Source: a virus. From it: DNA of 64,000 nt. The stretch is from the IMG/VR virus record IMGVR_UViG_3300018080_008188, positions 1-64,000 of that record; one strand, given 5' to 3'. Both the position numbers and the translations under genes were made by a program. Positions 1 through 64,000 of the stretch are shown here, piece by piece. The notes under the pieces are model-generated. The model searched no databases, was not told where the DNA came from, and worked only from the letters and a program-made list of their open reading frames with translations. Each line of letters opens with the position of its first letter. Position 1 is the first letter of the stretch.

Positions 1-6
1 GCCGCA

Positions 7-996
7 ATGATAATGAAGAAGGCGGCCATGGACAGGCTTCCGGCGCTGTCGATCGACCTGTGGAGCGACGAGCAGCTGGGGGAGGTTCTGAACACTCCCG
101 AGCTTGCCGAGAAGCTTGCTGGCAAAGTCGAAGAAATCAAGGTCATGCCCGGAGTTTCGCTCAACATGCTGGCTGCGGCCGTCATGAGGGCGCTGCGCGC
201 CGGCATCAAGGTTCCGGAAGAGGTCATGGCGCGCGCCGTGGATGAGCTGAAGAAGTTTCCCAAGCTGATGGGCAAGATCGGCCCCGAACGCAAGCCACAG
301 GGTCTGACCGAAGTCGGTCCCGCGCGCGAGATGGGATGGTGGGGAATCTGGCTGTACGGACAGCCCTTAGGCTTTGTGGACAGCAAAAGCTCCGCATGGC
401 TCGTGAAAAACCGCCTTGCCAACCGCTTTTCGGAAGATCCTGAAAGCGCCGGAATCTGGTTCAAAAGAAACATGGCAGCTATTCTGGAGCACGAGATTCA
501 GCGACAGCTCTCGACCGCCGGTCATGCCGAATGGTTTACGACGAGGCCGGATAAGATTCCGACCGACACAAAAGCTTTGCGCCAGATGATGGGTCCGGGC
601 TCGTCCAGGGAGCGCAAGAAGCTGATAGAGAAAGCTGTCGATGTTTTCAAGACTCCGGAAGATTTCGAACCCTCCAAAGAATCGGTCATAACCACCGGTA
701 GTCCGGACCCCGACACTAAAGAATCTGCGAAATGGGACAAAACATACCACGAGTCCGGACTTTCCGCAGACGAGGGCAACACATTCGGAAACCAAGCCAA
801 TGCGTCGTACAGGCGTTCGAGAAAGGCTGCCGAAGATTTCGTGCAGCCGTGGGCGGACGAAATCAACCGCAAAACCGACCTGGAACACCCGGAACACGAA
901 TACATGGAGGAGATGGAAAAGGAAAGCTCGTTTCCTCCGATGGCCAGAAAAAGGAGAGTGAAGTCGCCTCCCCTTTCCATGAGAAAAGGAAGGTAG
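7..996 (+). CDS. hypothetical protein (probably the C-terminal part of a longer ORF cut by the window edge)
   Basis: Frame is open back to base 1. It begins IMKKA|A, a motif found at domain borders elsewhere. It ends 3 nt before the portal gene. Confidence 0.7.
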   Translation: MIMKKAAMDRLPALSIDLWSDEQLGEVLNTPELAEKLAGKVEEIKVMPGVSLNMLAAAVMRALRAGIKVPEEVMARAVDELKKFPKLMGKIGPERKPQGLTEVGPAREMGWWGIWLYGQPLGFVDSKSSAWLVKNRLANRFSEDPESAGIWFKRNMAAILEHEIQRQLSTAGHAEWFTTRPDKIPTDTKALRQMMGPGSSRERKKLIEKAVDVFKTPEDFEPSKESVITTGSPDPDTKESAKWDKTYHESGLSADEGNTFGNQANASYRRSRKAAEDFVQPWADEINRKTDLEHPEHEYMEEMEKESSFPPMARKRRVKSPPLSMRKGR

Positions 997-999
997 CAC

Positions 1000-3900
1000 A
1001 TGATAGTCAGGCAAGGGGTAAAAGCATCCCATGTTCCAAAAACCGTGAGGGTCATGCCGAAAGTGGCCAGTCTCCTCTCCGAGGAGAGGCGCCAGCAGCT
1101 GGCAGACGATGTGCTGGGCGGTCGCATAAGGGAGGGGCATAGCTATGCCGGTAGTCCTCTTGTGCGCGGAGGGGCGGCAGAGCCCCCGCCTCAGCCGATG
1201 GACCGCGGGATCGTGCGCGGCACATGGGCGGCCCCATACGACCCGTATCCCGCAAGAAGCAGAAAATCGGACATGGGATCATTGGCAGCCGTGGCGCACA
1301 GCCCGTCGTACAAGAAGGCGCAGCTGGAGAAGACCGCCGCCACCACGGCGACCTCTGGCGGAAGAACGACTTCAGCCGGAGCATCCGTCGAGAGGCTGGC
1401 GCCGGAAGTGTATTCCCCGCTGTTCACGATGGCGAACCTCAACCTGCCGCGAGACAGGATCACGGTGAACGCCTGGCTTAGGAACTTTTACGATTTGCAT
1501 CCGATCGTGCGCAACGCCATCACGCTTCACGCCACATACCCGATCAGCAAGTTGACTGTTAAGTGCGCGAACCATGATGTCGAGAACTTCTTCAACGACA
1601 TGGCCGAGGAGATGGACCTTCTTGGCGTGCTGTCCCAAGTCGCCTTGGAATACTGGAAAATGGGCGAGTGCGTGCCTGGAAATTCAATGATCACTACTAA
1701 GAACGGTGATAAGCGGGCTGTTGATATACAGGTTGGCGATCTTGTTTTGACACATGAGGGAAGGTTTAGGAAAGTTGCCCAGAGACTTGTAAATTGGAAG
1801 CACAGCGAAGTGATCGGTATCAGAGCACGTTGTTTTCCAGAAGTCATGGAGGTATCTGGGAACCATCCGATCATGGCAGTAAATATGGCCGGGAAAACGG
1901 GTTATATGAAAAGATGCGTCGTCAAAAATGGGGTTGTCACATATGTCAAGGACTTGGATAAGGGACGTCGGTGGACTGCTGCTGAAAATCTCAGCAAGGG
2001 AGATCTTCTTGTAATTCCTGTAAACAGGGATGTTGAAGACAACAGTCGCATGACAGCACAATGGTGCCGCATGCTTGGTCTTTGGCTGGCGGAAGGGTCT
2101 TTTGGAAAAAATACGGATGGAGAGGTTAAACACCCGATTATAAGCAATTACAATGACAACCTATGGCGCGACTATGAGAGCGTATTTGACAAATGTGGAA
2201 TGCGCTTGGTAAAATCCAAAACCAACGGAAATGGCGCTCTAAGGTCCAAAGCCGCTGGTCGCTGGAAAACCGCCGAAGAAGCAAGGTTTCTGTATAAGAA
2301 TGCAGGTCAATATTCTGGCGGAAAGATTTTGTCTCGTGCCGTGATGCTTCTTCCTCCAAAAAAACAACTTGAGATTATTGCCGGTTTTGTAGACGGTGAT
2401 GGGTGGATACATCGCGGAGCAATTGAAATGGGAACCGTATCAAGAAATCTTGCGATACAATTCAGGCAAATACTTGCGCGCAATTGGATTCTGGCCTCTG
2501 TAGGTCTTGATAAAAGGTCTGAACGCCGAGAAGACAGGAAAAACTTGTATACAATATGTATTCCTGGCATGTATGCCAAAAAATTCACTTTGTGCTCGCG
2601 ATTGTCTGGAAAACTTGACCGTCAGAGAAAACTCCATCCGTCAAGACCAAACAGCCTCCCAAGAAACAAGTTTGGAAAAGATGGTCACATTTTGTCGCCC
2701 ATCATATCTGTTGACCGTCGCAGACTATCAAAGGGAGAGCCGCTATTTAATTTTGAAGTTGAGGAAGACAATTCGTATTGTTCTCATGGGTTCGCCGTAC
2801 ACAATTGTTTTCCGTACGCTGAACTGGACGAACATACGGGTAAATGGCGCAAAATCATTATACAAAATCCTGACTACATACACGTCAAGAAAACAGTGGT
2901 ATCAAGCGAGCCCGTGATATCCCTGCGCCCGGACAAGGTCCTACAGCGCATTGTGATGAGCAACAACCCGGCTGACATACAGCTTCGCAAGCAGATACCG
3001 ACCGATGTCCTGTACCATGTGCGCAAGGGGCAGAACATACCGCTGGACAACTTCAACGTGAGCCACCTCAAGCTTCTGTCAAGCCCGTACGATGTGCGTG
3101 GAACCAGCGTGATCGTCAGCGTATTCAAGGACCTGATGCTATACGACAAGCTGCGCGAAGCCAAGTACGCCCAAGCCGACGGTCTGGTCAATCCCATAAC
3201 ACTTGTTAAGGTTGGAGGAACAGCCGAGGGGGAATACCACCCCACTCCTGAGGATATAGAATACTGGAGAAATATCATAGAGGAAGCTCAGTATGACAAA
3301 GACTTCAAGATCATTACGCATGCCGGAATGGCAATCGAGCGCGTAGGCGCCTCCGGTTCCGTGCTGGAAGTCGGGAGCGACATAGACCTCATCATCAAGA
3401 ACGTGTTTTGGGGGCTCATGGTTCCGCAGGCTGTCGTCGACTCCGAGAGCGCAGCCTATGCGTCGGCATCGATCGGATTGGAGGTTCTCAGGCAAAGATA
3501 CTTCAACTTCAGGAACATGCTGGCCAAGTGGCTGGTCAACAAGATTTTCGCGCCGATCAGCGAGATTCAGGGTTTCTACGAGTACAAGGACGGTGAGAAG
3601 CGCCTCATCGTCCCCGAGGTGGAGTGGAACCACATGAACCTGTACGACCTGCAGGACTATGTGGCCAACATTTCCAGCCTCGTGACGAGCAAGCAGGCGT
3701 CGCTGCAGACCCTGTATCGCAGCCTGGGTCTCAACTACGAGGAAGAGCGGAAAAAGATGCGCCATGAGATGATCGACAATGTCATCACCCAGCGCGAGGA
3801 GGCTGTGCTTGGCACGCTGCCGCTTACGCACCTGCGCAGCATCGACCCGGAGCAGGAGATCATGGAGCCGCTTCCTGGGGAGGAAGGCATGGCGCCTGTC

Positions 3901-4152
3901 GGGGGAATGGGAGCAATGCCTGGTGGAATGGGCGGAGAGATGGGCGGAATGCCCGGAGGCATGCCCGGAGGTCTTGGCGGGGGAGGCGGAATGGGTCCTC
4001 TCGGCATGCCTGAGCTGGGTCCTCCAGGAGCCGGCGGCGAAATGGGCGGTCCGGGAGCTCCCATGGGCGGCGGAGCAACGCCGCCGCTTGGTCCCGGCAC
4101 GCCGGGGGCGGCGCCTATCGAAGGCGGTCCTGGCGGCCTTCCGCCCCTCTAG
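1000..4152 (+). CDS. phage portal protein with intein and Pro/Gly/Met-rich C-terminal tail
   Basis: Portal-like segments (RNFYDLHPIVRNAITLHATYP; HLKLLSSPYDVRGTSVIVSVFKDLMLYDKLREA; SLQTLYRSLGLNYEEE). Lies at the start of the head module. Confidence 0.8.
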   Translation: MIVRQGVKASHVPKTVRVMPKVASLLSEERRQQLADDVLGGRIREGHSYAGSPLVRGGAAEPPPQPMDRGIVRGTWAAPYDPYPARSRKSDMGSLAAVAHSPSYKKAQLEKTAATTATSGGRTTSAGASVERLAPEVYSPLFTMANLNLPRDRITVNAWLRNFYDLHPIVRNAITLHATYPISKLTVKCANHDVENFFNDMAEEMDLLGVLSQVALEYWKMGECVPGNSMITTKNGDKRAVDIQVGDLVLTHEGRFRKVAQRLVNWKHSEVIGIRARCFPEVMEVSGNHPIMAVNMAGKTGYMKRCVVKNGVVTYVKDLDKGRRWTAAENLSKGDLLVIPVNRDVEDNSRMTAQWCRMLGLWLAEGSFGKNTDGEVKHPIISNYNDNLWRDYESVFDKCGMRLVKSKTNGNGALRSKAAGRWKTAEEARFLYKNAGQYSGGKILSRAVMLLPPKKQLEIIAGFVDGDGWIHRGAIEMGTVSRNLAIQFRQILARNWILASVGLDKRSERREDRKNLYTICIPGMYAKKFTLCSRLSGKLDRQRKLHPSRPNSLPRNKFGKDGHILSPIISVDRRRLSKGEPLFNFEVEEDNSYCSHGFAVHNCFPYAELDEHTGKWRKIIIQNPDYIHVKKTVVSSEPVISLRPDKVLQRIVMSNNPADIQLRKQIPTDVLYHVRKGQNIPLDNFNVSHLKLLSSPYDVRGTSVIVSVFKDLMLYDKLREAKYAQADGLVNPITLVKVGGTAEGEYHPTPEDIEYWRNIIEEAQYDKDFKIITHAGMAIERVGASGSVLEVGSDIDLIIKNVFWGLMVPQAVVDSESAAYASASIGLEVLRQRYFNFRNMLAKWLVNKIFAPISEIQGFYEYKDGEKRLIVPEVEWNHMNLYDLQDYVANISSLVTSKQASLQTLYRSLGLNYEEERKKMRHEMIDNVITQREEAVLGTLPLTHLRSIDPEQEIMEPLPGEEGMAPVGGMGAMPGGMGGEMGGMPGGMPGGLGGGGGMGPLGMPELGPPGAGGEMGGPGAPMGGGATPPLGPGTPGAAPIEGGPGGLPPL
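1669..2805 (+). mobile_element. intein with LAGLIDADG homing endonuclease (379 aa)
   Basis: N-terminal C(VPGNSMITT); block B SGNHPI; LAGLIDADG motifs LGLWLAEGS and IAGFVDGDG; block F/G FNFEVEEDNSY...VHN followed by +1 Cys. Visibly AT-richer than the flanks. Confidence 0.95.
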
Positions 4153-4164
4153 GAAAGGTGAGAA

Positions 4165-4587
4165 ATGGAAAAGTCTGACCTGCTGTTCAAGTCTGCCTGC
4201 CAAAAATGGCATGCAAGGTTTGGAAAGAGCATAAAAGAATCCAACGCTGAAGACGCAGGCGTCATGCGGAAGCATGTAGAGAGGCAGATAAATGCGTGGA
4301 TAGTTGAAAAGCGAAAAATCTCAAAAGAAATAACGGAGCTTGAGCGAATGCTTGCCGACGCCAAAAAAAAGCACTATTCGGCCAGGCTCAGAGCTTCAAT
4401 GCTTGAGCAGCTGTACATTTTCATGAAGCGCGGCGAAAGAGTCATCAGGGACGACATTAGGCGCTTAGCAGACAAGAAAACTGCCGAAGGGGTCGGGGAA
4501 AAAGGGACCAAAGTCGAAGGGGATGTTTTCGCTGCAAAAGAAGACAAAAAGAGCAAATTTTCCGGAGGGGAAAATGACAACGAATAA
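4165..4587 (+). CDS. hypothetical coiled-coil protein
   Basis: 140-aa ORF with a purine-rich RBS, tightly packed between its neighbours. Confidence 0.7.
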   Translation: MEKSDLLFKSACQKWHARFGKSIKESNAEDAGVMRKHVERQINAWIVEKRKISKEITELERMLADAKKKHYSARLRASMLEQLYIFMKRGERVIRDDIRRLADKKTAEGVGEKGTKVEGDVFAAKEDKKSKFSGGENDNE

Positions 4588-6169
4588 AAAGCTGATGCTG
4601 GCAAAGCTGGCTTCCATGTCGCATTTTCTGGACGACGCTGGTTTGTATGCGGACGCTGACATCATCGATGCGACTATTAAGCGCATTGCAAGCAAACCTG
4701 GCAATCTGGAAATGCTGAAGGAGGCCGGATTTTGGCGCAACATCATGAAGCGAATTTCAGGAAGAGCCAGGCGCATCCTCGAAAAGAGTTATCGCAACAT
4801 GTACAGCCGCGCTTTGGAATCGCAGAAGCAGATGGAAGTCGGTCTTCAGAGCATGTTGGAAAAGGCTAAAGAACTAAGGAAACCGCTCAAATTGTACGAC
4901 ATCGGCGGATGGCAGCGTGGCGTGGCATCTGTCCTAACCGGGGTCAACATTCCGAATTTCGTTGCGTATCACGATTTCCAGCAGGCCTTTAACACCTACC
5001 AGAAGGAAATGAGCCAGCAGCTCACCGGCGGTGAGATAGGCGACATTGGTGGGGAAGGCATTCAGCCGGTTCCGGAATTCGGCGAGGAGCCTGCGGCACC
5101 CGCTTCGGAAGGGGAGTCTGCCGGTCCCCAAGAGCTTCCGGGAGCCGAGTTTCTCAGAAGGCGTGAAAGAGAGGAGGGGGATGTGCCCGTACAGCAGCCT
5201 TATTTGCGCCAGCTGTGGGAGGAGTCCGAAAGGCCCGTGTCTTCGCTTCCGGTTCAGGAAGAGCACAAGCCCCCTTTCGCGGGCGGGGACGAGCCTGAAG
5301 AAGCGGGCGAACTGCCAAAATTGCCTGATGAACTTCCAGGTCCTGGAGAAGCGCCTGAGGTTGCCAAGGAACTTCCTGAGAAGGAGCCGGAAGCGGCACC
5401 CGAGCCTCAAGCTGAGCTGAAAACTACTCCCGGTGAGCCTGCGGCAGAACCTGAAGCCGCAGAGGTTGCTTGGGAAGAAGAGCCTGAAGTTCCGGAGGCG
5501 CCGGAAGAAGCCAGCATGACCGAAGAAGAGAAAGATGCTGCCGAGCCGGAAGTGCCCGAGGAAGCTACCGACGAGGAAGGCGAGGAGGTTAGGGAGGAAC
5601 AGTGGACGGAGCGGGTTTTCAGCGGAGTTAAAAAGAGTTCGCGCAAGATACCTGTGGAAGTGTCGTCCGACGGCACCAAGATGCGTATGCCTTTTAAAGA
5701 CTACAAGAGGTTCGTCATGGGCATCAATGCCGATAGCCTCCCCGAAGCCGCCAGAAAGGCCGCCGGCAAAAACCGGCCGTTTCGCGAGACCGCGGATGGA
5801 ATAGTTCCCAACTGGGGCACTGCTCCGGACCAGCTAATAATGTTTATGGGTCCGGTATATTGGGACTCCAAGGTCGTCGACAACTACATAGTTATGAGCA
5901 GGACAGACAAGCCGCTTGACTGGGAGCAGGCGCCGGAGAGGCAGAGGGCGTTGTTCAGCCGGCATCTTGAGGAGCTTGAGAAGGCAAAGCGCGAAGCTGC
6001 GAAAAGAAAGGCCAGGATCATGCGAATCGCCGCGGACTATGAAGAAGCCGAAGGGGAAGACGACGGGGACCAGGAGAATCCAATCGACGCGCTTTCGGAA
6101 GCCGCCCGCGAGCTTCTTGGACAAAGCTCTGTGCGCATGACCGATATCGTTAGGATAGCGCGTTCGTAG
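4574..6169 (+). CDS. acidic Glu/Pro-rich putative head-internal protein
   Basis: ATG at 4574 after GGAGGGG. Carries the shared helical motif near the N-terminus (LASMSHFLDDAGLYADADIID). Confidence 0.75.
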   Translation: MTTNKKLMLAKLASMSHFLDDAGLYADADIIDATIKRIASKPGNLEMLKEAGFWRNIMKRISGRARRILEKSYRNMYSRALESQKQMEVGLQSMLEKAKELRKPLKLYDIGGWQRGVASVLTGVNIPNFVAYHDFQQAFNTYQKEMSQQLTGGEIGDIGGEGIQPVPEFGEEPAAPASEGESAGPQELPGAEFLRRREREEGDVPVQQPYLRQLWEESERPVSSLPVQEEHKPPFAGGDEPEEAGELPKLPDELPGPGEAPEVAKELPEKEPEAAPEPQAELKTTPGEPAAEPEAAEVAWEEEPEVPEAPEEASMTEEEKDAAEPEVPEEATDEEGEEVREEQWTERVFSGVKKSSRKIPVEVSSDGTKMRMPFKDYKRFVMGINADSLPEAARKAAGKNRPFRETADGIVPNWGTAPDQLIMFMGPVYWDSKVVDNYIVMSRTDKPLDWEQAPERQRALFSRHLEELEKAKREAAKRKARIMRIAADYEEAEGEDDGDQENPIDALSEAARELLGQSSVRMTDIVRIARS

Positions 6170-6177
6170 GAGGAAGC

Positions 6178-9100
6178 ATGCCCAGCATGGAGCCAGTGGC
6201 GCTTATGCGCCTGACGGAAACAGACGATCCGGACGAGTTGCTTAAAGAATGCGACAGGGACGACCTTGTGGTGGAGCACAAGCTGGACGGATGGAAGACC
6301 CAGATTGTCAAGAAAGACGGCAAGGTCTCGATCTATAGCAGGCGCGGGCAGGAAGTGACGGAGAATTTTCCCGAAATAGCCAAGGCTCTCTCAGGAATGC
6401 CGGACGGCACGCACATTGAGGGCGAGCTTGTCTACTGGAACGGAGGTAAGCAGGAGATAGGAAAAATGACCTCCTTGGCAAACAGTTCCGCCGAAAAATC
6501 GAGAAGCATGGCAAAGAGTCTTCCCGGGACTGTCAAATTCCATGCTTATGACATCATCAGAAAAGGCGGAAGCGATGTTTCGGGAAAGCCGTTTTCGGAG
6601 CGTAGGAAGATGCTGGAAAGCGCTGTCAGAAAGTCGGAAAAGATCAAGATTACAGAACAGTATCCCTTCTCATCATGGCAGGACGAGACAAAAAGAGCCG
6701 TCAAATCGGGCGGCGAAGGAATCGTGATCAAGCTCAAGAGTGCCACATATCATTGGAAGCCGTCGGGGGAGAGGGAGCCAAAGCCTTCCGGAACCATGTG
6801 GAAGTACAAGGGCGGCGGAGGAAAAAGCGATTCTGACGACTTTGTCGTGTACGACATGTCGATAGGAGAAAAGGGGAAAGCCAAAGCTAAGTTCGGTCAG
6901 TACTACAAGGATAAGCTGTACCACATCAGCGAAATCAGCAACTTGTCCGCAGAAGACGAAAAGAAGTTCAGGAAAAAGCTGAACAATGGACCATTCGTTA
7001 TAGAGATAGGGTTTCAGGAACGCGTCCCCAAGGGCTTGCGGCATCAGAAGTTTCTCAGGTTCCGGGACGACAAGGGCACCAAGGATGCCACGATGGGCGA
7101 ATTCCACGCCAAGCACATAGGCAAAATGAAGCTGGCAAAAGAGGCTATGCGCTTTGCAAGGCTTATTGCCTTGGCATCCGGGTCTGCCAAAATCATGCCG
7201 TTTTCGCGCAGTTGCCGCAAAAGCCTGGAGTGCGGGGACAAAAGCGTTACGCACAGGAGGGGTGATGAGCTTGGCAAATACGAAAGCGGCCAAGTGTGGG
7301 AAGCCGGATCGTACGGCGGAAAACGCTGGGGCATCATGCTTCGCGTTGCCAATGTGGAAAGAAAAAAGTGCGGAGAGGTCAAGAGTAAAGAAATGGATCC
7401 AGACGGAGATGTGGACATTGTGTCTTTCAAAGCGATAATTGACAAGGAGGCGTTTTTAAAGGGTCTCAAGATTCCTAGCTATCAGGAGCTTGTCGACCAT
7501 CTGAAAAGCCTCATCACCAGCCGAAAGAGTCCGTCCGAGCCGCCGACCGTACAGCCGGGTTTGGCGCTTGAAAGGCATGTGCCATCCGGATCGACAAAAG
7601 CCAATGCGCTTACGGCCGTTCCGGAGATCGATGTGCGGAAAGCCTATAATGTGATTGCTGGTCTTGAAAGCAGAGGCAAGTTTGTTGTCGGCGATTCCGG
7701 CACTTCTTTCGGAACCGTGCAGGTACAGCTGGGGAGCTTCGTGCGCCAGCTGATGAAAGACAGGCATCTGGAAGAGGCTTCCGGTCTTAGCAGGGACGAG
7801 CTTGCCAACATAGCCGCGTCGTGGCGCGAGGCATACAGCAAGCTCAGAAAAGCGGGCAGGAAGATCTGGAAGCCCGGATATGTGCGCGTGGACGAGAGCG
7901 CCGTTCGCGAAACTATGAAAAACAAGCGCAAGGTTTCGCGATGGGGAGGAAAGCTGGTGGTGCGCCACAGCCCCCAGAACATGCCGGGCATAGTCGTCAA
8001 GCGAAATGGAAGGTTTGTGGGGCTTGTCCTGGACCTAGACTATCTCAGAAATGAAATCGGCTTGAATGTCAACAGGTACATGGACAGGCTGTATCTCATA
8101 ACCGGACAGTACATAACTTCGGCCGTCGTTCGCAATTCCATAGCCAGGCTGCTCGTGGAGCAGAAGACGGGCGGAGCCTTCAGTAAATTCAGCAAGACAT
8201 TCACATCCAGGAATGTCAACGGCAATGCCAGCCTGCGCGCGCTTGCGGACAGGGCTTCCCAGCGCAACTTTTCCGCTCGCGCAAGGAGCGTCATGCAGGC
8301 CATACGGGAGTCCGGATACGATGTGGGAAATCCGCAGGCGTTCAACGCGTACCAGCTGCTGGCCATATCGAATGCGAGCGGCGTCGGCCGCGTCAGGGAT
8401 TTTCTCATGAACTGCCGCCTGTTCACCAGTGCGAATCTATATTATCTGAAGCGCGGAAATATCGCGCTGACGCGCGCGGGAATACCGTCCAGAATGCCTC
8501 CGCGCGGCGGAATTGCTGGCTTTCCGACTGAAAAGCTGAAAAAATGCCGAATTTCGGCTGCTGAAAAGCTGTCTGGAATTGTGGCGACGGCGGCAGAAAT
8601 GACAGAGCCCATTCCGGGATCAGGCATTGCCGGAGCTGTCAAGTACATCATAAGCCGCTATTTCGAAATGAGGGAAATTCCCCGGTACGAAATGCAGTTC
8701 GGACCTGTCGCGGCAATGTTTCCTCTGCCGAATCAAAGGCTCCTGAAAGTGGTGCTCAAAGGAAACATCGACATAAGCGAGGTCAGAGGGCTTCTTCCGG
8801 ACAAAATGGGCGGCTTCGACATCGAGTACATTGAAGGTCCGAAAAGAAAGTACGAGCCGAGCCCGAGCGCCGAATATGAGGTTCCCGCCGAACGCGAGTT
8901 CGAACGCGAGCAGGCGACGCCGGCAGATGTCGTGTCGCTGCTTCCGCTTCAGATGATGTCCAGATATATCCACCTTCTTGGCGCAGTAAAGAAACAGCTC
9001 GACGAAGAGGGCAAAAGCGTTTCTGACAGGGACCTCAAGGCAACGGTTCTCATGCATGTCGCGGACGAGCATGGGATGTCAAAGGAAGACCTGGAGGGAA

Positions 9101-10404
9101 TGGTGGGCACAAGCGTTGGGGAGTTTGCGGCAAGGGCTTTCTGCGAGTCGCCCCCGATGTACAAGCGCGCATCTGCCACGCTGGCATTTCCTGGTCAGTT
9201 TGCGGAGGATGTCAAGTCAGGCAAGCGAAACTTTACGATACGGCCTGGAGACATGCCGTTTCGCCCGGAAGAGGTTGTCACTGCCGTAACATATTCTGGC
9301 GCAAAGCTGTGCCGAATACGCATTCTTTCCAAAGAGAAGATGAGCCTGAACCGCATTGAGAAGGCGTTTGGATCAAGATGCGCCAAGGCGCTCGAAAGAA
9401 GGTTTGGGCCAAATAGAAGGTTTGTCGTCATACGGTTCGAGCGGTTCGATATGAACGAGGCGGACGATAGCGGGGACGACAGCAGGAAGGCGTCCGAGGT
9501 GCTAATAGACGGAGCCAAAACTCTTACGCGAAGCCAGATACAGAAACACTATTCCAAGCCGGCCGTCAGAAAGTCAATCATGTCCCGCATCAAGGGAAAA
9601 CCGGTTCTTGTGTACATAGGTGTGGGAAAAAACAACAAAGTCCTCAAGCGCAATCACGACGGAAAAGAAATTGTGATAACCGGCGACGACCAGTCCGGAG
9701 ACGAAAATCCTTCAAACTACTGGTACTGGGTGAAGAGGCGCGTTCTTTCCTTTCATGAAGTTTTCGGCACCAAGACAGACCTGGGCTTTGTGGACCTGGA
9801 TTTACACGGCGGATATCCGATCAAGAAGGCCAAGGAATATGCCAGGAAGCTCGTCCCTGAAATTCGGAAGAGGTTCGGCGCCGAAGCGACAATCTACGAA
9901 AGCGGCGGGACCGGGCTGCATGTGGAGTTTCGGCTCGGGGAGAAGACGTCCACCGATAAGCTGCGCAAGGACCTGCGCAGCATGCTTGACGACCTCAATG
10001 AGAATTTTGAGGGCGCTACGACGGGCGTCGTCAAGGATAGAGGAATGCGGACGGACGTCAGCACTCTGCACAACAAGGGCAGCATCAGGGTTCCGGGGTC
10101 CCTTGGGGAAACGCAGGGAAAAGTGAAAAAAAAGATTTCGTCTTCAAAAGATGTGGACGACAACTATGGAAATCTCGGTTACGGACAAAAGCATATTTCG
10201 GACGGACCGGAAGCGTCCGGAAGGGAAGGAGCCTTTTCTCCGCGCCCTCCGTCGTCCGTGGGCGAGCATGGCGGAGGGGGCTGGAACGCTTCGGACGACG
10301 GCGGTCCGCGATGGTATGAATCGGATGGCGATGCCGTAGGGGCCTTCTCTTCTAGGATAGACATGTTTAGAAAAGCCGGAGACGCTTGCGATGAGGATGA
10401 ATAG
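6178..10404 (+). CDS. polyprotein: ATP-dependent DNA ligase + ASCH-like + lysozyme/SLT-like + ASCH + LigD-type primase-polymerase (AEP)
   Basis: Ligase motifs EHKLDG, IEGELV, FHAYDII, EGIVIK, WKYK, LRHQKFLRFRDDK (~6178-7120). ASCH-like segments at ~7180-7440 and ~9170-9460 (FAEDVKSGKRNFTIR). IAGLESRG..GDSGTSFGTVQV at ~7650-7730. AEP motifs FVDLDL, SGGTGLHV, RTD...SIRVPGS (~9490-10130). Confidence 0.85.
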   Translation: MPSMEPVALMRLTETDDPDELLKECDRDDLVVEHKLDGWKTQIVKKDGKVSIYSRRGQEVTENFPEIAKALSGMPDGTHIEGELVYWNGGKQEIGKMTSLANSSAEKSRSMAKSLPGTVKFHAYDIIRKGGSDVSGKPFSERRKMLESAVRKSEKIKITEQYPFSSWQDETKRAVKSGGEGIVIKLKSATYHWKPSGEREPKPSGTMWKYKGGGGKSDSDDFVVYDMSIGEKGKAKAKFGQYYKDKLYHISEISNLSAEDEKKFRKKLNNGPFVIEIGFQERVPKGLRHQKFLRFRDDKGTKDATMGEFHAKHIGKMKLAKEAMRFARLIALASGSAKIMPFSRSCRKSLECGDKSVTHRRGDELGKYESGQVWEAGSYGGKRWGIMLRVANVERKKCGEVKSKEMDPDGDVDIVSFKAIIDKEAFLKGLKIPSYQELVDHLKSLITSRKSPSEPPTVQPGLALERHVPSGSTKANALTAVPEIDVRKAYNVIAGLESRGKFVVGDSGTSFGTVQVQLGSFVRQLMKDRHLEEASGLSRDELANIAASWREAYSKLRKAGRKIWKPGYVRVDESAVRETMKNKRKVSRWGGKLVVRHSPQNMPGIVVKRNGRFVGLVLDLDYLRNEIGLNVNRYMDRLYLITGQYITSAVVRNSIARLLVEQKTGGAFSKFSKTFTSRNVNGNASLRALADRASQRNFSARARSVMQAIRESGYDVGNPQAFNAYQLLAISNASGVGRVRDFLMNCRLFTSANLYYLKRGNIALTRAGIPSRMPPRGGIAGFPTEKLKKCRISAAEKLSGIVATAAEMTEPIPGSGIAGAVKYIISRYFEMREIPRYEMQFGPVAAMFPLPNQRLLKVVLKGNIDISEVRGLLPDKMGGFDIEYIEGPKRKYEPSPSAEYEVPAEREFEREQATPADVVSLLPLQMMSRYIHLLGAVKKQLDEEGKSVSDRDLKATVLMHVADEHGMSKEDLEGMVGTSVGEFAARAFCESPPMYKRASATLAFPGQFAEDVKSGKRNFTIRPGDMPFRPEEVVTAVTYSGAKLCRIRILSKEKMSLNRIEKAFGSRCAKALERRFGPNRRFVVIRFERFDMNEADDSGDDSRKASEVLIDGAKTLTRSQIQKHYSKPAVRKSIMSRIKGKPVLVYIGVGKNNKVLKRNHDGKEIVITGDDQSGDENPSNYWYWVKRRVLSFHEVFGTKTDLGFVDLDLHGGYPIKKAKEYARKLVPEIRKRFGAEATIYESGGTGLHVEFRLGEKTSTDKLRKDLRSMLDDLNENFEGATTGVVKDRGMRTDVSTLHNKGSIRVPGSLGETQGKVKKKISSSKDVDDNYGNLGYGQKHISDGPEASGREGAFSPRPPSSVGEHGGGGWNASDDGGPRWYESDGDAVGAFSSRIDMFRKAGDACDEDE

Positions 10405-13093
10405 CGCGGAAGACATCCGCAGAGAAATCAGGACAAGAATCAGGGAAAAGATAGGGGAAATGAAACTGCGCGCGCTATGGCGCGTCGGAAGCCTTGTGTC
10501 TTTTGCCCAGTACGACGAGGACGAGGAAGGGAACAGTATTTTTGATGCCGGGCAAGAGGGGGAAGAGGAGGAAGAAGAGGACCTTGCCGCGAAATGGCTT
10601 CTGGAAAAGGAGGAGAAGCTGCGCAAGGAGCAGGAAAAGCCAAGGGTCCCTGTAGCTCAGGCTCCCGGGAAACTATGGGCGACTCCGGAATACGAATCTG
10701 ACAGGTTCGGGCGCGTTTCGTTTTCGCTGCCTCCGGCAAGCGGCATGTGGCCGGAAGATCCCGGTTCTTCGCCTGCCGGGTTCCCGCTCGGAGAGGAGGA
10801 TGTAGCCAGCAGGCAGGCTCTCACGCAGGCATTCCAGAAGCCTGAAACATGGAACGGTCTTGCGGAGGCGTCCAGAGATCCTAGGCTTGCTCCGGCGTTC
10901 CAGTCATGGCTTGTTCCGAAAGTCATCCTGCTGGTCGGAAAGAAATGGTGGAACGATTTCAAGCACCAGAGGCAGCTCAAGATGTCTCCGTTCGGCTTGT
11001 TCGATTCCGACTACTACAGAAGCAACCGAGACAGGCTGGACAAGAGTGCCCACGGCCGCGCCTGGATCGCTCTCGTACAGCAGGAGGTGGCGCGCATACT
11101 CGCGAAGTATCTCTCATCCAAGGGTCCTGGAAAAAACGAAAACATACACGGATACATATACACATCGCTCCATCGCAAAATGGCCGAGCTTGCAGGCGCG
11201 AATCAGGGATACAAAATGAAGATGGTAGGCGTGTGCGGATACTGCAAATTCAAAAGGCCTCTCATAACCCCTCCGGAGCTGGAGCTTGATAGGGAAACGG
11301 GCTTGTACAAATGCCCGGTATGCGAACAGTCGATCGAAAACAACGAGGAGGAGGTCGGCATCAAGCAGGAAGAGCTGGAAAACGCTGAGCAGCAGAAGGA
11401 GTGGCTGGAGGGTCAGATACAGGTTGTACAAAACCTTGTTGCCGCAGGCGAGGACGAACAGGAGCTTTTGGAGCGCCATGTGCAAAACCTGCGAAAAGTC
11501 CAAGAAAACATCCCGAAGCTGCGCCAGGAAGTGGAGGCGGAACGGGCCGACTTGTCGGCCAGGAAGCGGTTTCTTGCCATTCCGTACGTGCATGTCGGAT
11601 GCGCCAACGAGGACTGTCCGGTAGGCAGAGTTCCCCTTACATCGGTTGACTGGAGCAGTCCGTACTGGAGCGAGCCGGAAGGTAAAATGGCGCGCGCGTT
11701 CCTTTCCGACCGCTACAACATAGTGGAGCCGGGATGGGAGAGAAGCCGGGCGCAGCGCGCGGAAGACCATTGGGATGAGCTTTCCAAGCGCTCCAGGTAT
11801 TCGGCTCCGCCAGACGAGATGCTAAATGTTCCGTTCATATGCCCGTACGACGGCACGCGGTTCACCCCGGCAGAAGCCAAGGGCAGGGGTCCAATGGCAG
11901 CAAACTCTGGCTACCGGGTCGGCGGGATGATAATCCCTCCGCCGCTGTCAAGAAGATGGGTCACCGACCTTCAGAAGCATCCCGGCACTCAGGTAGGCGA
12001 AGAGGATGTTGGCCCGTCCTACCATATAGAGGATGTGAGGGAGCTGACTGGAGCGGAAGTCGACCTCAGCGCAAGCAAGGCGCATGAAAGATTCACATCG
12101 CAAATGGAGTTTCGCAAAAGGTTCGACTGGATGCGCGACATCCTAGAGGAGAAGCGCGACGACTACAGGGAAAAGATAAGGGACGAAGCCGGGAGCCTGA
12201 AGGCCAGCAAAGGCTCCAAGGCCAGAATGTATGTCCTGCGGGAAGACCTGTACGAATTTCTTTTGGATTGGTCGTCCAACAGCCCGATCCATTTTGTCGG
12301 ATGGGTTTGCGAAAGGGCTCCGCGCACCAGGAAGGTTATGGAGCAGCACGGGTTCAATGAAGACGGAACGCCCAACATGGAGTTTAAAAGCAATACGGAA
12401 TACCACGCCATGAGCAAAGAGGCTGCCGAGCAGGTGAATTCAATGATCCTGCAGGGATGGATGAAAAAAGTGATGGAGCGGCATCCGGCGGATTGGCTTG
12501 ATCTGCTTGTCGGGCGCGGAAAATGGGGAAAGGGAGTTTCGTCGTGGCTGACGACGGAGCACCAAGACGGAGTTCCTCCCGTGGCGTATTTCATCTCTCC
12601 CGTAGAGCAGCGCGGAAGCGACCTGTCTTTCGCTCCATGTATGCTGCGCTACACGAAGGCGAAAAAAGTCGTGCGCAAGGGTGAAGGCGGCGAAAGTGTC
12701 GCTGAATGGGTGGCGTACGGCAAAAAAACGCCCTTGGGAATTCATCAGCGGCACAGCAAAACCTATAAGGGTCAGCCGAGGATTGCCGCAATCATGGGAG
12801 TGTGGGACTATCGCGGGCAGCCGGTTGGGGAAAAGACTACCGGTTTGCCGATTCCCGCAGACCAGGGCGATATGGTGGCCGGCGATCTGAGATCGCTAAG
12901 CCACGCCGTGGCGCAGCCGGATTTCAAGGGCGTGTACCTGCGCAACGACCAGCTGGGCATGGCGGACGGAGACCATGTGCTGGTGAAAGCCGTATTTATG
13001 CCGTGGAGTGGAGGCTGGCTGCCGATGAAAATCATGCACGAAGTGTACAGGGGCGTCAAGGAAACCGCCGACCACGAAGGAATGTCGAAATGA
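10391..13093 (+). CDS. large hypothetical protein with Cys (Zn-ribbon-like) clusters and a coiled coil
   Basis: 900 aa; CGYC...CPVC and CANEDC...CPYD; ATGA overlap with the next gene. Confidence 0.75.
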   Translation: MRMNSAEDIRREIRTRIREKIGEMKLRALWRVGSLVSFAQYDEDEEGNSIFDAGQEGEEEEEEDLAAKWLLEKEEKLRKEQEKPRVPVAQAPGKLWATPEYESDRFGRVSFSLPPASGMWPEDPGSSPAGFPLGEEDVASRQALTQAFQKPETWNGLAEASRDPRLAPAFQSWLVPKVILLVGKKWWNDFKHQRQLKMSPFGLFDSDYYRSNRDRLDKSAHGRAWIALVQQEVARILAKYLSSKGPGKNENIHGYIYTSLHRKMAELAGANQGYKMKMVGVCGYCKFKRPLITPPELELDRETGLYKCPVCEQSIENNEEEVGIKQEELENAEQQKEWLEGQIQVVQNLVAAGEDEQELLERHVQNLRKVQENIPKLRQEVEAERADLSARKRFLAIPYVHVGCANEDCPVGRVPLTSVDWSSPYWSEPEGKMARAFLSDRYNIVEPGWERSRAQRAEDHWDELSKRSRYSAPPDEMLNVPFICPYDGTRFTPAEAKGRGPMAANSGYRVGGMIIPPPLSRRWVTDLQKHPGTQVGEEDVGPSYHIEDVRELTGAEVDLSASKAHERFTSQMEFRKRFDWMRDILEEKRDDYREKIRDEAGSLKASKGSKARMYVLREDLYEFLLDWSSNSPIHFVGWVCERAPRTRKVMEQHGFNEDGTPNMEFKSNTEYHAMSKEAAEQVNSMILQGWMKKVMERHPADWLDLLVGRGKWGKGVSSWLTTEHQDGVPPVAYFISPVEQRGSDLSFAPCMLRYTKAKKVVRKGEGGESVAEWVAYGKKTPLGIHQRHSKTYKGQPRIAAIMGVWDYRGQPVGEKTTGLPIPADQGDMVAGDLRSLSHAVAQPDFKGVYLRNDQLGMADGDHVLVKAVFMPWSGGWLPMKIMHEVYRGVKETADHEGMSK

Positions 13094-15798
13094 GGCGGCG
13101 TTCATGCGCGGCTTTCGACGAACGCTGCGAGCCGGACATCTTTGCCTTCGCCAAGGACCCGCTTTCCTCGTACAAGTCCAAAAGGGAATTTGGCGATACT
13201 CCGGAGCCTTCAGGCTCCACGGCGGGAAAAAACAAGCACAGGTTCGTCATCCAGAGGCACAAGGCCAAGCGCGCCGGGGAACATTTTGACCTTCGCCTTG
13301 AGAACGACGAAGGCGCGATGACTTCATGGAGCATTCCCAAGCACAGGATGCCCGAAGGAAAGGAGAAGCTCCTGGCAATCAAGACTGAAGACCATCCGCT
13401 TGAGTACCGGACATTCGAGGGCGAGATTCCCAAGGGCGAATACGGAGCTGGAAAAGTGTCTGTCCATGATTCTGGAACCTATGACGAGCTGGAACATTCG
13501 TCATCGAAAATCGTTTTCAAGCTCAAGGGAAAAAAGGAAAAGGGAACCTACAGGATCTTCAAGACCGACGGGAAGCGTTGGATGATCATGGAGCATAATC
13601 CAGGCAGCAAAGCTGACGATGTGGAAAAGGTTGTTATACTTCTTCGCGGTGGCGAAAAGCAGCCCAATATTCAAAATGGCATCTTCTCTGGTGCGAGAGG
13701 CCGGAGTTTCGATGAAAGGCTGAATGGGATGGAAGTTTCCTTTGCGAACGAGCCCGAGTGTACTGGAAGGCTGAGCGGATGGTTCATTGTAACAAAGCCG
13801 CTTTCCAGTCATCCGGGTCTCCGTTTACAGGTTATTCCGGACGATGGCAGGCATTCTATTTTTGCTTCTGTCAACCAACTTCTTCTGCCTGACAATGTGG
13901 AAATTTCTTGGCTTCCTGAATTCGAACCATTTGCCGAGAAAAAGGCATCCGCTTCCAGAATGAAAGCCATTTCCGTCAGGCAGCCTTGGGCTAGTCTCAT
14001 AGCGGACGGAGGAAAAACCATTGAGACGCGCACATGGGGAACGAAATACCGCGGTCCGCTACTCATAGTGTCTTCCGCCAAGCCAAAAATAGAGCCGGCC
14101 GGCTTTGCGCTTGCCATAGCCGATCTTGTCGACTGCCGGCCGATGACGCCTGAAGACGAGAGCCGCGCCATGTGCGAATCATATCCGTCAGCCAATTCGT
14201 GGGTGCTTGACAACATCAGAAAGATAGAGCCCTTCAGAGTCAGGGGGGCTCTTGGCTTGTACGATGTTGAAATGCCTAAAAATCCTCTGTTCGTGCGCAA
14301 TGCCAAGTACATAGACAAAATCAAGCAGGACAGCGGCAACATAACATATGTGTACAGCGACAAGCATATCGAAAAGAGGAACATCGACAAGGCGAAGAGG
14401 CTCAGGCGACTGAACAAGACCATGTCCAAGCTGCGCAGCCAGGTGCGCAAGGATCTCGCAAGCGACGACAAGCAGCTGCGCAACACGGCCCTTGCCGTGG
14501 CAGTCATCGACGAGACATATTCGCGCGTGGGTAATAGGAATTCGGCCGACGAGATGCAGCATTACGGGCTTACGACATGGATGGTCAAGCATGTGTCTTC
14601 CGGTTCCGATGGCATGCATATAAGATATGTCGGAAAGACTGGCGTCAAGCAGGACCGCAAGGTGACGGGAAAGCCCGCCAAGCTCATCAGGGATTTGTGC
14701 AAGGGCAAAAAGAAGAACGACACCCTGTTTGCGGGCGAGGGATACAGCGTCACGCCCAAGGCGATCAACGCATATCTGAGCCAGTTCGGCGTTTCAGCCA
14801 AGGACATTCGCGGACTGCATGCAAATTCCGAAATGGTCAGGGCGCTTAAGAAGGAGCGCAAGGGAAAACTGCCGTCCGACGAGGGCGAGAAAAAGAAGAA
14901 GCTCAAGGAAGAGTTCAACAAGGCGCTTGAGTCTGCCGCAGACAGGGTGGGGCACCAGGCGGGCACATTGCGAAGGCAGTATCTCATTCCATCGCTCGAG
15001 CCAGACTACCTGGGGGACGGCAAAATAGGCTCATTTGCGCTTGATGCGGAAGACGACCCACCGCTTTCCGCCAAGGCGGACTGGAAACGCAAACCATATT
15101 GGTTTGAACCATACGAAGAACCGAATGCGGCATCCTTCCGGGAAGTCAGCCACAAACTACAGCCGGGTCAAGGTACTTTTCTGAAGCCAAAAAGCGAAGA
15201 GGAACTTCTGCGCGAACAGGGTTTCATGGATGTTCGGCAAAAAGAGGAACATCGGTCGGACATAAAGCATCAGCCCGATGTTGAAAAGCAAAAACGGGAG
15301 CAGGAGCAGACCATGTCCGTTCCGCGCTTCGCAGACAGATTTGGTCTACAAGATGTGGAAAACCTCATGAGCAGACTTGGAGGCCAGGATATCGTGACCA
15401 CAAAGAGGAAGTCAGGCGGATTTAAAGCATTATGTAGGTTTCCATATGTCCATGGCGGCGCAAAATATCTTGTTGTTTCGGTAATAGCCGGACCGGACAC
15501 CTATTCAACGCCAGGCGGTGCCAGCGACCTTTATTCCGAAGTTGAGGTGTCGTTGTTGGACAGCAACGGAATGCGCGGCTTTCTGCCTGGCTTAAAAAAG
15601 CACTACGGTATTCCGTATAGTTATGAAGGCGTATATGTTGCACTCAACACCCAGCAGGTAAGGGACATGATGTACGCCATAGCAAACAATGAAGACCTTG
15701 GCGGCATCAGGAAGATTAGGCTTGATGAGGATATCGACGAAGAAGATTCAAACTATGGCGACGACGGGCTGCCGCTGTCCGCGCACATGGAAGCCTGA
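13090..15798 (+). CDS. polyprotein: LigD 3'-phosphoesterase + unknown + ASCH + DNA topoisomerase IB + unknown
   Basis: PE domain (YKSKREFGDTPEP, FVIQRH, HFDLRLE, SWSIPK, TEDHPLEY, YGAGKV). ASCH (KAISVRQPWASLIADGGKTIETR). TopoIB catalytic residues (RVGN, VGKTG, KDIR, VGH, RRQYL). Start at the ATGA overlap, 13090. Confidence 0.88.
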   Translation: MRRRSCAAFDERCEPDIFAFAKDPLSSYKSKREFGDTPEPSGSTAGKNKHRFVIQRHKAKRAGEHFDLRLENDEGAMTSWSIPKHRMPEGKEKLLAIKTEDHPLEYRTFEGEIPKGEYGAGKVSVHDSGTYDELEHSSSKIVFKLKGKKEKGTYRIFKTDGKRWMIMEHNPGSKADDVEKVVILLRGGEKQPNIQNGIFSGARGRSFDERLNGMEVSFANEPECTGRLSGWFIVTKPLSSHPGLRLQVIPDDGRHSIFASVNQLLLPDNVEISWLPEFEPFAEKKASASRMKAISVRQPWASLIADGGKTIETRTWGTKYRGPLLIVSSAKPKIEPAGFALAIADLVDCRPMTPEDESRAMCESYPSANSWVLDNIRKIEPFRVRGALGLYDVEMPKNPLFVRNAKYIDKIKQDSGNITYVYSDKHIEKRNIDKAKRLRRLNKTMSKLRSQVRKDLASDDKQLRNTALAVAVIDETYSRVGNRNSADEMQHYGLTTWMVKHVSSGSDGMHIRYVGKTGVKQDRKVTGKPAKLIRDLCKGKKKNDTLFAGEGYSVTPKAINAYLSQFGVSAKDIRGLHANSEMVRALKKERKGKLPSDEGEKKKKLKEEFNKALESAADRVGHQAGTLRRQYLIPSLEPDYLGDGKIGSFALDAEDDPPLSAKADWKRKPYWFEPYEEPNAASFREVSHKLQPGQGTFLKPKSEEELLREQGFMDVRQKEEHRSDIKHQPDVEKQKREQEQTMSVPRFADRFGLQDVENLMSRLGGQDIVTTKRKSGGFKALCRFPYVHGGAKYLVVSVIAGPDTYSTPGGASDLYSEVEVSLLDSNGMRGFLPGLKKHYGIPYSYEGVYVALNTQQVRDMMYAIANNEDLGGIRKIRLDEDIDEEDSNYGDDGLPLSAHMEA

Positions 15799-15801
15799 AC
15801 A

Positions 15802-15820
15802 CTATCAATAACCTAGCATC
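15802..15820 (+). promoter_or_regulatory. conserved intergenic motif, putative phage late promoter (copy 1)
   Basis: ctatcaataacctagcatc matches consensus CTAYYAATAA-N5-CATT, found in six intergenic gaps. Confidence 0.7.
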
Positions 15821-15840
15821 ATGTTGCGGAGGCTAATGAC

Positions 15841-16140
15841 ATGGGAATGGCTGAATTCCTTGAAAACAGGATGAAAGGCGAGGAAATATGCGTGAGCCTC
15901 GGGCAAGATGCCGAGACAGTCACGTTCGACCAGTATTGGACGTCCAACCGCGAGTTTTTTCAAGGGAAAGTGGCTTGCGTACAGGACGGAGTCCTGGAGC
16001 TGGAAATTGCCGGGCAGGGGTCCGTATGGATTGCGTGCAGCGAGATACAAGCCATGTGGCGGCCGGGATTTAATTATTACCGAGCTGTGCGGGCTACAGT
16101 GACCGGACGGCCGCAAGGCGGAAGGAGAGGTCAGTCGTAG
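15841..16140 (+). CDS. small beta-rich hypothetical protein
   Basis: GGAGG RBS; lies downstream of the promoter motif. Confidence 0.7.
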   Translation: MGMAEFLENRMKGEEICVSLGQDAETVTFDQYWTSNREFFQGKVACVQDGVLELEIAGQGSVWIACSEIQAMWRPGFNYYRAVRATVTGRPQGGRRGQS

Positions 16141-16141
16141 C

Positions 16142-16822
16142 ATGCTTATCAAGCTAGCGCGCATTGTGAAGCGCAAGGGAAAATGGTGCGTTATCGGCCA
16201 CAAGAAGGGCAAGGGCGGCAAGCACAAGGTTTTTGGCTGCTACAACAGCAAGGAAAAAGCCAAGAAGCGCCTTGGTCAAATATATTTCTTCAAGAGCCAT
16301 GGTGCTTTGGACAGGCTGCTTGAAGCCGCAGACGAGATGGACAGCAGGGGAATGCTTCATCTTGCGGACGCTGTCGAAGCATGCGTGGAAACCGTTGTGT
16401 CCATGGGGCTTGACGACGGAAATCCGGCGTCGGTGAGAATCGGGAAGATCGTATCCTTGCTTGAGAAAAGGGGCGAGCACGATCTTGCCGAAAAGGTGGA
16501 TGCCGCGGTGCCGGACATCATAGACGTCGAATCTGGAAGGGAGTGCGGAGAGTGCCCGGACATGGAGGTTTTCGCCATGTCGCGGCGCATTGGCGGATCT
16601 TTCGTAAGGACGGCTGACAGAATGTACAAGACGGCCATTGAACTGCGGCGCATATGGAACGAAGGTGCGGTGGGCGATGACAGCTTCGAGCACAGGAAAA
16701 TGCGCGAGTTGCGCTGCGTGCTGAAGACGGGGTTTCTCGCCCCGCCGCCGCCGGGCTGCAAGGTGCCGAAGGGGTTTGTAAGCTGGTGGGACTATTTCAA
16801 CAAGGCAGGGGACAAGGAATGA
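16142..16822 (+). CDS. putative head-internal protein with a basic N-terminal domain and two helical motif copies
   Basis: IVKRKGKWCV...FGCYNSKEKAKKRLGQIYFFK followed by two copies of the shared motif. Confidence 0.75.
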   Translation: MLIKLARIVKRKGKWCVIGHKKGKGGKHKVFGCYNSKEKAKKRLGQIYFFKSHGALDRLLEAADEMDSRGMLHLADAVEACVETVVSMGLDDGNPASVRIGKIVSLLEKRGEHDLAEKVDAAVPDIIDVESGRECGECPDMEVFAMSRRIGGSFVRTADRMYKTAIELRRIWNEGAVGDDSFEHRKMRELRCVLKTGFLAPPPPGCKVPKGFVSWWDYFNKAGDKE

Positions 16823-17439
16823 AACCAGAAGAGAAAGCCAGGGTGATTGAGGCGGACCTGCACAACCGCCTTGCCGATGCGGCTACGGCTGTTAGAGACG
16901 CCGTGCGCTTGCTCGCCGAAGCCGGCATGAGCCGGCAGAATGCAGAGCGGTCGATTATGGAGCTGCTTGAAGACGAGGTGTCGTTCGGAAAGGAGTCCGA
17001 AGAGGTGGGCGAGCTTGCGCGCATGGCAGAGCAGCTTGACTGCGACGGCCACTTCGAGGCGGCGGACGCCATGGATCGCCTGATGTACAAGAAGACGGCT
17101 GCCATCGAGCGCATGCGCAAAATGGCGGAATCCGCAGCGCTCGGAGAGTTCGGCGTTTCCGAAGACGACCAGGAGACCTACGATGTCGTAGCCGACAGCA
17201 TCCACAACATGCGCGGGGTCGACATCAGGGCGCTTGCGGGAATGTCCGAGGAGCTGAGGGGCGCGCTTTCGGGCATGACGGCTGACATGATGCGGCTGCT
17301 GGACAAGGTCCTGCAGCACAGCGGATCCGAGACCAAGGTTGGGTCGGTCGTCTCCAAGCTCGAGGAATACTACAAGTGGTGCTTTGCCAAAATTGCCGCT
17401 GCATCCAAGATTTCCGTGGGACCGTCGGAAGAGGAATAG
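16819..17439 (+). CDS. putative head-internal helical protein
   Basis: ATGA overlap with AAGGA RBS; motif ELARMAEQLDCDGHFEAADAMD. Confidence 0.7.
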   Translation: MKPEEKARVIEADLHNRLADAATAVRDAVRLLAEAGMSRQNAERSIMELLEDEVSFGKESEEVGELARMAEQLDCDGHFEAADAMDRLMYKKTAAIERMRKMAESAALGEFGVSEDDQETYDVVADSIHNMRGVDIRALAGMSEELRGALSGMTADMMRLLDKVLQHSGSETKVGSVVSKLEEYYKWCFAKIAAASKISVGPSEEE

Positions 17440-17440
17440 C

Positions 17441-18568
17441 ATGAGCCTTGAAGGCCGGCTTGAGGCATTGCGTCCCGAGCTTGCTCGCGCGGCACAGAAA
17501 GTAGTCGACGAATGGCAGCAGGACGAGGAGGGGATCGACGAGGTTTTCGGCGGCGGCGGCGCGTGCGACGAAGTTTCGCGCGCCATGGTTGAAGTGGTGT
17601 ACGACCGCCTTAAGGGCGTCGATGCGACATACGGGTCCCAGCCTGGGAACGATCATGAATGGATCGTGGCATACGACGGCAGCGAAGCATGCGTTGTGGA
17701 CATACCCCCGGGCGTCTATGAAGTTGGCGGCGGGTATTCATGGAAGAAAATCGAAGGAGCCGAGATATCGCCCGGCGACATTGTGATAGAGCGCATCGAG
17801 GCGGACTTGGTCCGGGACTTGTTCAGCGAGGGAATGAAAATGAAAAAGACTCTGATTGCTCTTGCAGAGGAGCTTGAAAGACAGGGAGAGGAGAACAGCG
17901 GCCTTCTTGCGCGTGCGCTTGCCGGGGCAACAGAGGTCAATGTCGGTGCTGGGAGTGTTCCTGGCGTCGTTGATGCGGGTGGCAGAAAGAACACTTCCAA
18001 ACAGGCAAAGGGACCTTCGACATACGGAGAGCTTAGTCAGGAAGACCAGCAGTTTGTACACAGCATGTCGGAAAATCTCATAAACCTCGGCAAGGATAGG
18101 AAGGAGGCGTGGAAGTATGCTCTAAACTATGTGCTGCGCAAGGCGAAGAGCGAGCAGGCAAAGAAGGCTCCCAAGCCGGCGGCTAGCGGAACCTTGGCGG
18201 ACCAGAAGCTAGTATGGGAGTTCCCGCCCCCGGAAGTGATGAGGGACATGTACGGATTCATAGCTTGGGCGCTTCCGCAGGCAGACCCGAAATATACAGA
18301 AATGGGTCGCAAGGGTGAAGTAGCAGCAGCCAGACGGGCGCTATACACAATGCTGAAGGTCAAGGGACCGAAGGTCGCCAAGATCATACAGGCAAAATAC
18401 AACAGGGCGCAGATGGAAGGTGATCGCAGGGAGATGAGCAGGCTGCGTCGCTGGTGGAAAGCGCTGACGGGCGTATGGCACATGTCCCAGAACCTGATGC
18501 GCCAGCTGAACGAATACGAGAAGTCGCCCGGCTACACGGCTGCTCCGGGCTACGGGGAGACTGAATAG
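17441..18568 (+). CDS. two-domain protein; N-terminal domain has a Cys-His-Asp (papain/transglutaminase-like) pattern
   Basis: GGACDEVS...DHEWIV...VDIP; the second half starts MKMKKTLIALAEELERQG (shared motif). Confidence 0.65.
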   Translation: MSLEGRLEALRPELARAAQKVVDEWQQDEEGIDEVFGGGGACDEVSRAMVEVVYDRLKGVDATYGSQPGNDHEWIVAYDGSEACVVDIPPGVYEVGGGYSWKKIEGAEISPGDIVIERIEADLVRDLFSEGMKMKKTLIALAEELERQGEENSGLLARALAGATEVNVGAGSVPGVVDAGGRKNTSKQAKGPSTYGELSQEDQQFVHSMSENLINLGKDRKEAWKYALNYVLRKAKSEQAKKAPKPAASGTLADQKLVWEFPPPEVMRDMYGFIAWALPQADPKYTEMGRKGEVAAARRALYTMLKVKGPKVAKIIQAKYNRAQMEGDRREMSRLRRWWKALTGVWHMSQNLMRQLNEYEKSPGYTAAPGYGETE

Positions 18569-18572
18569 TTCC

Positions 18573-20321
18573 ATGTCCGCGAACAACCGGAAGGTCGCCC
18601 ATGGGGTCGTAAAGGAGGCTCAGAGCCCCATGGACCCCGTAAAAAGAACGGCGGAATCCATCACAAAAATCATTAACTTTCTCCTGTTCCGCGTTCCGCA
18701 GAAGAACAAGAGGCGGTACCTGTCCAGGATCCGCGGAAAGATCATGCGGCTTCCGGCTGGGCAGATAGGTCTCAAGCAGATGCCGCCAAGCGCGTCAATA
18801 GGACAGTCCATAAGCCTTACGAGGAACATCCTTGCTGGTCTGAACCCGTTTTTCGTCCAGCAGGTTATCGACGAGGTCGGGCGTACCCTGGAAGGCGTCA
18901 GGGACGTACACTACCCGTCCCCGCCCACAATGCTTCCGCAGGTCGGGAAAGGGCGAAAGGGCAGGTCGTTCGAGCCCACAGCGTCCGAAAACCCGCCCCT
19001 TTGCAAACATGCGCAGAATGTCGTTGTTATGCCTTGGGACCCGGCCGTAAGAGCGGCTGTCGAGCGCATCAAAAGCAAGTATCCAGGTCTGCTCAGGCAG
19101 GTGAAGAAGATAACCGTATATCCTGGAAGCTCCGATCATCTCGGGCATGTGCAGTCGGGGCCCGGGAAGGACCCGCGCGAAATACACCTTTTCAAGGGAT
19201 CGATAGAAAACGCTATGAAGCGCGCCCTTAAGGGCGCTAAGCCAAGCCAGGCGGACTACAACGCAATGCTGGAAATGGCCATCGTCGAGGTGATAGGGCA
19301 CGAGGCAGGACATATCGGGGAGCACGAGCGGACTGAAGAGCAGATGATGGCGCAGCCGTTTCATGGCGAGCCGCAAGCGGAAGCCAAGAGCAGGGAGGCG
19401 CTGAAGCGGATATATCCCGAACTCAGGGCGGACGACGACGCTGCGTTTTTCAATGCGCGCGCATGCCGCAGGCGCGGTGTCGGTCGCATGCTTGGACATA
19501 TGTTCGACACGCTTGGTGCCCGCATCGGAGACGGATGCTTTCGGGAAAGGCTGGCAGAATGGCAAGCGGACCGCGGAATCGAACCCACCGGAAGGCTTGA
19601 CCGCCTAACGCTTGCGATGCTGAGGTCGCAGTTGGGGCACAGGAACTTCGACAGGTTTCCTAGGAATTTCGGCATGGTGTCGCAGCAGCCGCACTGCCTA
19701 TGCAGGGGAGGTCTGCCGGACAGCGAAGACCAGCTCAAAGCCTTGCGGGACGAACTCGGCATCAGGCGCATTGTGTCTTTGGACACAAGATTTCCGGAGC
19801 TTGCCGGCTGGTGCGCAAACCTAGGGCTGGAGCATGTTCCCCTTCCGTTTGAGCACGGGTCGCCGGCTGACGAGGGGTGGACCTTGATGGGACCCAGCGT
19901 TTCCGGTTTCCTGTCTGAGTCTCCGACATATGTACACTGTCTACACGGTGCCGACCGCACAGGTGGAATCGTTGCCAGGCATCGCACGGAATCCGGCTGG
20001 CCATGCGACCTTGCGTACCGCGAAGCAAAAGCGTACGGATTCAAGGATATGTTCGTGGACATGATCGACAGGTTCGTGGACACATGCTCATGCGACCCGG
20101 AATCGCATCGCCATCCTCCGCTTGACACATCGTACATAAGGAACGCGCTGAGAAAACAGACAAGAAACGAGCACATTGAGCAGAATCTGATAGAGCCAAC
20201 GCCAGCAGACCTGCAGTTTAACACTGAAAACCAGGGATACAGCAGCGGACCGGGATCGTTCATGAGCAATCCTTACGGCATACGGTCGATCCCCGTAGCC
20301 ACCGAAGGCGGCGGCAGATGA
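18573..20321 (+). CDS. polyprotein: zincin-like (HEAGH) + peptidoglycan-binding + protein tyrosine/dual-specificity phosphatase
   Basis: VIGHEAGH; WQADRGIEPTGRLDRLT (PG-binding-1-like); PTP P-loop VHCLHGADRTG. Confidence 0.82.
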   Translation: MSANNRKVAHGVVKEAQSPMDPVKRTAESITKIINFLLFRVPQKNKRRYLSRIRGKIMRLPAGQIGLKQMPPSASIGQSISLTRNILAGLNPFFVQQVIDEVGRTLEGVRDVHYPSPPTMLPQVGKGRKGRSFEPTASENPPLCKHAQNVVVMPWDPAVRAAVERIKSKYPGLLRQVKKITVYPGSSDHLGHVQSGPGKDPREIHLFKGSIENAMKRALKGAKPSQADYNAMLEMAIVEVIGHEAGHIGEHERTEEQMMAQPFHGEPQAEAKSREALKRIYPELRADDDAAFFNARACRRRGVGRMLGHMFDTLGARIGDGCFRERLAEWQADRGIEPTGRLDRLTLAMLRSQLGHRNFDRFPRNFGMVSQQPHCLCRGGLPDSEDQLKALRDELGIRRIVSLDTRFPELAGWCANLGLEHVPLPFEHGSPADEGWTLMGPSVSGFLSESPTYVHCLHGADRTGGIVARHRTESGWPCDLAYREAKAYGFKDMFVDMIDRFVDTCSCDPESHRHPPLDTSYIRNALRKQTRNEHIEQNLIEPTPADLQFNTENQGYSSGPGSFMSNPYGIRSIPVATEGGGR

Positions 20322-20899
20322 CGGACAACATTGCGCCCCCGCTTGTCAGGCTTGCAAACGAGCTGGATGCTGCGGGAATGCCGGAGGAGGCCGATCGCGT
20401 AGATGCCATTCTGCGCCATGCGGCTTTGTGGGACAGGATTGGTAGAGCGCTGCGCCGGAAATACGACCGGCTGCGCACGCTGTTCGAGAAAAGCCGTTCA
20501 AAAACGGACGATGAAAAAAGGGAATACAGTGCCCCTGCGGGTAAGAGGCTGGACGACATGCTGCGCAAAAGGCTTGCCGGACCTGCCGAAAAGAGGCTTT
20601 ATGTATGGTTTTGTAACAGGTATGCCTCGTCGTGCGGACCGTGTAGGGCGAGACATGGCAGGATGCGCACGCTGGAGCAATGGCGCGCGAACGGGATGCC
20701 CGGACCGGGCGTGTGCGAAAAAGCAAAGTGCTCGTGCTCCCTGATCGGCATCGGACCCGGAGGAACGGTTCAGCAAACCGCTTCCGATCAGGACATTGCG
20801 GCGAATTCCATCGGCTTGCGGGACGACGGAAAGCTCGAAAACATGAACCAAGGGTTTTCTCTTGAGCCGTTCTTCAGCAATTACGGAGACATACAATAA
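20318..20899 (+). CDS. putative head protein with a MuF-like Cys cluster
   Basis: N-terminal shared motif LVRLANELDAAGMPEEADRVD; CGPCRARHG...PG...C...CSCSL. Confidence 0.6.
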   Translation: MTDNIAPPLVRLANELDAAGMPEEADRVDAILRHAALWDRIGRALRRKYDRLRTLFEKSRSKTDDEKREYSAPAGKRLDDMLRKRLAGPAEKRLYVWFCNRYASSCGPCRARHGRMRTLEQWRANGMPGPGVCEKAKCSCSLIGIGPGGTVQQTASDQDIAANSIGLRDDGKLENMNQGFSLEPFFSNYGDIQ

Positions 20900-20957
20900 C
20901 GCAACCGTCCGGCAGCCTTTGCGTCGGCATTTTGTGCCGCATATAGCTATTGATAAT

Positions 20958-20976
20958 CTATTAATAATTTACCATT
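20958..20976 (+). promoter_or_regulatory. putative late promoter motif (copy 2)
   Basis: ctattaataatttaccatt. Confidence 0.7.
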
Positions 20977-21021
20977 CTTCCGAAGGGCCGCACGGCCGTT
21001 TTCTTTTCATGCGGAGGGGCG

Positions 21022-21639
21022 ATGAGCGGAGAAACAGCAGTAGTCAAATCGGCGCAGAACATTCCGCGTTCGCTTGAAATCTCCGAAGAAGAGAAGCAGG
21101 CGGCGCGCATGTCGCTTGAGGCGCTCCAGGCTTTCATGAAGAAGCTCGGGGAGGCGCAGCAGCACGACGAGCGCCTGTCCAATGTGCTCAAAAGGGTTCC
21201 GGAGGCTGTTCCGGACCAGATGTACGAAATACGGCATCTGCTGCACCAGTTTCAGAGCGAAGTCAGGTCGAACTACAGAAACCTGATACCCGAGTTTGGA
21301 AAGGCGCTCGACCTCATGAGTCCGCTTCTCAAGGACACGGAAACAGCTGAGATAAAGAATTCGCTTGTTGACACGATGCAGCGCATCTCTGACGCCGTCG
21401 AAACCTACATGGAGGAACTCGACGCTTTCTCGCCGGAGCAGGTGCAGAACCTGACTATGCTTGCCGGAAAGATAGCGCAGCTGGTAAACAGCATGGAAAC
21501 GCTGGTGGATGTCCAGTTGCGAGAGCATTTCAACAAAAATGTGCTGAGGCGCAGAAAGTCGATTGCTGAAATAAGGTTGGGAATCATGAAGCGCGCAAGG
21601 CTTATAAGGCTGTTTGGGGGCAATGATGGCGATCATTAA
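21022..21639 (+). CDS. helical hypothetical protein
   Basis: GGAGGGG RBS; 205 aa; VVKSA|Q near the N-terminus. Confidence 0.75.
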   Translation: MSGETAVVKSAQNIPRSLEISEEEKQAARMSLEALQAFMKKLGEAQQHDERLSNVLKRVPEAVPDQMYEIRHLLHQFQSEVRSNYRNLIPEFGKALDLMSPLLKDTETAEIKNSLVDTMQRISDAVETYMEELDAFSPEQVQNLTMLAGKIAQLVNSMETLVDVQLREHFNKNVLRRRKSIAEIRLGIMKRARLIRLFGGNDGDH

Positions 21640-21832
21640 GCGTTCTGAAGCGAAAATAGGCAGCGTCTTCCGTGACCGCGGAGAGGCGCTTGAGGAAGTA
21701 GCCGCGCGCAGCGTCTGCTGCGCAAAGTGCGGCAAGAAGCTGGATCCGGAGTCTCCGGGACCGCTTGTTCGGTGCGCCGCGTGCGGATTCATGACTCCGA
21801 GAATGCTGTCTGCCGAGGAGGGTCATGCCTGA
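21623..21832 (+). CDS. small Zn-ribbon protein
   Basis: CAKC...CAAC; overlaps both neighbours. Confidence 0.55.
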   Translation: MMAIIKRSEAKIGSVFRDRGEALEEVAARSVCCAKCGKKLDPESPGPLVRCAACGFMTPRMLSAEEGHA

Positions 21833-22781
21833 GCAGAGAAAATGCTCGGTATGCGGAAATGTCCCCAAAAGACCTTTTGCGGTAAGGAGCCCTGCGGTGT
21901 GCAGGGCGTGCTATTCGAAAAGCAGGCATAAAAAGGAAACCTGTTTTTGTTGCGGAAGGCTCTGGTGGGTGGCAAAGAGGCAGGATGGAAAGCCTATTTG
22001 CCGAAAATGCGCATGGAGACAGTATTCGAGGCCAACGGGCGTTTGCCTGTTGTGCGGAAAAGAAGCTGAGATCCACTCAAGAACATCAGATGGGCACCCA
22101 GTCTGCGGTCGATGTCATGCCAGACCGAAAGCAAAGTGCTCATCATGCGGACGGGTCAGGCGCATAAATTCCAGGAACAGCGGCAGGCCAATTTGCGCCA
22201 GCTGCTATGTGGCTCCGGAGGCCACCTGTGTAGAATGCGGACTTGTGAGACCAATACATGGCAACGGAAAGTGCGCTTCTTGCTATCGAACGCCCAAAGA
22301 GAAATGCGGCAAATGCGGCAAAATAAAAGCCGTACATGTGAGAAAGAAAGGCAAGCCGCTTTGTATTACATGCTATGACCCTCCGAAACGAGCCTGCTCG
22401 GCCTGCGGAAAAGTGAGAATGCTGAAGACCAGGGGCATATCGGAGCTTTGCCCAAGCTGCTACTGCAAGAGGCGAGAAGAGGCTGACCCTGCGCTGAAAG
22501 TGATAAGGCGGCTGAGAGTAAGGCTGCGCCACGCCTTTAGGTCATATTCCGAACACGGCAAGGTTAAAAAGTCGGATGAATACGGGATAGACTACAGGGC
22601 CATATGCGAGCATCTTGGTTCTTGTCCTGGGAAGTGGGGAGACTGGCACATAGACCATATCGTTCCGCTTAGTTTTTTCGACTTTGACGATCCAGAGCAA
22701 ATCAAGAAAGCGTTTGCTCCGGAAAATCACCGATGGGTTACCGCCGCAGAAAACCTGAAAAAAGGAGCGAAAATGCCATGA
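21825..22781 (+). CDS. HNH endonuclease with tandem CxxC Zn-ribbon repeats (putative free-standing homing endonuclease)
   Basis: About 7 CxxC...CxxC units, then WHIDHIVPL...NHRWVTAAENLKKG. Confidence 0.85.
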   Translation: MPEQRKCSVCGNVPKRPFAVRSPAVCRACYSKSRHKKETCFCCGRLWWVAKRQDGKPICRKCAWRQYSRPTGVCLLCGKEAEIHSRTSDGHPVCGRCHARPKAKCSSCGRVRRINSRNSGRPICASCYVAPEATCVECGLVRPIHGNGKCASCYRTPKEKCGKCGKIKAVHVRKKGKPLCITCYDPPKRACSACGKVRMLKTRGISELCPSCYCKRREEADPALKVIRRLRVRLRHAFRSYSEHGKVKKSDEYGIDYRAICEHLGSCPGKWGDWHIDHIVPLSFFDFDDPEQIKKAFAPENHRWVTAAENLKKGAKMP

Positions 22782-25700
22782 CGATTGTGAAATTTGCGGA
22801 ATCGCAATTCACATCCGACCAGATTCATACTCCAGATATTGCGCTTGCCGACGATCTGGTTCGCAGCAGGTTTCTACACAAGGTGGCCGCCCTGAAGAAA
22901 GTGGCTCCAAAAGCCAATGATTTTGTATATTTTTCATGCGTAATGATGCACAGCGGCGAAGCCGCATTGGTCGACCAAGCTACGGGCGAGCCGAAGCTCG
23001 GAAGCAACGGAAAACCGCTGACTTCGGAATGGATTATTGACAAAAAAGGGTCATGGAAATGGAAATGTAGCGATCCCAATGTGTTGCCATACAAAAACAA
23101 TAACGGTGACATATTCCCCGAATCGGAACTGAAGAAAGCTTATCGCCTGTGGGTCGGAAGACCGCTTTGTAAGGACCATCAGAGCAGTTCCGTAGATGGC
23201 GTGCGCGGCCTGGTCGTCGACACATACTGGGACGACAAGTACAAGCGCGTCGTCGCGCTGTGCGCACTGGACAAGATAAACTATCCGGATCTTGCAAGGA
23301 AAGTTTCCACCGGTTATGCGACAAATGTGTCCATGGGTACTGCAGTCGGTAAGTCCATCTGCTTCGAATGCGGCAACATTGCGCGCACCGAAGCCGAATA
23401 CTGTCTCCATGTAAAGGGCAAGACGACTTACGGCGAGATCAACATCGACTTGTCGCCAATCGAGCTGAGCATTGTCGTGACTGGCGCCGATCCCGGCGCC
23501 AAGCTGCGCAGCGTGATCGCAAGCCTGAACAAGTATTCCAAGGAGAAGGTCAACCAGGTGGAGCAGCTCAGAACGGCCGGATGTGTTGTCCCTGGCGAGG
23601 TGGACAGGCTTGAGAACGAGATAGGGGAACTGAAGCGCCAGCTTTCGCTGGCCGGCTCTGCGATTTCAAAAAAGGCTCTCGACGACGAGAGCAGCACAAA
23701 GATAAGGAACCTCATGGCGGTCATCGACAGCCCGAACGCGTCCGCCGACGCGAAGTCGATGGCCAACAGGCAGCTGATCCAGGAGCTTTCGGAAGACATG
23801 TCGCCTGGAGAGCTTGCCGCCGGAGAGGCGGGCACACCGGCAGCGTCCGAAGCTGGACGGGCGCCGGCGGTTTCCGAAGCAAACACTCCCTACGGCATGG
23901 CGGGAAACTACGCCATGACGGGGGGAAGGGGCGATGCCACGCAGGACCCCCATTCCAGCGGGCCGGTGCCGCACTGGTCCCTTGACGGGCGAGAGTCGCG
24001 TCTCGCCGAAATGGGCTTGGGTGCCCAGGTTCTGGTTATCCAGAGCAGATTGGATGCCATGGAGAAGGCGTTGCATGACATGCCAGGGAGCATCCGAGCA
24101 ACCGCCAGCAGCAGGACAAACAAGGAGGAAAACAACATGTCCAAGCTTGAAGAGAGGGCTCGCGCCCGTCGCGCGCTGTTCGACAAGAAAGCGTACCACC
24201 AGGGAGGCGGCGGAGTCAACGACCCGCAGACCTATCCGGTCGATCCGACGAACGACCAGCTGAAGACCAAGGGAGACAAGCAGATGGATGGACAGGGCCT
24301 GGAGCCCGGGTCCGACGGACTGCATCCCGGATACCAGAGCTACGGTAACGAGCTGGAGCTGAAGAAAAAGCTGTCCCGCGCCGAGCTGGAGCAGCGCAGG
24401 CTGCGCCGCGAGGCTCTTCTGAGCCAGGGCGAGGATAAGTTTTTCTCCGACGGGAACAATGTGTACAAGCGCGATGTGAGCGGAAACGTAACGCAGCTCA
24501 AGGAGATTCCGAAGCCTGCCATGTCGGCGGACGACGATCACGATCCGGATGAGCCGGTCGATCCGGCCGACCTTCTGAGCCAGGCGTACTGGCAGGGTGG
24601 CGGCGGAGTCAATGAGCCGCAAACCTATCCTGTCGACCCCATGAATGACAGCCTCAAGACTGATGGCGACAAACAGATGGAGGGTCAGGGAATGGAGCCC
24701 GGCAACGACGGAGTCCATCCAGGCTACCAGAGCTACGGCAACGAGGAGGCTCTTCGCAAGCGCCTGCTTCGCGCCGATCTGCGCGCTGAGTTCATAAAGG
24801 TTTTCGCAAACCATGAAAAGTCCGATATCAACAAGCAGGCCAGCCGCTGGGACGTGTATGCCGACGGCGAGAAAGTCATGACCGTCAAGGGCGGAGAGGC
24901 CTACGACGGCGAGTTCCTGGGACAGTACTGGGATTTCTTCTCGTCCAAGGACTACGGCAGAAGGCTGATGGCCGAACTTCGAGACAAGGGGCTTAGCAAA
25001 GTGGCTTACGAGCTGACCGGTCGCATCGTGACGGCGCAGCCCCCGATTCCAGCGCCTCCGGCTCCCGAAGCCGCAGCGCCTCCGGCGCCTCCGCTTCCGG
25101 CCGAAGAGCCCGCGCTTTCCGAAGGCGAGGAGCCGGCTGACGCAGAAAAGACCAAGGACGAGGTGGATGATGCGCTAAAGAAAGTCGAAGAGGATCTTGC
25201 GCACCTGAAGAGCCTTTTGGGTTCAGAAGGCGTGGCAACCAAGGGAAAGGAGGAACTTCCTCCTATCGAGGAAACCGTCCCGGCAACCGCTTCGTCAGAA
25301 ATGCAAATTCGCGTAGCTGAGCTGATCGAGGGTCTCGACAACTCCGGCGACGAGCTGGCGCTCCTGTCCGAGACGCTTGGAAGGAAACTGCAGCCCAAGA
25401 GCGAGGAAGAGGTAGCAGCGCGCGACGAGTTGGTGCAAATTGCGCGTGAATCGCTGGACGCGTGCGGCGAGCTTCGCAAGGACGCCGCGCTCGTGCTTGA
25501 AGCTGCCAAGGAAGAAGAAGGCGACGACAAGAAAGAGAAGGAAGACGATAAAGATAAGGACCTGCCCCCATTCATGAAGAGGAAGAGGGGCAAAGGCAAG
25601 GAAGAGGAAAGCGAGAAGAAGGAAGACAAGAAGGATAAGAAAGAAGAGGAGAAGGAAGAGGATAAGAAAGAAGACGAGAAAGACGACAAGAAGGAAGACA

Positions 25701-26803
25701 AGAAGAGCGAAGCGGAGCTGAAGCTGGAGCGCATGCTCGAAGCGCGCGCCGCAAAGCGGCGCCGGATGGTGCGAATTGCGCTTGGCGCCGAAGAGGCCGA
25801 AGGGCTTTCCGAACGCGTCGAGGCTCTTGAGGAGCTGGAGGAGAAGGAGCACGACATTCCCCTCGGTCCCGAAGAGAAGACTCCGGAGCCCGCTGCCGAG
25901 GACGACGACGATGAGCTTCTTGCCAAGCTCCTGTCTGAGTTCGAGGAAGAGGAAAAGAAAGAGGATGAGGAAGGCGAAGAGGACTTCGAGGACGAGCCGG
26001 AGCTTGACGCTTTTGACGGCGGTCTGATGGCAGATGCTGCGCAGCGCAGGGAATGGCGCGAGAAGCTGGCGTCCGACATGGAGAAAATGGCTGCTGGCGA
26101 CTACCAGCTGAAGCTGGACCCTGCCGCTGACATGGACACAGACATGGTTCCTGCCGCGCATCCGCAGGGCGGTTATTCGCTTGAGGGTCTGGACACCTCT
26201 CCTTCCGACGAGGGGCACAAGATCGAACGCATCGACGAGATCAAGGCCAAAATCATGAAAGCAGTCGAAAGCCTTCCTCCGGTGCGCGAGGCTGTCGAGC
26301 GCGTCGGTGACTTGCTGAAGTCCGGTGCGCTGATTGAAGCCGATCTTGGCGACGAGGCGAAGCTCAAGGCTCTTGCCGTCGATCCGGAAGCCGCAAAGTA
26401 CTGGAGCCAGTACTTCGGCGAAGGCGACCAGGCAAGCAAGCAGTTCGGTCAGGAGCTGACCAAGGAGTTCGTCCAGAAGAAGGCGAGCGCCGATGCCGAC
26501 ACATACCGGATCAAACTGGCTAGGGCCTATGATGTTGCTCTTGAAATGCAGGACAAGGGCATGATTGACGGTCAGAACGATCTGCACACCCAGGTTCACG
26601 AGCTGATGGAGTTCGACGACAAGGCTTTCGAGGCTTTCAAGAAGTCCATCGACCGGTTCCCCGGAACCGGAGGCTCGGTCCGAACCGCGAGTGCCGGAAA
26701 GGCGATCGAGGTCGGAGTTCAGAACGAAGTCGGAGAAGGCGGCCATGCTGCCATGGCTGATGACGCAGTGTCGCTTGCCAGCCAGCTGAAGCGAATTTGG
26801 TAG
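22778..26803 (+). CDS. prohead maturation protease fused to scaffold protein
   Basis: NNNGDIF, KDH (His), NVSMG (Ser), CFEC/C..H, ELSIVVTGADP; then long acidic/coiled-coil and K/E/D-rich segments; lies upstream of the capsid genes. Confidence 0.8.
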   Translation: MTIVKFAESQFTSDQIHTPDIALADDLVRSRFLHKVAALKKVAPKANDFVYFSCVMMHSGEAALVDQATGEPKLGSNGKPLTSEWIIDKKGSWKWKCSDPNVLPYKNNNGDIFPESELKKAYRLWVGRPLCKDHQSSSVDGVRGLVVDTYWDDKYKRVVALCALDKINYPDLARKVSTGYATNVSMGTAVGKSICFECGNIARTEAEYCLHVKGKTTYGEINIDLSPIELSIVVTGADPGAKLRSVIASLNKYSKEKVNQVEQLRTAGCVVPGEVDRLENEIGELKRQLSLAGSAISKKALDDESSTKIRNLMAVIDSPNASADAKSMANRQLIQELSEDMSPGELAAGEAGTPAASEAGRAPAVSEANTPYGMAGNYAMTGGRGDATQDPHSSGPVPHWSLDGRESRLAEMGLGAQVLVIQSRLDAMEKALHDMPGSIRATASSRTNKEENNMSKLEERARARRALFDKKAYHQGGGGVNDPQTYPVDPTNDQLKTKGDKQMDGQGLEPGSDGLHPGYQSYGNELELKKKLSRAELEQRRLRREALLSQGEDKFFSDGNNVYKRDVSGNVTQLKEIPKPAMSADDDHDPDEPVDPADLLSQAYWQGGGGVNEPQTYPVDPMNDSLKTDGDKQMEGQGMEPGNDGVHPGYQSYGNEEALRKRLLRADLRAEFIKVFANHEKSDINKQASRWDVYADGEKVMTVKGGEAYDGEFLGQYWDFFSSKDYGRRLMAELRDKGLSKVAYELTGRIVTAQPPIPAPPAPEAAAPPAPPLPAEEPALSEGEEPADAEKTKDEVDDALKKVEEDLAHLKSLLGSEGVATKGKEELPPIEETVPATASSEMQIRVAELIEGLDNSGDELALLSETLGRKLQPKSEEEVAARDELVQIARESLDACGELRKDAALVLEAAKEEEGDDKKEKEDDKDKDLPPFMKRKRGKGKEEESEKKEDKKDKKEEEKEEDKKEDEKDDKKEDKKSEAELKLERMLEARAAKRRRMVRIALGAEEAEGLSERVEALEELEEKEHDIPLGPEEKTPEPAAEDDDDELLAKLLSEFEEEEKKEDEEGEEDFEDEPELDAFDGGLMADAAQRREWREKLASDMEKMAAGDYQLKLDPAADMDTDMVPAAHPQGGYSLEGLDTSPSDEGHKIERIDEIKAKIMKAVESLPPVREAVERVGDLLKSGALIEADLGDEAKLKALAVDPEAAKYWSQYFGEGDQASKQFGQELTKEFVQKKASADADTYRIKLARAYDVALEMQDKGMIDGQNDLHTQVHELMEFDDKAFEAFKKSIDRFPGTGGSVRTASAGKAIEVGVQNEVGEGGHAAMADDAVSLASQLKRIW
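24194..24775 (+). repeat. 63-aa internal duplication in the scaffold (24194-24382 and 24587-24775)
   Basis: Y(H/W)QGGGGVN(D/E)PQTYPVDP.ND.LKT.GDKQM.GQG.EPG.DG.HPGYQSYGNE..L.K.L.RA occurs twice. Confidence 0.95.
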
Positions 26804-26809
26804 AAAACC

Positions 26810-26844
26810 GGATGTCCGGGGACCTTATGGTCCCCGGATGTTCC
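26810..26844 (+). other. strong RNA hairpin without U-tract after the scaffold gene
   Basis: tccggggacc-ttat-ggtccccgga perfect 10-bp stem, extendable with G-U pairs. Confidence 0.7.
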
Positions 26845-26866
26845 ATAGCATAAAAAGGAGTGCCCG

Positions 26867-27010
26867 ATGCAGAGCAAGCGCGAAGTGCGACTGGAGCTTG
26901 AACGCGACCTGAAGCCTTTCGACATCACCGACGATGAGATAGACGCATTGCTCGAATGGCTCGGCTACAAGCCGAAGAAAGGCATGCTCATCCTTAACAC
27001 CGGAAAAATA
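26867..27010 (+). CDS. small hypothetical protein (47 aa, below the ORF-track cutoff)
   Basis: AGGAG RBS; MQSKREVRLELERDLKPFDITDDEIDALLEWLGY... Confidence 0.6.
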
Positions 27011-27026
27011 AGGAGTCAAACTGCCG

Positions 27027-27272
27027 ATGAAAAGCAGCGCTGATGAAATAGCGGCCGCGATGGTCGACGCCTTGAAAATGAGCAGGAAAGCCGGATGGGG
27101 CATGGGTTCTGTAAGCCTGGAGCATGTCATAGCAGAGCTGGCCAAGGCGCGCAGCTGCGCGGAAGTGGAAGCGGTAAACCAGAAATATGTGGCCAGCGGA
27201 AAGCTGGCTGACAAGACCGACCAAGGAATGATGGCTGTCGCCGACAGAAAGCGGGAGCTTGGATGCAAATGA
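27027..27272 (+). CDS. small putative head protein
   Basis: N-terminus ADEIAAAMVDAL is shared with the next two genes. Confidence 0.65.
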   Translation: MKSSADEIAAAMVDALKMSRKAGWGMGSVSLEHVIAELAKARSCAEVEAVNQKYVASGKLADKTDQGMMAVADRKRELGCK

Positions 27273-27294
27273 TGCCTGTGAGGAGGCTTGAACA

Positions 27295-27987
27295 ATGACC
27301 CTGAAGTCCTACCATGCCAACGACATTGCTGCCGCGATGTCTGGCATTCTTGAAGACGAGAGCTTTGCCGGACTCTATCGCACGGCATCTCTGGAACAAA
27401 AGGCTGAAGACAAGGGAGAGAAGAAACCGTGCGGCTGTTATGTCGCGGACGGTCCGTGTGTTCACGACGGGCTTGTGGCGGACGATGCCGTTTCCGAAAC
27501 GCCTGCGGAAAAGCCCGGAGAAGAGGCTCCGGCATGCGACGCCGGAGACATTCAGCTGGCGATTGCAATCGATTTCGCAGTAGAACGCCTTTCGAAGGTG
27601 GCTGGAGCGCTGGACAAATCCGGATTCGCCGGAGTGGCCGACAAGATCGACGCTGTAATTTCCAACCTTTCCGACAGCCGCCCGAAAGTTGCGATTGCTG
27701 CCGCCAAAAAGGGCAAGAAGAACGGAAAGGGCGGAGACGGAAAGCCCGGGCGTTCTTACAAGGAGTGGCTGAAGGCTCTTCCTGACGGCAAGGACAAAGA
27801 AGCCTTCCGGAAGCGCTATGAGGGCGCTATGGAAACCGCCAAGAAAAAAGGCATGAAAAAGAAGGACGCCGAAGAATACGCCGCGCGTACGGCTATCGAC
27901 AAGCTGCCGAAAAAGTACCTCAAAGAGCCGACCGGAGTCCACGGACCGGGAAAGAGCGGTCCAAAGGTCAAGAAGGGAAAGAAGTAG
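27295..27987 (+). CDS. putative head-internal protein with a Lys-rich C-terminal domain
   Basis: GAGGAGG RBS; shared helical motif; strongly basic tail. Confidence 0.75.
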   Translation: MTLKSYHANDIAAAMSGILEDESFAGLYRTASLEQKAEDKGEKKPCGCYVADGPCVHDGLVADDAVSETPAEKPGEEAPACDAGDIQLAIAIDFAVERLSKVAGALDKSGFAGVADKIDAVISNLSDSRPKVAIAAAKKGKKNGKGGDGKPGRSYKEWLKALPDGKDKEAFRKRYEGAMETAKKKGMKKKDAEEYAARTAIDKLPKKYLKEPTGVHGPGKSGPKVKKGKK

Positions 27988-27996
27988 GAGGCCGTC

Positions 27997-28380
27997 ATGA
28001 AAAACTCGGACCAGATTGTAGCAGGAATGGTTGCTCTGCTTGAGGACAGCGGTGTTCTTGAAAAGAAGGCCTCCGGCGACGAACTTGTGGCGATTGCCGG
28101 ATCGCTTGTCCGCGTGGCAGACCTTGCCGACGCCGCAGGCGCCCCGGATGTTGCCGATGCAGTTTCCATGGCTCTCGGAAACCTCGCTGAAAAGGGCGTG
28201 GAAGCCGAAGTTGCAATGCCAGGCGCTGACGCCGAGTTGACGGCTCCGGACCTTGTTCTAAAGGCGGAAGCCGACACACTGATCAGGATCGCCGACAGGC
28301 TCGACAAGATGGGGCATGAGGAAGCCGCGTCCGCATTGGACATTGCCCTTTCGCATCTGGGCGAAAGGCTTTCGGGCTAG
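27997..28380 (+). CDS. small protein made mostly of two shared helical motifs
   Basis: LVRVADLADAAGAPDVADAV and LIRIADRLDKMGHEEAASALD. Confidence 0.75.
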   Translation: MKNSDQIVAGMVALLEDSGVLEKKASGDELVAIAGSLVRVADLADAAGAPDVADAVSMALGNLAEKGVEAEVAMPGADAELTAPDLVLKAEADTLIRIADRLDKMGHEEAASALDIALSHLGERLSG

Positions 28381-28416
28381 TTCGCAGCTCCTCTGGCTGT
28401 GGGAAAGGCATCAGAA

Positions 28417-29112
28417 ATGGTATTGAGGCTCATTCAGATCGGCAACGCGCTGTCGACCAGCTATACGGTAGACAGTACTTCCGTTTTCCAGCCGGGCAAC
28501 ATCGGCCAGCTAAAGGTCGTTGGAAACCAAGTGGTTGCAGGGCTGTCTGACGGAACTGCCCCTTTCGGCATCATAGACGACGTCCGCACCGCCGCCTTCA
28601 CCACGCCCAGCATCGACGTGGTGACGGTCATACCGGCCGTGGGCGTCCAGGACGCGTACGGCCGGTACTACACTGTGGCTGAGGCAAAGCAGGAGCTGCC
28701 GGACTCGCAGATAGTCCCGTCCAGCTTCGTGTGCGATGTTGAAAACCTGGAATTGAACCACATAAACGGCATCCTTACGGCTCCGGCTGGCACGGAGCTG
28801 AACTTCGACCTAGACGGGGACCATATTCCCGACAGCATAAAGGTCATCTCAAGCTATGTGTCCAGGGTGCCCGACCTTCCGGGCGACGACACGACGCTTG
28901 GCAGCAACCGCGTGACGCTGTGGTTTTGCCGCGGAATATTTGAGACCGACCAGTTCGACCCGACGCAGCGCTACCCGATCAACGCCACTTTGTATGTGAA
29001 CGAGAACGGGCAGCTAACTTCAAAGCAGATAACCCCGCAGCATCCTCCGGTGGGCATCGTAACGGGTCCTCCCAGCGCGATGATCAACACGCTGCAGTTC
29101 CTGTGGGGATAA
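28417..29112 (+). CDS. capsid decoration/cement-like protein (paralog of 36037-36711)
   Basis: PFGIIDD, GSNRVTLW..RGIFETD and LYVNENGQLT parallel PLWLLDE, ASGKVTCW..PGVY and LYATATGLLT. Confidence 0.6.
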   Translation: MVLRLIQIGNALSTSYTVDSTSVFQPGNIGQLKVVGNQVVAGLSDGTAPFGIIDDVRTAAFTTPSIDVVTVIPAVGVQDAYGRYYTVAEAKQELPDSQIVPSSFVCDVENLELNHINGILTAPAGTELNFDLDGDHIPDSIKVISSYVSRVPDLPGDDTTLGSNRVTLWFCRGIFETDQFDPTQRYPINATLYVNENGQLTSKQITPQHPPVGIVTGPPSAMINTLQFLWG

Positions 29113-29122
29113 GGAGGCGCGC

Positions 29123-29665
29123 ATGTCTTTTGCACGCGAAGACCGCATGGCGTGGGACGCCAGCGAAGTCATGGCGGAGCTGGAGAAAATAGCCAAAGAA
29201 ACCGGTGTGCTGGACGGTCCGCCGCCCGAGGCGTTTCAGCCGATTGTGATTGAAGCGGAAGAGAAAGAGCCGGAGCTGGAGCAGAAGCAGCCGGAGCCGG
29301 TCCAGCCCGCCGACGAGCAGAGGGCGGACGACGCGGGGATCGGAGTCGGGGAGCTTAATGGACTAACAGCCGCGGTCAAAAAAGGCCTAAAGGCTATGGC
29401 GTACAACCTGGCAGATGCCGGGATGATCAAGAAAGCCCATGCTGTTGAGTGCACGCTCAAGGAAATCGAACCCATCTGCGAGAACATCAGAGCCGTTGCC
29501 CAGCGCATTGCACGCATGGGGGACGGTTTTTTGCGTCAGAATGAGAATGTCCTGGCGACGTCTTCGTTCAGGCTGGCGACGTCACTCATGGAGAAGGCGG
29601 CCGAATACGAAGTGAACAAGCAGCAGCAGCAGGAGGAGGACAGCGATGCGCCACATCAAAGCTAG
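29123..29665 (+). CDS. putative head-internal protein
   Basis: AAGGAGG RBS; N-terminal SEVMAELEKIA motif; shared helical motif. Confidence 0.72.
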   Translation: MSFAREDRMAWDASEVMAELEKIAKETGVLDGPPPEAFQPIVIEAEEKEPELEQKQPEPVQPADEQRADDAGIGVGELNGLTAAVKKGLKAMAYNLADAGMIKKAHAVECTLKEIEPICENIRAVAQRIARMGDGFLRQNENVLATSSFRLATSLMEKAAEYEVNKQQQQEEDSDAPHQS

Positions 29666-32600
29666 CGAAAGCGTAGTCATACGGGAGCTTGAAAAAATAG
29701 CGTCCGACATGGGCTGGGTAGTTGAGGAGAAAGCAGATCCCGGGCTTGAAAACGCTGTGCGCGAAAAGGTCAATTCCGTTGGGGCGCTGCTGCCTTCCAA
29801 TGTATCTCTGGAGCATGTGCTGCCGGTGCCCGAAGGCGGAGACGTGAGGCGCGCGCTGGATGTTGTCCGGCACGCCGCCTCCAGGCATGAGGCAAAAGAA
29901 TCCGGCGGAAAATACCGCGCGGCTGTAGAAATGCTTGGTGACAGCAACCTAGATAGGGTTCTTGCCGGCCTTGAGGGTGTCGAAAATATTATCAAGTCTG
30001 CCGAAGTATACAACATGGAAGATGTACTAAGAGATGCCAGAAAACTCGACGAGAAGCGTGGACCGAAACAACAGAAAAGAGTGGATCCGGGTTTGGTGCG
30101 GAAAATTACGAAGCTCTGGAACCAACTTCCCATTCCAGACAAACGCAAATTACTTGGCGGCTTGGATGTAAAATCATGGACGAAGAAATACGGCCCTCTG
30201 ATTGAACATTTTGCTAAACCGCAGAATTTCAAACAACTTCAGCAGACGCACGCACGCTTATCGAATGTTAAAAATGTGGAATTTGGCAAACCCGTTATTG
30301 AGCGTGCCCCATATTCTACTAAAAGAAAAACAAGGAGGACAGGAAATCCAACTCTGGTCAAGGTTCAGAAGTACTTGGTGCGCTGGTTCAAAAACCCGGC
30401 AATACTGGGACCCACCGGTGCTGACGGTTTCTGGGGAAGATATACTGCCAAGGCATGGAACAGGTTCATGAAAGACATAGGAAACACGGCTTTGGCTAAT
30501 AAGGGACCGAAAAATCCTCCGGATCAAGGAAACCTTGAGTGGTTTTTGCATGTAATGCAATATGGCGAAAAGCCGGCACCAAGGCAAACCGAACGGCAAA
30601 CTACGCAACAGCAGTCCGGTCAGCAGCCTGCTGATCTGGGCAGATCATCGCCTTTTGCCTGGCAGTCGAAAGCTCACGACGCGCGCGATTCGCAACTCGA
30701 AAGGTTTGGCGATGCCAAGGAGAATATGATGAGCAGACACGATGGGCGCAAAGTTTCCGTAGCGCAGGACATGCCGGCCGAGCACATTCCCGAAGGCCTT
30801 GCGGGACGTCCCGTCCCCGTCCCTTCGGCTGAAGAGCTTGCCAAGCGCAAACCGCAACAGCAGGCGTTCCAGCCGAAGCTCCCGGACTGGATGAAGGGGG
30901 ACGAGGTTCCGGATGTGGTTCCTGAGCATCTGGTGCAGCCGCGCCAGCCGGAAACCGCGCCAACGGCTTCGCCGTACGCGCAGCTTTCCGGACCCGACCA
31001 GGCGTTTGTCAGAAACAGGGCGCGCCAGCTGGTCGAGATGTCGCGCGGCAGGCTGACTCCGCAGCAGGCGCAGCAGAGGGCGATCATTGAGCTTCAGAGG
31101 CGCAAGGGAGCTTCCGTTGCGCTGGACCTGGTGTCTCTCGCCGGCGACCTTGAAAAGATGGGGGAGCACAAGGCTGCGCGGGCAGTCGATAGGCAGCTGG
31201 CCATCTACAAGGCGGCTCTGGACAGGCTGTACGACATCACTGGAGAGACCGGGGAGCAGCTGATCGACAAAGCCCACCCCGGCGGAGGTCCGACGATGGC
31301 TCCCGCCGCCGACGAGGGCGGAAAGGTGGAGACGATCGTCGAGGAGCAGAGGAAGAACATCGAGCGGGCGACGAAGGCGCCGACCGGCAAGTACGCGTTC
31401 GTGGTGCGGCAGCTCGTTTCGCTGGCCAACCGCCTGGAGGGCGAGGGCAAGGCGAATGCTGTCGCGTCGGTAGACAAGGCTCTCAGGGACATCGAGAGGA
31501 GGGCGTCGCTCCCTTTCGTCGGTAACGCCGGACTGCATAACATTGAGAGGAAAGCTAAGCAGGTCGGTGACGATACCGAGCTTAGGGTGGCGTTCGCCAA
31601 AAAGATACGCTCTCTGAGCGGCAAGGCAGCCAAAATAGAGGGGGCCGTTGAGGACCAGCACTGGATTGGTCCGTCGGAGCGCGAAAAGGATTACTGGATA
31701 TCCTGGAATTTCGGCAGCAGGAAAAGGAACTGCCAGGAATACGACCAGTTTGCCGACGACGCAAAAGAGGCGCTCGCGTGGTGGGCCGTCAACATAGGCA
31801 GCTTTCTCAAAAGCGGCAAAATGAGCAAGCTTGCGGTTTCTGTTCGGCAGATGACGGGCGTGTTCAAGACAATAGGCGAATACTACGAAATCGTAAAAGA
31901 CGACAACTCGCCGAACGCTCTTTACGACGATTTCAAGGCGACGGCCGATTCGATCATTGCGGCCGTAGGCGCGCTGGAGAAGGGAAACAGAAACAAGGCT
32001 TTGGAGTATCTTGGCATCAAGGCAAAGGAAAAAGAAGCGCCAAGCAAGCCCGGCGCTTCTCCGTCTGCCGTAAAAATGCTCGATGCGACAAGCGCCCAGG
32101 CGAAGTACAAGAGTCTGCTGTCCCGCTTCCGGAACGCCCTTCGCAACCCCAAGGACGATGAGAAGCTGCTAAGCGCTTTTTCAAAACGCCATGTCGGGCT
32201 GGATTCCCTTTTCAAATGGATTCAGAAAGAGCTGTCCCAGGTTGACAAGATGTCTGATGCGACGGTAGTCAAGCAAAGGAACATGGTCCGAAAATACATC
32301 AAGCAGCTTGTGCAGCGCGGAGCCATAGCGGTTCAGGCCGGCAACAGAAGCGATCTCATCAGAAAGCTCGCCGAGAAGCCTGCGCAGACTGCTCCGCAGC
32401 AGCCCAAGGGCCAGTCGGGAGGTCTGCCAGAATTGGCTACCGGAAAACCCAGGAGGGTGCCGACCGGCCAGCGACGTAGGCCGAGAGTACAGTACGACGC
32501 CGATGTGGCGCGCCTACAGGTCATGATGGCCAAGGCAGGATACCGCAGCATGATGCCGACGACTTTCAAAACGGGGAAGCCGGACGGCAAGTGGGGCAAG

Positions 32601-33590
32601 GAAACCGCCAAGGTGTGGAACCAGGTCCTGCGCAAGAAGTTTCTTGAGGCTGCCGGCGGCAGCCCGCAATACGACATAGGCGGAGCCTCCCCTGCCAGGC
32701 AGCCCGGTCCGGGTGCCATCCAGAAAGCCATGCGGGCCGCGCAGTACCTGTCAATGGCAGGGCGGTCGCCGGGGCTCAGCGGAACCGTCAAGCTCGCCGA
32801 GGGCGTGGAGGTTCCGGCAAGCTCCATGCGAGATCCTGTCATGTTCATGCGCGCTCTGGCGAAGGTGCAAGCCAGCGGCGTGTCGGGCAAGCGGATCATG
32901 TCGCCAGAGAACCTGAAGGCGGCCGTCAAGCTTCTGGACGCATACGAGAACACCCTCAGGGACGCGCGCCATCCGAACTACATGGGCCTGTACTACCAGC
33001 AGGGCCCGGCCGCCGTAAGGCGGCGCCTTGCCGCCGTGAGGGGTCTCAGGGCAAAGCTGCAGAGAAGCAGCGGCGACGTTCCCCCGAGCTACGATGTTGG
33101 CGGAGGCACGGGATATGGCAAAGGTGGCGAAGGAGAGGGGCTGGGATACAGCCCCATGCTAGGAGGGCGCGGCCAGCAGGCAGCAAGAATGCCGAGAAGA
33201 GGCTGGGTGACCGAAATGTTCAAGAACGACCCGAGCAGGATGAGCGCATTTGTAAGCGCATTTCCAGGCGCCGCGAGATCGGCGTCTCCGGGAGATTACA
33301 TAACCTCGATGTGGGGTGGTGCCAGAGTGGCGAGAAACCCCAACCTGTTCATGCAGTTCTCCCACAAGATAGCCCCGCGCCGCTCAAAGGACTTCGCTGC
33401 CGGGGCGGGGGCGAAGGAAAGCGCCCTGAAGTATCTCGGCTATCTGCAGGACAAGACATCAAAGTTCCTGTCTGAACTGTACGATGTGGTCGGTCCAAGT
33501 GACTGGAGGTATACCAGTGCGTACAGCCAATGGGAGGAGATGACTGGCAATGAGCCTTACCTGCGTCAGCAGCTCGCCGGAATGCAGTAG
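29646..33590 (+). CDS. large putative internal/ejection protein with two peptidoglycan-binding domains
   Basis: VKVQKYL...ADGFWGRYTAKAW and VARLQVMM...PDGKWGKETAKVW; two helical motif copies. Confidence 0.75.
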   Translation: MRHIKASESVVIRELEKIASDMGWVVEEKADPGLENAVREKVNSVGALLPSNVSLEHVLPVPEGGDVRRALDVVRHAASRHEAKESGGKYRAAVEMLGDSNLDRVLAGLEGVENIIKSAEVYNMEDVLRDARKLDEKRGPKQQKRVDPGLVRKITKLWNQLPIPDKRKLLGGLDVKSWTKKYGPLIEHFAKPQNFKQLQQTHARLSNVKNVEFGKPVIERAPYSTKRKTRRTGNPTLVKVQKYLVRWFKNPAILGPTGADGFWGRYTAKAWNRFMKDIGNTALANKGPKNPPDQGNLEWFLHVMQYGEKPAPRQTERQTTQQQSGQQPADLGRSSPFAWQSKAHDARDSQLERFGDAKENMMSRHDGRKVSVAQDMPAEHIPEGLAGRPVPVPSAEELAKRKPQQQAFQPKLPDWMKGDEVPDVVPEHLVQPRQPETAPTASPYAQLSGPDQAFVRNRARQLVEMSRGRLTPQQAQQRAIIELQRRKGASVALDLVSLAGDLEKMGEHKAARAVDRQLAIYKAALDRLYDITGETGEQLIDKAHPGGGPTMAPAADEGGKVETIVEEQRKNIERATKAPTGKYAFVVRQLVSLANRLEGEGKANAVASVDKALRDIERRASLPFVGNAGLHNIERKAKQVGDDTELRVAFAKKIRSLSGKAAKIEGAVEDQHWIGPSEREKDYWISWNFGSRKRNCQEYDQFADDAKEALAWWAVNIGSFLKSGKMSKLAVSVRQMTGVFKTIGEYYEIVKDDNSPNALYDDFKATADSIIAAVGALEKGNRNKALEYLGIKAKEKEAPSKPGASPSAVKMLDATSAQAKYKSLLSRFRNALRNPKDDEKLLSAFSKRHVGLDSLFKWIQKELSQVDKMSDATVVKQRNMVRKYIKQLVQRGAIAVQAGNRSDLIRKLAEKPAQTAPQQPKGQSGGLPELATGKPRRVPTGQRRRPRVQYDADVARLQVMMAKAGYRSMMPTTFKTGKPDGKWGKETAKVWNQVLRKKFLEAAGGSPQYDIGGASPARQPGPGAIQKAMRAAQYLSMAGRSPGLSGTVKLAEGVEVPASSMRDPVMFMRALAKVQASGVSGKRIMSPENLKAAVKLLDAYENTLRDARHPNYMGLYYQQGPAAVRRRLAAVRGLRAKLQRSSGDVPPSYDVGGGTGYGKGGEGEGLGYSPMLGGRGQQAARMPRRGWVTEMFKNDPSRMSAFVSAFPGAARSASPGDYITSMWGGARVARNPNLFMQFSHKIAPRRSKDFAAGAGAKESALKYLGYLQDKTSKFLSELYDVVGPSDWRYTSAYSQWEEMTGNEPYLRQQLAGMQ

Positions 33591-34695
33591 CTTCGCACTC
33601 GTTAAGGAAGCCGGCGCCGGAGAGGTTGTCAGATCCGTCATGTCTCGCTTCGGCGAGCAGATAGACAGCATTAGCTTGCGTCGCAAGCCGTTTGAGACCC
33701 TGTTCAAATACATGGGAACAGGTCTGCTGTGGGCTTCCGGGCACAGGATGCTTGCCGTGCTTTTTGGCGCAGCTGAAAGCCTCCTAGGCATCGGACTCGG
33801 AACGGTCGGATCCATGATAGACAAAATGCTTGGCTTTGGCGGAAGCAAGATGCCGCAGGTAAGCGATTCGTCATTGTACGAAAGCGCCAAGGGAACCGTC
33901 GACAGCATCATATCCCGGATCCGCGGCAAGTCGGCTGTTTTCGAGCGACGCCTAATGTCCAAGAATGGCATGTTTGAAATGGACGATCTGCTTGTGGCGT
34001 GGGCCGCCGGAGTCGCGCCGGTTGTGGCGCCAGCGGCGGCCAAGTCTTCCCTCTGGTCTCGCATGGGACGGTGGATTGGGCTTGTGAAAGGAGGGGAGAG
34101 GCTTTCCCTCATAGGGCTGCTGTACGGGCTTCTGAAGGCGTTCAGCGCAGGAGTGCTTGTACATACAGGAATAAGTTTCCTGACCAAAGACGTCCCGGAT
34201 CTGATACGGGGGGTTCCCACTGAGCATGGAAAGGAAACTGGAGCGGGAGACCAGCGTCCTTCTGCGCGCACATTAAGGCGCTATGTCAATTCCGGCAGCG
34301 GAGTGGAGAAAACGATCATTGCCGTTCTTGACTCGCGCTTTCACAGCGGAGGGGTGAAGTTCTCCCGGCTGTTCGAACGCGCGCGAGGCAAAAAGCTCGC
34401 CGGATCGGAAGAGATGCAGGGGATTCTACAGGATGTCGTTTACGAGCATGACGGAATGCCAATAGAGAAGATAGACAGGTACGAAATGTTCGTGGCGCCA
34501 GACCCGGCGGAAATGGCCTCAAGGCTGCTTCCCGAGTATGTCCCGGCGGTATCTGCGGGTGCGCAGCCCGCAGCTTCGCGGAAGAGCCCTGCGGCAAAGC
34601 CGCTTTCCAGGAGAAAAAGAAAGCGGTTCAAAATGACAAGGCAGCAGATAGAGAACAGGCTTGAAAGCCTGCTTTCGGAGGAGATGGCAGCATGA
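33550..34695 (+). CDS. putative internal/ejection protein with hydrophobic helices
   Basis: Hydrophobic Gly-rich segments (MLAVLFGAAESLLGIGLGTVG; LSLIGLLYGLLKAFSAGVLV). Confidence 0.65.
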   Translation: MSLTCVSSSPECSSFALVKEAGAGEVVRSVMSRFGEQIDSISLRRKPFETLFKYMGTGLLWASGHRMLAVLFGAAESLLGIGLGTVGSMIDKMLGFGGSKMPQVSDSSLYESAKGTVDSIISRIRGKSAVFERRLMSKNGMFEMDDLLVAWAAGVAPVVAPAAAKSSLWSRMGRWIGLVKGGERLSLIGLLYGLLKAFSAGVLVHTGISFLTKDVPDLIRGVPTEHGKETGAGDQRPSARTLRRYVNSGSGVEKTIIAVLDSRFHSGGVKFSRLFERARGKKLAGSEEMQGILQDVVYEHDGMPIEKIDRYEMFVAPDPAEMASRLLPEYVPAVSAGAQPAASRKSPAAKPLSRRKRKRFKMTRQQIENRLESLLSEEMAA

Positions 34696-35912
34696 GCTTT
34701 GAACAATGGAACGGAAGCGCGGTCATGGCGGAGTTCGCCAAGAAGGCGGCCGAAAGCGGGCTGATCTCGTCCGACCTGTCACAGACCGGCGGCGGAGACC
34801 TCGTCGGAAATCCGAGCAAGGAAAACCCGGAATTCGTCAGACACAAGCCTACCGAGGACTATGACATTACCGAAGAGACGGGAGAGCAGCTGATCGACAG
34901 GGCGCACCCCAAGCCTGTCACGGTTGCCGACGCACAAGGAAGCGGCGCGCTTGTTGAAAATGTCAACGAACAGCAGCGCCACGATCTGGAAGTAGCCACC
35001 AAGATGCCGCACGGCACGCTCGTCGGCGTACATGCTTCTTTGACCAGGGAGCTGGCGAAAATAGCGGAGGAGCTGGATAGCCGGGGAAAAGAGGCGGCAG
35101 CAGTCCGCGTAGACAAATCCATGAAAAAAGTCGGCGGCATTGTTGGCTCCATTGGCGCCATTGCGATCAACCCGTGGTTTCTGATTCCGGCGCTGGTAGT
35201 CGGTCTTGGCGTGGCGGCAAACTATGTGAACTTTTTCGGATATACCGAGACGCTCAACGAAGATCTCAAAGACCTCATAAACGTGATCGAGGAGTTCGCC
35301 GAAGATTCGGAGCCCGGTCAGATGGCGCGCGACATACTGTCGGACCTAAGGCCGTATGCAAACAGGTTTGCGCGCATTCCGTCTCGCAAGGATGCTGAAA
35401 GCTTCGCGATATTCGTGCGGGATCTGGACAAGTTCGGTCAAATGCTTCCGCAGCTTGAAGCCGACATAAAGATGATGGTCGTTACAAGCGGCGGGGCGGA
35501 CTGGTACAAGTTCGGTCTTGACCAGGAAGCCAGAGTCGTCGACAAGCTCAACAGCGTGAAAAAGTGTTTCAGCAAACTCTCGTCAGTTGCTGGCGCAGCG
35601 GCAACGGTAGGCGCCCAGCAAATCAAAAGGCGGAGAGGCAAAGGCAGGGGTGAAAGGGGGCTTCCAGGCAAAGGAGACCGAAACATCGCCGCCATCCAGA
35701 AGCTCGTAGGAATGCGCCCAACAGGCAGGATGAACGGAAAGACGCAGCAGGCCATCCGCAACGCCGAAAAAAGAATACAGAAGATATTCGACAAGCATCT
35801 TGCGGACAAGGGATGGAATGTGATCGGTCTTTTCCTGCGCGACGACGGGACGACCATGGAAGCAGGAAAGATGAAGGAAATCATGGAACTAGCCGAAAGC
35901 TACATTCTCTAG
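34692..35912 (+). CDS. putative internal/ejection protein with a TM segment and C-terminal PG-binding-like domain
   Basis: IVGSIGAIAINPWFLIPALVVGLGVAA; IAAIQKLVGMRPTGRMNGKTQQAI; shared motifs. Confidence 0.7.
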   Translation: MSFEQWNGSAVMAEFAKKAAESGLISSDLSQTGGGDLVGNPSKENPEFVRHKPTEDYDITEETGEQLIDRAHPKPVTVADAQGSGALVENVNEQQRHDLEVATKMPHGTLVGVHASLTRELAKIAEELDSRGKEAAAVRVDKSMKKVGGIVGSIGAIAINPWFLIPALVVGLGVAANYVNFFGYTETLNEDLKDLINVIEEFAEDSEPGQMARDILSDLRPYANRFARIPSRKDAESFAIFVRDLDKFGQMLPQLEADIKMMVVTSGGADWYKFGLDQEARVVDKLNSVKKCFSKLSSVAGAAATVGAQQIKRRRGKGRGERGLPGKGDRNIAAIQKLVGMRPTGRMNGKTQQAIRNAEKRIQKIFDKHLADKGWNVIGLFLRDDGTTMEAGKMKEIMELAESYIL

Positions 35913-35943
35913 GTTCCATAAACCCATAGTATTTTTCGGAAAT

Positions 35944-35962
35944 CTGCTAATATTTTTCCATT
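35944..35962 (+). promoter_or_regulatory. putative late promoter motif (copy 3), upstream of the capsid operon
   Basis: ctgctaatatttttccatt. Confidence 0.65.
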
Positions 35963-36036
35963 AGTTTGAAAAGGCCCATTACAGGGCTTAAAGATCAAAG
36001 ACCAAAAAACCCTTTTATGTTTGGAGGATAGTGAAT

Positions 36037-36711
36037 ATGGCACTCAAACTTCTTCAGCCCGGCGGACCGCCCCTCGGACAGTTCGACATGCTCGACACCG
36101 ACACGGCGATTCTCGGAGGCGAAATCGGAACCCTTTCATCCGCGGCGCGCGCCAACTCGACGACCGAGAAGGCGGCCGCAGACGTTCTCGACGGATATGT
36201 CAACGACGCAGGAACCCTCAAAAGGGCCGTCGTCACCCGCACGCTCGCGAACGACAATGTTCGCCCGCTGTGGCTGCTCGACGAGGGAACCAAGAACTAC
36301 GGAACCCTCTTCGGCGTGACCATCGGCGTTCCCGCCGGTCTTGGCACGGGTTTCGCCAGCGGAGTCTATTCTGGCACCCCGCTCGGTCCCCATACCGGAG
36401 CCGCAAGCGGCAAGGTTACTTGCTGGGACAAGCCCGGCGTGTATGGCGTCACTCTGGATGCGGCCGACACTGCTGCAGCCAACGGCCTGACCCCGACCAA
36501 CACGACCCTAACTCCGGGATCTGCGCTGTACGCAACAGCCACCGGTCTTCTGACCCCGACGGTTGCCAAAACCCCAGGCGGAGCCGGTCCTGTCGTAGCT
36601 CGCTTTGTTGAGTTCGAGACGACCGAAGTGTCCTTGGTCCGCACGCCACCGTCACTTGTCGGCGCGAGCGAGCAGATTGAGCATGCGGTCATCAGCTACT
36701 TCCTCGAGTAG
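36037..36711 (+). CDS. head decoration/cement protein
   Basis: Gly/Thr/Ala-rich beta protein immediately before the MCP; GGAGGA RBS. Confidence 0.7.
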   Translation: MALKLLQPGGPPLGQFDMLDTDTAILGGEIGTLSSAARANSTTEKAAADVLDGYVNDAGTLKRAVVTRTLANDNVRPLWLLDEGTKNYGTLFGVTIGVPAGLGTGFASGVYSGTPLGPHTGAASGKVTCWDKPGVYGVTLDAADTAAANGLTPTNTTLTPGSALYATATGLLTPTVAKTPGGAGPVVARFVEFETTEVSLVRTPPSLVGASEQIEHAVISYFLE

Positions 36712-36733
36712 GCAAAATAGCATAACTTAACTT

Positions 36734-36754
36734 GGGGCCGCCATTGGCGGCCCC
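36734..36754 (+). other. GC hairpin between the decoration and MCP genes
   Basis: ggggccgcc-att-ggcggcccc. Confidence 0.65.
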
Positions 36755-36802
36755 CAGGTTTCAACCTTTCAGAACAAAGAGAACCCCAGGAGGTCAAAGA
36801 AA

Positions 36803-37828
36803 ATGTCTACCAAGCTATTCAGTACGCATGGTGAGCTCAACGCAACCGGCGTGAAGGATGCCTTGGCCAACATAGTGAAGTACGCCAGCATTCTTGAGGA
36901 GATGCAGCCTGCCAACAGCGGCATGGCGCAGCAGCCCTCTTTCACCGACCAGCAGCGCGACGAGCTGATCAAGCGCGCCCTTCTTACCCAGGAGGGCAAA
37001 ATCGCTCTAGGCCAGGCAATGGCCAATCCGATTCGTAGGAACCTCGATTACCAGGGCGTGGGTCGCCGCGTGCTGGTCGTGGATCCGCTTCCCCAGGGCG
37101 CCCTTCCCGTGTACGACCGAGACATCGATGTCGCGGCCGTCGTGGTGTCCTCGAACGGCTCGGCTCCCGAAAGCCGCGTCTTCGGCGACAGGGTGACCGT
37201 GCCCGAGTTCGAGGTCATTTCGAACCCAACCGTCAGGATCGCTGAGGTCCGCCGGCGCCGGTTCAATGTGATTGACAGGGCGCAGCAGAAGGCCCGCCAG
37301 GAGATCCAGGCCCAAGAGGATGCCAACATCTTCGCAGCTCTGGACTTCGCAGGCGATGTTTCCCTCGGCGGCGAGAACACCGCCACGGACGTTGCGGACG
37401 CCGGTCTTCTGAAGCGCGACCTTTCGGAGATCAAGGTCTCCGTCGACCGCTGGGACCTCGTCACTTCAAAGTTCCTCATGAATATCATTGAGTTTAATGA
37501 TATCCTGAACTGGGCTTCCGGCGGTGGTACCGTTGGAGTCGGCGAGATCGACCCCGTGACGCAGCGTGAGATCCTTCAGACTGGTCTTTACGCGCAGATC
37601 TGGGGCTCCGACATCATCGTCAGCAAGATCGTTCCTCCGGGAACTGTCTTCGGCGTGGCCGATCCGGAGTTCGTGGGTGTTCTTCCGATACGGCAGGACA
37701 TCGAAGTTCTTCCGGCTGATGAACCTAAACAGCTAAAGCTTGGCTGGGTTGTGAACGAAATCATAGGGATAGGCATCGTCAACCCGCGCGGCGTGGCTGT
37801 TGGTCGCAAGAACGTGGCTGTCGGCTAA
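36803..37828 (+). CDS. major capsid protein (HK97 fold)
   Basis: LGQAMANPIRRNLDYQGVGRRVLVVDPLPQGALPVYDRD...QAQED..IF...GWVVNEIIGIGIVNPRGV; AGGAGG RBS; biased codon use; followed by a terminator. Confidence 0.88.
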   Translation: MSTKLFSTHGELNATGVKDALANIVKYASILEEMQPANSGMAQQPSFTDQQRDELIKRALLTQEGKIALGQAMANPIRRNLDYQGVGRRVLVVDPLPQGALPVYDRDIDVAAVVVSSNGSAPESRVFGDRVTVPEFEVISNPTVRIAEVRRRRFNVIDRAQQKARQEIQAQEDANIFAALDFAGDVSLGGENTATDVADAGLLKRDLSEIKVSVDRWDLVTSKFLMNIIEFNDILNWASGGGTVGVGEIDPVTQREILQTGLYAQIWGSDIIVSKIVPPGTVFGVADPEFVGVLPIRQDIEVLPADEPKQLKLGWVVNEIIGIGIVNPRGVAVGRKNVAVG

Positions 37829-37856
37829 CCACCGGTCCAAAAACTTAATAACCTAG

Positions 37857-37891
37857 AAAAAACCGAACCGTTTCGGCGGTTCGGTTTTTTT
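37857..37891 (+). terminator. rho-independent terminator (possibly bidirectional)
   Basis: aaaaaaccgaaccg-tttcgg-cggttcggttttttt. Confidence 0.9.
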
Positions 37892-37923
37892 ATGTTGACT
37901 GTGTCGTTTGGCTCCCATATTTT

Positions 37924-39528
37924 ATGGGTAAGATATTTTCATCATCAGCAGATAAAAATGGTAAAAAAAAGATGGTCAGAAAAAGACAGAAAACAAGCAA
38001 TGAAAATCTCATAAAAGACATAAAGTCGGTTTCAAAAAAGATTGGGCGAATCCCGCGCCAAAAGGATTACAAAGAGCATGGTTCATTTGCGCTGAATACA
38101 TTGCTAAACCGGAAACCTTGGAATTTGTGGCTTACAGAAATATTTGGAACAACAAACAAAAGAAAAGAAAAACAAGGAAATCCTGTTACTGATTTGGAAT
38201 TTCTTTCAGACATCAAAAAAGTATACGATATGCTGGGGAAAATTCCTACACAGAGGGATTACAGCAGACATGGATCATATGCTCTTACATCTTTGCTGCG
38301 GCGAAAAAGATGGAACCAATGGCTTGAGGCGTCTCTTGGAAAAGGCATGGTCAACTACAATCGGTCTTCATTGGCACAAGGAAAACGAATTCCAGATCAT
38401 AAACTGATGAACGATGTTAGGGCAATTACAAAAAAACTTGGGCATCCTCCGTCAAGAGGTGAATACAAACATTCTGGCATATATTCTTCAGATACAATTG
38501 TTTCCAGAATGCCATGGGATGATTTTGTGTTTAAAGCTGTTGGAAAACGACCATCTCCTGTTATGACCTCCAGAGCAAAAGTCAGTGAAGAAGACTTGCT
38601 GGACAATCTGTCTGACATTTACAGAAAACTTGGTAGAACACCTGTGCGTGACGATTGTGACAAGGGCAAATATAGCTATGTAGTATATCGGCGATGTTTT
38701 GGAACTTTCGGAAACGCCCTTGTGGCCGCTGGTATGATAAATCCACTCAACAGATACTGTATACCGAGGAACGAATTGATTGGCGAAATACAGCGCGTTT
38801 ATGGTATTTTGAAGCATACGCCGTCAATAGAAGAGTTTTTAGACCACAGTCCAATAATGAGCATAGGTCCGATATATTTCGAATTTGGGTCTTGGACAAG
38901 AGCGCTTCTTGCATCTTCCATTCCTGTCGAAAAGGCAAGAAATGTTACAAAAAAACATGTTTCGGAGGCGCTTGATGAATGGTTTGAACAGAACAACCGC
39001 GATATCTCCTGTATGGAATACTGGCAAATCCGCAAGGCAAGGGCACGACGTGAATTTCCATATTCTCCTTCAACAGTTAAGGAAAAATTGGGCAAAAAAA
39101 CTTGGGCCGAATGTATACGCTCGTGCGGTTTCGATTATGAATCCAGGGATATATTTCAATTTCGCCAATCAGTTATTGGAAAAGATGGAAGAAAATACAA
39201 GTCCAGAATTGAAGCTGATGTGGCATATGAACTTTTATCACTATGGCGCAAAAACCAAATAGTTTCATATGAATATGAAGCACGAGTGCTTCCGGAAAGA
39301 CAGTGGACATGTGATTTCCTGATCAAGACAAACAATGGGAACATATGGTTGGAAGTGGATGGCTTGCGTTGTAATAGAAAACATCCGTATGACTCCGGCA
39401 ACAACGAAAAAATAGAATATTACAAAAAAAGCGGAAAACAATGGGGAGTCATATCATACGATTCTAAGGACATTGCGTTTGCAACAAGAAAAATCGTGCT
39501 AGGAACAGCGGACCGTGAAACGCATTGA
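37924..39528 (+). CDS. homing-endonuclease-associated repeat protein with a C-terminal PD-(D/E)xK nuclease (AT-rich copy)
   Basis: About 5 repeats of L..DI..V...LG..P....Y..HG.Y......FG.W; C-terminal WTCDFLI...WLEVDG. Confidence 0.78.
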   Translation: MGKIFSSSADKNGKKKMVRKRQKTSNENLIKDIKSVSKKIGRIPRQKDYKEHGSFALNTLLNRKPWNLWLTEIFGTTNKRKEKQGNPVTDLEFLSDIKKVYDMLGKIPTQRDYSRHGSYALTSLLRRKRWNQWLEASLGKGMVNYNRSSLAQGKRIPDHKLMNDVRAITKKLGHPPSRGEYKHSGIYSSDTIVSRMPWDDFVFKAVGKRPSPVMTSRAKVSEEDLLDNLSDIYRKLGRTPVRDDCDKGKYSYVVYRRCFGTFGNALVAAGMINPLNRYCIPRNELIGEIQRVYGILKHTPSIEEFLDHSPIMSIGPIYFEFGSWTRALLASSIPVEKARNVTKKHVSEALDEWFEQNNRDISCMEYWQIRKARARREFPYSPSTVKEKLGKKTWAECIRSCGFDYESRDIFQFRQSVIGKDGRKYKSRIEADVAYELLSLWRKNQIVSYEYEARVLPERQWTCDFLIKTNNGNIWLEVDGLRCNRKHPYDSGNNEKIEYYKKSGKQWGVISYDSKDIAFATRKIVLGTADRETH

Positions 39529-40750
39529 TGATATGGAAATTATATCGGATATATTGCGTGTATCTGAAATCATGAACCGAGTTCCGTCGGCATCGGAATA
39601 CCGCCGGTTGGGGAAGTTCTCCATTCCCTCCCTGTACTCCCGCAAGCCTTGGGGCGCATGGCTGACCGACATTTTTCCGGACCATGAGCCAAGAAGGTTT
39701 CCGGGGCAGGAATGCCGCTCCGCATCCAAGGAAGAACTCCTTTCCGAGCTTTCCCGCATAGCCGCAAAGCTGGGCAAGCCGCCGTCTACAGCCGAGGTCG
39801 AGCGCGAGTCTTCCATTCCCGCATGCCGCTACACGCAGGAGTTTGGAACTTTGGAAAGCGCCCTGCGGCGGCTTGGCATGTCGCGCAGCCTGCTTTCCAA
39901 AGAAGACATAGTGAGCAGCATAAAAGGCGTCGCCTCGGATATCGGGCGCGTTCCCATGCAGGCCGAATTCCTTTCAAGGAGCAGATCCGTAGGTTCTTCG
40001 GCGTCCATATCCAGGCTTTTCGGCTCGTGGAACAGCGCCCTTGCGGAAGCTGACCTTGAACCCATCAAGTTTCGCAAAGCAGACCCTTCGGATGTTGCTA
40101 GGTCCGTAAGGGCGTGGCTTGAGGACAATGGAGGGGACACGGCATGCCTGAGATATTGGTCCATAGTGAAGGCGCGCAAGCGGGGAAAATTCAGATACGC
40201 CGCCAACACGATAAAGTCGTGTTTTCCCGGAAAATCGTGGGAAGAGGCTATTTCAGCGTGCGGCGTCGAATACAAGACGCAGAACCAGTTCTTCTGCCGC
40301 GGCAGCTTTCGCGGAGCCGATGGCGCCGCATACCTTTCATCCATGGAAAAGGACGCCGCAGACGAACTGCTTGCAATGCGCGAGCTTGGCGAGATAGATT
40401 CGTACGAGTACGAGGTGCGCGTGTGCGACGACAGAAAGTGGACATGCGACTTTGTTGTGCGAAGGGGAGGCGGCGAACTGTGGATGGAAGTTGACGGCAT
40501 GGGAAAGTCAAGATATGTTCCGTACGACATGGGCAACGAAAAGATAGGGCATTATGAAAAATCCGGCATGAACTACGCTGTCGTGTCCGGACCCGACATG
40601 TCGCGCGCCGTCCGGCGCGCCGTTGGAGAGCTTCTTTTGAAAGGCGGAAAGCATGGCAAGAAAAATGATCGACCGAAAATCAGCGCTTGCGTCTCTTGTG
40701 GACCTGTCGGACAGGCTGGGGAGAAGCAGCATCGGGAAAAGGGACGCTGA
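39515..40750 (+). CDS. paralog of the preceding repeat-nuclease (GC-adapted copy)
   Basis: Same repeats; YEYEVRVCDDRKWTCDFVV...WMEVDG; GTG start. Confidence 0.78.
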   Translation: MKRIDDMEIISDILRVSEIMNRVPSASEYRRLGKFSIPSLYSRKPWGAWLTDIFPDHEPRRFPGQECRSASKEELLSELSRIAAKLGKPPSTAEVERESSIPACRYTQEFGTLESALRRLGMSRSLLSKEDIVSSIKGVASDIGRVPMQAEFLSRSRSVGSSASISRLFGSWNSALAEADLEPIKFRKADPSDVARSVRAWLEDNGGDTACLRYWSIVKARKRGKFRYAANTIKSCFPGKSWEEAISACGVEYKTQNQFFCRGSFRGADGAAYLSSMEKDAADELLAMRELGEIDSYEYEVRVCDDRKWTCDFVVRRGGGELWMEVDGMGKSRYVPYDMGNEKIGHYEKSGMNYAVVSGPDMSRAVRRAVGELLLKGGKHGKKNDRPKISACVSCGPVGQAGEKQHREKGR

Positions 40751-42737
40751 CGCTGATGAAGCGTGCCCCAGCTCCATGACTTTCATAAGGATGTTCGGAT
40801 CTTGGAAAGAAGCCCTGAAGGCTGCAGGTCTTGAGGAAGGCAAAAAGACCGGACGGCCGCCGCGCGAAAAGCCGAACCTTATGCCGAGGAAAAAGCCGTG
40901 GCCGGACGACGATCCGCTCAGGTTTCCTGAAACGGACGCGATTTCGAACGATCCGAAGTCCATAATGATAGACGAGCACCTGGTGTGGAAAGGCAACAGG
41001 CTGGATCCCGCATTCCTGCGGTCCGTGAACGAGGATGCCAGGGACGAGATTGCCAAAGACGTGTTCAACTTCGTTCTGAAGTGCGACATTATGTCGTGCG
41101 GATACGACGAGGGCAAAGTGCGGCGCGACTTTGAGAATCTCAAAAACTCGCGCAAGGCGATTTTGGAATCCGGCGGAACCCTTTCCGTTTCGAGCGCCGG
41201 AGCTTCCGGTCACAGGGTGTACAGGCATTTTTTTCCAAACATACTGAAGATCAGCAGCGGAAGCAGGCCTTCGGTGTTCGAAGTCCTGTCCGACAGGAAG
41301 AAATTGTGGTCGGTGATCAGGAACAGGATCGGCAACACTTTGCTGTATTCCGACAGCGGCGGTCCTCCCCTGCAGTACCCCATGCCGATCACGATGTCCC
41401 AGCTTGCCATAGGTGCCAAGAATTCTGGTTTAGCTTCCATGGGCAGCATATTCAAGCCGGATGTTGCCAGGGCGGTTTACAGGCGGTGGGTGAAGGATGG
41501 AGACAGGGTTCTTGACTATTCGTGCGGATTCGGCACAAGGCTTCTCGGGCTGATGGCCAGCGGCGTCAGGGCGTCCTATCTCGGATACGAGCCCAACACC
41601 GAAACGCACGCCGGAATCGTCCGCATGGCGTCTTTCTTTGGATTCGGCGACCTGGACGTCAGGTGTAGCGGGTCTGAGGACGGCGAGGAGTTCTCCGACG
41701 TGTCGTTCGCATTCTCCAGCCCCCCGTACTTTTCGCACGAGAGATATTGCGACGAACCGACCCAGTGCTACATACGCTATCCAGAATATGCGGAATGGCT
41801 TGAAATGTACTGGAGGCGGACTGTGTCAAGGGTGCGCAGAATGCTGTCCCCGGACGGCGTTTTTGGAGTGAACATCGGGAACAAAGCCAATGCGGCGATG
41901 CGTTCCATGGAAGAGGACGTCAGGCGCGTGGTGGAAAGCGAAGGTTTCGAGCCCGTCGAAACGGTGTGGATGTCGACTTCCAGGTCGCATTTGACGGGAA
42001 AAAAGGGCACCGGCAGGAACACCAAGGCCGAAGGCATGTTTTTCTACCGCAAGGCGCCAATGGTGCGCAAAACAGTCGGAAGCTCCGAAAAGAAACCGTC
42101 AGGAGCCAAAATCGTATGCGGCGACATGACAAAAGAGGTCCCTAAGCTCGAGAGTCCGTCCGACCTGGCCATAATGAGCCCCCCGGATGTTTCCGAAATG
42201 GGGGACGATTTCGGCGAATATGAAAGGTTCCTGACCAAAGCGTACGCCGCCGCGGCGGACAATGTCCGCCCGGGCGGCGTGGTTGCTTCGTCGACGACGG
42301 ACCGAAGGTCGTCGGGCAGGGTGTATCCGAAGCATTCAAGGATAGCGGATATCATGTTTTCCTTGGGTTTTGTGCTGGAGGACCACAAGATATGGGCGAA
42401 AACCCTGAAAGCCAATCTTTACATACCCACCTTCGCGCATGTCATGGTGTTCAGGAAGCCTGGCACACCGCGCGTGAAGAACAAGGTGTCCGAATTTCTT
42501 CCGGACGTATGGCACATTCCTGTCGACAAGGCGCCGGGAAGCCCAAAGCACGATTCCTTTCCGACCGAGCTTGTCAGAAGGCTGGTGGACAGGTATTCCA
42601 ACCCGGGCGACATGGTTCTTGATCCGTTCTCCGGGTCGGGAAAAACCGCCTCCGTATGTATGGGCTTGGGAAGAAAATGCATCTGCATTGACATCAGCCC
42701 CTCTTCTGTATCCGCTTCCAAATCCCTCATTCCGTAG
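40653..42737 (+). CDS. DNA methyltransferase with two MTase domains and an N-terminal endonuclease-associated repeat
   Basis: Domain 1: LDYSCGFGTR then FSSPPYF. Domain 2 (beta order): MSPPDV...FPTELV...VLDPFSGSGKT. Confidence 0.85.
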   Translation: MARKMIDRKSALASLVDLSDRLGRSSIGKRDADADEACPSSMTFIRMFGSWKEALKAAGLEEGKKTGRPPREKPNLMPRKKPWPDDDPLRFPETDAISNDPKSIMIDEHLVWKGNRLDPAFLRSVNEDARDEIAKDVFNFVLKCDIMSCGYDEGKVRRDFENLKNSRKAILESGGTLSVSSAGASGHRVYRHFFPNILKISSGSRPSVFEVLSDRKKLWSVIRNRIGNTLLYSDSGGPPLQYPMPITMSQLAIGAKNSGLASMGSIFKPDVARAVYRRWVKDGDRVLDYSCGFGTRLLGLMASGVRASYLGYEPNTETHAGIVRMASFFGFGDLDVRCSGSEDGEEFSDVSFAFSSPPYFSHERYCDEPTQCYIRYPEYAEWLEMYWRRTVSRVRRMLSPDGVFGVNIGNKANAAMRSMEEDVRRVVESEGFEPVETVWMSTSRSHLTGKKGTGRNTKAEGMFFYRKAPMVRKTVGSSEKKPSGAKIVCGDMTKEVPKLESPSDLAIMSPPDVSEMGDDFGEYERFLTKAYAAAADNVRPGGVVASSTTDRRSSGRVYPKHSRIADIMFSLGFVLEDHKIWAKTLKANLYIPTFAHVMVFRKPGTPRVKNKVSEFLPDVWHIPVDKAPGSPKHDSFPTELVRRLVDRYSNPGDMVLDPFSGSGKTASVCMGLGRKCICIDISPSSVSASKSLIP

Positions 42738-42788
42738 TTCCGCCTTTTCGCACTTTTTACACCCCCTTCGCGCCAATATAGAAAAAAT

Positions 42789-42807
42789 CTATCAATAATA
42801 GCGTATT
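42789..42807 (+). promoter_or_regulatory. putative late promoter motif (copy 4)
   Basis: ctatcaataatagcgtatt. Confidence 0.7.
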
Positions 42808-42844
42808 ATGTTGTCGGGCGCATTTTGCGCCGAGGTGGCATTTT

Positions 42845-43147
42845 ATGAGCAGATTCAACTATTTTGAAAACATCAGCGTTGACGGGTACTCGTTTCCGAC
42901 TGTGCCGCAAGCCCAGTTCAACTTCATCGCGCAGGGAATATCTTTCCTGAACCGCGGTTCGAAAATCCTCCAGTATTCGTTCGACGGCACAAATGTCCAT
43001 GGCGACCTGGACCCGTCGGATGCCTCTGCTGGCCTCACATTCGACAGCCGGAACGAGCACCGGGTGTGGTTCAAGGGGGACGACGGGTACGGCACTGTGC
43101 GTGTTGAGGCATGGGGCGGCTGGGGCAAGAAGCTGACCAACCGATGA
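42845..43147 (+). CDS. small beta-rich putative virion protein
   Basis: GAGGTG RBS; two DGY motifs. Confidence 0.7.
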   Translation: MSRFNYFENISVDGYSFPTVPQAQFNFIAQGISFLNRGSKILQYSFDGTNVHGDLDPSDASAGLTFDSRNEHRVWFKGDDGYGTVRVEAWGGWGKKLTNR

Positions 43148-43479
43148 GCTTCATACGCAGAGCCGATGGCGTGACGGTCTATGGAGGACCGCATGTCGGA
43201 AGCAGAGGACCACTAGGCTCCATAAAATTCGGCGGAGCGCCGAACATGCTTTCCGAGGAGGATCGCGAGTGGGAACGCTTGGTCGTCGAAGCCATGGTTC
43301 CAATCGGAGAGTCGTTCGGAGGGCGCTGGCGCGAGGACGCCGGGCTGTACGACGACGGTTTTGAATGGGACCACGATCCACAGCTTGCAATGGTTTCGAA
43401 CTTATGGGGCGCCTACAGGCGCCCGGAGAACGACTTTTTCGAGCCCGAAGGGGGCTCCTTGTTCAGGAGAGCAGGGTAG
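43144..43479 (+). CDS. hypothetical protein
   Basis: ATGA overlap with the upstream gene. Confidence 0.6.
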   Translation: MSFIRRADGVTVYGGPHVGSRGPLGSIKFGGAPNMLSEEDREWERLVVEAMVPIGESFGGRWREDAGLYDDGFEWDHDPQLAMVSNLWGAYRRPENDFFEPEGGSLFRRAG

Positions 43480-43482
43480 GCA

Positions 43483-43887
43483 ATGAGAGTCACGAACACC
43501 GGAAACAAGATCCGTAAGCCGCTCACGGAAAAGAACATCGTTGAAGCAATGATCACCAAGGACAAGGCGAAGGCGATCTATGACGCCGTGAGTGGCAGCA
43601 AAAAATTCCAGAAGGATGTAGATCAGATGAAAGGCGCGTTGGGACACATATTCGGCAGCGGCGGAACGCCGCATTCCGGAAAACCCAGACCAAGACCGAA
43701 TCCCGACCCGAAGGTGGACAAGGCGCTGGACGGATGGAATCCGCACAAGCCCATAACCGACGATGCGAGGAAGGCGCTGGACGGCATGTTCGGCGGCAAG
43801 CACAAAAGGCAAGATCCGACATTCAGGGGCGCATTCAAGCCTTCCAGGCGCGCCTCCGACACCCACCACCAGAAAGCGGCATCATGA
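43483..43887 (+). CDS. hypothetical basic protein
   Basis: Tightly packed ORF. Confidence 0.65.
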   Translation: MRVTNTGNKIRKPLTEKNIVEAMITKDKAKAIYDAVSGSKKFQKDVDQMKGALGHIFGSGGTPHSGKPRPRPNPDPKVDKALDGWNPHKPITDDARKALDGMFGGKHKRQDPTFRGAFKPSRRASDTHHQKAAS

Positions 43888-44162
43888 CAGAACCGGCAAA
43901 AATCAGCGAAGAAAAGATCAGGCGCAACCTGCGCGTCCGAGCTATGAAGCTCGGCGCCACCAAGGAGCTTGACAAGCTGTTTGCCAAGTGGGACGCGTTT
44001 CTTGCCATGGTCGACGGACAGGAGCGCCTGGACGCGGCCAAAGAGGCGATCTTGGAGGTTCAACACCTCCTCAACATCAATCCCGCCGACCAAGGTCTTA
44101 TAATAGGCGATGAGCTTGTCGTCAAACCGCTAAGCTGGAGCGGGAAGGAGAAAGGAAGATGA
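43884..44162 (+). CDS. hypothetical protein
   Basis: ATGA overlaps on both sides. Confidence 0.65.
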   Translation: MTEPAKISEEKIRRNLRVRAMKLGATKELDKLFAKWDAFLAMVDGQERLDAAKEAILEVQHLLNINPADQGLIIGDELVVKPLSWSGKEKGR

Positions 44163-44389
44163 AGGGAGACAAGAACGCAGTCATCCAGGTTGATGTATCC
44201 AACGGCTGGTACAGAATCGGAAACCGCCTGAATAGAGTCGAAGGAAAAATACCCGATGGTCACGAATGTAGAATCGAAGGATTCCGGGTCGTCAATGGCA
44301 AGATCACCAGAAAAGGAAAAATCTCTTTCAGGGAGACTGGAAGAAAGCCGTATTGTGCCGTGCTGGTTGGAAATTCTGTAAGCACATAA
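44159..44389 (+). CDS. hypothetical protein
   Basis: ATGA overlap; purine-rich RBS. Confidence 0.55.
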   Translation: MKGDKNAVIQVDVSNGWYRIGNRLNRVEGKIPDGHECRIEGFRVVNGKITRKGKISFRETGRKPYCAVLVGNSVST

Positions 44390-44541
44390 GACGAAGTGGA
44401 AGCGCAAGTGCGATATGGACATCGGAACTATGATGTTCATTCTCAGGAAAGGAGCTGGCTGAAAAAGCCGGCTTTCAACATGGCTCGTCGGTGTAAATAT
44501 AAAACGCGGACGACGACAAAGAAGAGAGGAAAAGAATCAAG

Positions 44542-45048
44542 ATGGAACAAGAAAGATTCACTGGAAAAGTAGTTTGGTCAAGCTAGGCCCCATGTAGAGG
44601 AAACTCTTCATGCGTACCGGGTGAATTGCTGGAACCCTCAGCGCATAGCGGCGGTGGAAATCAGCAGCCAAGCCTGCGAAAGCCCATAGAAGTAGCAGGA
44701 AGGTTCAGAGACCAGAGGAGAGAGTAGGGCAATCAATAACCTCCTCCACGAGCGCCCGGCATCCCATGCGGATGATGATATGGTCCGACACTCCGGAAAA
44801 ATCCGGAGATCCGGTTTAAACGGCCGGAACAACTGATTGTTAGCGAGAAGCGCGGATACGGCTTCATCGGTCGCGACGACGACGGCAGCGAGCTGTTCGT
44901 ACACTACACGAACATTATCGACGATCCCGGAGCGTTCAGAAAGCTGGTTTCCGGACAGATTGTCAGCTTTGCGCTTGGCGAAAACAACAAGGGCTTACAA
45001 GCCGTGGAGGTCGAGATCATTGGCGAGCCGGAGATCGAGGCGCAATAG
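44542..45048 (+). CDS. cspA: cold-shock domain protein, spliced: join(44542..44578,44840..45048), 81 aa
   Basis: Joined exons read [38 protein letters not shown]...GQIVSF...KGLQAVEV, with RNP1 (RGYGFI) and RNP2 (LFVHY). Confidence 0.92.
44579..44839 (+). ncRNA. group I self-splicing intron (261 nt, no ORF)
   Basis: 5' exon ends in U and pairs tttggt/gctagg (P1 with U-G); P aattgctggaa, Q aatcagcagcc, R gttcagagacca, S gatatggtcc; terminal G at 44839. Confidence 0.92.
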
Positions 45049-45514
45049 TAGCGGCATCACGGAGCAGTACTGGGTCAGGAACATACATCCGCAGAGGATG
45101 CATGTTATGGTTGGGGACCTAGGATACAAGGTTCCATGGGGTCAGTCGCGCAACCTTCTAAGCCCGACTTCGGGCTTGGACCCGGCGCGCGTGAAAAAAT
45201 CCGCCAAAGGCGGATCTCTTCGCAAGCGCCTGGACCAGCGCATCTTGGTGGAGGTTTCCGGACCGCCGGACTTGCGCCCTCCCAGGCTGTCAGTGGCGCC
45301 TCCAGACAGCCTGTCGTTTCCGTACCGTTCAAAGTCCGGAATATCGGTGGACGAGGGCGATGTTGCGGAGGAGCTGCAGTCGTCCATCATAGCTGACGAC
45401 GACAATCTGATCCGCGAAATGGAGATAGACATGGACGGCGACGGCGACGGGGACAACGACATGACGGAGGGCGGAATCCCCATCATGGCTTCGGAAGAAA
45501 AGGGGAAAGGGTAG
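45020..45514 (+). CDS. hypothetical protein with acidic C-terminus
   Basis: TTG at 45020 preceded by GGAGG. The longer track ORF from 44837 overlaps the csp exon. Confidence 0.6.
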   Translation: MASRRSRRNSSGITEQYWVRNIHPQRMHVMVGDLGYKVPWGQSRNLLSPTSGLDPARVKKSAKGGSLRKRLDQRILVEVSGPPDLRPPRLSVAPPDSLSFPYRSKSGISVDEGDVAEELQSSIIADDDNLIREMEIDMDGDGDGDNDMTEGGIPIMASEEKGKG

Positions 45515-45515
45515 C

Positions 45516-45842
45516 GTGCCACTCAGACCGAAAAAATCGTGCGAGGTTTGCGGGCTGAAAAAGCGAAGCATTCTGCACAGGCACCACATTATACCGCGGT
45601 GCGACCCGCGATGTACCAACTCCAACGGAAACATTGCCGTTTTGTGCCCCAACTGCCACGGGCTGGTTCATGCCGGGGAGATTGTAATCGTAGGCGTATA
45701 CACGTCCACCGCCGGAATCGTTCCCGTATGGTTCAGAAGCGGCGAAGAGCCGCCGTTTCCGAAAGAACTCTGGATAGTGAAGGACAATCCTCTGGTCAGG
45801 ACGATCGGCGGGGAAGAAGACGATCTGCCTGAAGAGGAATGA
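45516..45842 (+). CDS. small HNH endonuclease
   Basis: CEVC...HRHHIIPR...NIAVLCPNCHGLVH. Confidence 0.85.
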   Translation: MPLRPKKSCEVCGLKKRSILHRHHIIPRCDPRCTNSNGNIAVLCPNCHGLVHAGEIVIVGVYTSTAGIVPVWFRSGEEPPFPKELWIVKDNPLVRTIGGEEDDLPEEE

Positions 45843-45846
45843 CGCC

Positions 45847-46377
45847 ATGGTTTTCCGCACGCCGGACGAGTTTCCGGGACCGTCTATAGATTCCGAATAC
45901 CGCATTACGGGACCGGACTATGACATCGACGAAGACGATTACGGCGTCCTAACTTTCGGCGCCGACGGCTATTTTGTTCTGGAAGACCTTTTTGGTCCGT
46001 TCAATCCAAGGTCGGGCGAGAGCGTCGACTATGTAACTGAAGAAGAACACAGGACGCTCAGGCAGCTGATCCATTTCATCGAAACCAACAGCCCCGGTCC
46101 CGGGTTTGGAGATGGCCCGTACGCATCTGAGGTCCTGCCTGCTGCTGACCCGTTTCCCACCAGCGAAACCTGGTTTAAAACAGCTGGAGACAGAACGGCT
46201 GGAACGGGCAAAATTTGCCGATGGGAAGCCACCTACAATGCGAACAAGACTTTTGCCACTGAGAAATGGATAGTATATAAGGCTGATGGTCTTAACCCTG
46301 CTGCTGATGCAACGGACACCATCAGCTATTCGGGAACCTTCGAAACCGGACGCAGCAGGGCATACACGGTGTACTGA
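45847..46377 (+). CDS. putative virion protein
   Basis: Acidic, contains DGY, coupled to the next gene (TGATG). Confidence 0.65.
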   Translation: MVFRTPDEFPGPSIDSEYRITGPDYDIDEDDYGVLTFGADGYFVLEDLFGPFNPRSGESVDYVTEEEHRTLRQLIHFIETNSPGPGFGDGPYASEVLPAADPFPTSETWFKTAGDRTAGTGKICRWEATYNANKTFATEKWIVYKADGLNPAADATDTISYSGTFETGRSRAYTVY

Positions 46378-47504
46378 TGGCCAAATCTCCCATAGCGATC
46401 CTATATGATCATGTTAATTCGCGATTCCTGAAGTACATCCAGGACGGATATGAATCTTTGATGGGCGTCGCGTCCAAACTGCGGAATGCGGCTGGAACTA
46501 TTGTTAATCCGTCCACCGAGGATACGCTTGCCACACGCCTGTCACAAACCACCGGAGCTGCGATTCAGACGGTGCTTGAGGCAGTACGCGACACGGACGG
46601 AATCAAGAAAATCACTGATTCGCTGCCAGCCGGTGACAACAACATAGGGAATGTTGATGCAATACAGTCCGGCACATGGACTGTTCAGCAAGGCACACCG
46701 CCGTGGAAAATGGAGGGCAAGGATGCGGATGGCGCACCGCCGACGGAAAATCCCATTCTAGTGGCAGGACAGGACGGAACCAATGTTCAGTCTTTTAAAA
46801 CCAACGCTTCCGGACGTATTGAGAATGTGATCCATGATTCGTCCGGCAATGCCGTGGGCGTTGTTCTCGATGGTGCCGTTTACCGCCTGCAGGGCGATTC
46901 CAAAGTGGCCAAGGGCGATTTGGACTTGGTACATCTACAGGTTATCGATGTAGAATCCGGGCTGGGGCGGATGAAGACTACGATTTACACGCCGGACGGG
47001 GACCCAGTGGCGTTTGGAGCGGTTAGTTCATCAGTCAAAAACGATTTTGTAAAAACCGACGGTGGGTCCTCAAATCTGCTTGATACTTGGGCCGGGTCTC
47101 CTGTCACATACACATACGAAGCTGACGACGACTATGACATTTCTCTACAGGAAATCAGATTTACAATGGCGTCGAACAGCATAACCTTCGGGTCTGAATA
47201 CTTTGGAGCGGTTAGCGGACCGCTGACCAATGGACTGCTGATTGAAGCTGTGTCTAATGGAACGGCAGTAACAATATTCAACATTAAACAGAACGAAGAG
47301 TTTGTTCTGTTTGCTTCTCCTGGCGGCTGGGAATGGGTTGTGAGCAACAAAGACCTGATGACCAGCGCTTATCTGATAGGGGGCGGCTTGAAACTGTATG
47401 CCGGAACCGGCGACATGGTGAGGGTCACCGTGCGGGACGACATCGATTCTGCCGGCAATTATTTTCAATGTTTTGTGAAGGGCAACCTGCTGATGGAGGG
47501 TTAA
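46377..47504 (+). CDS. putative virion structural protein
   Basis: LPAGDNNIGNVD and beta-rich composition typical of phage fibre/decoration proteins. Confidence 0.65.
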   Translation: MAKSPIAILYDHVNSRFLKYIQDGYESLMGVASKLRNAAGTIVNPSTEDTLATRLSQTTGAAIQTVLEAVRDTDGIKKITDSLPAGDNNIGNVDAIQSGTWTVQQGTPPWKMEGKDADGAPPTENPILVAGQDGTNVQSFKTNASGRIENVIHDSSGNAVGVVLDGAVYRLQGDSKVAKGDLDLVHLQVIDVESGLGRMKTTIYTPDGDPVAFGAVSSSVKNDFVKTDGGSSNLLDTWAGSPVTYTYEADDDYDISLQEIRFTMASNSITFGSEYFGAVSGPLTNGLLIEAVSNGTAVTIFNIKQNEEFVLFASPGGWEWVVSNKDLMTSAYLIGGGLKLYAGTGDMVRVTVRDDIDSAGNYFQCFVKGNLLMEG

Positions 47505-47505
47505 A

Positions 47506-48354
47506 ATGCCAACCACTATTTCCATAGCTGGCGGTCAAACAGTCGGCGTAGATGCCGAGCTGAAAACTGGCATCATCAAAGCGTCGATTTCTGCGCTTAA
47601 GATTTCTGTCAGTGAATTCAAGTATGATATCGGTGGGCTAAGGGGAGTATACTCCGGAGCGACCGGCCAATCTGTAACCGACAACGACACCAGTTATGTA
47701 TATCTTGACAATAGTGCTTCGCTTCAAATAAACACGACAGGATTTCCGTCAGAATTACATATTCCTTTGGGCAGAGTGGTTGCTGTAAACGGAGAGGTTC
47801 TTGAGATTTATGACGAACGCGTATTGATGGCGAGCAGTGCGGCATTGCAAAGCACATGCCGTATCGGATATCCGGTAGATGGAGGAATCAGAGGAGGCGG
47901 GACTTCTGCCAGTTCAAACAACGACATGCCGGCCATTAAATACGACTACGACGCCTATGGGTGGAACCGCTGGGTTGGAAGACCGCCTCAGAACTATGTG
48001 TCTGGGGACCTGACAATGCGCTTATATGTTACGGTGCCCTCTTCGCCGTCAAATGGAACAGGAACCCGATGGACATTAGAGTGGGCTTTCCGAAGCGTCG
48101 ACGACGACCTGGGAGACTGGGATAATTCGGATACGGTAATATATTCATTTGATGGCAGCGATATCGCAGACGATTTATGGGTGATGGATTTTACGCTTCC
48201 ATCCGGCGCTTTCGACAAAGATGCCGACCTGATGTTTTTCAAGCTGACGCGAAAGGCCACCGATCCCGATGATGATTGCGGCAAGTATGTATATGTTCAT
48301 GCTCAAGAATTGAGGTATGTAGGATATACGCTGGCTGGACAGGCTGGTCAATAA
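47506..48354 (+). CDS. putative virion structural protein
   Basis: YVYLD...TGFP..HIPLGRVV..NG...IYDER fibre-type module. Confidence 0.65.
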   Translation: MPTTISIAGGQTVGVDAELKTGIIKASISALKISVSEFKYDIGGLRGVYSGATGQSVTDNDTSYVYLDNSASLQINTTGFPSELHIPLGRVVAVNGEVLEIYDERVLMASSAALQSTCRIGYPVDGGIRGGGTSASSNNDMPAIKYDYDAYGWNRWVGRPPQNYVSGDLTMRLYVTVPSSPSNGTGTRWTLEWAFRSVDDDLGDWDNSDTVIYSFDGSDIADDLWVMDFTLPSGAFDKDADLMFFKLTRKATDPDDDCGKYVYVHAQELRYVGYTLAGQAGQ

Positions 48355-48355
48355 C

Positions 48356-48541
48356 ATGGGAGCTGAAACGGCAACGCTCATAGATCAGCTGGCGGAGATT
48401 TTTCAACTCACATCTGTTAAATGTAACACTTGTGGTTTCGAATTCTACGGACCAGCAAAATGGGACGATAAGAATAAGACAACTGTACATTTGGGCAAAT
48501 GCCCAAAATGTGGTTCGAAAGACATTTCAATCAAGGAGTGA
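48356..48541 (+). CDS. small Zn-ribbon protein
   Basis: CNTCG...CPKCGS. Confidence 0.65.
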   Translation: MGAETATLIDQLAEIFQLTSVKCNTCGFEFYGPAKWDDKNKTTVHLGKCPKCGSKDISIKE

Positions 48542-48546
48542 AAAAA

Positions 48547-49437
48547 ATGAGTACACAAATCGATGTATTGAAGGCAAAAACCGAGCAAATTTCCATTCTA
48601 GGCGAAGAGCGAATTGCCATGGACCCGGAATTGCGTTCCAACGAAGGCATTGCTTTACATCAGCAAGTGCTTATTACGGTCATGAATGATACGGATAAGT
48701 ACGGCATGTATACGGTTCACATGGATTATCAAGATGGCACGGATAATGACGATGTTCGCATGACTTTGGCTGGTCGCCAGAGGCTTGACCAATCAGATTC
48801 TTTCGACGCTTATTTGGACAAGGATTGCGTTCAAACGGGACAAAGCAAAGCGCAACTTGATTCAAACAACCAGTACGGAGAAATTCTTACCGAAACTGAT
48901 TCCCAGCACGACAAGATCGTAATCTGTGCTCCTCATGGCGGCGCCATTGAATCAAACACTGATGAGCAAACTGAGTGGTGTTATAACAAGCTGGTCAATA
49001 CCTACAGCAAAGACGCCAGCAGATGGGAAGCGTGCGGTTGGCAGGACGAAGTTGGAGCATACGATGCCTGGCATATTACAAGCACCGACATTTCCCGCGA
49101 CAGTTTTAGCCTTTTGGATTCAATCGGCGATCGCGATTTCCAGTACGCAGTGGCATTCCACGGATTTTCACAAGACGGAATTCTCATCGGCGGAAATGCG
49201 CCGGCGGATTTGAAATGTACGATTCGGCAAGCTATAGAAACTGCTTGCGAGGGTAATGTTGAAGTTGCCATTACTACCGAAGGCGAATACTCCGGTACCG
49301 ATCCGGACAATTTTGTGAACTGGTTAACGGATGGCGGCAGCGGCGGTATTCAAATCGAGCAAAGCTATTATGCTCGGTCCAACTATGCCCAGGAGATCGC
49401 CGAAGCGGTAGCTGATGTGATGCAAAGTCTGATCTAG
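48547..49437 (+). CDS. poly-gamma-glutamate hydrolase family protein (PghP/DUF867-like)
   Basis: APHGGAIE..T, HITST, VAFHG, NFVN, GIQIEQS. Confidence 0.85.
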   Translation: MSTQIDVLKAKTEQISILGEERIAMDPELRSNEGIALHQQVLITVMNDTDKYGMYTVHMDYQDGTDNDDVRMTLAGRQRLDQSDSFDAYLDKDCVQTGQSKAQLDSNNQYGEILTETDSQHDKIVICAPHGGAIESNTDEQTEWCYNKLVNTYSKDASRWEACGWQDEVGAYDAWHITSTDISRDSFSLLDSIGDRDFQYAVAFHGFSQDGILIGGNAPADLKCTIRQAIETACEGNVEVAITTEGEYSGTDPDNFVNWLTDGGSGGIQIEQSYYARSNYAQEIAEAVADVMQSLI

Positions 49438-49610
49438 CAGAACTAGTGGTCGCTAGCCGGTAACGACAGGCAGAGAATAGGGCTAACCAAACCTGTGACC
49501 ATAAATTTGCGCAGAAAGCAGAACTTGTTTTCGGGTGTATTTAAAAATGGTTGAGACCGCTTGCCAGGAAATACAGATATGAGGATCGAATTTGAGGAAA
49601 CAGTTGTCTG

Positions 49611-50279
49611 ATGGTACATATGGTTGTCAGCGACACGCATATTGGAGACGACAGGGGGGACAGGAATCTTCCGTCGCTTTTTAAAGTGGTTGAAAAATAC
49701 GCTGTTCCAGATTCGCACCTTATTCTAAACGGTGACATATTCGATCTTGCCGCAAAAATGAGGCTAGACGAAAGACACAAAGAATTTATGGATGTTGCGC
49801 GCCGACACGGACGCATAACATACATTCAGGGAAACCATGATTGGATTATAAAATGTTTTGGCGATGTGCTTTCCAATGACATGAGATTCGCAAATGAACT
49901 GAAAATGGAGTCGGGCGGCACAAAATTCAGGATAATACATGGACACCAATATGATTTCGTCGCCAATCGGATGCCAAAGGCAAACAGGGCGGTCATAAAG
50001 ATAAACCACTGGGTTAGACGGTTCACAACTGTTGACTTACAACTCATCCTGAGAACCACAAAAATGGGCAAACGGCTGCTGGAAAAGCAGGAGAAGAGGC
50101 TGGCAAGGCGAGAAAAATGGGCGGATGTTATCGTAGCAGGGCATACGCACCGGCCAAAAGCCGAGCGAATTGGTGATAAAACATATGTAAATACTGGAGA
50201 TTGGGTAGAAAGAGACAACCGCGCATTTCTTTTGATAGAAGACGACGGAAGTTTCGAATTACACAGGCTGGATCGTTGA
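49611..50279 (+). CDS. metallophosphoesterase, UDP-2,3-diacylglucosamine hydrolase (LpxH)-like
   Basis: SDTHIG, NGDIFD, GNHD, HGHQYD, GHTH, NTGDW. Confidence 0.85.
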   Translation: MVHMVVSDTHIGDDRGDRNLPSLFKVVEKYAVPDSHLILNGDIFDLAAKMRLDERHKEFMDVARRHGRITYIQGNHDWIIKCFGDVLSNDMRFANELKMESGGTKFRIIHGHQYDFVANRMPKANRAVIKINHWVRRFTTVDLQLILRTTKMGKRLLEKQEKRLARREKWADVIVAGHTHRPKAERIGDKTYVNTGDWVERDNRAFLLIEDDGSFELHRLDR

Positions 50280-50291
50280 TGCTATAAAAAT

Positions 50292-50310
50292 CTATCAATA
50301 ACAGAGCATT
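50292..50310 (+). promoter_or_regulatory. putative late promoter motif (copy 5)
   Basis: ctatcaataacagagcatt. Confidence 0.7.
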
Positions 50311-50395
50311 GGAGATAAAGGGACTTGTTTGCTCCCTTGCCCGCCGTTGGCGGGCGGTTATGTTCAAGTCATGTTTGTGTTAGAGGAAAAATCAG

Positions 50396-50815
50396 ATGCC
50401 AAGAACCCGCACCAGGGGCACGTACATATGTGACGGCTCCGTGACGACCGACAAGGTCGCAAATGGTGCGATAACGACAGTCAAGTTGGGAAACGGCAGT
50501 GTTACGGAGGAAAAACTTTCCGCCGACCTGCGCGAGCGCATTCTTGCATCTGCGAGACCGGCAGCGCGCGAAAGGTTCGAGGCCGAAATTCCTGCTGACA
50601 CTGATGTAGCAATACCGGGCGGTTTTTCATGGAGCAATACCCAGGATTTTGCGACACGCTTCGTGATAACGCTGAACGGACAGACGCTTGGGAACGGAGA
50701 GACAAAGCCGTCCGGTAGAGAGTGGACAGACGTATATCCCGGCAGCTCAAACACTACAATGCGATTTCCCTTCGATTTGGAAAGGGGAAGCAAGATTTTG
50801 GTGGTCCGCCTATGA
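50396..50815 (+). CDS. small fibre-like protein
   Basis: 10-residue repeats DGSVTTDKVA/NGAITTVKLG/NGSVTEEKLS. Confidence 0.7.
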   Translation: MPRTRTRGTYICDGSVTTDKVANGAITTVKLGNGSVTEEKLSADLRERILASARPAARERFEAEIPADTDVAIPGGFSWSNTQDFATRFVITLNGQTLGNGETKPSGREWTDVYPGSSNTTMRFPFDLERGSKILVVRL

Positions 50816-51042
50816 CCGACAGCAAGTACACATACAGCACAAGCGACATAGCACTTGCGGCTTATCTCAAGCTCAAAGGGATGCTGCTGGTGGACTGCGG
50901 TCGTGACGGGCAGAAATTCAGATTCACATTTGAAGATCCGGAAGACGAGGGCGGTGCGCTGGCAATAGAATTCAGCAATTCGGAGTGTAGGCGGTACGAT
51001 GATGAGATTCGCTCGCTGAAAAAAATCCTATACAGCGGATAG
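50812..51042 (+). CDS. small conserved phage protein (DUF5659-like)
   Basis: TSDIALAAYLKLKG...FRFTF; ATGA overlap. Confidence 0.7.
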   Translation: MTDSKYTYSTSDIALAAYLKLKGMLLVDCGRDGQKFRFTFEDPEDEGGALAIEFSNSECRRYDDEIRSLKKILYSG

Positions 51043-51102
51043 CGGATCGTTAAAGACAAGGGGAAGGGAAAAATACACCAGTAACTGGGGGTTACGTAAA
51101 AG

Positions 51103-52812
51103 ATGGTTTTCCGTAGCAGAATCAGAGCATCGCAGCTCGACAGCGACGACACATTCGAATTTGCAGAAGTCGTAATCGACGGGTATTCCGGAAACGAACT
51201 CGACGAGGGTTTGAAAACCGGTCTTATCTTCAAAAACGGACACGGCGGCAGCAACACACTGCAAATTCATGCCGACGACGGGGAGATCAACCAGATAGGA
51301 TCGGGTCAGGTCACATTCAACGGAAATGTTGACATGAACAACGGTCTGGACGTCCTTGGCGGAAACGCCTTTGTGGCCAACGATCTGACAGTAAATGGAG
51401 ACCTTACTGTCAATGGCACTGAAACGGTCCTTAATATCGAAAGCCTGATTATAGAAGATCCGGTTGAGGTTTTCAACGCCACCGGGACCGAAGCGCTGAC
51501 CGACTGGACGGGATTTTCAGCCAGGGATGGCGACGGATACAACCGCATCGGCTGGGTTTTCGACGGATATTGGGGTCTGTCGACTTCCGCAACAGCGGAC
51601 GCCGACGATGTGCCGGACAGGGCAATAGCCTACATGGGAACCGGTGTTACTGATGGAGACCTTTCGGCTGACGAAGCTGCCAGCCGCATAGGTGTTTTGG
51701 AGCAGAACGGCGTAACCGGAGCGGACATCCAGGAGGCTCTTGAAAACCTTGCCAGCGGAACCACTGATTCCACAGGAACCAACAACCTGACCTGGCATGT
51801 AAATCAGGATGCCGACGCTACCGACGAAGATCCGTGTCTCATCATGAGCGGCGGCGACGGCGCAAGCGTGATCGACGGCTATCTGTGCTTGATAACCGAT
51901 TCCGTTTCAGGCGATCGCTGGGAGTTCAAGACATACGAGGGCGGAAGTCTGACCGACGGCGATGTGCACATCAATCCGAGCGGAACCACGGATGCCATCG
52001 ATGCCACGATGACATTCAACGCCGGCAATGGCGCTGACGCATACCAGGCAAGCGTTTCCTTGGACGGATATTCCGGCACCTTGTCCTACACGGCCAGCGA
52101 GCACGAGTTCAGCGGGGATGTGAACATGCTGAACGACCTGGATGTTGACGGAAGCGCAAATGTCGATGTAGATCTTAGCGTCGGGGGAGATGCCGACATT
52201 ACCGGAGGCCTTACGGTAGGCCTGGATGCCGACATTACCGGAAGTCTGACTGTCGACGGATACGCAACCCTAGGCGACAGCGCCGACGACCATGTTGTGG
52301 TCACAGGTACGCTCTACAGCGATTTGATGCCGGACGACGCGGCATATCAGCTTGGCGATACGGACAGCAGGTGGCTCGACGGTTACTTCGACATGTTCAC
52401 TCCGACAGCCTACACGCCGGTCGGAGACGACGACAGTCTGCAGGGGCACTTGAAAGGCATCGATAACAAACTGGACACCCTCGATGGTCAGACGGACTTT
52501 CCCTTGGCAATATATGAGGTGACGAACGCAGAGGCAGGCGCCGACGAAGTTGATACCACCAGGGCTGTCGATCAGGGAGACCAGCTGTCGACAATCGGAA
52601 GCCTTACGGACGAGGAGTTTCGCGACAGGGTCAGGATTTATCTGAACGGCAAGCTCCTGTACAACGACACGGACGACAGAGCCAACAGCGCCGCAGTGGA
52701 TGCTGCTGACAGGGATGTTGCCAGAAAGACTGGAACGCTCGACACGCTCGTGTTTGGCGGCGACGTCAAAAAGAACGCGGTGCTTCATGTCGAGCTTCTG
52801 AAGGTTCCGTAA
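51103..52812 (+). CDS. acidic fibre-like virion protein
   Basis: DLTVNGDLTVNGT beta-helix repeats; seven DGY; followed by a terminator. Confidence 0.75.
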   Translation: MVFRSRIRASQLDSDDTFEFAEVVIDGYSGNELDEGLKTGLIFKNGHGGSNTLQIHADDGEINQIGSGQVTFNGNVDMNNGLDVLGGNAFVANDLTVNGDLTVNGTETVLNIESLIIEDPVEVFNATGTEALTDWTGFSARDGDGYNRIGWVFDGYWGLSTSATADADDVPDRAIAYMGTGVTDGDLSADEAASRIGVLEQNGVTGADIQEALENLASGTTDSTGTNNLTWHVNQDADATDEDPCLIMSGGDGASVIDGYLCLITDSVSGDRWEFKTYEGGSLTDGDVHINPSGTTDAIDATMTFNAGNGADAYQASVSLDGYSGTLSYTASEHEFSGDVNMLNDLDVDGSANVDVDLSVGGDADITGGLTVGLDADITGSLTVDGYATLGDSADDHVVVTGTLYSDLMPDDAAYQLGDTDSRWLDGYFDMFTPTAYTPVGDDDSLQGHLKGIDNKLDTLDGQTDFPLAIYEVTNAEAGADEVDTTRAVDQGDQLSTIGSLTDEEFRDRVRIYLNGKLLYNDTDDRANSAAVDAADRDVARKTGTLDTLVFGGDVKKNAVLHVELLKVP

Positions 52813-52831
52813 GCCAAGAATATAGGCAAAC

Positions 52832-52861
52832 AAGGGCGGCGGGCTTCCGCCGCTCTTTTTT
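52832..52861 (+). terminator. rho-independent terminator
   Basis: aagggcggcgg-gctt-ccgccgctctt-tttt. Confidence 0.8.
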
Positions 52862-52880
52862 GAAGAAAGGTTGAAAGACA

Positions 52881-53300
52881 ATGGAGAAGGTATCAGAAGG
52901 CGCTAATTTGCCGAAACAGAAAGTTGACATCAATGCGGTTCTCCTGAAGCAGGTTCAGCAGCTACAGCAACTTTTGATGGTTCAGGAGCATGCTGACCAG
53001 CAGGAAAAACGCACCAACTACGACAGCAAAGGCATCCAGGACCTTCGCATGATGGCAGACCTTTTGGAAGATGTTCAAGACCAGATAGAGCCGATTCGCG
53101 ACAGGGCTCTTGACGAGAAAGCTCGTCTCACCGGTTTTGCCCAGTGCGCCGAAACATGCTGTAAGATATTGGCGAACAAGTCGGCCGGCATTCGCAAGCG
53201 CGCAATTGACATGGCCAAGGAGGCATGCTCTCCAAGCATGAGCCAGGACAAAGGCGGCAAGCAGAGAAAAAGATTTTCTGCATACAAGAAGGAGGGCTGA
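52881..53300 (+). CDS. coiled-coil hypothetical protein (possible fibre chaperone)
   Basis: Helical heptad pattern; follows the fibre gene. Confidence 0.6.
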   Translation: MEKVSEGANLPKQKVDINAVLLKQVQQLQQLLMVQEHADQQEKRTNYDSKGIQDLRMMADLLEDVQDQIEPIRDRALDEKARLTGFAQCAETCCKILANKSAGIRKRAIDMAKEACSPSMSQDKGGKQRKRFSAYKKEG

Positions 53301-53304
53301 TCGA

Positions 53305-53598
53305 TTGGTTACGATCAATCTCAGGACCGGAGGAGGCGCTCTCGAGCACATACATGAGAACGAAGACCTCAGTTCCCAGATCGACGGATACAACTCAGTG
53401 TTCACAACCAGTTTCGAGTACAAACCTGGTTCGCTCATTGTCCGCGTCGACGGACTTACCTTTAGAAGCGGCGAAGACGACGATTTTACGGAAACTGGGG
53501 CAAAGGAGTTCACATGGAACGACAGCCCTGTTCCTGGAGAGGGTCCTGGAGACTGCGAGGCGACCATGTTCGTATCATACCTGAGAAAGGTTCCATGA
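53305..53598 (+). CDS. small virion protein
   Basis: EDLSSQIDGYNSVFTT..YKPGSLIVRVDG module; TTG start after GGAGGG. Confidence 0.65.
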   Translation: MVTINLRTGGGALEHIHENEDLSSQIDGYNSVFTTSFEYKPGSLIVRVDGLTFRSGEDDDFTETGAKEFTWNDSPVPGEGPGDCEATMFVSYLRKVP

Positions 53599-53606
53599 GG
53601 TGATGA

Positions 53607-53918
53607 ATGGGAATAGGACCTTTTCGCGCAGGAAAAACAGCTCGCCTCCCCTTGGCAGTCACGCTTGACGGCGAAACGATCGCCGTCGGCAACCCACGCG
53701 TTCACAGACTGATAGGACCGGATCAGAACGATGTACAGGGTTTTCCGCAGGCGATGCAGACCGCCAGCACTGGCATATACTACTATGAGATACAGCTTTT
53801 TCAGACCGGCAACTACACGGCAATATTCAGAGCGGAACTGGGCGGATCTACCCTTGAGGACATAGAGCCGTTCGTTGTGGAACCGCCTGACGGATTTCCA
53901 AGAATAGAGTGCGCATAG
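53607..53918 (+). CDS. small Ig-like protein
   Basis: STGIYYYEI....GNYTAIF beta-sandwich pattern. Confidence 0.65.
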   Translation: MGIGPFRAGKTARLPLAVTLDGETIAVGNPRVHRLIGPDQNDVQGFPQAMQTASTGIYYYEIQLFQTGNYTAIFRAELGGSTLEDIEPFVVEPPDGFPRIECA

Positions 53919-53931
53919 GAGGTGCCTTGCC

Positions 53932-54819
53932 ATGACAACCAGCCGCAAGGTGATAGTCGGACAGACCATCAACCTGGACATCAAGGTGTACAACGCCCTG
54001 AATCAGCTGGTTGACTCAGACAGCACGCCGTATGTTGAGGTCAAGGATGCCAGCGCGAATGTGTACCGCGCATCGTCGCCTTCAGGCGTGGTAAGGCTTG
54101 ACACCGGAAGATACCGCATCGCCTTCACTGTTCCGGCTTCTGCGGAAAGCGGAATCTGGAGCGACACTTGGCGCACGATGGTTGACGGCAATCTCATTAC
54201 GGACACGTTCAACTTCATAGTCCTTACATCAAGCGCTTCCATGGATGTGGATGGCAGGCAGATAGGCGACGACCCTGAGGTTTCCTTTTCGCAGGATGAA
54301 ATCTACGGCATCAACATACTCATGGAGCAGCTGCGGTGCCGCCTCAAGGACCGCAAGAGCATCAAATCCGTTTCCAAGGACGGCTATGGAGCAAATGTGC
54401 TTGTCGAATGCCCCATTTTCTCGGACGAGGAGCTGCTCTGCTTCATCAAAGCCAGCCTTAGCGAATTCAACCAGGTTCCACATTTTACCAGCTTCACTTT
54501 TGCCGACCCGATGATTTACGAGAGATACGCGCATGTAATTACCGAAGGTGCTTTTATACTGGCGATGGCTGCGCAGATGCTTGTGGAAGCTGGCAGGGAA
54601 TATACGCTGTCGGACAACGGCATCAGCAACCAGCCGCCTCCGCTGTCCACGGCAATGAACAACAACCTGAGCGCTTTCTTGAGCAGGCATACGGACATGC
54701 TCAAGTTCATCAAGTGCAGCTTGAAGCCAGCGCCGATGGGAACTGGAACCTTCAGAGTACTGGCAGTCAGCCCCGCATTTCTGAGGCTTAGACACCTGAG
54801 ACAGCGGCAAATAATTTAA
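53932..54819 (+). CDS. putative head-tail adaptor/neck protein with an N-terminal Ig-like domain
   Basis: LRCRLKD...IFSDEELLCFI..SLSEFN..PHFT...EYTLSDNGIS, a gp6/gp15-like helical pattern. Confidence 0.65.
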   Translation: MTTSRKVIVGQTINLDIKVYNALNQLVDSDSTPYVEVKDASANVYRASSPSGVVRLDTGRYRIAFTVPASAESGIWSDTWRTMVDGNLITDTFNFIVLTSSASMDVDGRQIGDDPEVSFSQDEIYGINILMEQLRCRLKDRKSIKSVSKDGYGANVLVECPIFSDEELLCFIKASLSEFNQVPHFTSFTFADPMIYERYAHVITEGAFILAMAAQMLVEAGREYTLSDNGISNQPPPLSTAMNNNLSAFLSRHTDMLKFIKCSLKPAPMGTGTFRVLAVSPAFLRLRHLRQRQII

Positions 54820-54824
54820 AGAAA

Positions 54825-55970
54825 ATGAAATGTCCGGTCTGCGGCAAATCGTGCCATGGAAAAGTCGGTATCAGCAGCCATGTCTTCAAGACGAAAGATG
54901 AAGCGCATTTGGAATTTGTGCGCAGGCAGAATGTGCTGGTTGACGGGGCTTTCTTCAGAAACATCTCTTGCGGAGATTTGGCGGGCAGCAGGGAATGCCA
55001 TGTGTCTGTGGCATACATATGCGAAAGATGGCAAAAAATTCCCGGATACAAGGAAAGAAAATCGCGCATGAACTCAAGCCGCATGCTTGGCGAGTGGAAA
55101 AAAGGTCAAAGAAAGGTGCCGCCATCTTTCACAAACAAAGGCGCAGAATACGATCTGGGAAAGAAAACGACGATCTCGCAAAAGCAGCATGACAAAATCG
55201 TGTCGCTGTTTGAATCCGACAAAAGCATTGCCGGCATAGCCAAAGAGGTCTCATGCGACCGCAAAACAGTGAGAAGCGTTTTCCTGCGCGAATTCGGCAG
55301 CCAAAAAACCAAAAGCCGTGGAAAAAAAATGGCATCCGCCACATGTTTGCGCACTGTAGCCGGAAAAAACAAGGTGCCCGCCGATTCGGGTCTTGGAAAA
55401 GCGATAGTTGATTCTTTCTGCGGAAACGAGGGCATTAGGTCGGTGGCAAAGAGGCTGGGAACAGGAACGGGAGTGGTGGTTCGCATATGGAAGCATGCTT
55501 TTGGTGCGGACGGATATAAAAGACGCTGCGCAAGAATGCGCAAGATACAGCGCGAAAGGGCATCGAAGTCTCTCAGGGTTGCAAAATTTTTGGGCTCGAA
55601 AAACGAAAGGCTTTGTCATAGGGTATTGTCGGAAAAAATTCCAGGCACAAATGTAATACACCATGACTACAGCATAGTATGCGGTCTCGAAATAGACATT
55701 TCAATACCGGAGATGAAAGTGGCAATAAGCTGGGACGGTCCTGGGCACAGAAGACCTGTGTTTGGCCGCCGCGCATTCGGGCGGACTTTAAAGAATGACA
55801 GAAGGCGGGACCATGCTCTAAGGTCCATTGGATGGAGACATATTTCCATCATCGACGAGGGAAGACACAATCCGCCGTTTGTAAAGCATGCCGTTGACCT
55901 CATAATAGGCAAATTGGGCGGCAAATGGTCCGGAAAATGTGTGATAGACCCAAGGAAGGAAGAAGGATGA
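54825..55970 (+). CDS. Zn-finger/HTH protein with a C-terminal PD-(D/E)xK (Vsr/DUF559-like) endonuclease; putative homing endonuclease
   Basis: CPVC...H...H; two HTH-like segments; EIDISIPEMKVAISWDGPGH...NDRRRD; AT-richer than the flanks. Confidence 0.75.
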   Translation: MKCPVCGKSCHGKVGISSHVFKTKDEAHLEFVRRQNVLVDGAFFRNISCGDLAGSRECHVSVAYICERWQKIPGYKERKSRMNSSRMLGEWKKGQRKVPPSFTNKGAEYDLGKKTTISQKQHDKIVSLFESDKSIAGIAKEVSCDRKTVRSVFLREFGSQKTKSRGKKMASATCLRTVAGKNKVPADSGLGKAIVDSFCGNEGIRSVAKRLGTGTGVVVRIWKHAFGADGYKRRCARMRKIQRERASKSLRVAKFLGSKNERLCHRVLSEKIPGTNVIHHDYSIVCGLEIDISIPEMKVAISWDGPGHRRPVFGRRAFGRTLKNDRRRDHALRSIGWRHISIIDEGRHNPPFVKHAVDLIIGKLGGKWSGKCVIDPRKEEG

Positions 55971-56293
55971 TTTTCAATTCCATGAACCTCCAGCAGAAAA
56001 TGCTGGTGTACACCGGATGCGCTGAGCTTAGAAGCCCTGGGGAGCTGCGAGCCGAGATAGCCGGTCTCAGAAGCCTTATTAAGGAGGCCGAGCTTCTCAT
56101 TAGCAAACATGAGCAGGCGCTTGTCATAGCCTATGAAGAAGCTGCCATGGCTGCTGTGCCGCACGGAAACGACAAGGAGGACGCTTCGGATGAGCGAGAA
56201 AACAAAGGGGAAACTGGAAAACAGGATAGTCAGGATTCTCAGAAAGACGCTGAAGAAGCATCCGATTGCCCACCGCTTGTGCGAAAAGTATGA
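55967..56293 (+). CDS. hypothetical protein
   Basis: ATGA overlap; its 3' end overlaps the next gene. Confidence 0.5.
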   Translation: MIFNSMNLQQKMLVYTGCAELRSPGELRAEIAGLRSLIKEAELLISKHEQALVIAYEEAAMAAVPHGNDKEDASDERENKGETGKQDSQDSQKDAEEASDCPPLVRKV

Positions 56294-56660
56294 GGAGGAT
56301 ATCGGTCTCATAGACGATATTCCGATCAGGTTCGAGCCCATCGACGTGTCGGCAAAAACCGTCAACGGCGAGATCATCCTCAACTCCAAATTGCTTGAGG
56401 GCGAATTCAGGGACAATATGAGGTACCTGGTTCACGAATTCGTACATGCTCTGCAGCAGGAAAACGGACTGGTCGAAGAGAAGCCGGAAAGCGGCGAATA
56501 TCTTGACGATCCAAACGAGATAGAGGCGTTCCAGGCGCAGCTGGACTTCATGGACGGCTGCTACAGCGAGGAGGAAGTACAAGAGTATTTGGAGCAGCTG
56601 CTGGACCATCACAACATCAAGGGAAAAGAACGCAAGCGCAAAATCCAAGAGCTTGCGTAA
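56190..56660 (+). CDS. zincin-like metalloprotease domain protein
   Basis: LVHEFVHALQ...YLDDPNEIEAF. Confidence 0.75.
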   Translation: MSEKTKGKLENRIVRILRKTLKKHPIAHRLCEKYEEDIGLIDDIPIRFEPIDVSAKTVNGEIILNSKLLEGEFRDNMRYLVHEFVHALQQENGLVEEKPESGEYLDDPNEIEAFQAQLDFMDGCYSEEEVQEYLEQLLDHHNIKGKERKRKIQELA

Positions 56661-56661
56661 A

Positions 56662-56680
56662 CTACTAATAATTCCGCATT
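56662..56680 (+). promoter_or_regulatory. putative late promoter motif (copy 6)
   Basis: ctactaataattccgcatt. Confidence 0.7.
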
Positions 56681-56703
56681 ATTTCTGATGCGGCAACGGA
56701 GCA

Positions 56704-58704
56704 ATGGCGCGATTCACAAAGTTTCTGCCGGAGCCGGGCAAGACGGGTGTCCAGAGGACAGCCGCAATCAGCTTCACGGTTCTTGACGATGCCTACGGAG
56801 CCCAGATTTCAACGCTGTCCGCATCCGTGGGTGGCGTCAGGGCGATCTCCGGCGGTTCGTTCGTCGGAGGGTTCTCTGGCCAGATAATAGCCGGGTCCGG
56901 CAAATGGGTGACCGCCATATATCCGCGGGCTCCTTCATTCCTGGCCAGGGCCTCGGAGATAGAGGTTGAAGCATCGGTCCGGAATTCGCTCGGCGAACTG
57001 GACTCGTACGGCTGGAGCTTTTTCACTGTCGGATATGTGGCTCCAGGCAGTCCGTCAGAAGATTCTCCCGCAGTTCCGCCAAACAGAGCGTGCCTGGTCG
57101 GCAAGCCGTTCTTTGTACACAACATGTCTGGTCTTGACGCCGCCCTAGATGCTGGCGTCGGAACAGAAGTGGACCTGCAGTGGCTACAGGCTTCGCCGTA
57201 TGACGAAAACAACGCGGTAGTATACAACATATACATGTCGACTTCGCTCGTAAGCGTGTTCGACAATCCTCCGCAGTTCATGTCAACGGCCCTGTCGGCC
57301 TCCATTGGAGGCCTCCATCCTGGAGACACGCACTTTTTTGCTGTGCGCGCTTCGGAGATGGATCCACAGGTTTCGAGCTTAAGGGGTCTGAAGCAGGCGG
57401 GGTCCAGCATGTTTCGCTATCCGTCCACCTTCCTGTCGTCTGCGGTGGGGGACGGATATCTGGAGATTCCCGTTGAATCTGTAGAGGGGTTCCCGGAGTT
57501 CGGAATAGCCGTTGTCGAGGACGAACTCATAAAATATTCGTCCCTGCGGCAGGTTCCTCCGGCCCTGATGCTCGCCGATGCCTACGGAAGAGGCTGCGCA
57601 GGGTCGCTGGCTGAAAGCCATTTGGCCGGGGTCGCAATCGGACTGTACTGGGGGAGGGAGGACGACAACACAGTCATATCCCAGGCGACTCCGACATTCC
57701 AGAAGCCAGAGGCGGCTCTGACATATGTGCTTCCAGATTGATACGGACAGGACGGATACAGGGACGGATACGACGGGTATTCCCCGCGCGACGGCTATGA
57801 CGGCTACCTGATGCATCGCCAGGTAAACCGTGACGACATAACGACGCCGGTGGAGAACAGCAACGACGGGTCTGGTAATTTCCCGTCTTTCGATCACTGC
57901 GGAAGCTACCGCCGGGAATCTCCGGCGGCTCTTTGGAAAGGACAGTGCGTGCCAAGCTATCTCGGAGGAATACAGTACAGAGACGGCGTGTTCGTGCGCG
58001 AGCAGAACATGCGGAGCCAAATGCTCCAGCGCGAAGAGCTGATGCTGGAGACGACTGGCGAGCCTTTCGTGCTGCTGCGAAGGAAATGGACCGGCATGCG
58101 CTGTCCATGCCATATGCAGAGAAGGGAGCACGCGGACAAGAGGTGCCCCAACTGCTATGGCACCGGATTTCAAAACGGATACGACCAGTTTGTAAATCCG
58201 CGGCGCCCGGACGGGCGCATATTGGCGCGGGTCAGTCCGGCGACGGAAGACCTCGTCATAGAGGACAAGGGCGGTCTTACGCCCCAGTACTCGCCGTCGG
58301 CATGGACGATGGCGTTCCCAGGCATAAAGGACCGGGATGCGCTTGTAAGGTTCAATGAGGACGGGACTGAAGAGTTCAGGTATATGATACTTAATGTTGA
58401 GCGCGTGAAGGAGTTTTTTGCGCAGTCGGGGGCGCAGAAGTTCAACATGCAGCGCTTCCACCGCACGGACATCATCTACCAGTATCCGGTACAGAGGGAC
58501 ATGTCGCCGTTCCCGTCGGCTGCCGAGACAGACCCGGCAAGCGCCCCGGGCATACCGAGCCATACGCATGTCCTGTACTTTCCGAACGGTATAGATGTCG
58601 GCAACCTGAACGGAGTGACTGCCGTCAACCACAATCACAGCCATGTGATAAGAAACGGCATGCTGCTTCCGGCTTTCGGGCATGTACACACTTTGACGAT
58701 TTAG
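56704..58704 (+). CDS. putative neck/head-closure protein with an Fn3-like domain; single frame interrupted by TGA at 57739-57741
   Basis: Track ORFs 56704-57741 and 57811-58704 are in frame and joined by LPD*YGQDGYRDGYDGYSPRDGYDGYLM. Fn3 pattern (LQW..YNIY..GLHPGDTHFFAVRA); CPC...CPNC; His-rich tail. Confidence 0.7.
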
Positions 58705-58717
58705 GAGAACCTCCGCA

Positions 58718-61700
58718 ATGACCTCAAGGTACCCAGCGGAAATAGACGGATATCAGCAAATAAGGGTGGCTCGCGACGGCGTCGACGAGATAGTCGCCAC
58801 AGATCACAATGCCCTTAGAAGTGCTGTCGTAAAGGTAGAGCAGACGCTCGGCATCAATCCGGCCGGATCTTTCGGAACGGTGGTTGCGCGCCTTGAGAGC
58901 GCTTCGGCTGACATCATGAGCCATGTCACCGGATCGCAGCCAAAACACCAGGACACTGTCATCGAAGGCGCGGCAAAGTCGTCTTCATATCTTGCGCTAG
59001 CGGCCGGGTCAACGGCTACCCAGCTGTCCGCCCTGGTACAGGCTCTTGGAGAATCGTCCGGAGCCCTTCGCGTAGGATATGCCGGCAGCGGAGCTGACAA
59101 GTTCGCGGACGGCAGCGCCGTCCCATCGGGCACGGTCAAAAGCGGACTGGGGTCGATCGCTTCGATGCTTGGCGGGTCTTCCGGGTCGGAAAGGATTGGG
59201 GCGTCCGGCTTCTCCACAGGCAAGTTTTCCGTTTCAGGGGCAGATATCGATGCACAGCTTAAAAGCCTTGGGGGAGTCGCCGACGAGTTGAGCGAAATTG
59301 CCGAAATGGCGTTTGCCGGTCTTGTAACAAGCGGCCTGGCAGTGACGCGCGCAAATGCCACCTCCGTGAATGTTTCGTCGGGGTTTTTGATGTCCGACGG
59401 TCTTCTTCGCAGATATGCGGGAGGAACCTTTGCGCATTCCGGTGCGGGCTTCCACCGCATATACGCGTATATCAACAGCTCCGGCAATATCGCCATCGGA
59501 GACGCCGCCAGCGACGCCGCGCTGATGGCCAATGTTCCTCTGGCGGTTTTTACCGAAACTGGAGCGGCGCATACCGGATTCGTCGGTCTTCGCAGGTTCG
59601 GTCTTCACATGAACCGCGAGCAGATAACGGTCGGGTCGGACGGGTACGGGGCGGATTTTACATCGTTCAAAAGCGCCATGGAATACATGAGCCGGGCGGT
59701 GTCGGCCGGAGCATTCACGCCGCGCAAGATTATGGTGGTAAGCGACATAACGGTTCCCTCAGCAGAGCTGCCGATAGAGCTTGAAAGCGACATGATGGTC
59801 GACGGCGGAAACCACACGCTGACATGGAGCGCAGACTCTGCGCTGTTCAAAATCGACAACAAGAACAGGGTGGTGGTCAAGAATGTGAGGGGGTACTACT
59901 CTCCGGCGGCTGTCGGCGTCAACGCTGCTTTCCTGGACATCGACGCGACAACCTCCGCAAGCGAAGTGGAAGTTTCTACATGCTTCACCAGAAGCGGCGG
60001 AGGCTTGGGATATTTCATCACATACGACACGAGCGGAGGAGGAAGCCTGGACACATTGGTTGTCGAAAGCTGCAATGCCAGATGCGAGCTGTCCGCTCTC
60101 AAGGGCGGAACGGCCGCTGCCGAAGCCGCACCGAAGCACAGCAGAATAGCTGGAAACTATTTCGGACAGAATTCGTTTGTAGCGCAGGCTGATCCGTGTA
60201 TGATGATTGGCGACTTTTCCATTGCGGACGGAAATGTGCTGCAGGGGGGCTACAATGTCGGAATCCGCTCGCACTATGCCGAGGGCGTGGTCGTTTCAGA
60301 CAACATAGTGAACGGCGGCACGGGAACCAGAACGGTCTCCGGCACGGCATACATGGCCAAAGGCATCGAGATGATGGTCAATGCTTCGCTGTGGCTGCAG
60401 CGTTCGATAATCAGCGGAAACTATGTCAAGGGCTGCACATCTGTCGGAGTAGACCTCAATCCTTCGGGCACTGGCGAAGCCACGAACTGTATGGTAAGCG
60501 GGAACATGGTAGACAATTCTCGCGATTTCGACGCGGCGTCGATAGGAGTCAGGGGCGACGACCAGAATTCCATGGTCGAAGGCAACTATATCATCCATCC
60601 GGGGACATACGCTGTTTACAAGTCGCCATATATCGTCGGAAACATGGTACACTGCAAGCAGGGCAACACCATGACTTCTGCAATCGACGTCTCCGGCACC
60701 GATCCAATGGTAGTTAGCGGAAACATGGTGTTCGATCTCAGCGGAGACGGCATAACGGGCAGCGGGGACGATTTCCAGCTAGTACATGGAAACTACATCT
60801 CGTTCGATTCCGGGGGGGCTCCGGGCGTGGGCGTTTCCGGCATGGGCGAAAACGCGGCAATTGCGTACAACTACATAGGCAGTCCGGGAACCTACGGGAT
60901 AAACCATGGAGGAGATTCCGGAACCGTGGCTGGGAATGTCATTGACAGCGCGACCGGAATAGGAATCAACATCAGCGGCCTCCTGGCTTCCGTGTACGGA
61001 AACGCAATTGTGGACTGCCAAGGGGCGTCATGCGTCGTCGTCAGCGGCAACAGGGCGTCTGTTGCTGACAACCTGCTTGTTTCCCCAACTGCCAAGGGCG
61101 TGGCATTGTCGTCTGCGCAGTATTGTATGGTTTCCGGCAACTATGTTAGCGGAGCCGGCGGAACGGCGATAGAGGCCGGATCCGGCTGCCACCACGCTTC
61201 GTTCGTTGGAAACTATGCCTACAGCGGATCCGGCATAGGAATTCTTGCCAGCGCCGAAAGGTGCCTGGCCTCGTCCAATTTCGCGTATGGCGGGACTGTG
61301 GGAATATCGTTCGATGCGTCTGCTGCGCGAGGCGCAATAGTGGCCAACCATGTGGTAGACAACACCGGCGCGGCAGCAATAGAGAACTACAGCGGCCTGT
61401 GCCTCATTTCCGGAAACTTCTCAAGAAACGCCGGCGGCGTCGGCATACGGCTGGACGGAAACGCCATCGATGTGATAGGAAATTTCGTAGACGAGCCTAC
61501 GAGCCATGCGTTCGAAGCTCCCGGCTCGCACGCCTGGTCGTCGGTCGTCGGAAACTATGTCAGGCTGTCCGGAGACCATGCAATAGAAATGGAAAGCAGC
61601 TACGAGGCGCTGATAATCGGAAACAACCTTAACGGGGTAACCGGAATAGGAATTTCGACAAACGGGGTCCTGTGCACGGTGGCAAGCAACAAAATACGAA

Positions 61701-62776
61701 GCGCATCCAGCCACGGAATAGACATAAACGACGGCGACAGCAACCTTGTAATTGGCAACCATCTGTACAGCATCGGAGAATATGGCATAAACGGAGATTC
61801 GTCGGACCTGGCGTCCATTATAGGAAATTTCATTTCGACCGTAACCAACGCCAACCAGAACGGAATAGGCATTGCCGGAGACCGGTGCTCGATAGTTGGA
61901 AACTTTATTCAGAATATCAGCAACATAGGAATAAACGCAACTGGCGACAACAACCTGGTGTCTTCAAATGTAATCGACACCGCCGATTTTTGTATTCGCA
62001 ACGGCGCCAATGCGCTCATAATCGGCAACAGGATGCGAAGCTGCGACTGGGGAGTGTATCCGTACGGGGCAAGCCACAACATGTCCGTTGTCGGCAACAT
62101 GGTTGATACGCATGCCGAAATAGCGTATGTGATAGACGGTCTTGAGGACTGCCTGGTAATAGGAAATACATCGGTCACTCCGGCCGATGCTGCCGCATAC
62201 GGAATATACGGACCGACTGCAAACAGTTCGATGGTTGTAGGAAACAGGTGCGAGGGAACAGGCGGAGGTGCCATATACTCTCTCGGAACCGGAGTCGTGG
62301 ATTCTTTCAACAAGGGGCAGTCATACGAAGTCACCCTTGGAGCAGCCAGTGCAGCAGTGGAAAGAACAGATGCCGGGGCGTCGACATGGGACAAGGTGAC
62401 CGCGGAGCTTTCTGCCACCAATGTCACTTTCGAGCCGTTTTACTACTCCGTGGTCTGGGAGTTCGGAAACGAGTCTGTTCCCATTGGGGCGACCATAGAT
62501 CAGATTGAAGTTGAATATTCCATTTCTGTAGGAGCGGTTAACGACCTCAACATGTCGTGGACCAGCGACAAGGGATTTGGGGCTGCCCCAGTAACTGTGA
62601 ATGCACAAGGCGCAGTAGCTGCCACTGGCCTGAACAAGACCGAAACCATGACTCCGGATGTTCCTCCGGCTATCATGGAAAGGGGGCAGTTTCATCAGGT
62701 TTTGTGCATAGCCATGAATGTTAGCGGTGCCTGGTCGATGAAAATACATGCGGTCAGGCTAACATACACACTTTAA
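58718..62776 (+). CDS. tailspike/receptor-binding protein with a long right-handed beta-helix
   Basis: Many I/VxGN repeats at ~22-aa spacing; N-terminal YPAEID virion-attachment-type segment. Confidence 0.82.
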   Translation: MTSRYPAEIDGYQQIRVARDGVDEIVATDHNALRSAVVKVEQTLGINPAGSFGTVVARLESASADIMSHVTGSQPKHQDTVIEGAAKSSSYLALAAGSTATQLSALVQALGESSGALRVGYAGSGADKFADGSAVPSGTVKSGLGSIASMLGGSSGSERIGASGFSTGKFSVSGADIDAQLKSLGGVADELSEIAEMAFAGLVTSGLAVTRANATSVNVSSGFLMSDGLLRRYAGGTFAHSGAGFHRIYAYINSSGNIAIGDAASDAALMANVPLAVFTETGAAHTGFVGLRRFGLHMNREQITVGSDGYGADFTSFKSAMEYMSRAVSAGAFTPRKIMVVSDITVPSAELPIELESDMMVDGGNHTLTWSADSALFKIDNKNRVVVKNVRGYYSPAAVGVNAAFLDIDATTSASEVEVSTCFTRSGGGLGYFITYDTSGGGSLDTLVVESCNARCELSALKGGTAAAEAAPKHSRIAGNYFGQNSFVAQADPCMMIGDFSIADGNVLQGGYNVGIRSHYAEGVVVSDNIVNGGTGTRTVSGTAYMAKGIEMMVNASLWLQRSIISGNYVKGCTSVGVDLNPSGTGEATNCMVSGNMVDNSRDFDAASIGVRGDDQNSMVEGNYIIHPGTYAVYKSPYIVGNMVHCKQGNTMTSAIDVSGTDPMVVSGNMVFDLSGDGITGSGDDFQLVHGNYISFDSGGAPGVGVSGMGENAAIAYNYIGSPGTYGINHGGDSGTVAGNVIDSATGIGINISGLLASVYGNAIVDCQGASCVVVSGNRASVADNLLVSPTAKGVALSSAQYCMVSGNYVSGAGGTAIEAGSGCHHASFVGNYAYSGSGIGILASAERCLASSNFAYGGTVGISFDASAARGAIVANHVVDNTGAAAIENYSGLCLISGNFSRNAGGVGIRLDGNAIDVIGNFVDEPTSHAFEAPGSHAWSSVVGNYVRLSGDHAIEMESSYEALIIGNNLNGVTGIGISTNGVLCTVASNKIRSASSHGIDINDGDSNLVIGNHLYSIGEYGINGDSSDLASIIGNFISTVTNANQNGIGIAGDRCSIVGNFIQNISNIGINATGDNNLVSSNVIDTADFCIRNGANALIIGNRMRSCDWGVYPYGASHNMSVVGNMVDTHAEIAYVIDGLEDCLVIGNTSVTPADAAAYGIYGPTANSSMVVGNRCEGTGGGAIYSLGTGVVDSFNKGQSYEVTLGAASAAVERTDAGASTWDKVTAELSATNVTFEPFYYSVVWEFGNESVPIGATIDQIEVEYSISVGAVNDLNMSWTSDKGFGAAPVTVNAQGAVAATGLNKTETMTPDVPPAIMERGQFHQVLCIAMNVSGAWSMKIHAVRLTYTL

Positions 62777-62790
62777 AAGCGGAGCCTTTC

Positions 62791-63138
62791 ATGCCAACCA
62801 AATTTGAGACGACAAGACTGTATGTCCAAGACGGATATGAAGAGGGCGGCGACGGCGCGCCCGTCATGGACGGATACGATGTGGTGGAAACGGCTGACGG
62901 CTATGATGTGTCGTGTTTTCATGTGCCATTGCACCATGCCAAGAATCTTCGCATGTTTCTGTACAGGGCGAACTTTTCCATATACATGGGGGAACAGGGG
63001 CTGTACAGCCATTCGGCCAGCCATCTTGCTTCTCTGATAGACAGCAGGGAGCGAATGAAGAGGCTTCTGCAGTCCATTGATGAATCGTCGGAAGACGAGC
63101 CGTACGACAAGATCATAGACAGGAATATTTTCAGATAG
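62791..63138 (+). CDS. hypothetical protein with three DGY motifs
   Basis: QDGYEE, MDGYDV, ADGYDV. Confidence 0.7.
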   Translation: MPTKFETTRLYVQDGYEEGGDGAPVMDGYDVVETADGYDVSCFHVPLHHAKNLRMFLYRANFSIYMGEQGLYSHSASHLASLIDSRERMKRLLQSIDESSEDEPYDKIIDRNIFR

Positions 63139-63151
63139 GAAGGAGGCAAGA

Positions 63152-63544
63152 ATGGAAAAGGAGACTTTGCTCGGTCTTATAAAAGAACAGCGCGATGTGG
63201 TGAAAAGAGCTCAGAAGCAGCTCGACAGCCTGCTTGATCTTGCCAGCGACATGGGAATGGATGTCCAGGGAGCCGGCATGGCACAGGAGCATTCATCCAT
63301 AGCTGACAAGGTCAAATCCGAGATAGGGAAAAAAAGGCGCGAAATCATGGAGCAGGTCAGGCGCATGAGGCAGGACGCAATGGACCAGATGGAGCAAATG
63401 AAAACGGAGTTCAATGCGATTGAAACAGGCGCGCCAGGCATGGCTGGAGTTGGCGGATTCGGAGCCGCGCCTGGAGCTGCCGGATGGGAGGGCAGGCTTG
63501 CTGGTCTTGTGCCTGCCGCAACAAAACATCCAAAGGGGGCATGA
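63152..63544 (+). CDS. coiled-coil hypothetical protein
   Basis: AGGAGG RBS. Confidence 0.7.
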   Translation: MEKETLLGLIKEQRDVVKRAQKQLDSLLDLASDMGMDVQGAGMAQEHSSIADKVKSEIGKKRREIMEQVRRMRQDAMDQMEQMKTEFNAIETGAPGMAGVGGFGAAPGAAGWEGRLAGLVPAATKHPKGA

Positions 63545-63545
63545 A

Positions 63546-63887
63546 ATGAGCAACCACGGCGAAGAGACAGTGTATGTGCCGGAAAAGAAAGCTGACCAGA
63601 AGCAAATGTCCCGCAAATGGGCGCTGGCTCTGCTTGTGGTGATTTTGGCCACCGTCGGCGCCTTGGTGCCGCCCATGGTAAGCGCATGGGTGTTCGGCGC
63701 TGTTGAGCCGCTGAAGGTTATCACCGGAGCAGAATGGGTGTCGGTCGCCACAATGGTGAGCGCCGCCTACATAGGCGGAAACATCTGGCAGAAACACATT
63801 GAGAAGAAAAGCGTGTCCGCTTCCGGAAACGTAACGCTCGACGCGTCCGTCGAGCTGTCCGCCGACGGAAACGAGAAGGAAGCATAA
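63546..63887 (+). CDS. small two-TM membrane protein (holin-like)
   Basis: MSRKWALALLVVILATVG...EWVSVATMVSAAYIGGN. Confidence 0.6.
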   Translation: MSNHGEETVYVPEKKADQKQMSRKWALALLVVILATVGALVPPMVSAWVFGAVEPLKVITGAEWVSVATMVSAAYIGGNIWQKHIEKKSVSASGNVTLDASVELSADGNEKEA

Positions 63888-63905
63888 CACCGCGGAGGAG
63901 CGGCA

Positions 63906-64000
63906 ATGTCCATCAATTACCCGGCAGATTTCGACACCGATGCGCAGATTCCCAGGATAGACGACAACATAAGCGAAATCGGCGGAGATGTCATCAATGC
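63906..64000 (+). CDS. partial virion protein, N-terminus related to the tailspike N-terminus
   Basis: GGAGGAG RBS; MSINYPADFDTDAQIPRIDDNISEI resembles MTSRYPAEIDGYQQIRVARDGVDEI. Confidence 0.65.
   Translation, partial: MSINYPADFDTDAQIPRIDDNISEIGGDVIN

What the first reader, a model, noticed from the sequence alone, without database searches (positions are those of the whole stretch)
4600..35125. A shared ~25-aa helical tag on about 10 unrelated head-module proteins: candidate capsid-loading signal
Seen: the consensus L-x-x-[LIM]-A-x-x-L-[DE]-x-x-G-x4-A-x-x-[VI]-D-x-x-[LIM] recurs about 13 times. Positions: ~4607 (LASMSHFLDDAGLYADADIID), 16310, 16440, 17011 (LARMAEQLDCDGHFEAADAMD), 17850, 20342 (LVRLANELDAAGMPEEADRVD), 27586 (LSKVAGALDKSGFAGVADKID), 28102, 28276 (LIRIADRLDKMGHEEAASALD), 29384, 31125 (LVSLAGDLEKMGEHKAARAVD), 31410 and 35049 (LAKIAEELDSRGKEAAAVRVD). 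Looser variants occur in the scaffold (AELRDKGL; VALEMQDKGM). Carrier proteins are otherwise dissimilar, every copy lies between the portal and the MCP, and I see none downstream of the MCP. Known: T4 internal proteins use a capsid-targeting sequence that the prohead protease removes. Inference: this is a portable helix-turn-helix address that docks cargo onto the scaffold or procapsid. I do not recognise it as a described family.
Basis: partly seen in the sequence, partly recalled or inferred. Interest (0 to 1): 0.92.

Follow-up and report, generated by a model that had tools for sequence, protein, structure and literature searches.

The report
Shared hairpin tag on phage head proteins
A two-helix motif of about 30 residues is shared by many otherwise unrelated proteins encoded next to the capsid genes of a group of large uncultured phages; it most likely acts as a docking tag during head assembly, but this has not been shown.

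Summary
Of the 13 listed copies, 9 are statistically solid, in 8 proteins. Two are marginal and 2 are unsupported. The "scaffold variants" are not detected. All 9 solid copies lie between portal and MCP, and none lies elsewhere in the 134-kb genome. Shuffled and reversed controls give 0 hits.

The motif is L-x3-A-x2-L-D-x2-G-x4-A-x2-[VI]-D-x2-[IL]. AlphaFold2 predicts a helix-turn-helix hairpin with pLDDT of 92-97 over both copies.

It is widespread. A profile search finds 1272 protein clusters at E<=1e-3, and none of the 10 looked up carries a name. Pfam, PHROGs and NCBIfam have no family for it. It usually sits at the extreme N-terminus, the C-terminus or both, on bodies that share nothing else.

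In 81 related contigs, 52 copies lie upstream of the MCP and 2 downstream. One 94%-complete relative keeps 13 of its 15 copies 65-160 kb from its head genes.

My best reading, at about 0.5, is a portable docking module that recruits proteins into the assembling head. The receptor is unknown and virion association is untested. First-reader notes elsewhere in this scan flagged related "head-cargo" genes on other DNA.

The parts
4598..4693 (+). Motif copy 1, near the N-terminus of ORF 4523-6169. It is at residues ~7-38 if the ATG at 4574, which has a GGAGG-like site upstream, is the true start.
   Evidence: iE 7.7e-11, 1.7e-7, 1.2e-4 with the external profile. Start context.
16430..16525 (+). Motif copy 2, internal in ORF 16142-16822 (residues ~97-128). 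This is the weakest of the nine.
   Evidence: iE 3.6e-11, 2.1e-5, but only 0.47 with the external profile and 0.27 in leave-one-out.
17005..17100 (+). Motif copy 3, internal in ORF 16786-17439 (residues ~74-105).
   Evidence: iE 7.5e-14, 8.6e-5 in leave-one-out, 1.2e-3 with the external profile.
20333..20428 (+). Motif copy 4, at the N-terminus (residues 6-37) of ORF 20318-20899. The body of this protein is Cys-rich.
   Evidence: iE 1.6e-12, 1.9e-5 in leave-one-out, 3.3e-6 with the external profile.
27580..27675 (+). Motif copy 5, internal in ORF 27295-27987 (residues ~96-127). The C-terminal tail of this protein is Lys-rich.
   Evidence: iE 2.1e-11, 4.4e-5 with the external profile. Orthologues in L007 and L008 keep the motif.
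28270..28365 (+). Motif copy 6, at the C-terminal end of ORF 27997-28380 (residues 92-123 of 127).
   Evidence: iE 1.1e-12, 9.3e-6 in leave-one-out, 1.4e-7 with the external profile.
31119..31214 (+). Motif copy 7, the first of two in the 1314-residue ORF 29646-33590 (residues ~492-523).
   Evidence: iE 9.3e-11, 4.7e-8 with the external profile. AlphaFold2 gives helix-turn-helix with block pLDDT 95-97. Conserved in 45 family members.
31404..31499 (+). Motif copy 8, the second in ORF 29646-33590 (residues ~587-618). A highly conserved block separates it from copy 7.
   Evidence: iE 5.9e-11, 3.9e-4 with the external profile. AlphaFold2 hairpin H113-130 / H134-151 with block pLDDT 92-97.
35043..35138 (+). 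Motif copy 9, in ORF 34692-35912 (residues ~118-149). A hydrophobic two-segment stretch follows it directly.
   Evidence: iE 3.8e-12, 6.5e-7 in leave-one-out, 1.1e-7 with the external profile. The motif is kept in orthologues about 1.9 kb upstream of the MCP in 8 further contigs. Pfam 2TM hit E 0.0037, below its cut-off.
17846..17893 (+). Marginal half-copy (first helix and the Gly turn only) in ORF 17339-18568.
   Evidence: iE 3.4, 0.77, 0.21.
28099..28164 (+). Marginal degenerate copy in ORF 27997-28380.
   Evidence: iE 0.029, 0.55, 5.3.
29375..29470 (+). Degenerate copy seen only by eye in ORF 29123-29665. The hydrophobic pattern and the Gly are kept; both conserved Asp are lost.
   Evidence: No profile hit at iE<=20. 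The orthologue in L007 scores iE 1.3. Sequence read.
1000..4152 (+). Portal protein gene, interrupted by an intein-like insert. It marks the upstream boundary of the interval.
   Evidence: phrog_16240 portal protein, E 1.2e-50. LAGLIDADG_3 E 1.7e-6 and a weak Hint hit.
22733..26803 (+). Head maturation protease domain (residues ~122-274) fused to a long acidic, scaffold-like tail. The profile finds no motif copy in it.
   Evidence: phrog_18299 head maturation protease, E 4.7e-11. No motif hit. Calling the tail scaffold-like is my inference from its composition.
36803..37828 (+). Major capsid protein. It marks the downstream boundary of the interval.
   Evidence: phrog_2522 major head protein, E 2.1e-76. 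51.7% identity to Bacillus phage G gp27. 72-92% identity in 81 IMG/VR loci.

Best explanation
The motif is a self-contained alpha-hairpin of about 30 residues: helix, a three-residue turn ending in the conserved Gly, then a second helix. It has one conserved hydrophobic face (positions 4, 5, 7, 8, 11, 19/20, 23, 27) and two nearly invariant Asp (positions 12 and 24).

It behaves as a portable protein-protein docking module in a clade of large uncultured phages (130-440 kb) whose MCP is related to that of Bacillus phage G. I propose that it recruits a varied set of proteins into the assembling prohead. It would do so by binding a conserved site on a head component, by pairing with other copies of itself, or both. 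The carriers include likely ejected envelope-acting proteins with peptidoglycan-binding-like and membrane segments.

Shown here: the motif exists, its predicted fold, its portability, its restriction to this clade, and its enrichment next to the head genes.

Inferred, not shown: virion location of the carriers, the identity of the receptor, and any removal by the prohead protease.
For: 1. Significance and location. All 9 strong copies, in 8 of the 22 ORFs that I picked by eye between portal and MCP, lie in 24% of the genome. None lies elsewhere. By my own arithmetic the chance is 0.24^8, about 1e-5, taken per protein.

2. Conservation in relatives. In 81 MCP-anchored IMG/VR loci, 52 hits at iE<=1e-3 lie upstream of the MCP and 2 downstream (467 kb against 464 kb searched). 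None is on the opposite strand, and 26 of the 81 loci have a hit. One contig is counted twice, as L003 and L024.

3. Whole-record scans.
- G007 (442 kb, 100% complete): 6 of 11 copies between portal and MCP, and 3 within 12 kb upstream of the portal.
- G006: 6 of 10 between portal and MCP, 3 just upstream of the portal.
- G009: 5 of 9 between portal and MCP, 3 just upstream of the portal.
- G011: 10 of 10 within 46 kb upstream of the MCP.

4. Tag-like architecture. Among the 150 best of 1272 hits, 71 of the 104 proteins under 800 residues carry a copy starting within their first 10 residues. 31 carry one ending within the last 12 residues, and 19 carry both. The linkers are acidic, at 21% D+E. 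Conservation stops at motif position ~32.

5. Portability. Most window carriers share only the motif. Six N-terminally tagged proteins of one relative share nothing else, with 0 pairs at E<=1e-3. Of 98 small carriers, at most 1 hits any single Pfam family.

6. Fold. The hairpins are predicted with block pLDDT of 92-97. A natural tandem pair is predicted as four helices, with pLDDT 75.8 and pTM 0.54.

7. Clade restriction. Every record in which I found both the motif and an MCP has this MCP type (G000, G001, G006-G009, G011). Phage G, Rctr197k, LR745208.1 and Tunturi_5, whose MCPs are 31-52% identical, have 0 copies in their whole genomes. The same search found copies in 9 of 9 records of the clade.

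8. Carrier content. g29646 has weak peptidoglycan-binding and endolysin-family hits (PG_binding_1 E 0.17, below cut-off; phrog_2649 E 2.9e-4). g34692 has a membrane-like stretch.

9. Precedent in phage G. A protease, an endolysin and a holin-like protein encoded between portal and MCP were detected in particle proteomics. I read this in passages of bioRxiv 10.1101/2024.12.16.628780.
Against: - There is no direct evidence that any carrier is a virion protein. No member of the clade is cultured and no proteomics exists for it.
- In G001 (317 kb, 94% complete) the portal-MCP interval is only 13 kb and holds 0 copies. 13 of its 15 copies lie 65-160 kb away. The 20-kb cluster I read there sits beside a DNA ligase, a hexapeptide transferase and a ParB-like ORF, with no recognisable structural gene among the 19 ORFs scanned.
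- Two of 54 copies lie downstream of the MCP.
- The large enzyme-bearing proteins of the same interval carry no copy: ligase-ASCH-PrimPol, phosphoesterase-ASCH-topoisomerase IB, and the phosphatase. The motif therefore cannot be a general ticket for everything encoded there.
- Some carriers end in an HMG-box-like domain (E 0.0016, below cut-off). That would fit an intracellular DNA-related role equally well.
- No conserved cleavage site flanks the motif.
Confidence: 0.5

Rival explanations
1. The hairpin is mainly a self-pairing module. Copies on different proteins, or the two or three copies on one protein, pack hairpin against hairpin into four-helix units. The carriers would then form one multi-protein network, such as an inner body, a scaffold core or an ejection complex. 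The motif would not address each protein separately to the shell. This overlaps with the best explanation and differs only in the receptor.
For: - Multi-copy architectures are common. 148 of the 150 top hits have 2-4 copies, although the ranking favours multi-copy proteins.
- Many small proteins carry one copy at each end of an acidic linker (19 of 104).
- Eleven proteins share a tandem pair about 10 residues apart. For one of them AlphaFold2 predicts a four-helix arrangement with pTM 0.54.
- The hydrophobic pattern resembles a single TPR-type hairpin, a unit that normally packs against a neighbour. The pattern is recalled. The weak supporting hits are a designed TPR protein at E 0.23 and the last TPR of LapB at E 0.02.
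Against: - No test of self-association was possible.
- In the two-copy g29646 region the relative placement of the hairpins is uncertain (pTM 0.37).
- Five of the eight strong window carriers have a single detectable copy. g16142 and g27997 have only a second weak copy.
Confidence: 0.25
2. The motif has nothing specific to do with the capsid. It would dock a varied set of phage proteins onto some other conserved partner, such as a host factor, a replication or nucleoid structure, or an intracellular phage compartment. Its position next to the head genes would then only reflect inherited gene order in this sub-lineage.
For: - The main cluster of G001 lies far from the head genes, next to a DNA ligase, a hexapeptide transferase and a ParB-like ORF.
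- Some carriers have HMG-box-like C-terminal domains.
- In the window, the first carrier sits directly before a ligase-PrimPol gene.
- Extreme N-terminal placement is also typical of other sorting signals (general knowledge).
Against: - 52 of 54 copies lie upstream of the MCP across 81 loci.
- In 5 of 6 larger records the copies cluster between, or just before, portal and MCP.
- The most conserved carriers are the two genes directly before the decoration and MCP genes. They carry peptidoglycan-binding-like and membrane segments, which fits delivery from the particle.
Confidence: 0.17
3. The motif is a recognition or propeptide element for the prohead protease and has no docking role.
For: - A protease-scaffold fusion is encoded in the same interval.
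- T4 and SPN3US head proteins carry conserved propeptides removed by the prohead protease (passages of PMC5694885).
- After N-terminal copies, positions 30-32 are often Ala-Ala-Glu (20-28 of 69). That would suit proteases that cut after Glu, a specificity I recall rather than tested.
Against: - No sharply conserved site follows or precedes the motif.
- Many copies are internal or C-terminal.
- A folded 30-residue hairpin is far larger than a cleavage site needs to be.
Confidence: 0.05
4. The recurrence is chance or a compositional artefact of Ala/Leu/Asp-rich helical proteins.
For: The motif is short, and the carriers are helical and acidic.
Against: - 0 hits in reversed sequences and 0 in 10 of 10 shuffles.
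- Leave-one-out and the external profile both recover the copies.
- 74 database proteins reach E<=1e-10 against 1.84 billion.
- Positions are conserved in orthologues.
Confidence: 0.01

Closest known systems
T4 capsid targeting sequence (CTS) of the internal proteins and Alt
   Same: A short sequence shared by otherwise different proteins that, in T4, makes them associate with the scaffolding core and enter the prohead. It is portable to foreign proteins (passages of PMC5694885). In the wider family found here, most small carriers bear the motif at the extreme N-terminus (71 of 104).
   Different: The T4 CTS is a 10-20-residue N-terminal propeptide removed by gp21. The motif here is a folded hairpin of about 30 residues. 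It is often internal, C-terminal or duplicated, and there is no evidence of cleavage. I did not compare the sequences.
P22 scaffolding protein C-terminal coat-binding helix-turn-helix
   Same: A helix-turn-helix of about 30 residues with a Gly-containing turn. In P22 it anchors a protein to the inner procapsid surface through the MCP N-arm (passages of PMC9965877). It is used as a fusion tag to load cargo into P22 particles (PMC9962691, seen in the search listing only, plus my recall). The predicted fold here is the same kind of hairpin.
   Different: The P22 element is basic: R293 and K296 bind acidic N-arm residues. It is present once, at the C-terminus of the scaffold. The motif here is acidic, with two conserved Asp, and is spread over many non-scaffold proteins. 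It has no profile similarity to P22 gp8 (score -1.1 bits) or to T7 gp9.
Encapsulin cargo-loading peptides, microcompartment encapsulation peptides and the HK97 protease C-terminal targeting tail (all recalled, no call)
   Same: They follow the same logic: a short terminal element, joined by a flexible linker, directs varied cargo into a protein shell. Encapsulins and HK97 have an HK97-fold shell.
   Different: These are single short peptides or single amphipathic helices, not a two-helix hairpin. There is no sequence relationship. I tested none of them here.
Tetratricopeptide (TPR) repeat
   Same: The spacing of small and large hydrophobic residues and the Gly turn is similar (positions 4, 7, 8, 11, 15, 20, 27; the TPR consensus is recalled). 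The best, non-significant, matches to solved-structure sequences are designed TPR proteins (E 0.23-0.5). TPR proteins also appear among the weak Foldseek rows. The last TPR of LapB gives a weak hit (E 0.02).
   Different: No Pfam TPR model hits at E<=1 on the 10 window carriers. The copies are single or dispersed, not arrays of three or more. Position 24 is an invariant Asp rather than an aromatic residue. None of the matches is significant.

Membership tests
T4-type capsid targeting sequence | N-terminal propeptide of 10-20 residues | tested here: not met
   The motif is about 30-32 residues long. It is N-terminal in 2 of the 8 strong window carriers and internal or C-terminal in 6. In the wider family it is N-terminal in 71 of 104 small carriers. 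The T4 definition comes from passages of PMC5694885.
T4-type capsid targeting sequence | Removed by the prohead protease after incorporation | not testable with these tools
   This needs mass spectrometry of particles. No conserved flanking site was seen.
T4-type capsid targeting sequence | Sufficient to carry a foreign protein into the prohead | not testable with these tools
   This needs an expression or packaging experiment.
P22-type scaffold coat-binding helix-turn-helix | Helix-turn-helix fold of about 30 residues | tested here: met
   AlphaFold2 gives H3-35 / H39-64 and H113-130 / H134-151 with block pLDDT of 92-97. The tandem pair gives four helices. These are predictions, not structures.
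P22-type scaffold coat-binding helix-turn-helix | Sequence relationship to the P22 gp8 C-terminus | tested here: not met
   The motif profile against P22 gp8 scores -1.1 bits. It finds nothing in T7 gp9 or the T7 internal proteins.
P22-type scaffold coat-binding helix-turn-helix | Basic residues that bind an acidic MCP N-arm | tested here: not met
   The conserved charged positions here are Asp12 and Asp24 (40 and 49 of 55 copies). The P22 contacts come from passages of PMC9965877.
P22-type scaffold coat-binding helix-turn-helix | [quoted passage not shown] | tested here: not met
   No copy is detected in the protease-scaffold fusion at 22733-26803. The copies lie on 8 other proteins.
TPR repeat | Significant match to a TPR profile | tested here: not met
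   No TPR family appears among the Pfam hits at E<=1 for the 10 window carriers, at E<=0.1 for 10 small carriers, or at E<=0.001 for 98 carriers. There are only weak resemblances.
TPR repeat | Tandem arrays of three or more repeats forming a superhelix | tested here: not met
   There are 1-2 detectable copies per window protein. Among the top 150 hits there are 2-4 copies per protein, usually separated by long linkers (median 128 residues).
Any curated family (Pfam-A, PHROGs v4, NCBIfam 20) | Profile hit covering the motif above the family cut-off | tested here: not met
   None. The nearest is phrog_35824, of unknown function, at E 0.033 over the motif of ORF 16786-17439.

The most novel reading that the evidence does not exclude
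The hairpin is the address code of a multivalent, self-associating internal protein network in the heads of phage-G-like large phages. Dozens of unrelated proteins, many with a hairpin at each end of an acidic linker, would co-assemble through hairpin-hairpin and hairpin-shell contacts into a core. That core would both help to build the large capsid and be delivered to the host with the DNA. This would be a natural, modular cargo-loading system that could be transplanted onto any protein.
Probability: 0.2. Interest if true: 0.85.

Novelty: new variant of a known kind. Interest (0 to 1): 0.66.

Why it matters
How large phages select and load the many internal and ejected proteins of their heads is poorly understood outside T4. 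In giant phages even the scaffold is uncertain (passages of PMC5694885).

A conserved, portable hairpin found in more than a thousand protein clusters would give a sequence handle for three things:
- predicting the internal proteome of this uncultured clade;
- finding the receptor on the capsid or core;
- possibly loading foreign cargo into HK97-fold shells.

Even if the capsid reading is wrong, this is an undescribed and very widespread interaction module of environmental phages, and it deserves a family entry.

Tried and rejected
1. Co-folding of the MCP (alignment A4, 30 rows) with the motif (A1, 55 rows). The verdict was "no answer", score 0.00 against a mark of 0.32, and the controls were not run. 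This is neither for nor against binding.

2. Fold searches.
- Foldseek of the tandem-pair model against PDB: 0 matches at E<=0.001.
- VIA-align wide: best Z 7.2, generic helical bundles, below the level that means anything for helical models.
- Foldseek of the g29646 region against BFVD: 0 matches at E<=0.001. The best was an uncharacterised protein of an uncultured phage at E 3.9e-3.

3. Sequence searches against solved structures. The motif profile gave nothing below E 0.23. The g29646 central region gave nothing below E 0.23.

4. ESM Atlas with a 74-residue tandem carrier gave only unnamed clusters with scores of 0.79-0.83, below the level that counts.

5. tblastn of a two-copy carrier against 50,697 phage records found no match at E<=1e-3. 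Cluster look-up of 10 carriers found no names, and all were singletons from metagenomes.

6. The head regions of phage G and Rctr197k and then their whole genomes, plus LR745208.1 and Tunturi_5, hold no copy.

7. I looked for a conserved cleavage site or a common flank next to the copies and found none.

8. My simple pattern found none. I did not examine RNA structure.

9. A second shared N-terminal motif in g29123, g29646 and g34692 is only weakly supported. The profile scores E 0.0066 and 0.025 on the first two, and it does not detect g34692.

10. Literature. Six full-text searches and passages of four papers turned up no description of this motif. Word search cannot find a sequence pattern, so this is weak evidence that it is not in print. 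The proteomics table of the phage G preprint and the domain tables of PMC7824862 could bear on this claim.

11. I did not use sequencing-run or read-mapping tools.

Full report
**What the window is.** The window is the first 64 kb of a single 134,081-bp virus contig. All long ORFs lie on the + strand.
- ORF 1000-4152 is a portal protein (phrog_16240, E 1.2e-50) carrying a LAGLIDADG/Hint insert.
- ORF 22733-26803 begins with a head maturation protease domain (phrog_18299, E 4.7e-11) and continues as a long acidic tail.
- ORF 36803-37828 is the major capsid protein (phrog_2522, E 2.1e-76). It is 51.7% identical to gp27 of Bacillus phage G.
- Between portal and MCP I count 22 ORFs, picked by eye from the ORF list and not by a gene caller.

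**Is the motif there?** Yes.
- A regular expression already finds 9 in-frame copies on the + strand and none in the other frames.
- A profile of nine strict copies, searched over all six frames of the whole genome, returns those nine at iE 7.5e-14 to 9.3e-11. It adds three weak extras (28099, 16328, 17849) and nothing else better than iE 4.6.
- Because that test is circular, I ran three controls. Leave-one-out recovers 8 of 9, 5 of them at iE<1e-3.
- A profile made only from 46 copies in other contigs finds 7 window copies at iE<1e-3 and one at 1.2e-3. The copy at 16430 scores only 0.47. The next best hit in the genome is iE 0.99.
- Reversed sequences and 10 of 10 shuffles give no hit at iE<=1.
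- The copies are about 43% identical at the DNA level, and 29% at third codon positions. They are therefore not recent DNA repeats.

The copy at 29384 keeps the hydrophobic pattern by eye but has lost both Asp. The proposed scaffold variants are not detected at iE<=20.

**Anatomy.** In 55 distinct copies the nearly invariant positions are L4, A8, L11, D/E12, G15, A20, V/I23, D24 and I/L27.

AlphaFold2 on a 181-residue piece of ORF 29646-33590, with 45 relatives in the alignment, predicts each copy as helix, three-residue turn, helix. Block pLDDT is 95-97 over copy 1 and 92-97 over copy 2. The segment between the copies, and their mutual placement, are uncertain (pTM 0.37). A natural 74-residue protein made of two adjacent copies is predicted as four helices (pLDDT 75.8, pTM 0.54).

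In the window the motif is N-terminal in 2 carriers (4523/4574-6169 and 20318-20899), C-terminal in one (27997-28380) and internal in the others.

**Are the carriers unrelated?** Mostly. The exceptions are:
- g29646 and g34692 share a 92-residue block that includes one copy (E 9e-17);
- g29123 and g34692 share their N-terminal ~150 residues (E 7e-6);
- g16786 and g27997 share 76 residues (E 4.5e-5).

No carrier has a significant Pfam, PHROG or NCBIfam family. The only hits are weak peptidoglycan-binding and endolysin-like ones in g29646 and a weak two-segment membrane hit in g34692.

**Relatives.** The MCP finds 173 IMG/VR stretches, of which the best 80 were kept. They are 72-92% identical and come from contigs of up to 442 kb.

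The iterated profile finds the motif in 26 of 81 MCP-anchored loci. 52 copies lie upstream of the MCP and 2 downstream, for nearly equal sequence searched (467 kb against 464 kb). None is on the other strand. One contig is present twice.

Orthologues of g34692 keep the copy about 1.9 kb before the MCP, and orthologues of g29646 keep both copies.

Whole-record scans show the copies concentrated between, or just before, portal and MCP:

| Record | Copies between portal and MCP | Just upstream of portal |
|---|---|---|
| G007 | 6 of 11 | 3 |
| G006 | 6 of 10 | 3 |
| G009 | 5 of 9 | 3 |
| G011 | 10 of 10 within 46 kb upstream of the MCP | portal not searched |

The exception is G001 (317 kb, 94% complete). 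Its portal-MCP interval is only 13 kb and holds no copy. 13 of its 15 copies lie 65-160 kb away. The stretch I read there contains six N-terminally tagged small ORFs that share nothing beyond the tag. They lie beside a DNA ligase, a hexapeptide transferase and a ParB-like ORF.

**Wider distribution.** The profile searched against 1.84 billion cluster representatives gives 1272 proteins at E<=1e-3 and 74 at E<=1e-10.

Among the best 150, 46 are 800 residues or longer and belong to the g29646 family, each with two internal copies. Of the 104 shorter ones:
- 71 start with the motif;
- 31 end with it;
- 19 do both.

Their linkers are acidic, with a median length of 128 residues. This list favours multi-copy proteins.

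Of 98 short carriers, no Pfam family is hit by more than one. Ten carriers looked up were unnamed metagenomic singletons.

More distant relatives by MCP (31-52% identity: phage G, Rctr197k, LR745208.1 and Tunturi_5) have no copy in their whole genomes. The same search was positive in 9 of 9 clade records. Every record in which I could find both the motif and an MCP has this MCP type.

**How it most likely works.** A 30-residue hairpin has a single hydrophobic face and cannot be stable alone, so it must pack against something. This is my inference.

Several features point to a modular docking element: terminal placement, flexible acidic linkers, frequent duplication, unrelated bodies, and conservation over a clade whose other head proteins are only about 30% identical. 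Its concentration next to the portal, protease-scaffold and MCP genes points to head assembly. So does its presence on the two conserved genes with peptidoglycan-binding-like and membrane segments directly before the MCP. This matches T4, where a shared sequence brings the internal proteins to the core. It also matches P22, where a scaffold helix-turn-helix docks on the MCP N-arm.

In phage G itself, a protease, an endolysin and a holin-like protein encoded between portal and MCP were found in particles. That makes virion location of the positional counterparts here plausible but not shown.

The receptor is open. Because the motif is so conserved, I favour a conserved partner:
- the MCP, whose first ~46 residues are conserved in the clade and missing from the 282-residue phage G protein;
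- the portal;
- the hairpin itself.

The weak TPR-like resemblance and the tandem-pair model make self-pairing credible.

**What argues against it.** There are no particle data. The distant cluster in G001 is unexplained. Two copies lie downstream of the MCP. The motif is absent from the large enzyme fusions of the same interval. Some carriers have HMG-box-like ends.

**Comparison with known systems.** The motif works like a capsid-targeting or scaffold-docking tag, but it is not a member of either family.
- It fails the defining features of the T4 CTS: length, N-terminal propeptide position.
- It fails those of the P22 element: basic charge, scaffold C-terminus, sequence.
- It is not a detectable TPR.

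I therefore class it as a new variant of a known kind of device.

**Earlier notes of this scan.**
- A first-reader note on this same genome reads 29646-35912 as a candidate ejectosome.
- Notes on two other genomes describe similar clusters before the MCP with "head-cargo motifs" and proposed K-x-A cleavage sites.
- A follow-up on another genome reports a -1 frameshift in a 916-residue head gene.

I treated these as leads only. I saw no common flank, and my simple pattern found no in-frame slippery heptamer after the second copy.

Noticed in passing
window 1000-4152: The portal gene carries an intein-like insert. There is a weak Hint hit at residues ~219-268 and a LAGLIDADG_3 hit at 456-529. 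Portal homology resumes at residue ~603. The relatives G009 and G001 have uninterrupted portals in frames of 674 and 568 residues. G007 and G006 carry an insert at the same place.
   Followed up: partly
window 6178-10404, 13096-15798, 18573-20321: Large multi-enzyme proteins are encoded inside the head module. They are an ATP-dependent DNA ligase with ASCH and a weak LigD PrimPol hit; a LigD 3'-phosphoesterase with ASCH and a type IB topoisomerase; and a protein with below-cut-off hits to dual-specificity phosphatase families, which also has an HExxH-like site seen by eye. None carries the hairpin motif. They resemble the injected 'polyvalent proteins' mentioned in PMC7824862 (passages).
   Followed up: partly
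window 37924-42737: Directly after the MCP come two ORFs of homing-endonuclease-associated HNH repeats (Pfam checked only on the first, PF18780 E 4.4e-51; the second read by eye). They are followed by an N6/N4 DNA methylase that also has one HNH repeat. The stretch 38-40 kb has G+C of 0.44, against about 0.55 elsewhere. This looks like a mobile insertion.
   Followed up: no
window 29123-29200, 29646-29730, 34692-34780; 31215-31400 and 34860-35040: The three carriers 29123, 29646 and 34692 begin with a second shared short helix motif of the form V-M-x-E-F-x-K-I-A-x-x-x-G-W, which is only weakly supported. ORFs 29646 and 34692 also share a highly conserved block between or before their hairpins. 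In the 29646 family this block is the most conserved part of the protein.
   Followed up: partly
G011 (record of L094), 89221-92467: The MCP of this relative is found in three separate pieces spread over 3.2 kb (query residues 2-99, 95-164 and 164-341). This suggests introns or inteins in the capsid gene.
   Followed up: no
proteins P0129, P0111, P0008 (metagenomic carriers): Several small carriers join an N-terminal tandem hairpin pair to a conserved basic C-terminal domain. In P0129 this domain gives a weak HMG-box hit, E 0.0016, below cut-off. It may be a DNA-binding internal protein.
   Followed up: no
proteins P0068, P0071, P0081, P0098, P0118, P0082: Another recurrent unannotated domain accompanies the hairpin in several carriers. 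It is a conserved Gly/Pro/Tyr-rich block of about 50 residues. I did no family search on it.
   Followed up: no
G007 54851-55462: The 442-kb relative holds a second, short portal-like fragment in a 292-residue frame, 41-45% identical to parts of the window's portal. It lies far from its main portal gene.
   Followed up: no
window 21825-22781: This ORF is built of many CxxC zinc-ribbon-like repeats (DZR hit E 0.0067, below cut-off). By eye it ends in an HNH-like motif. It sits between head-module genes.
   Followed up: no
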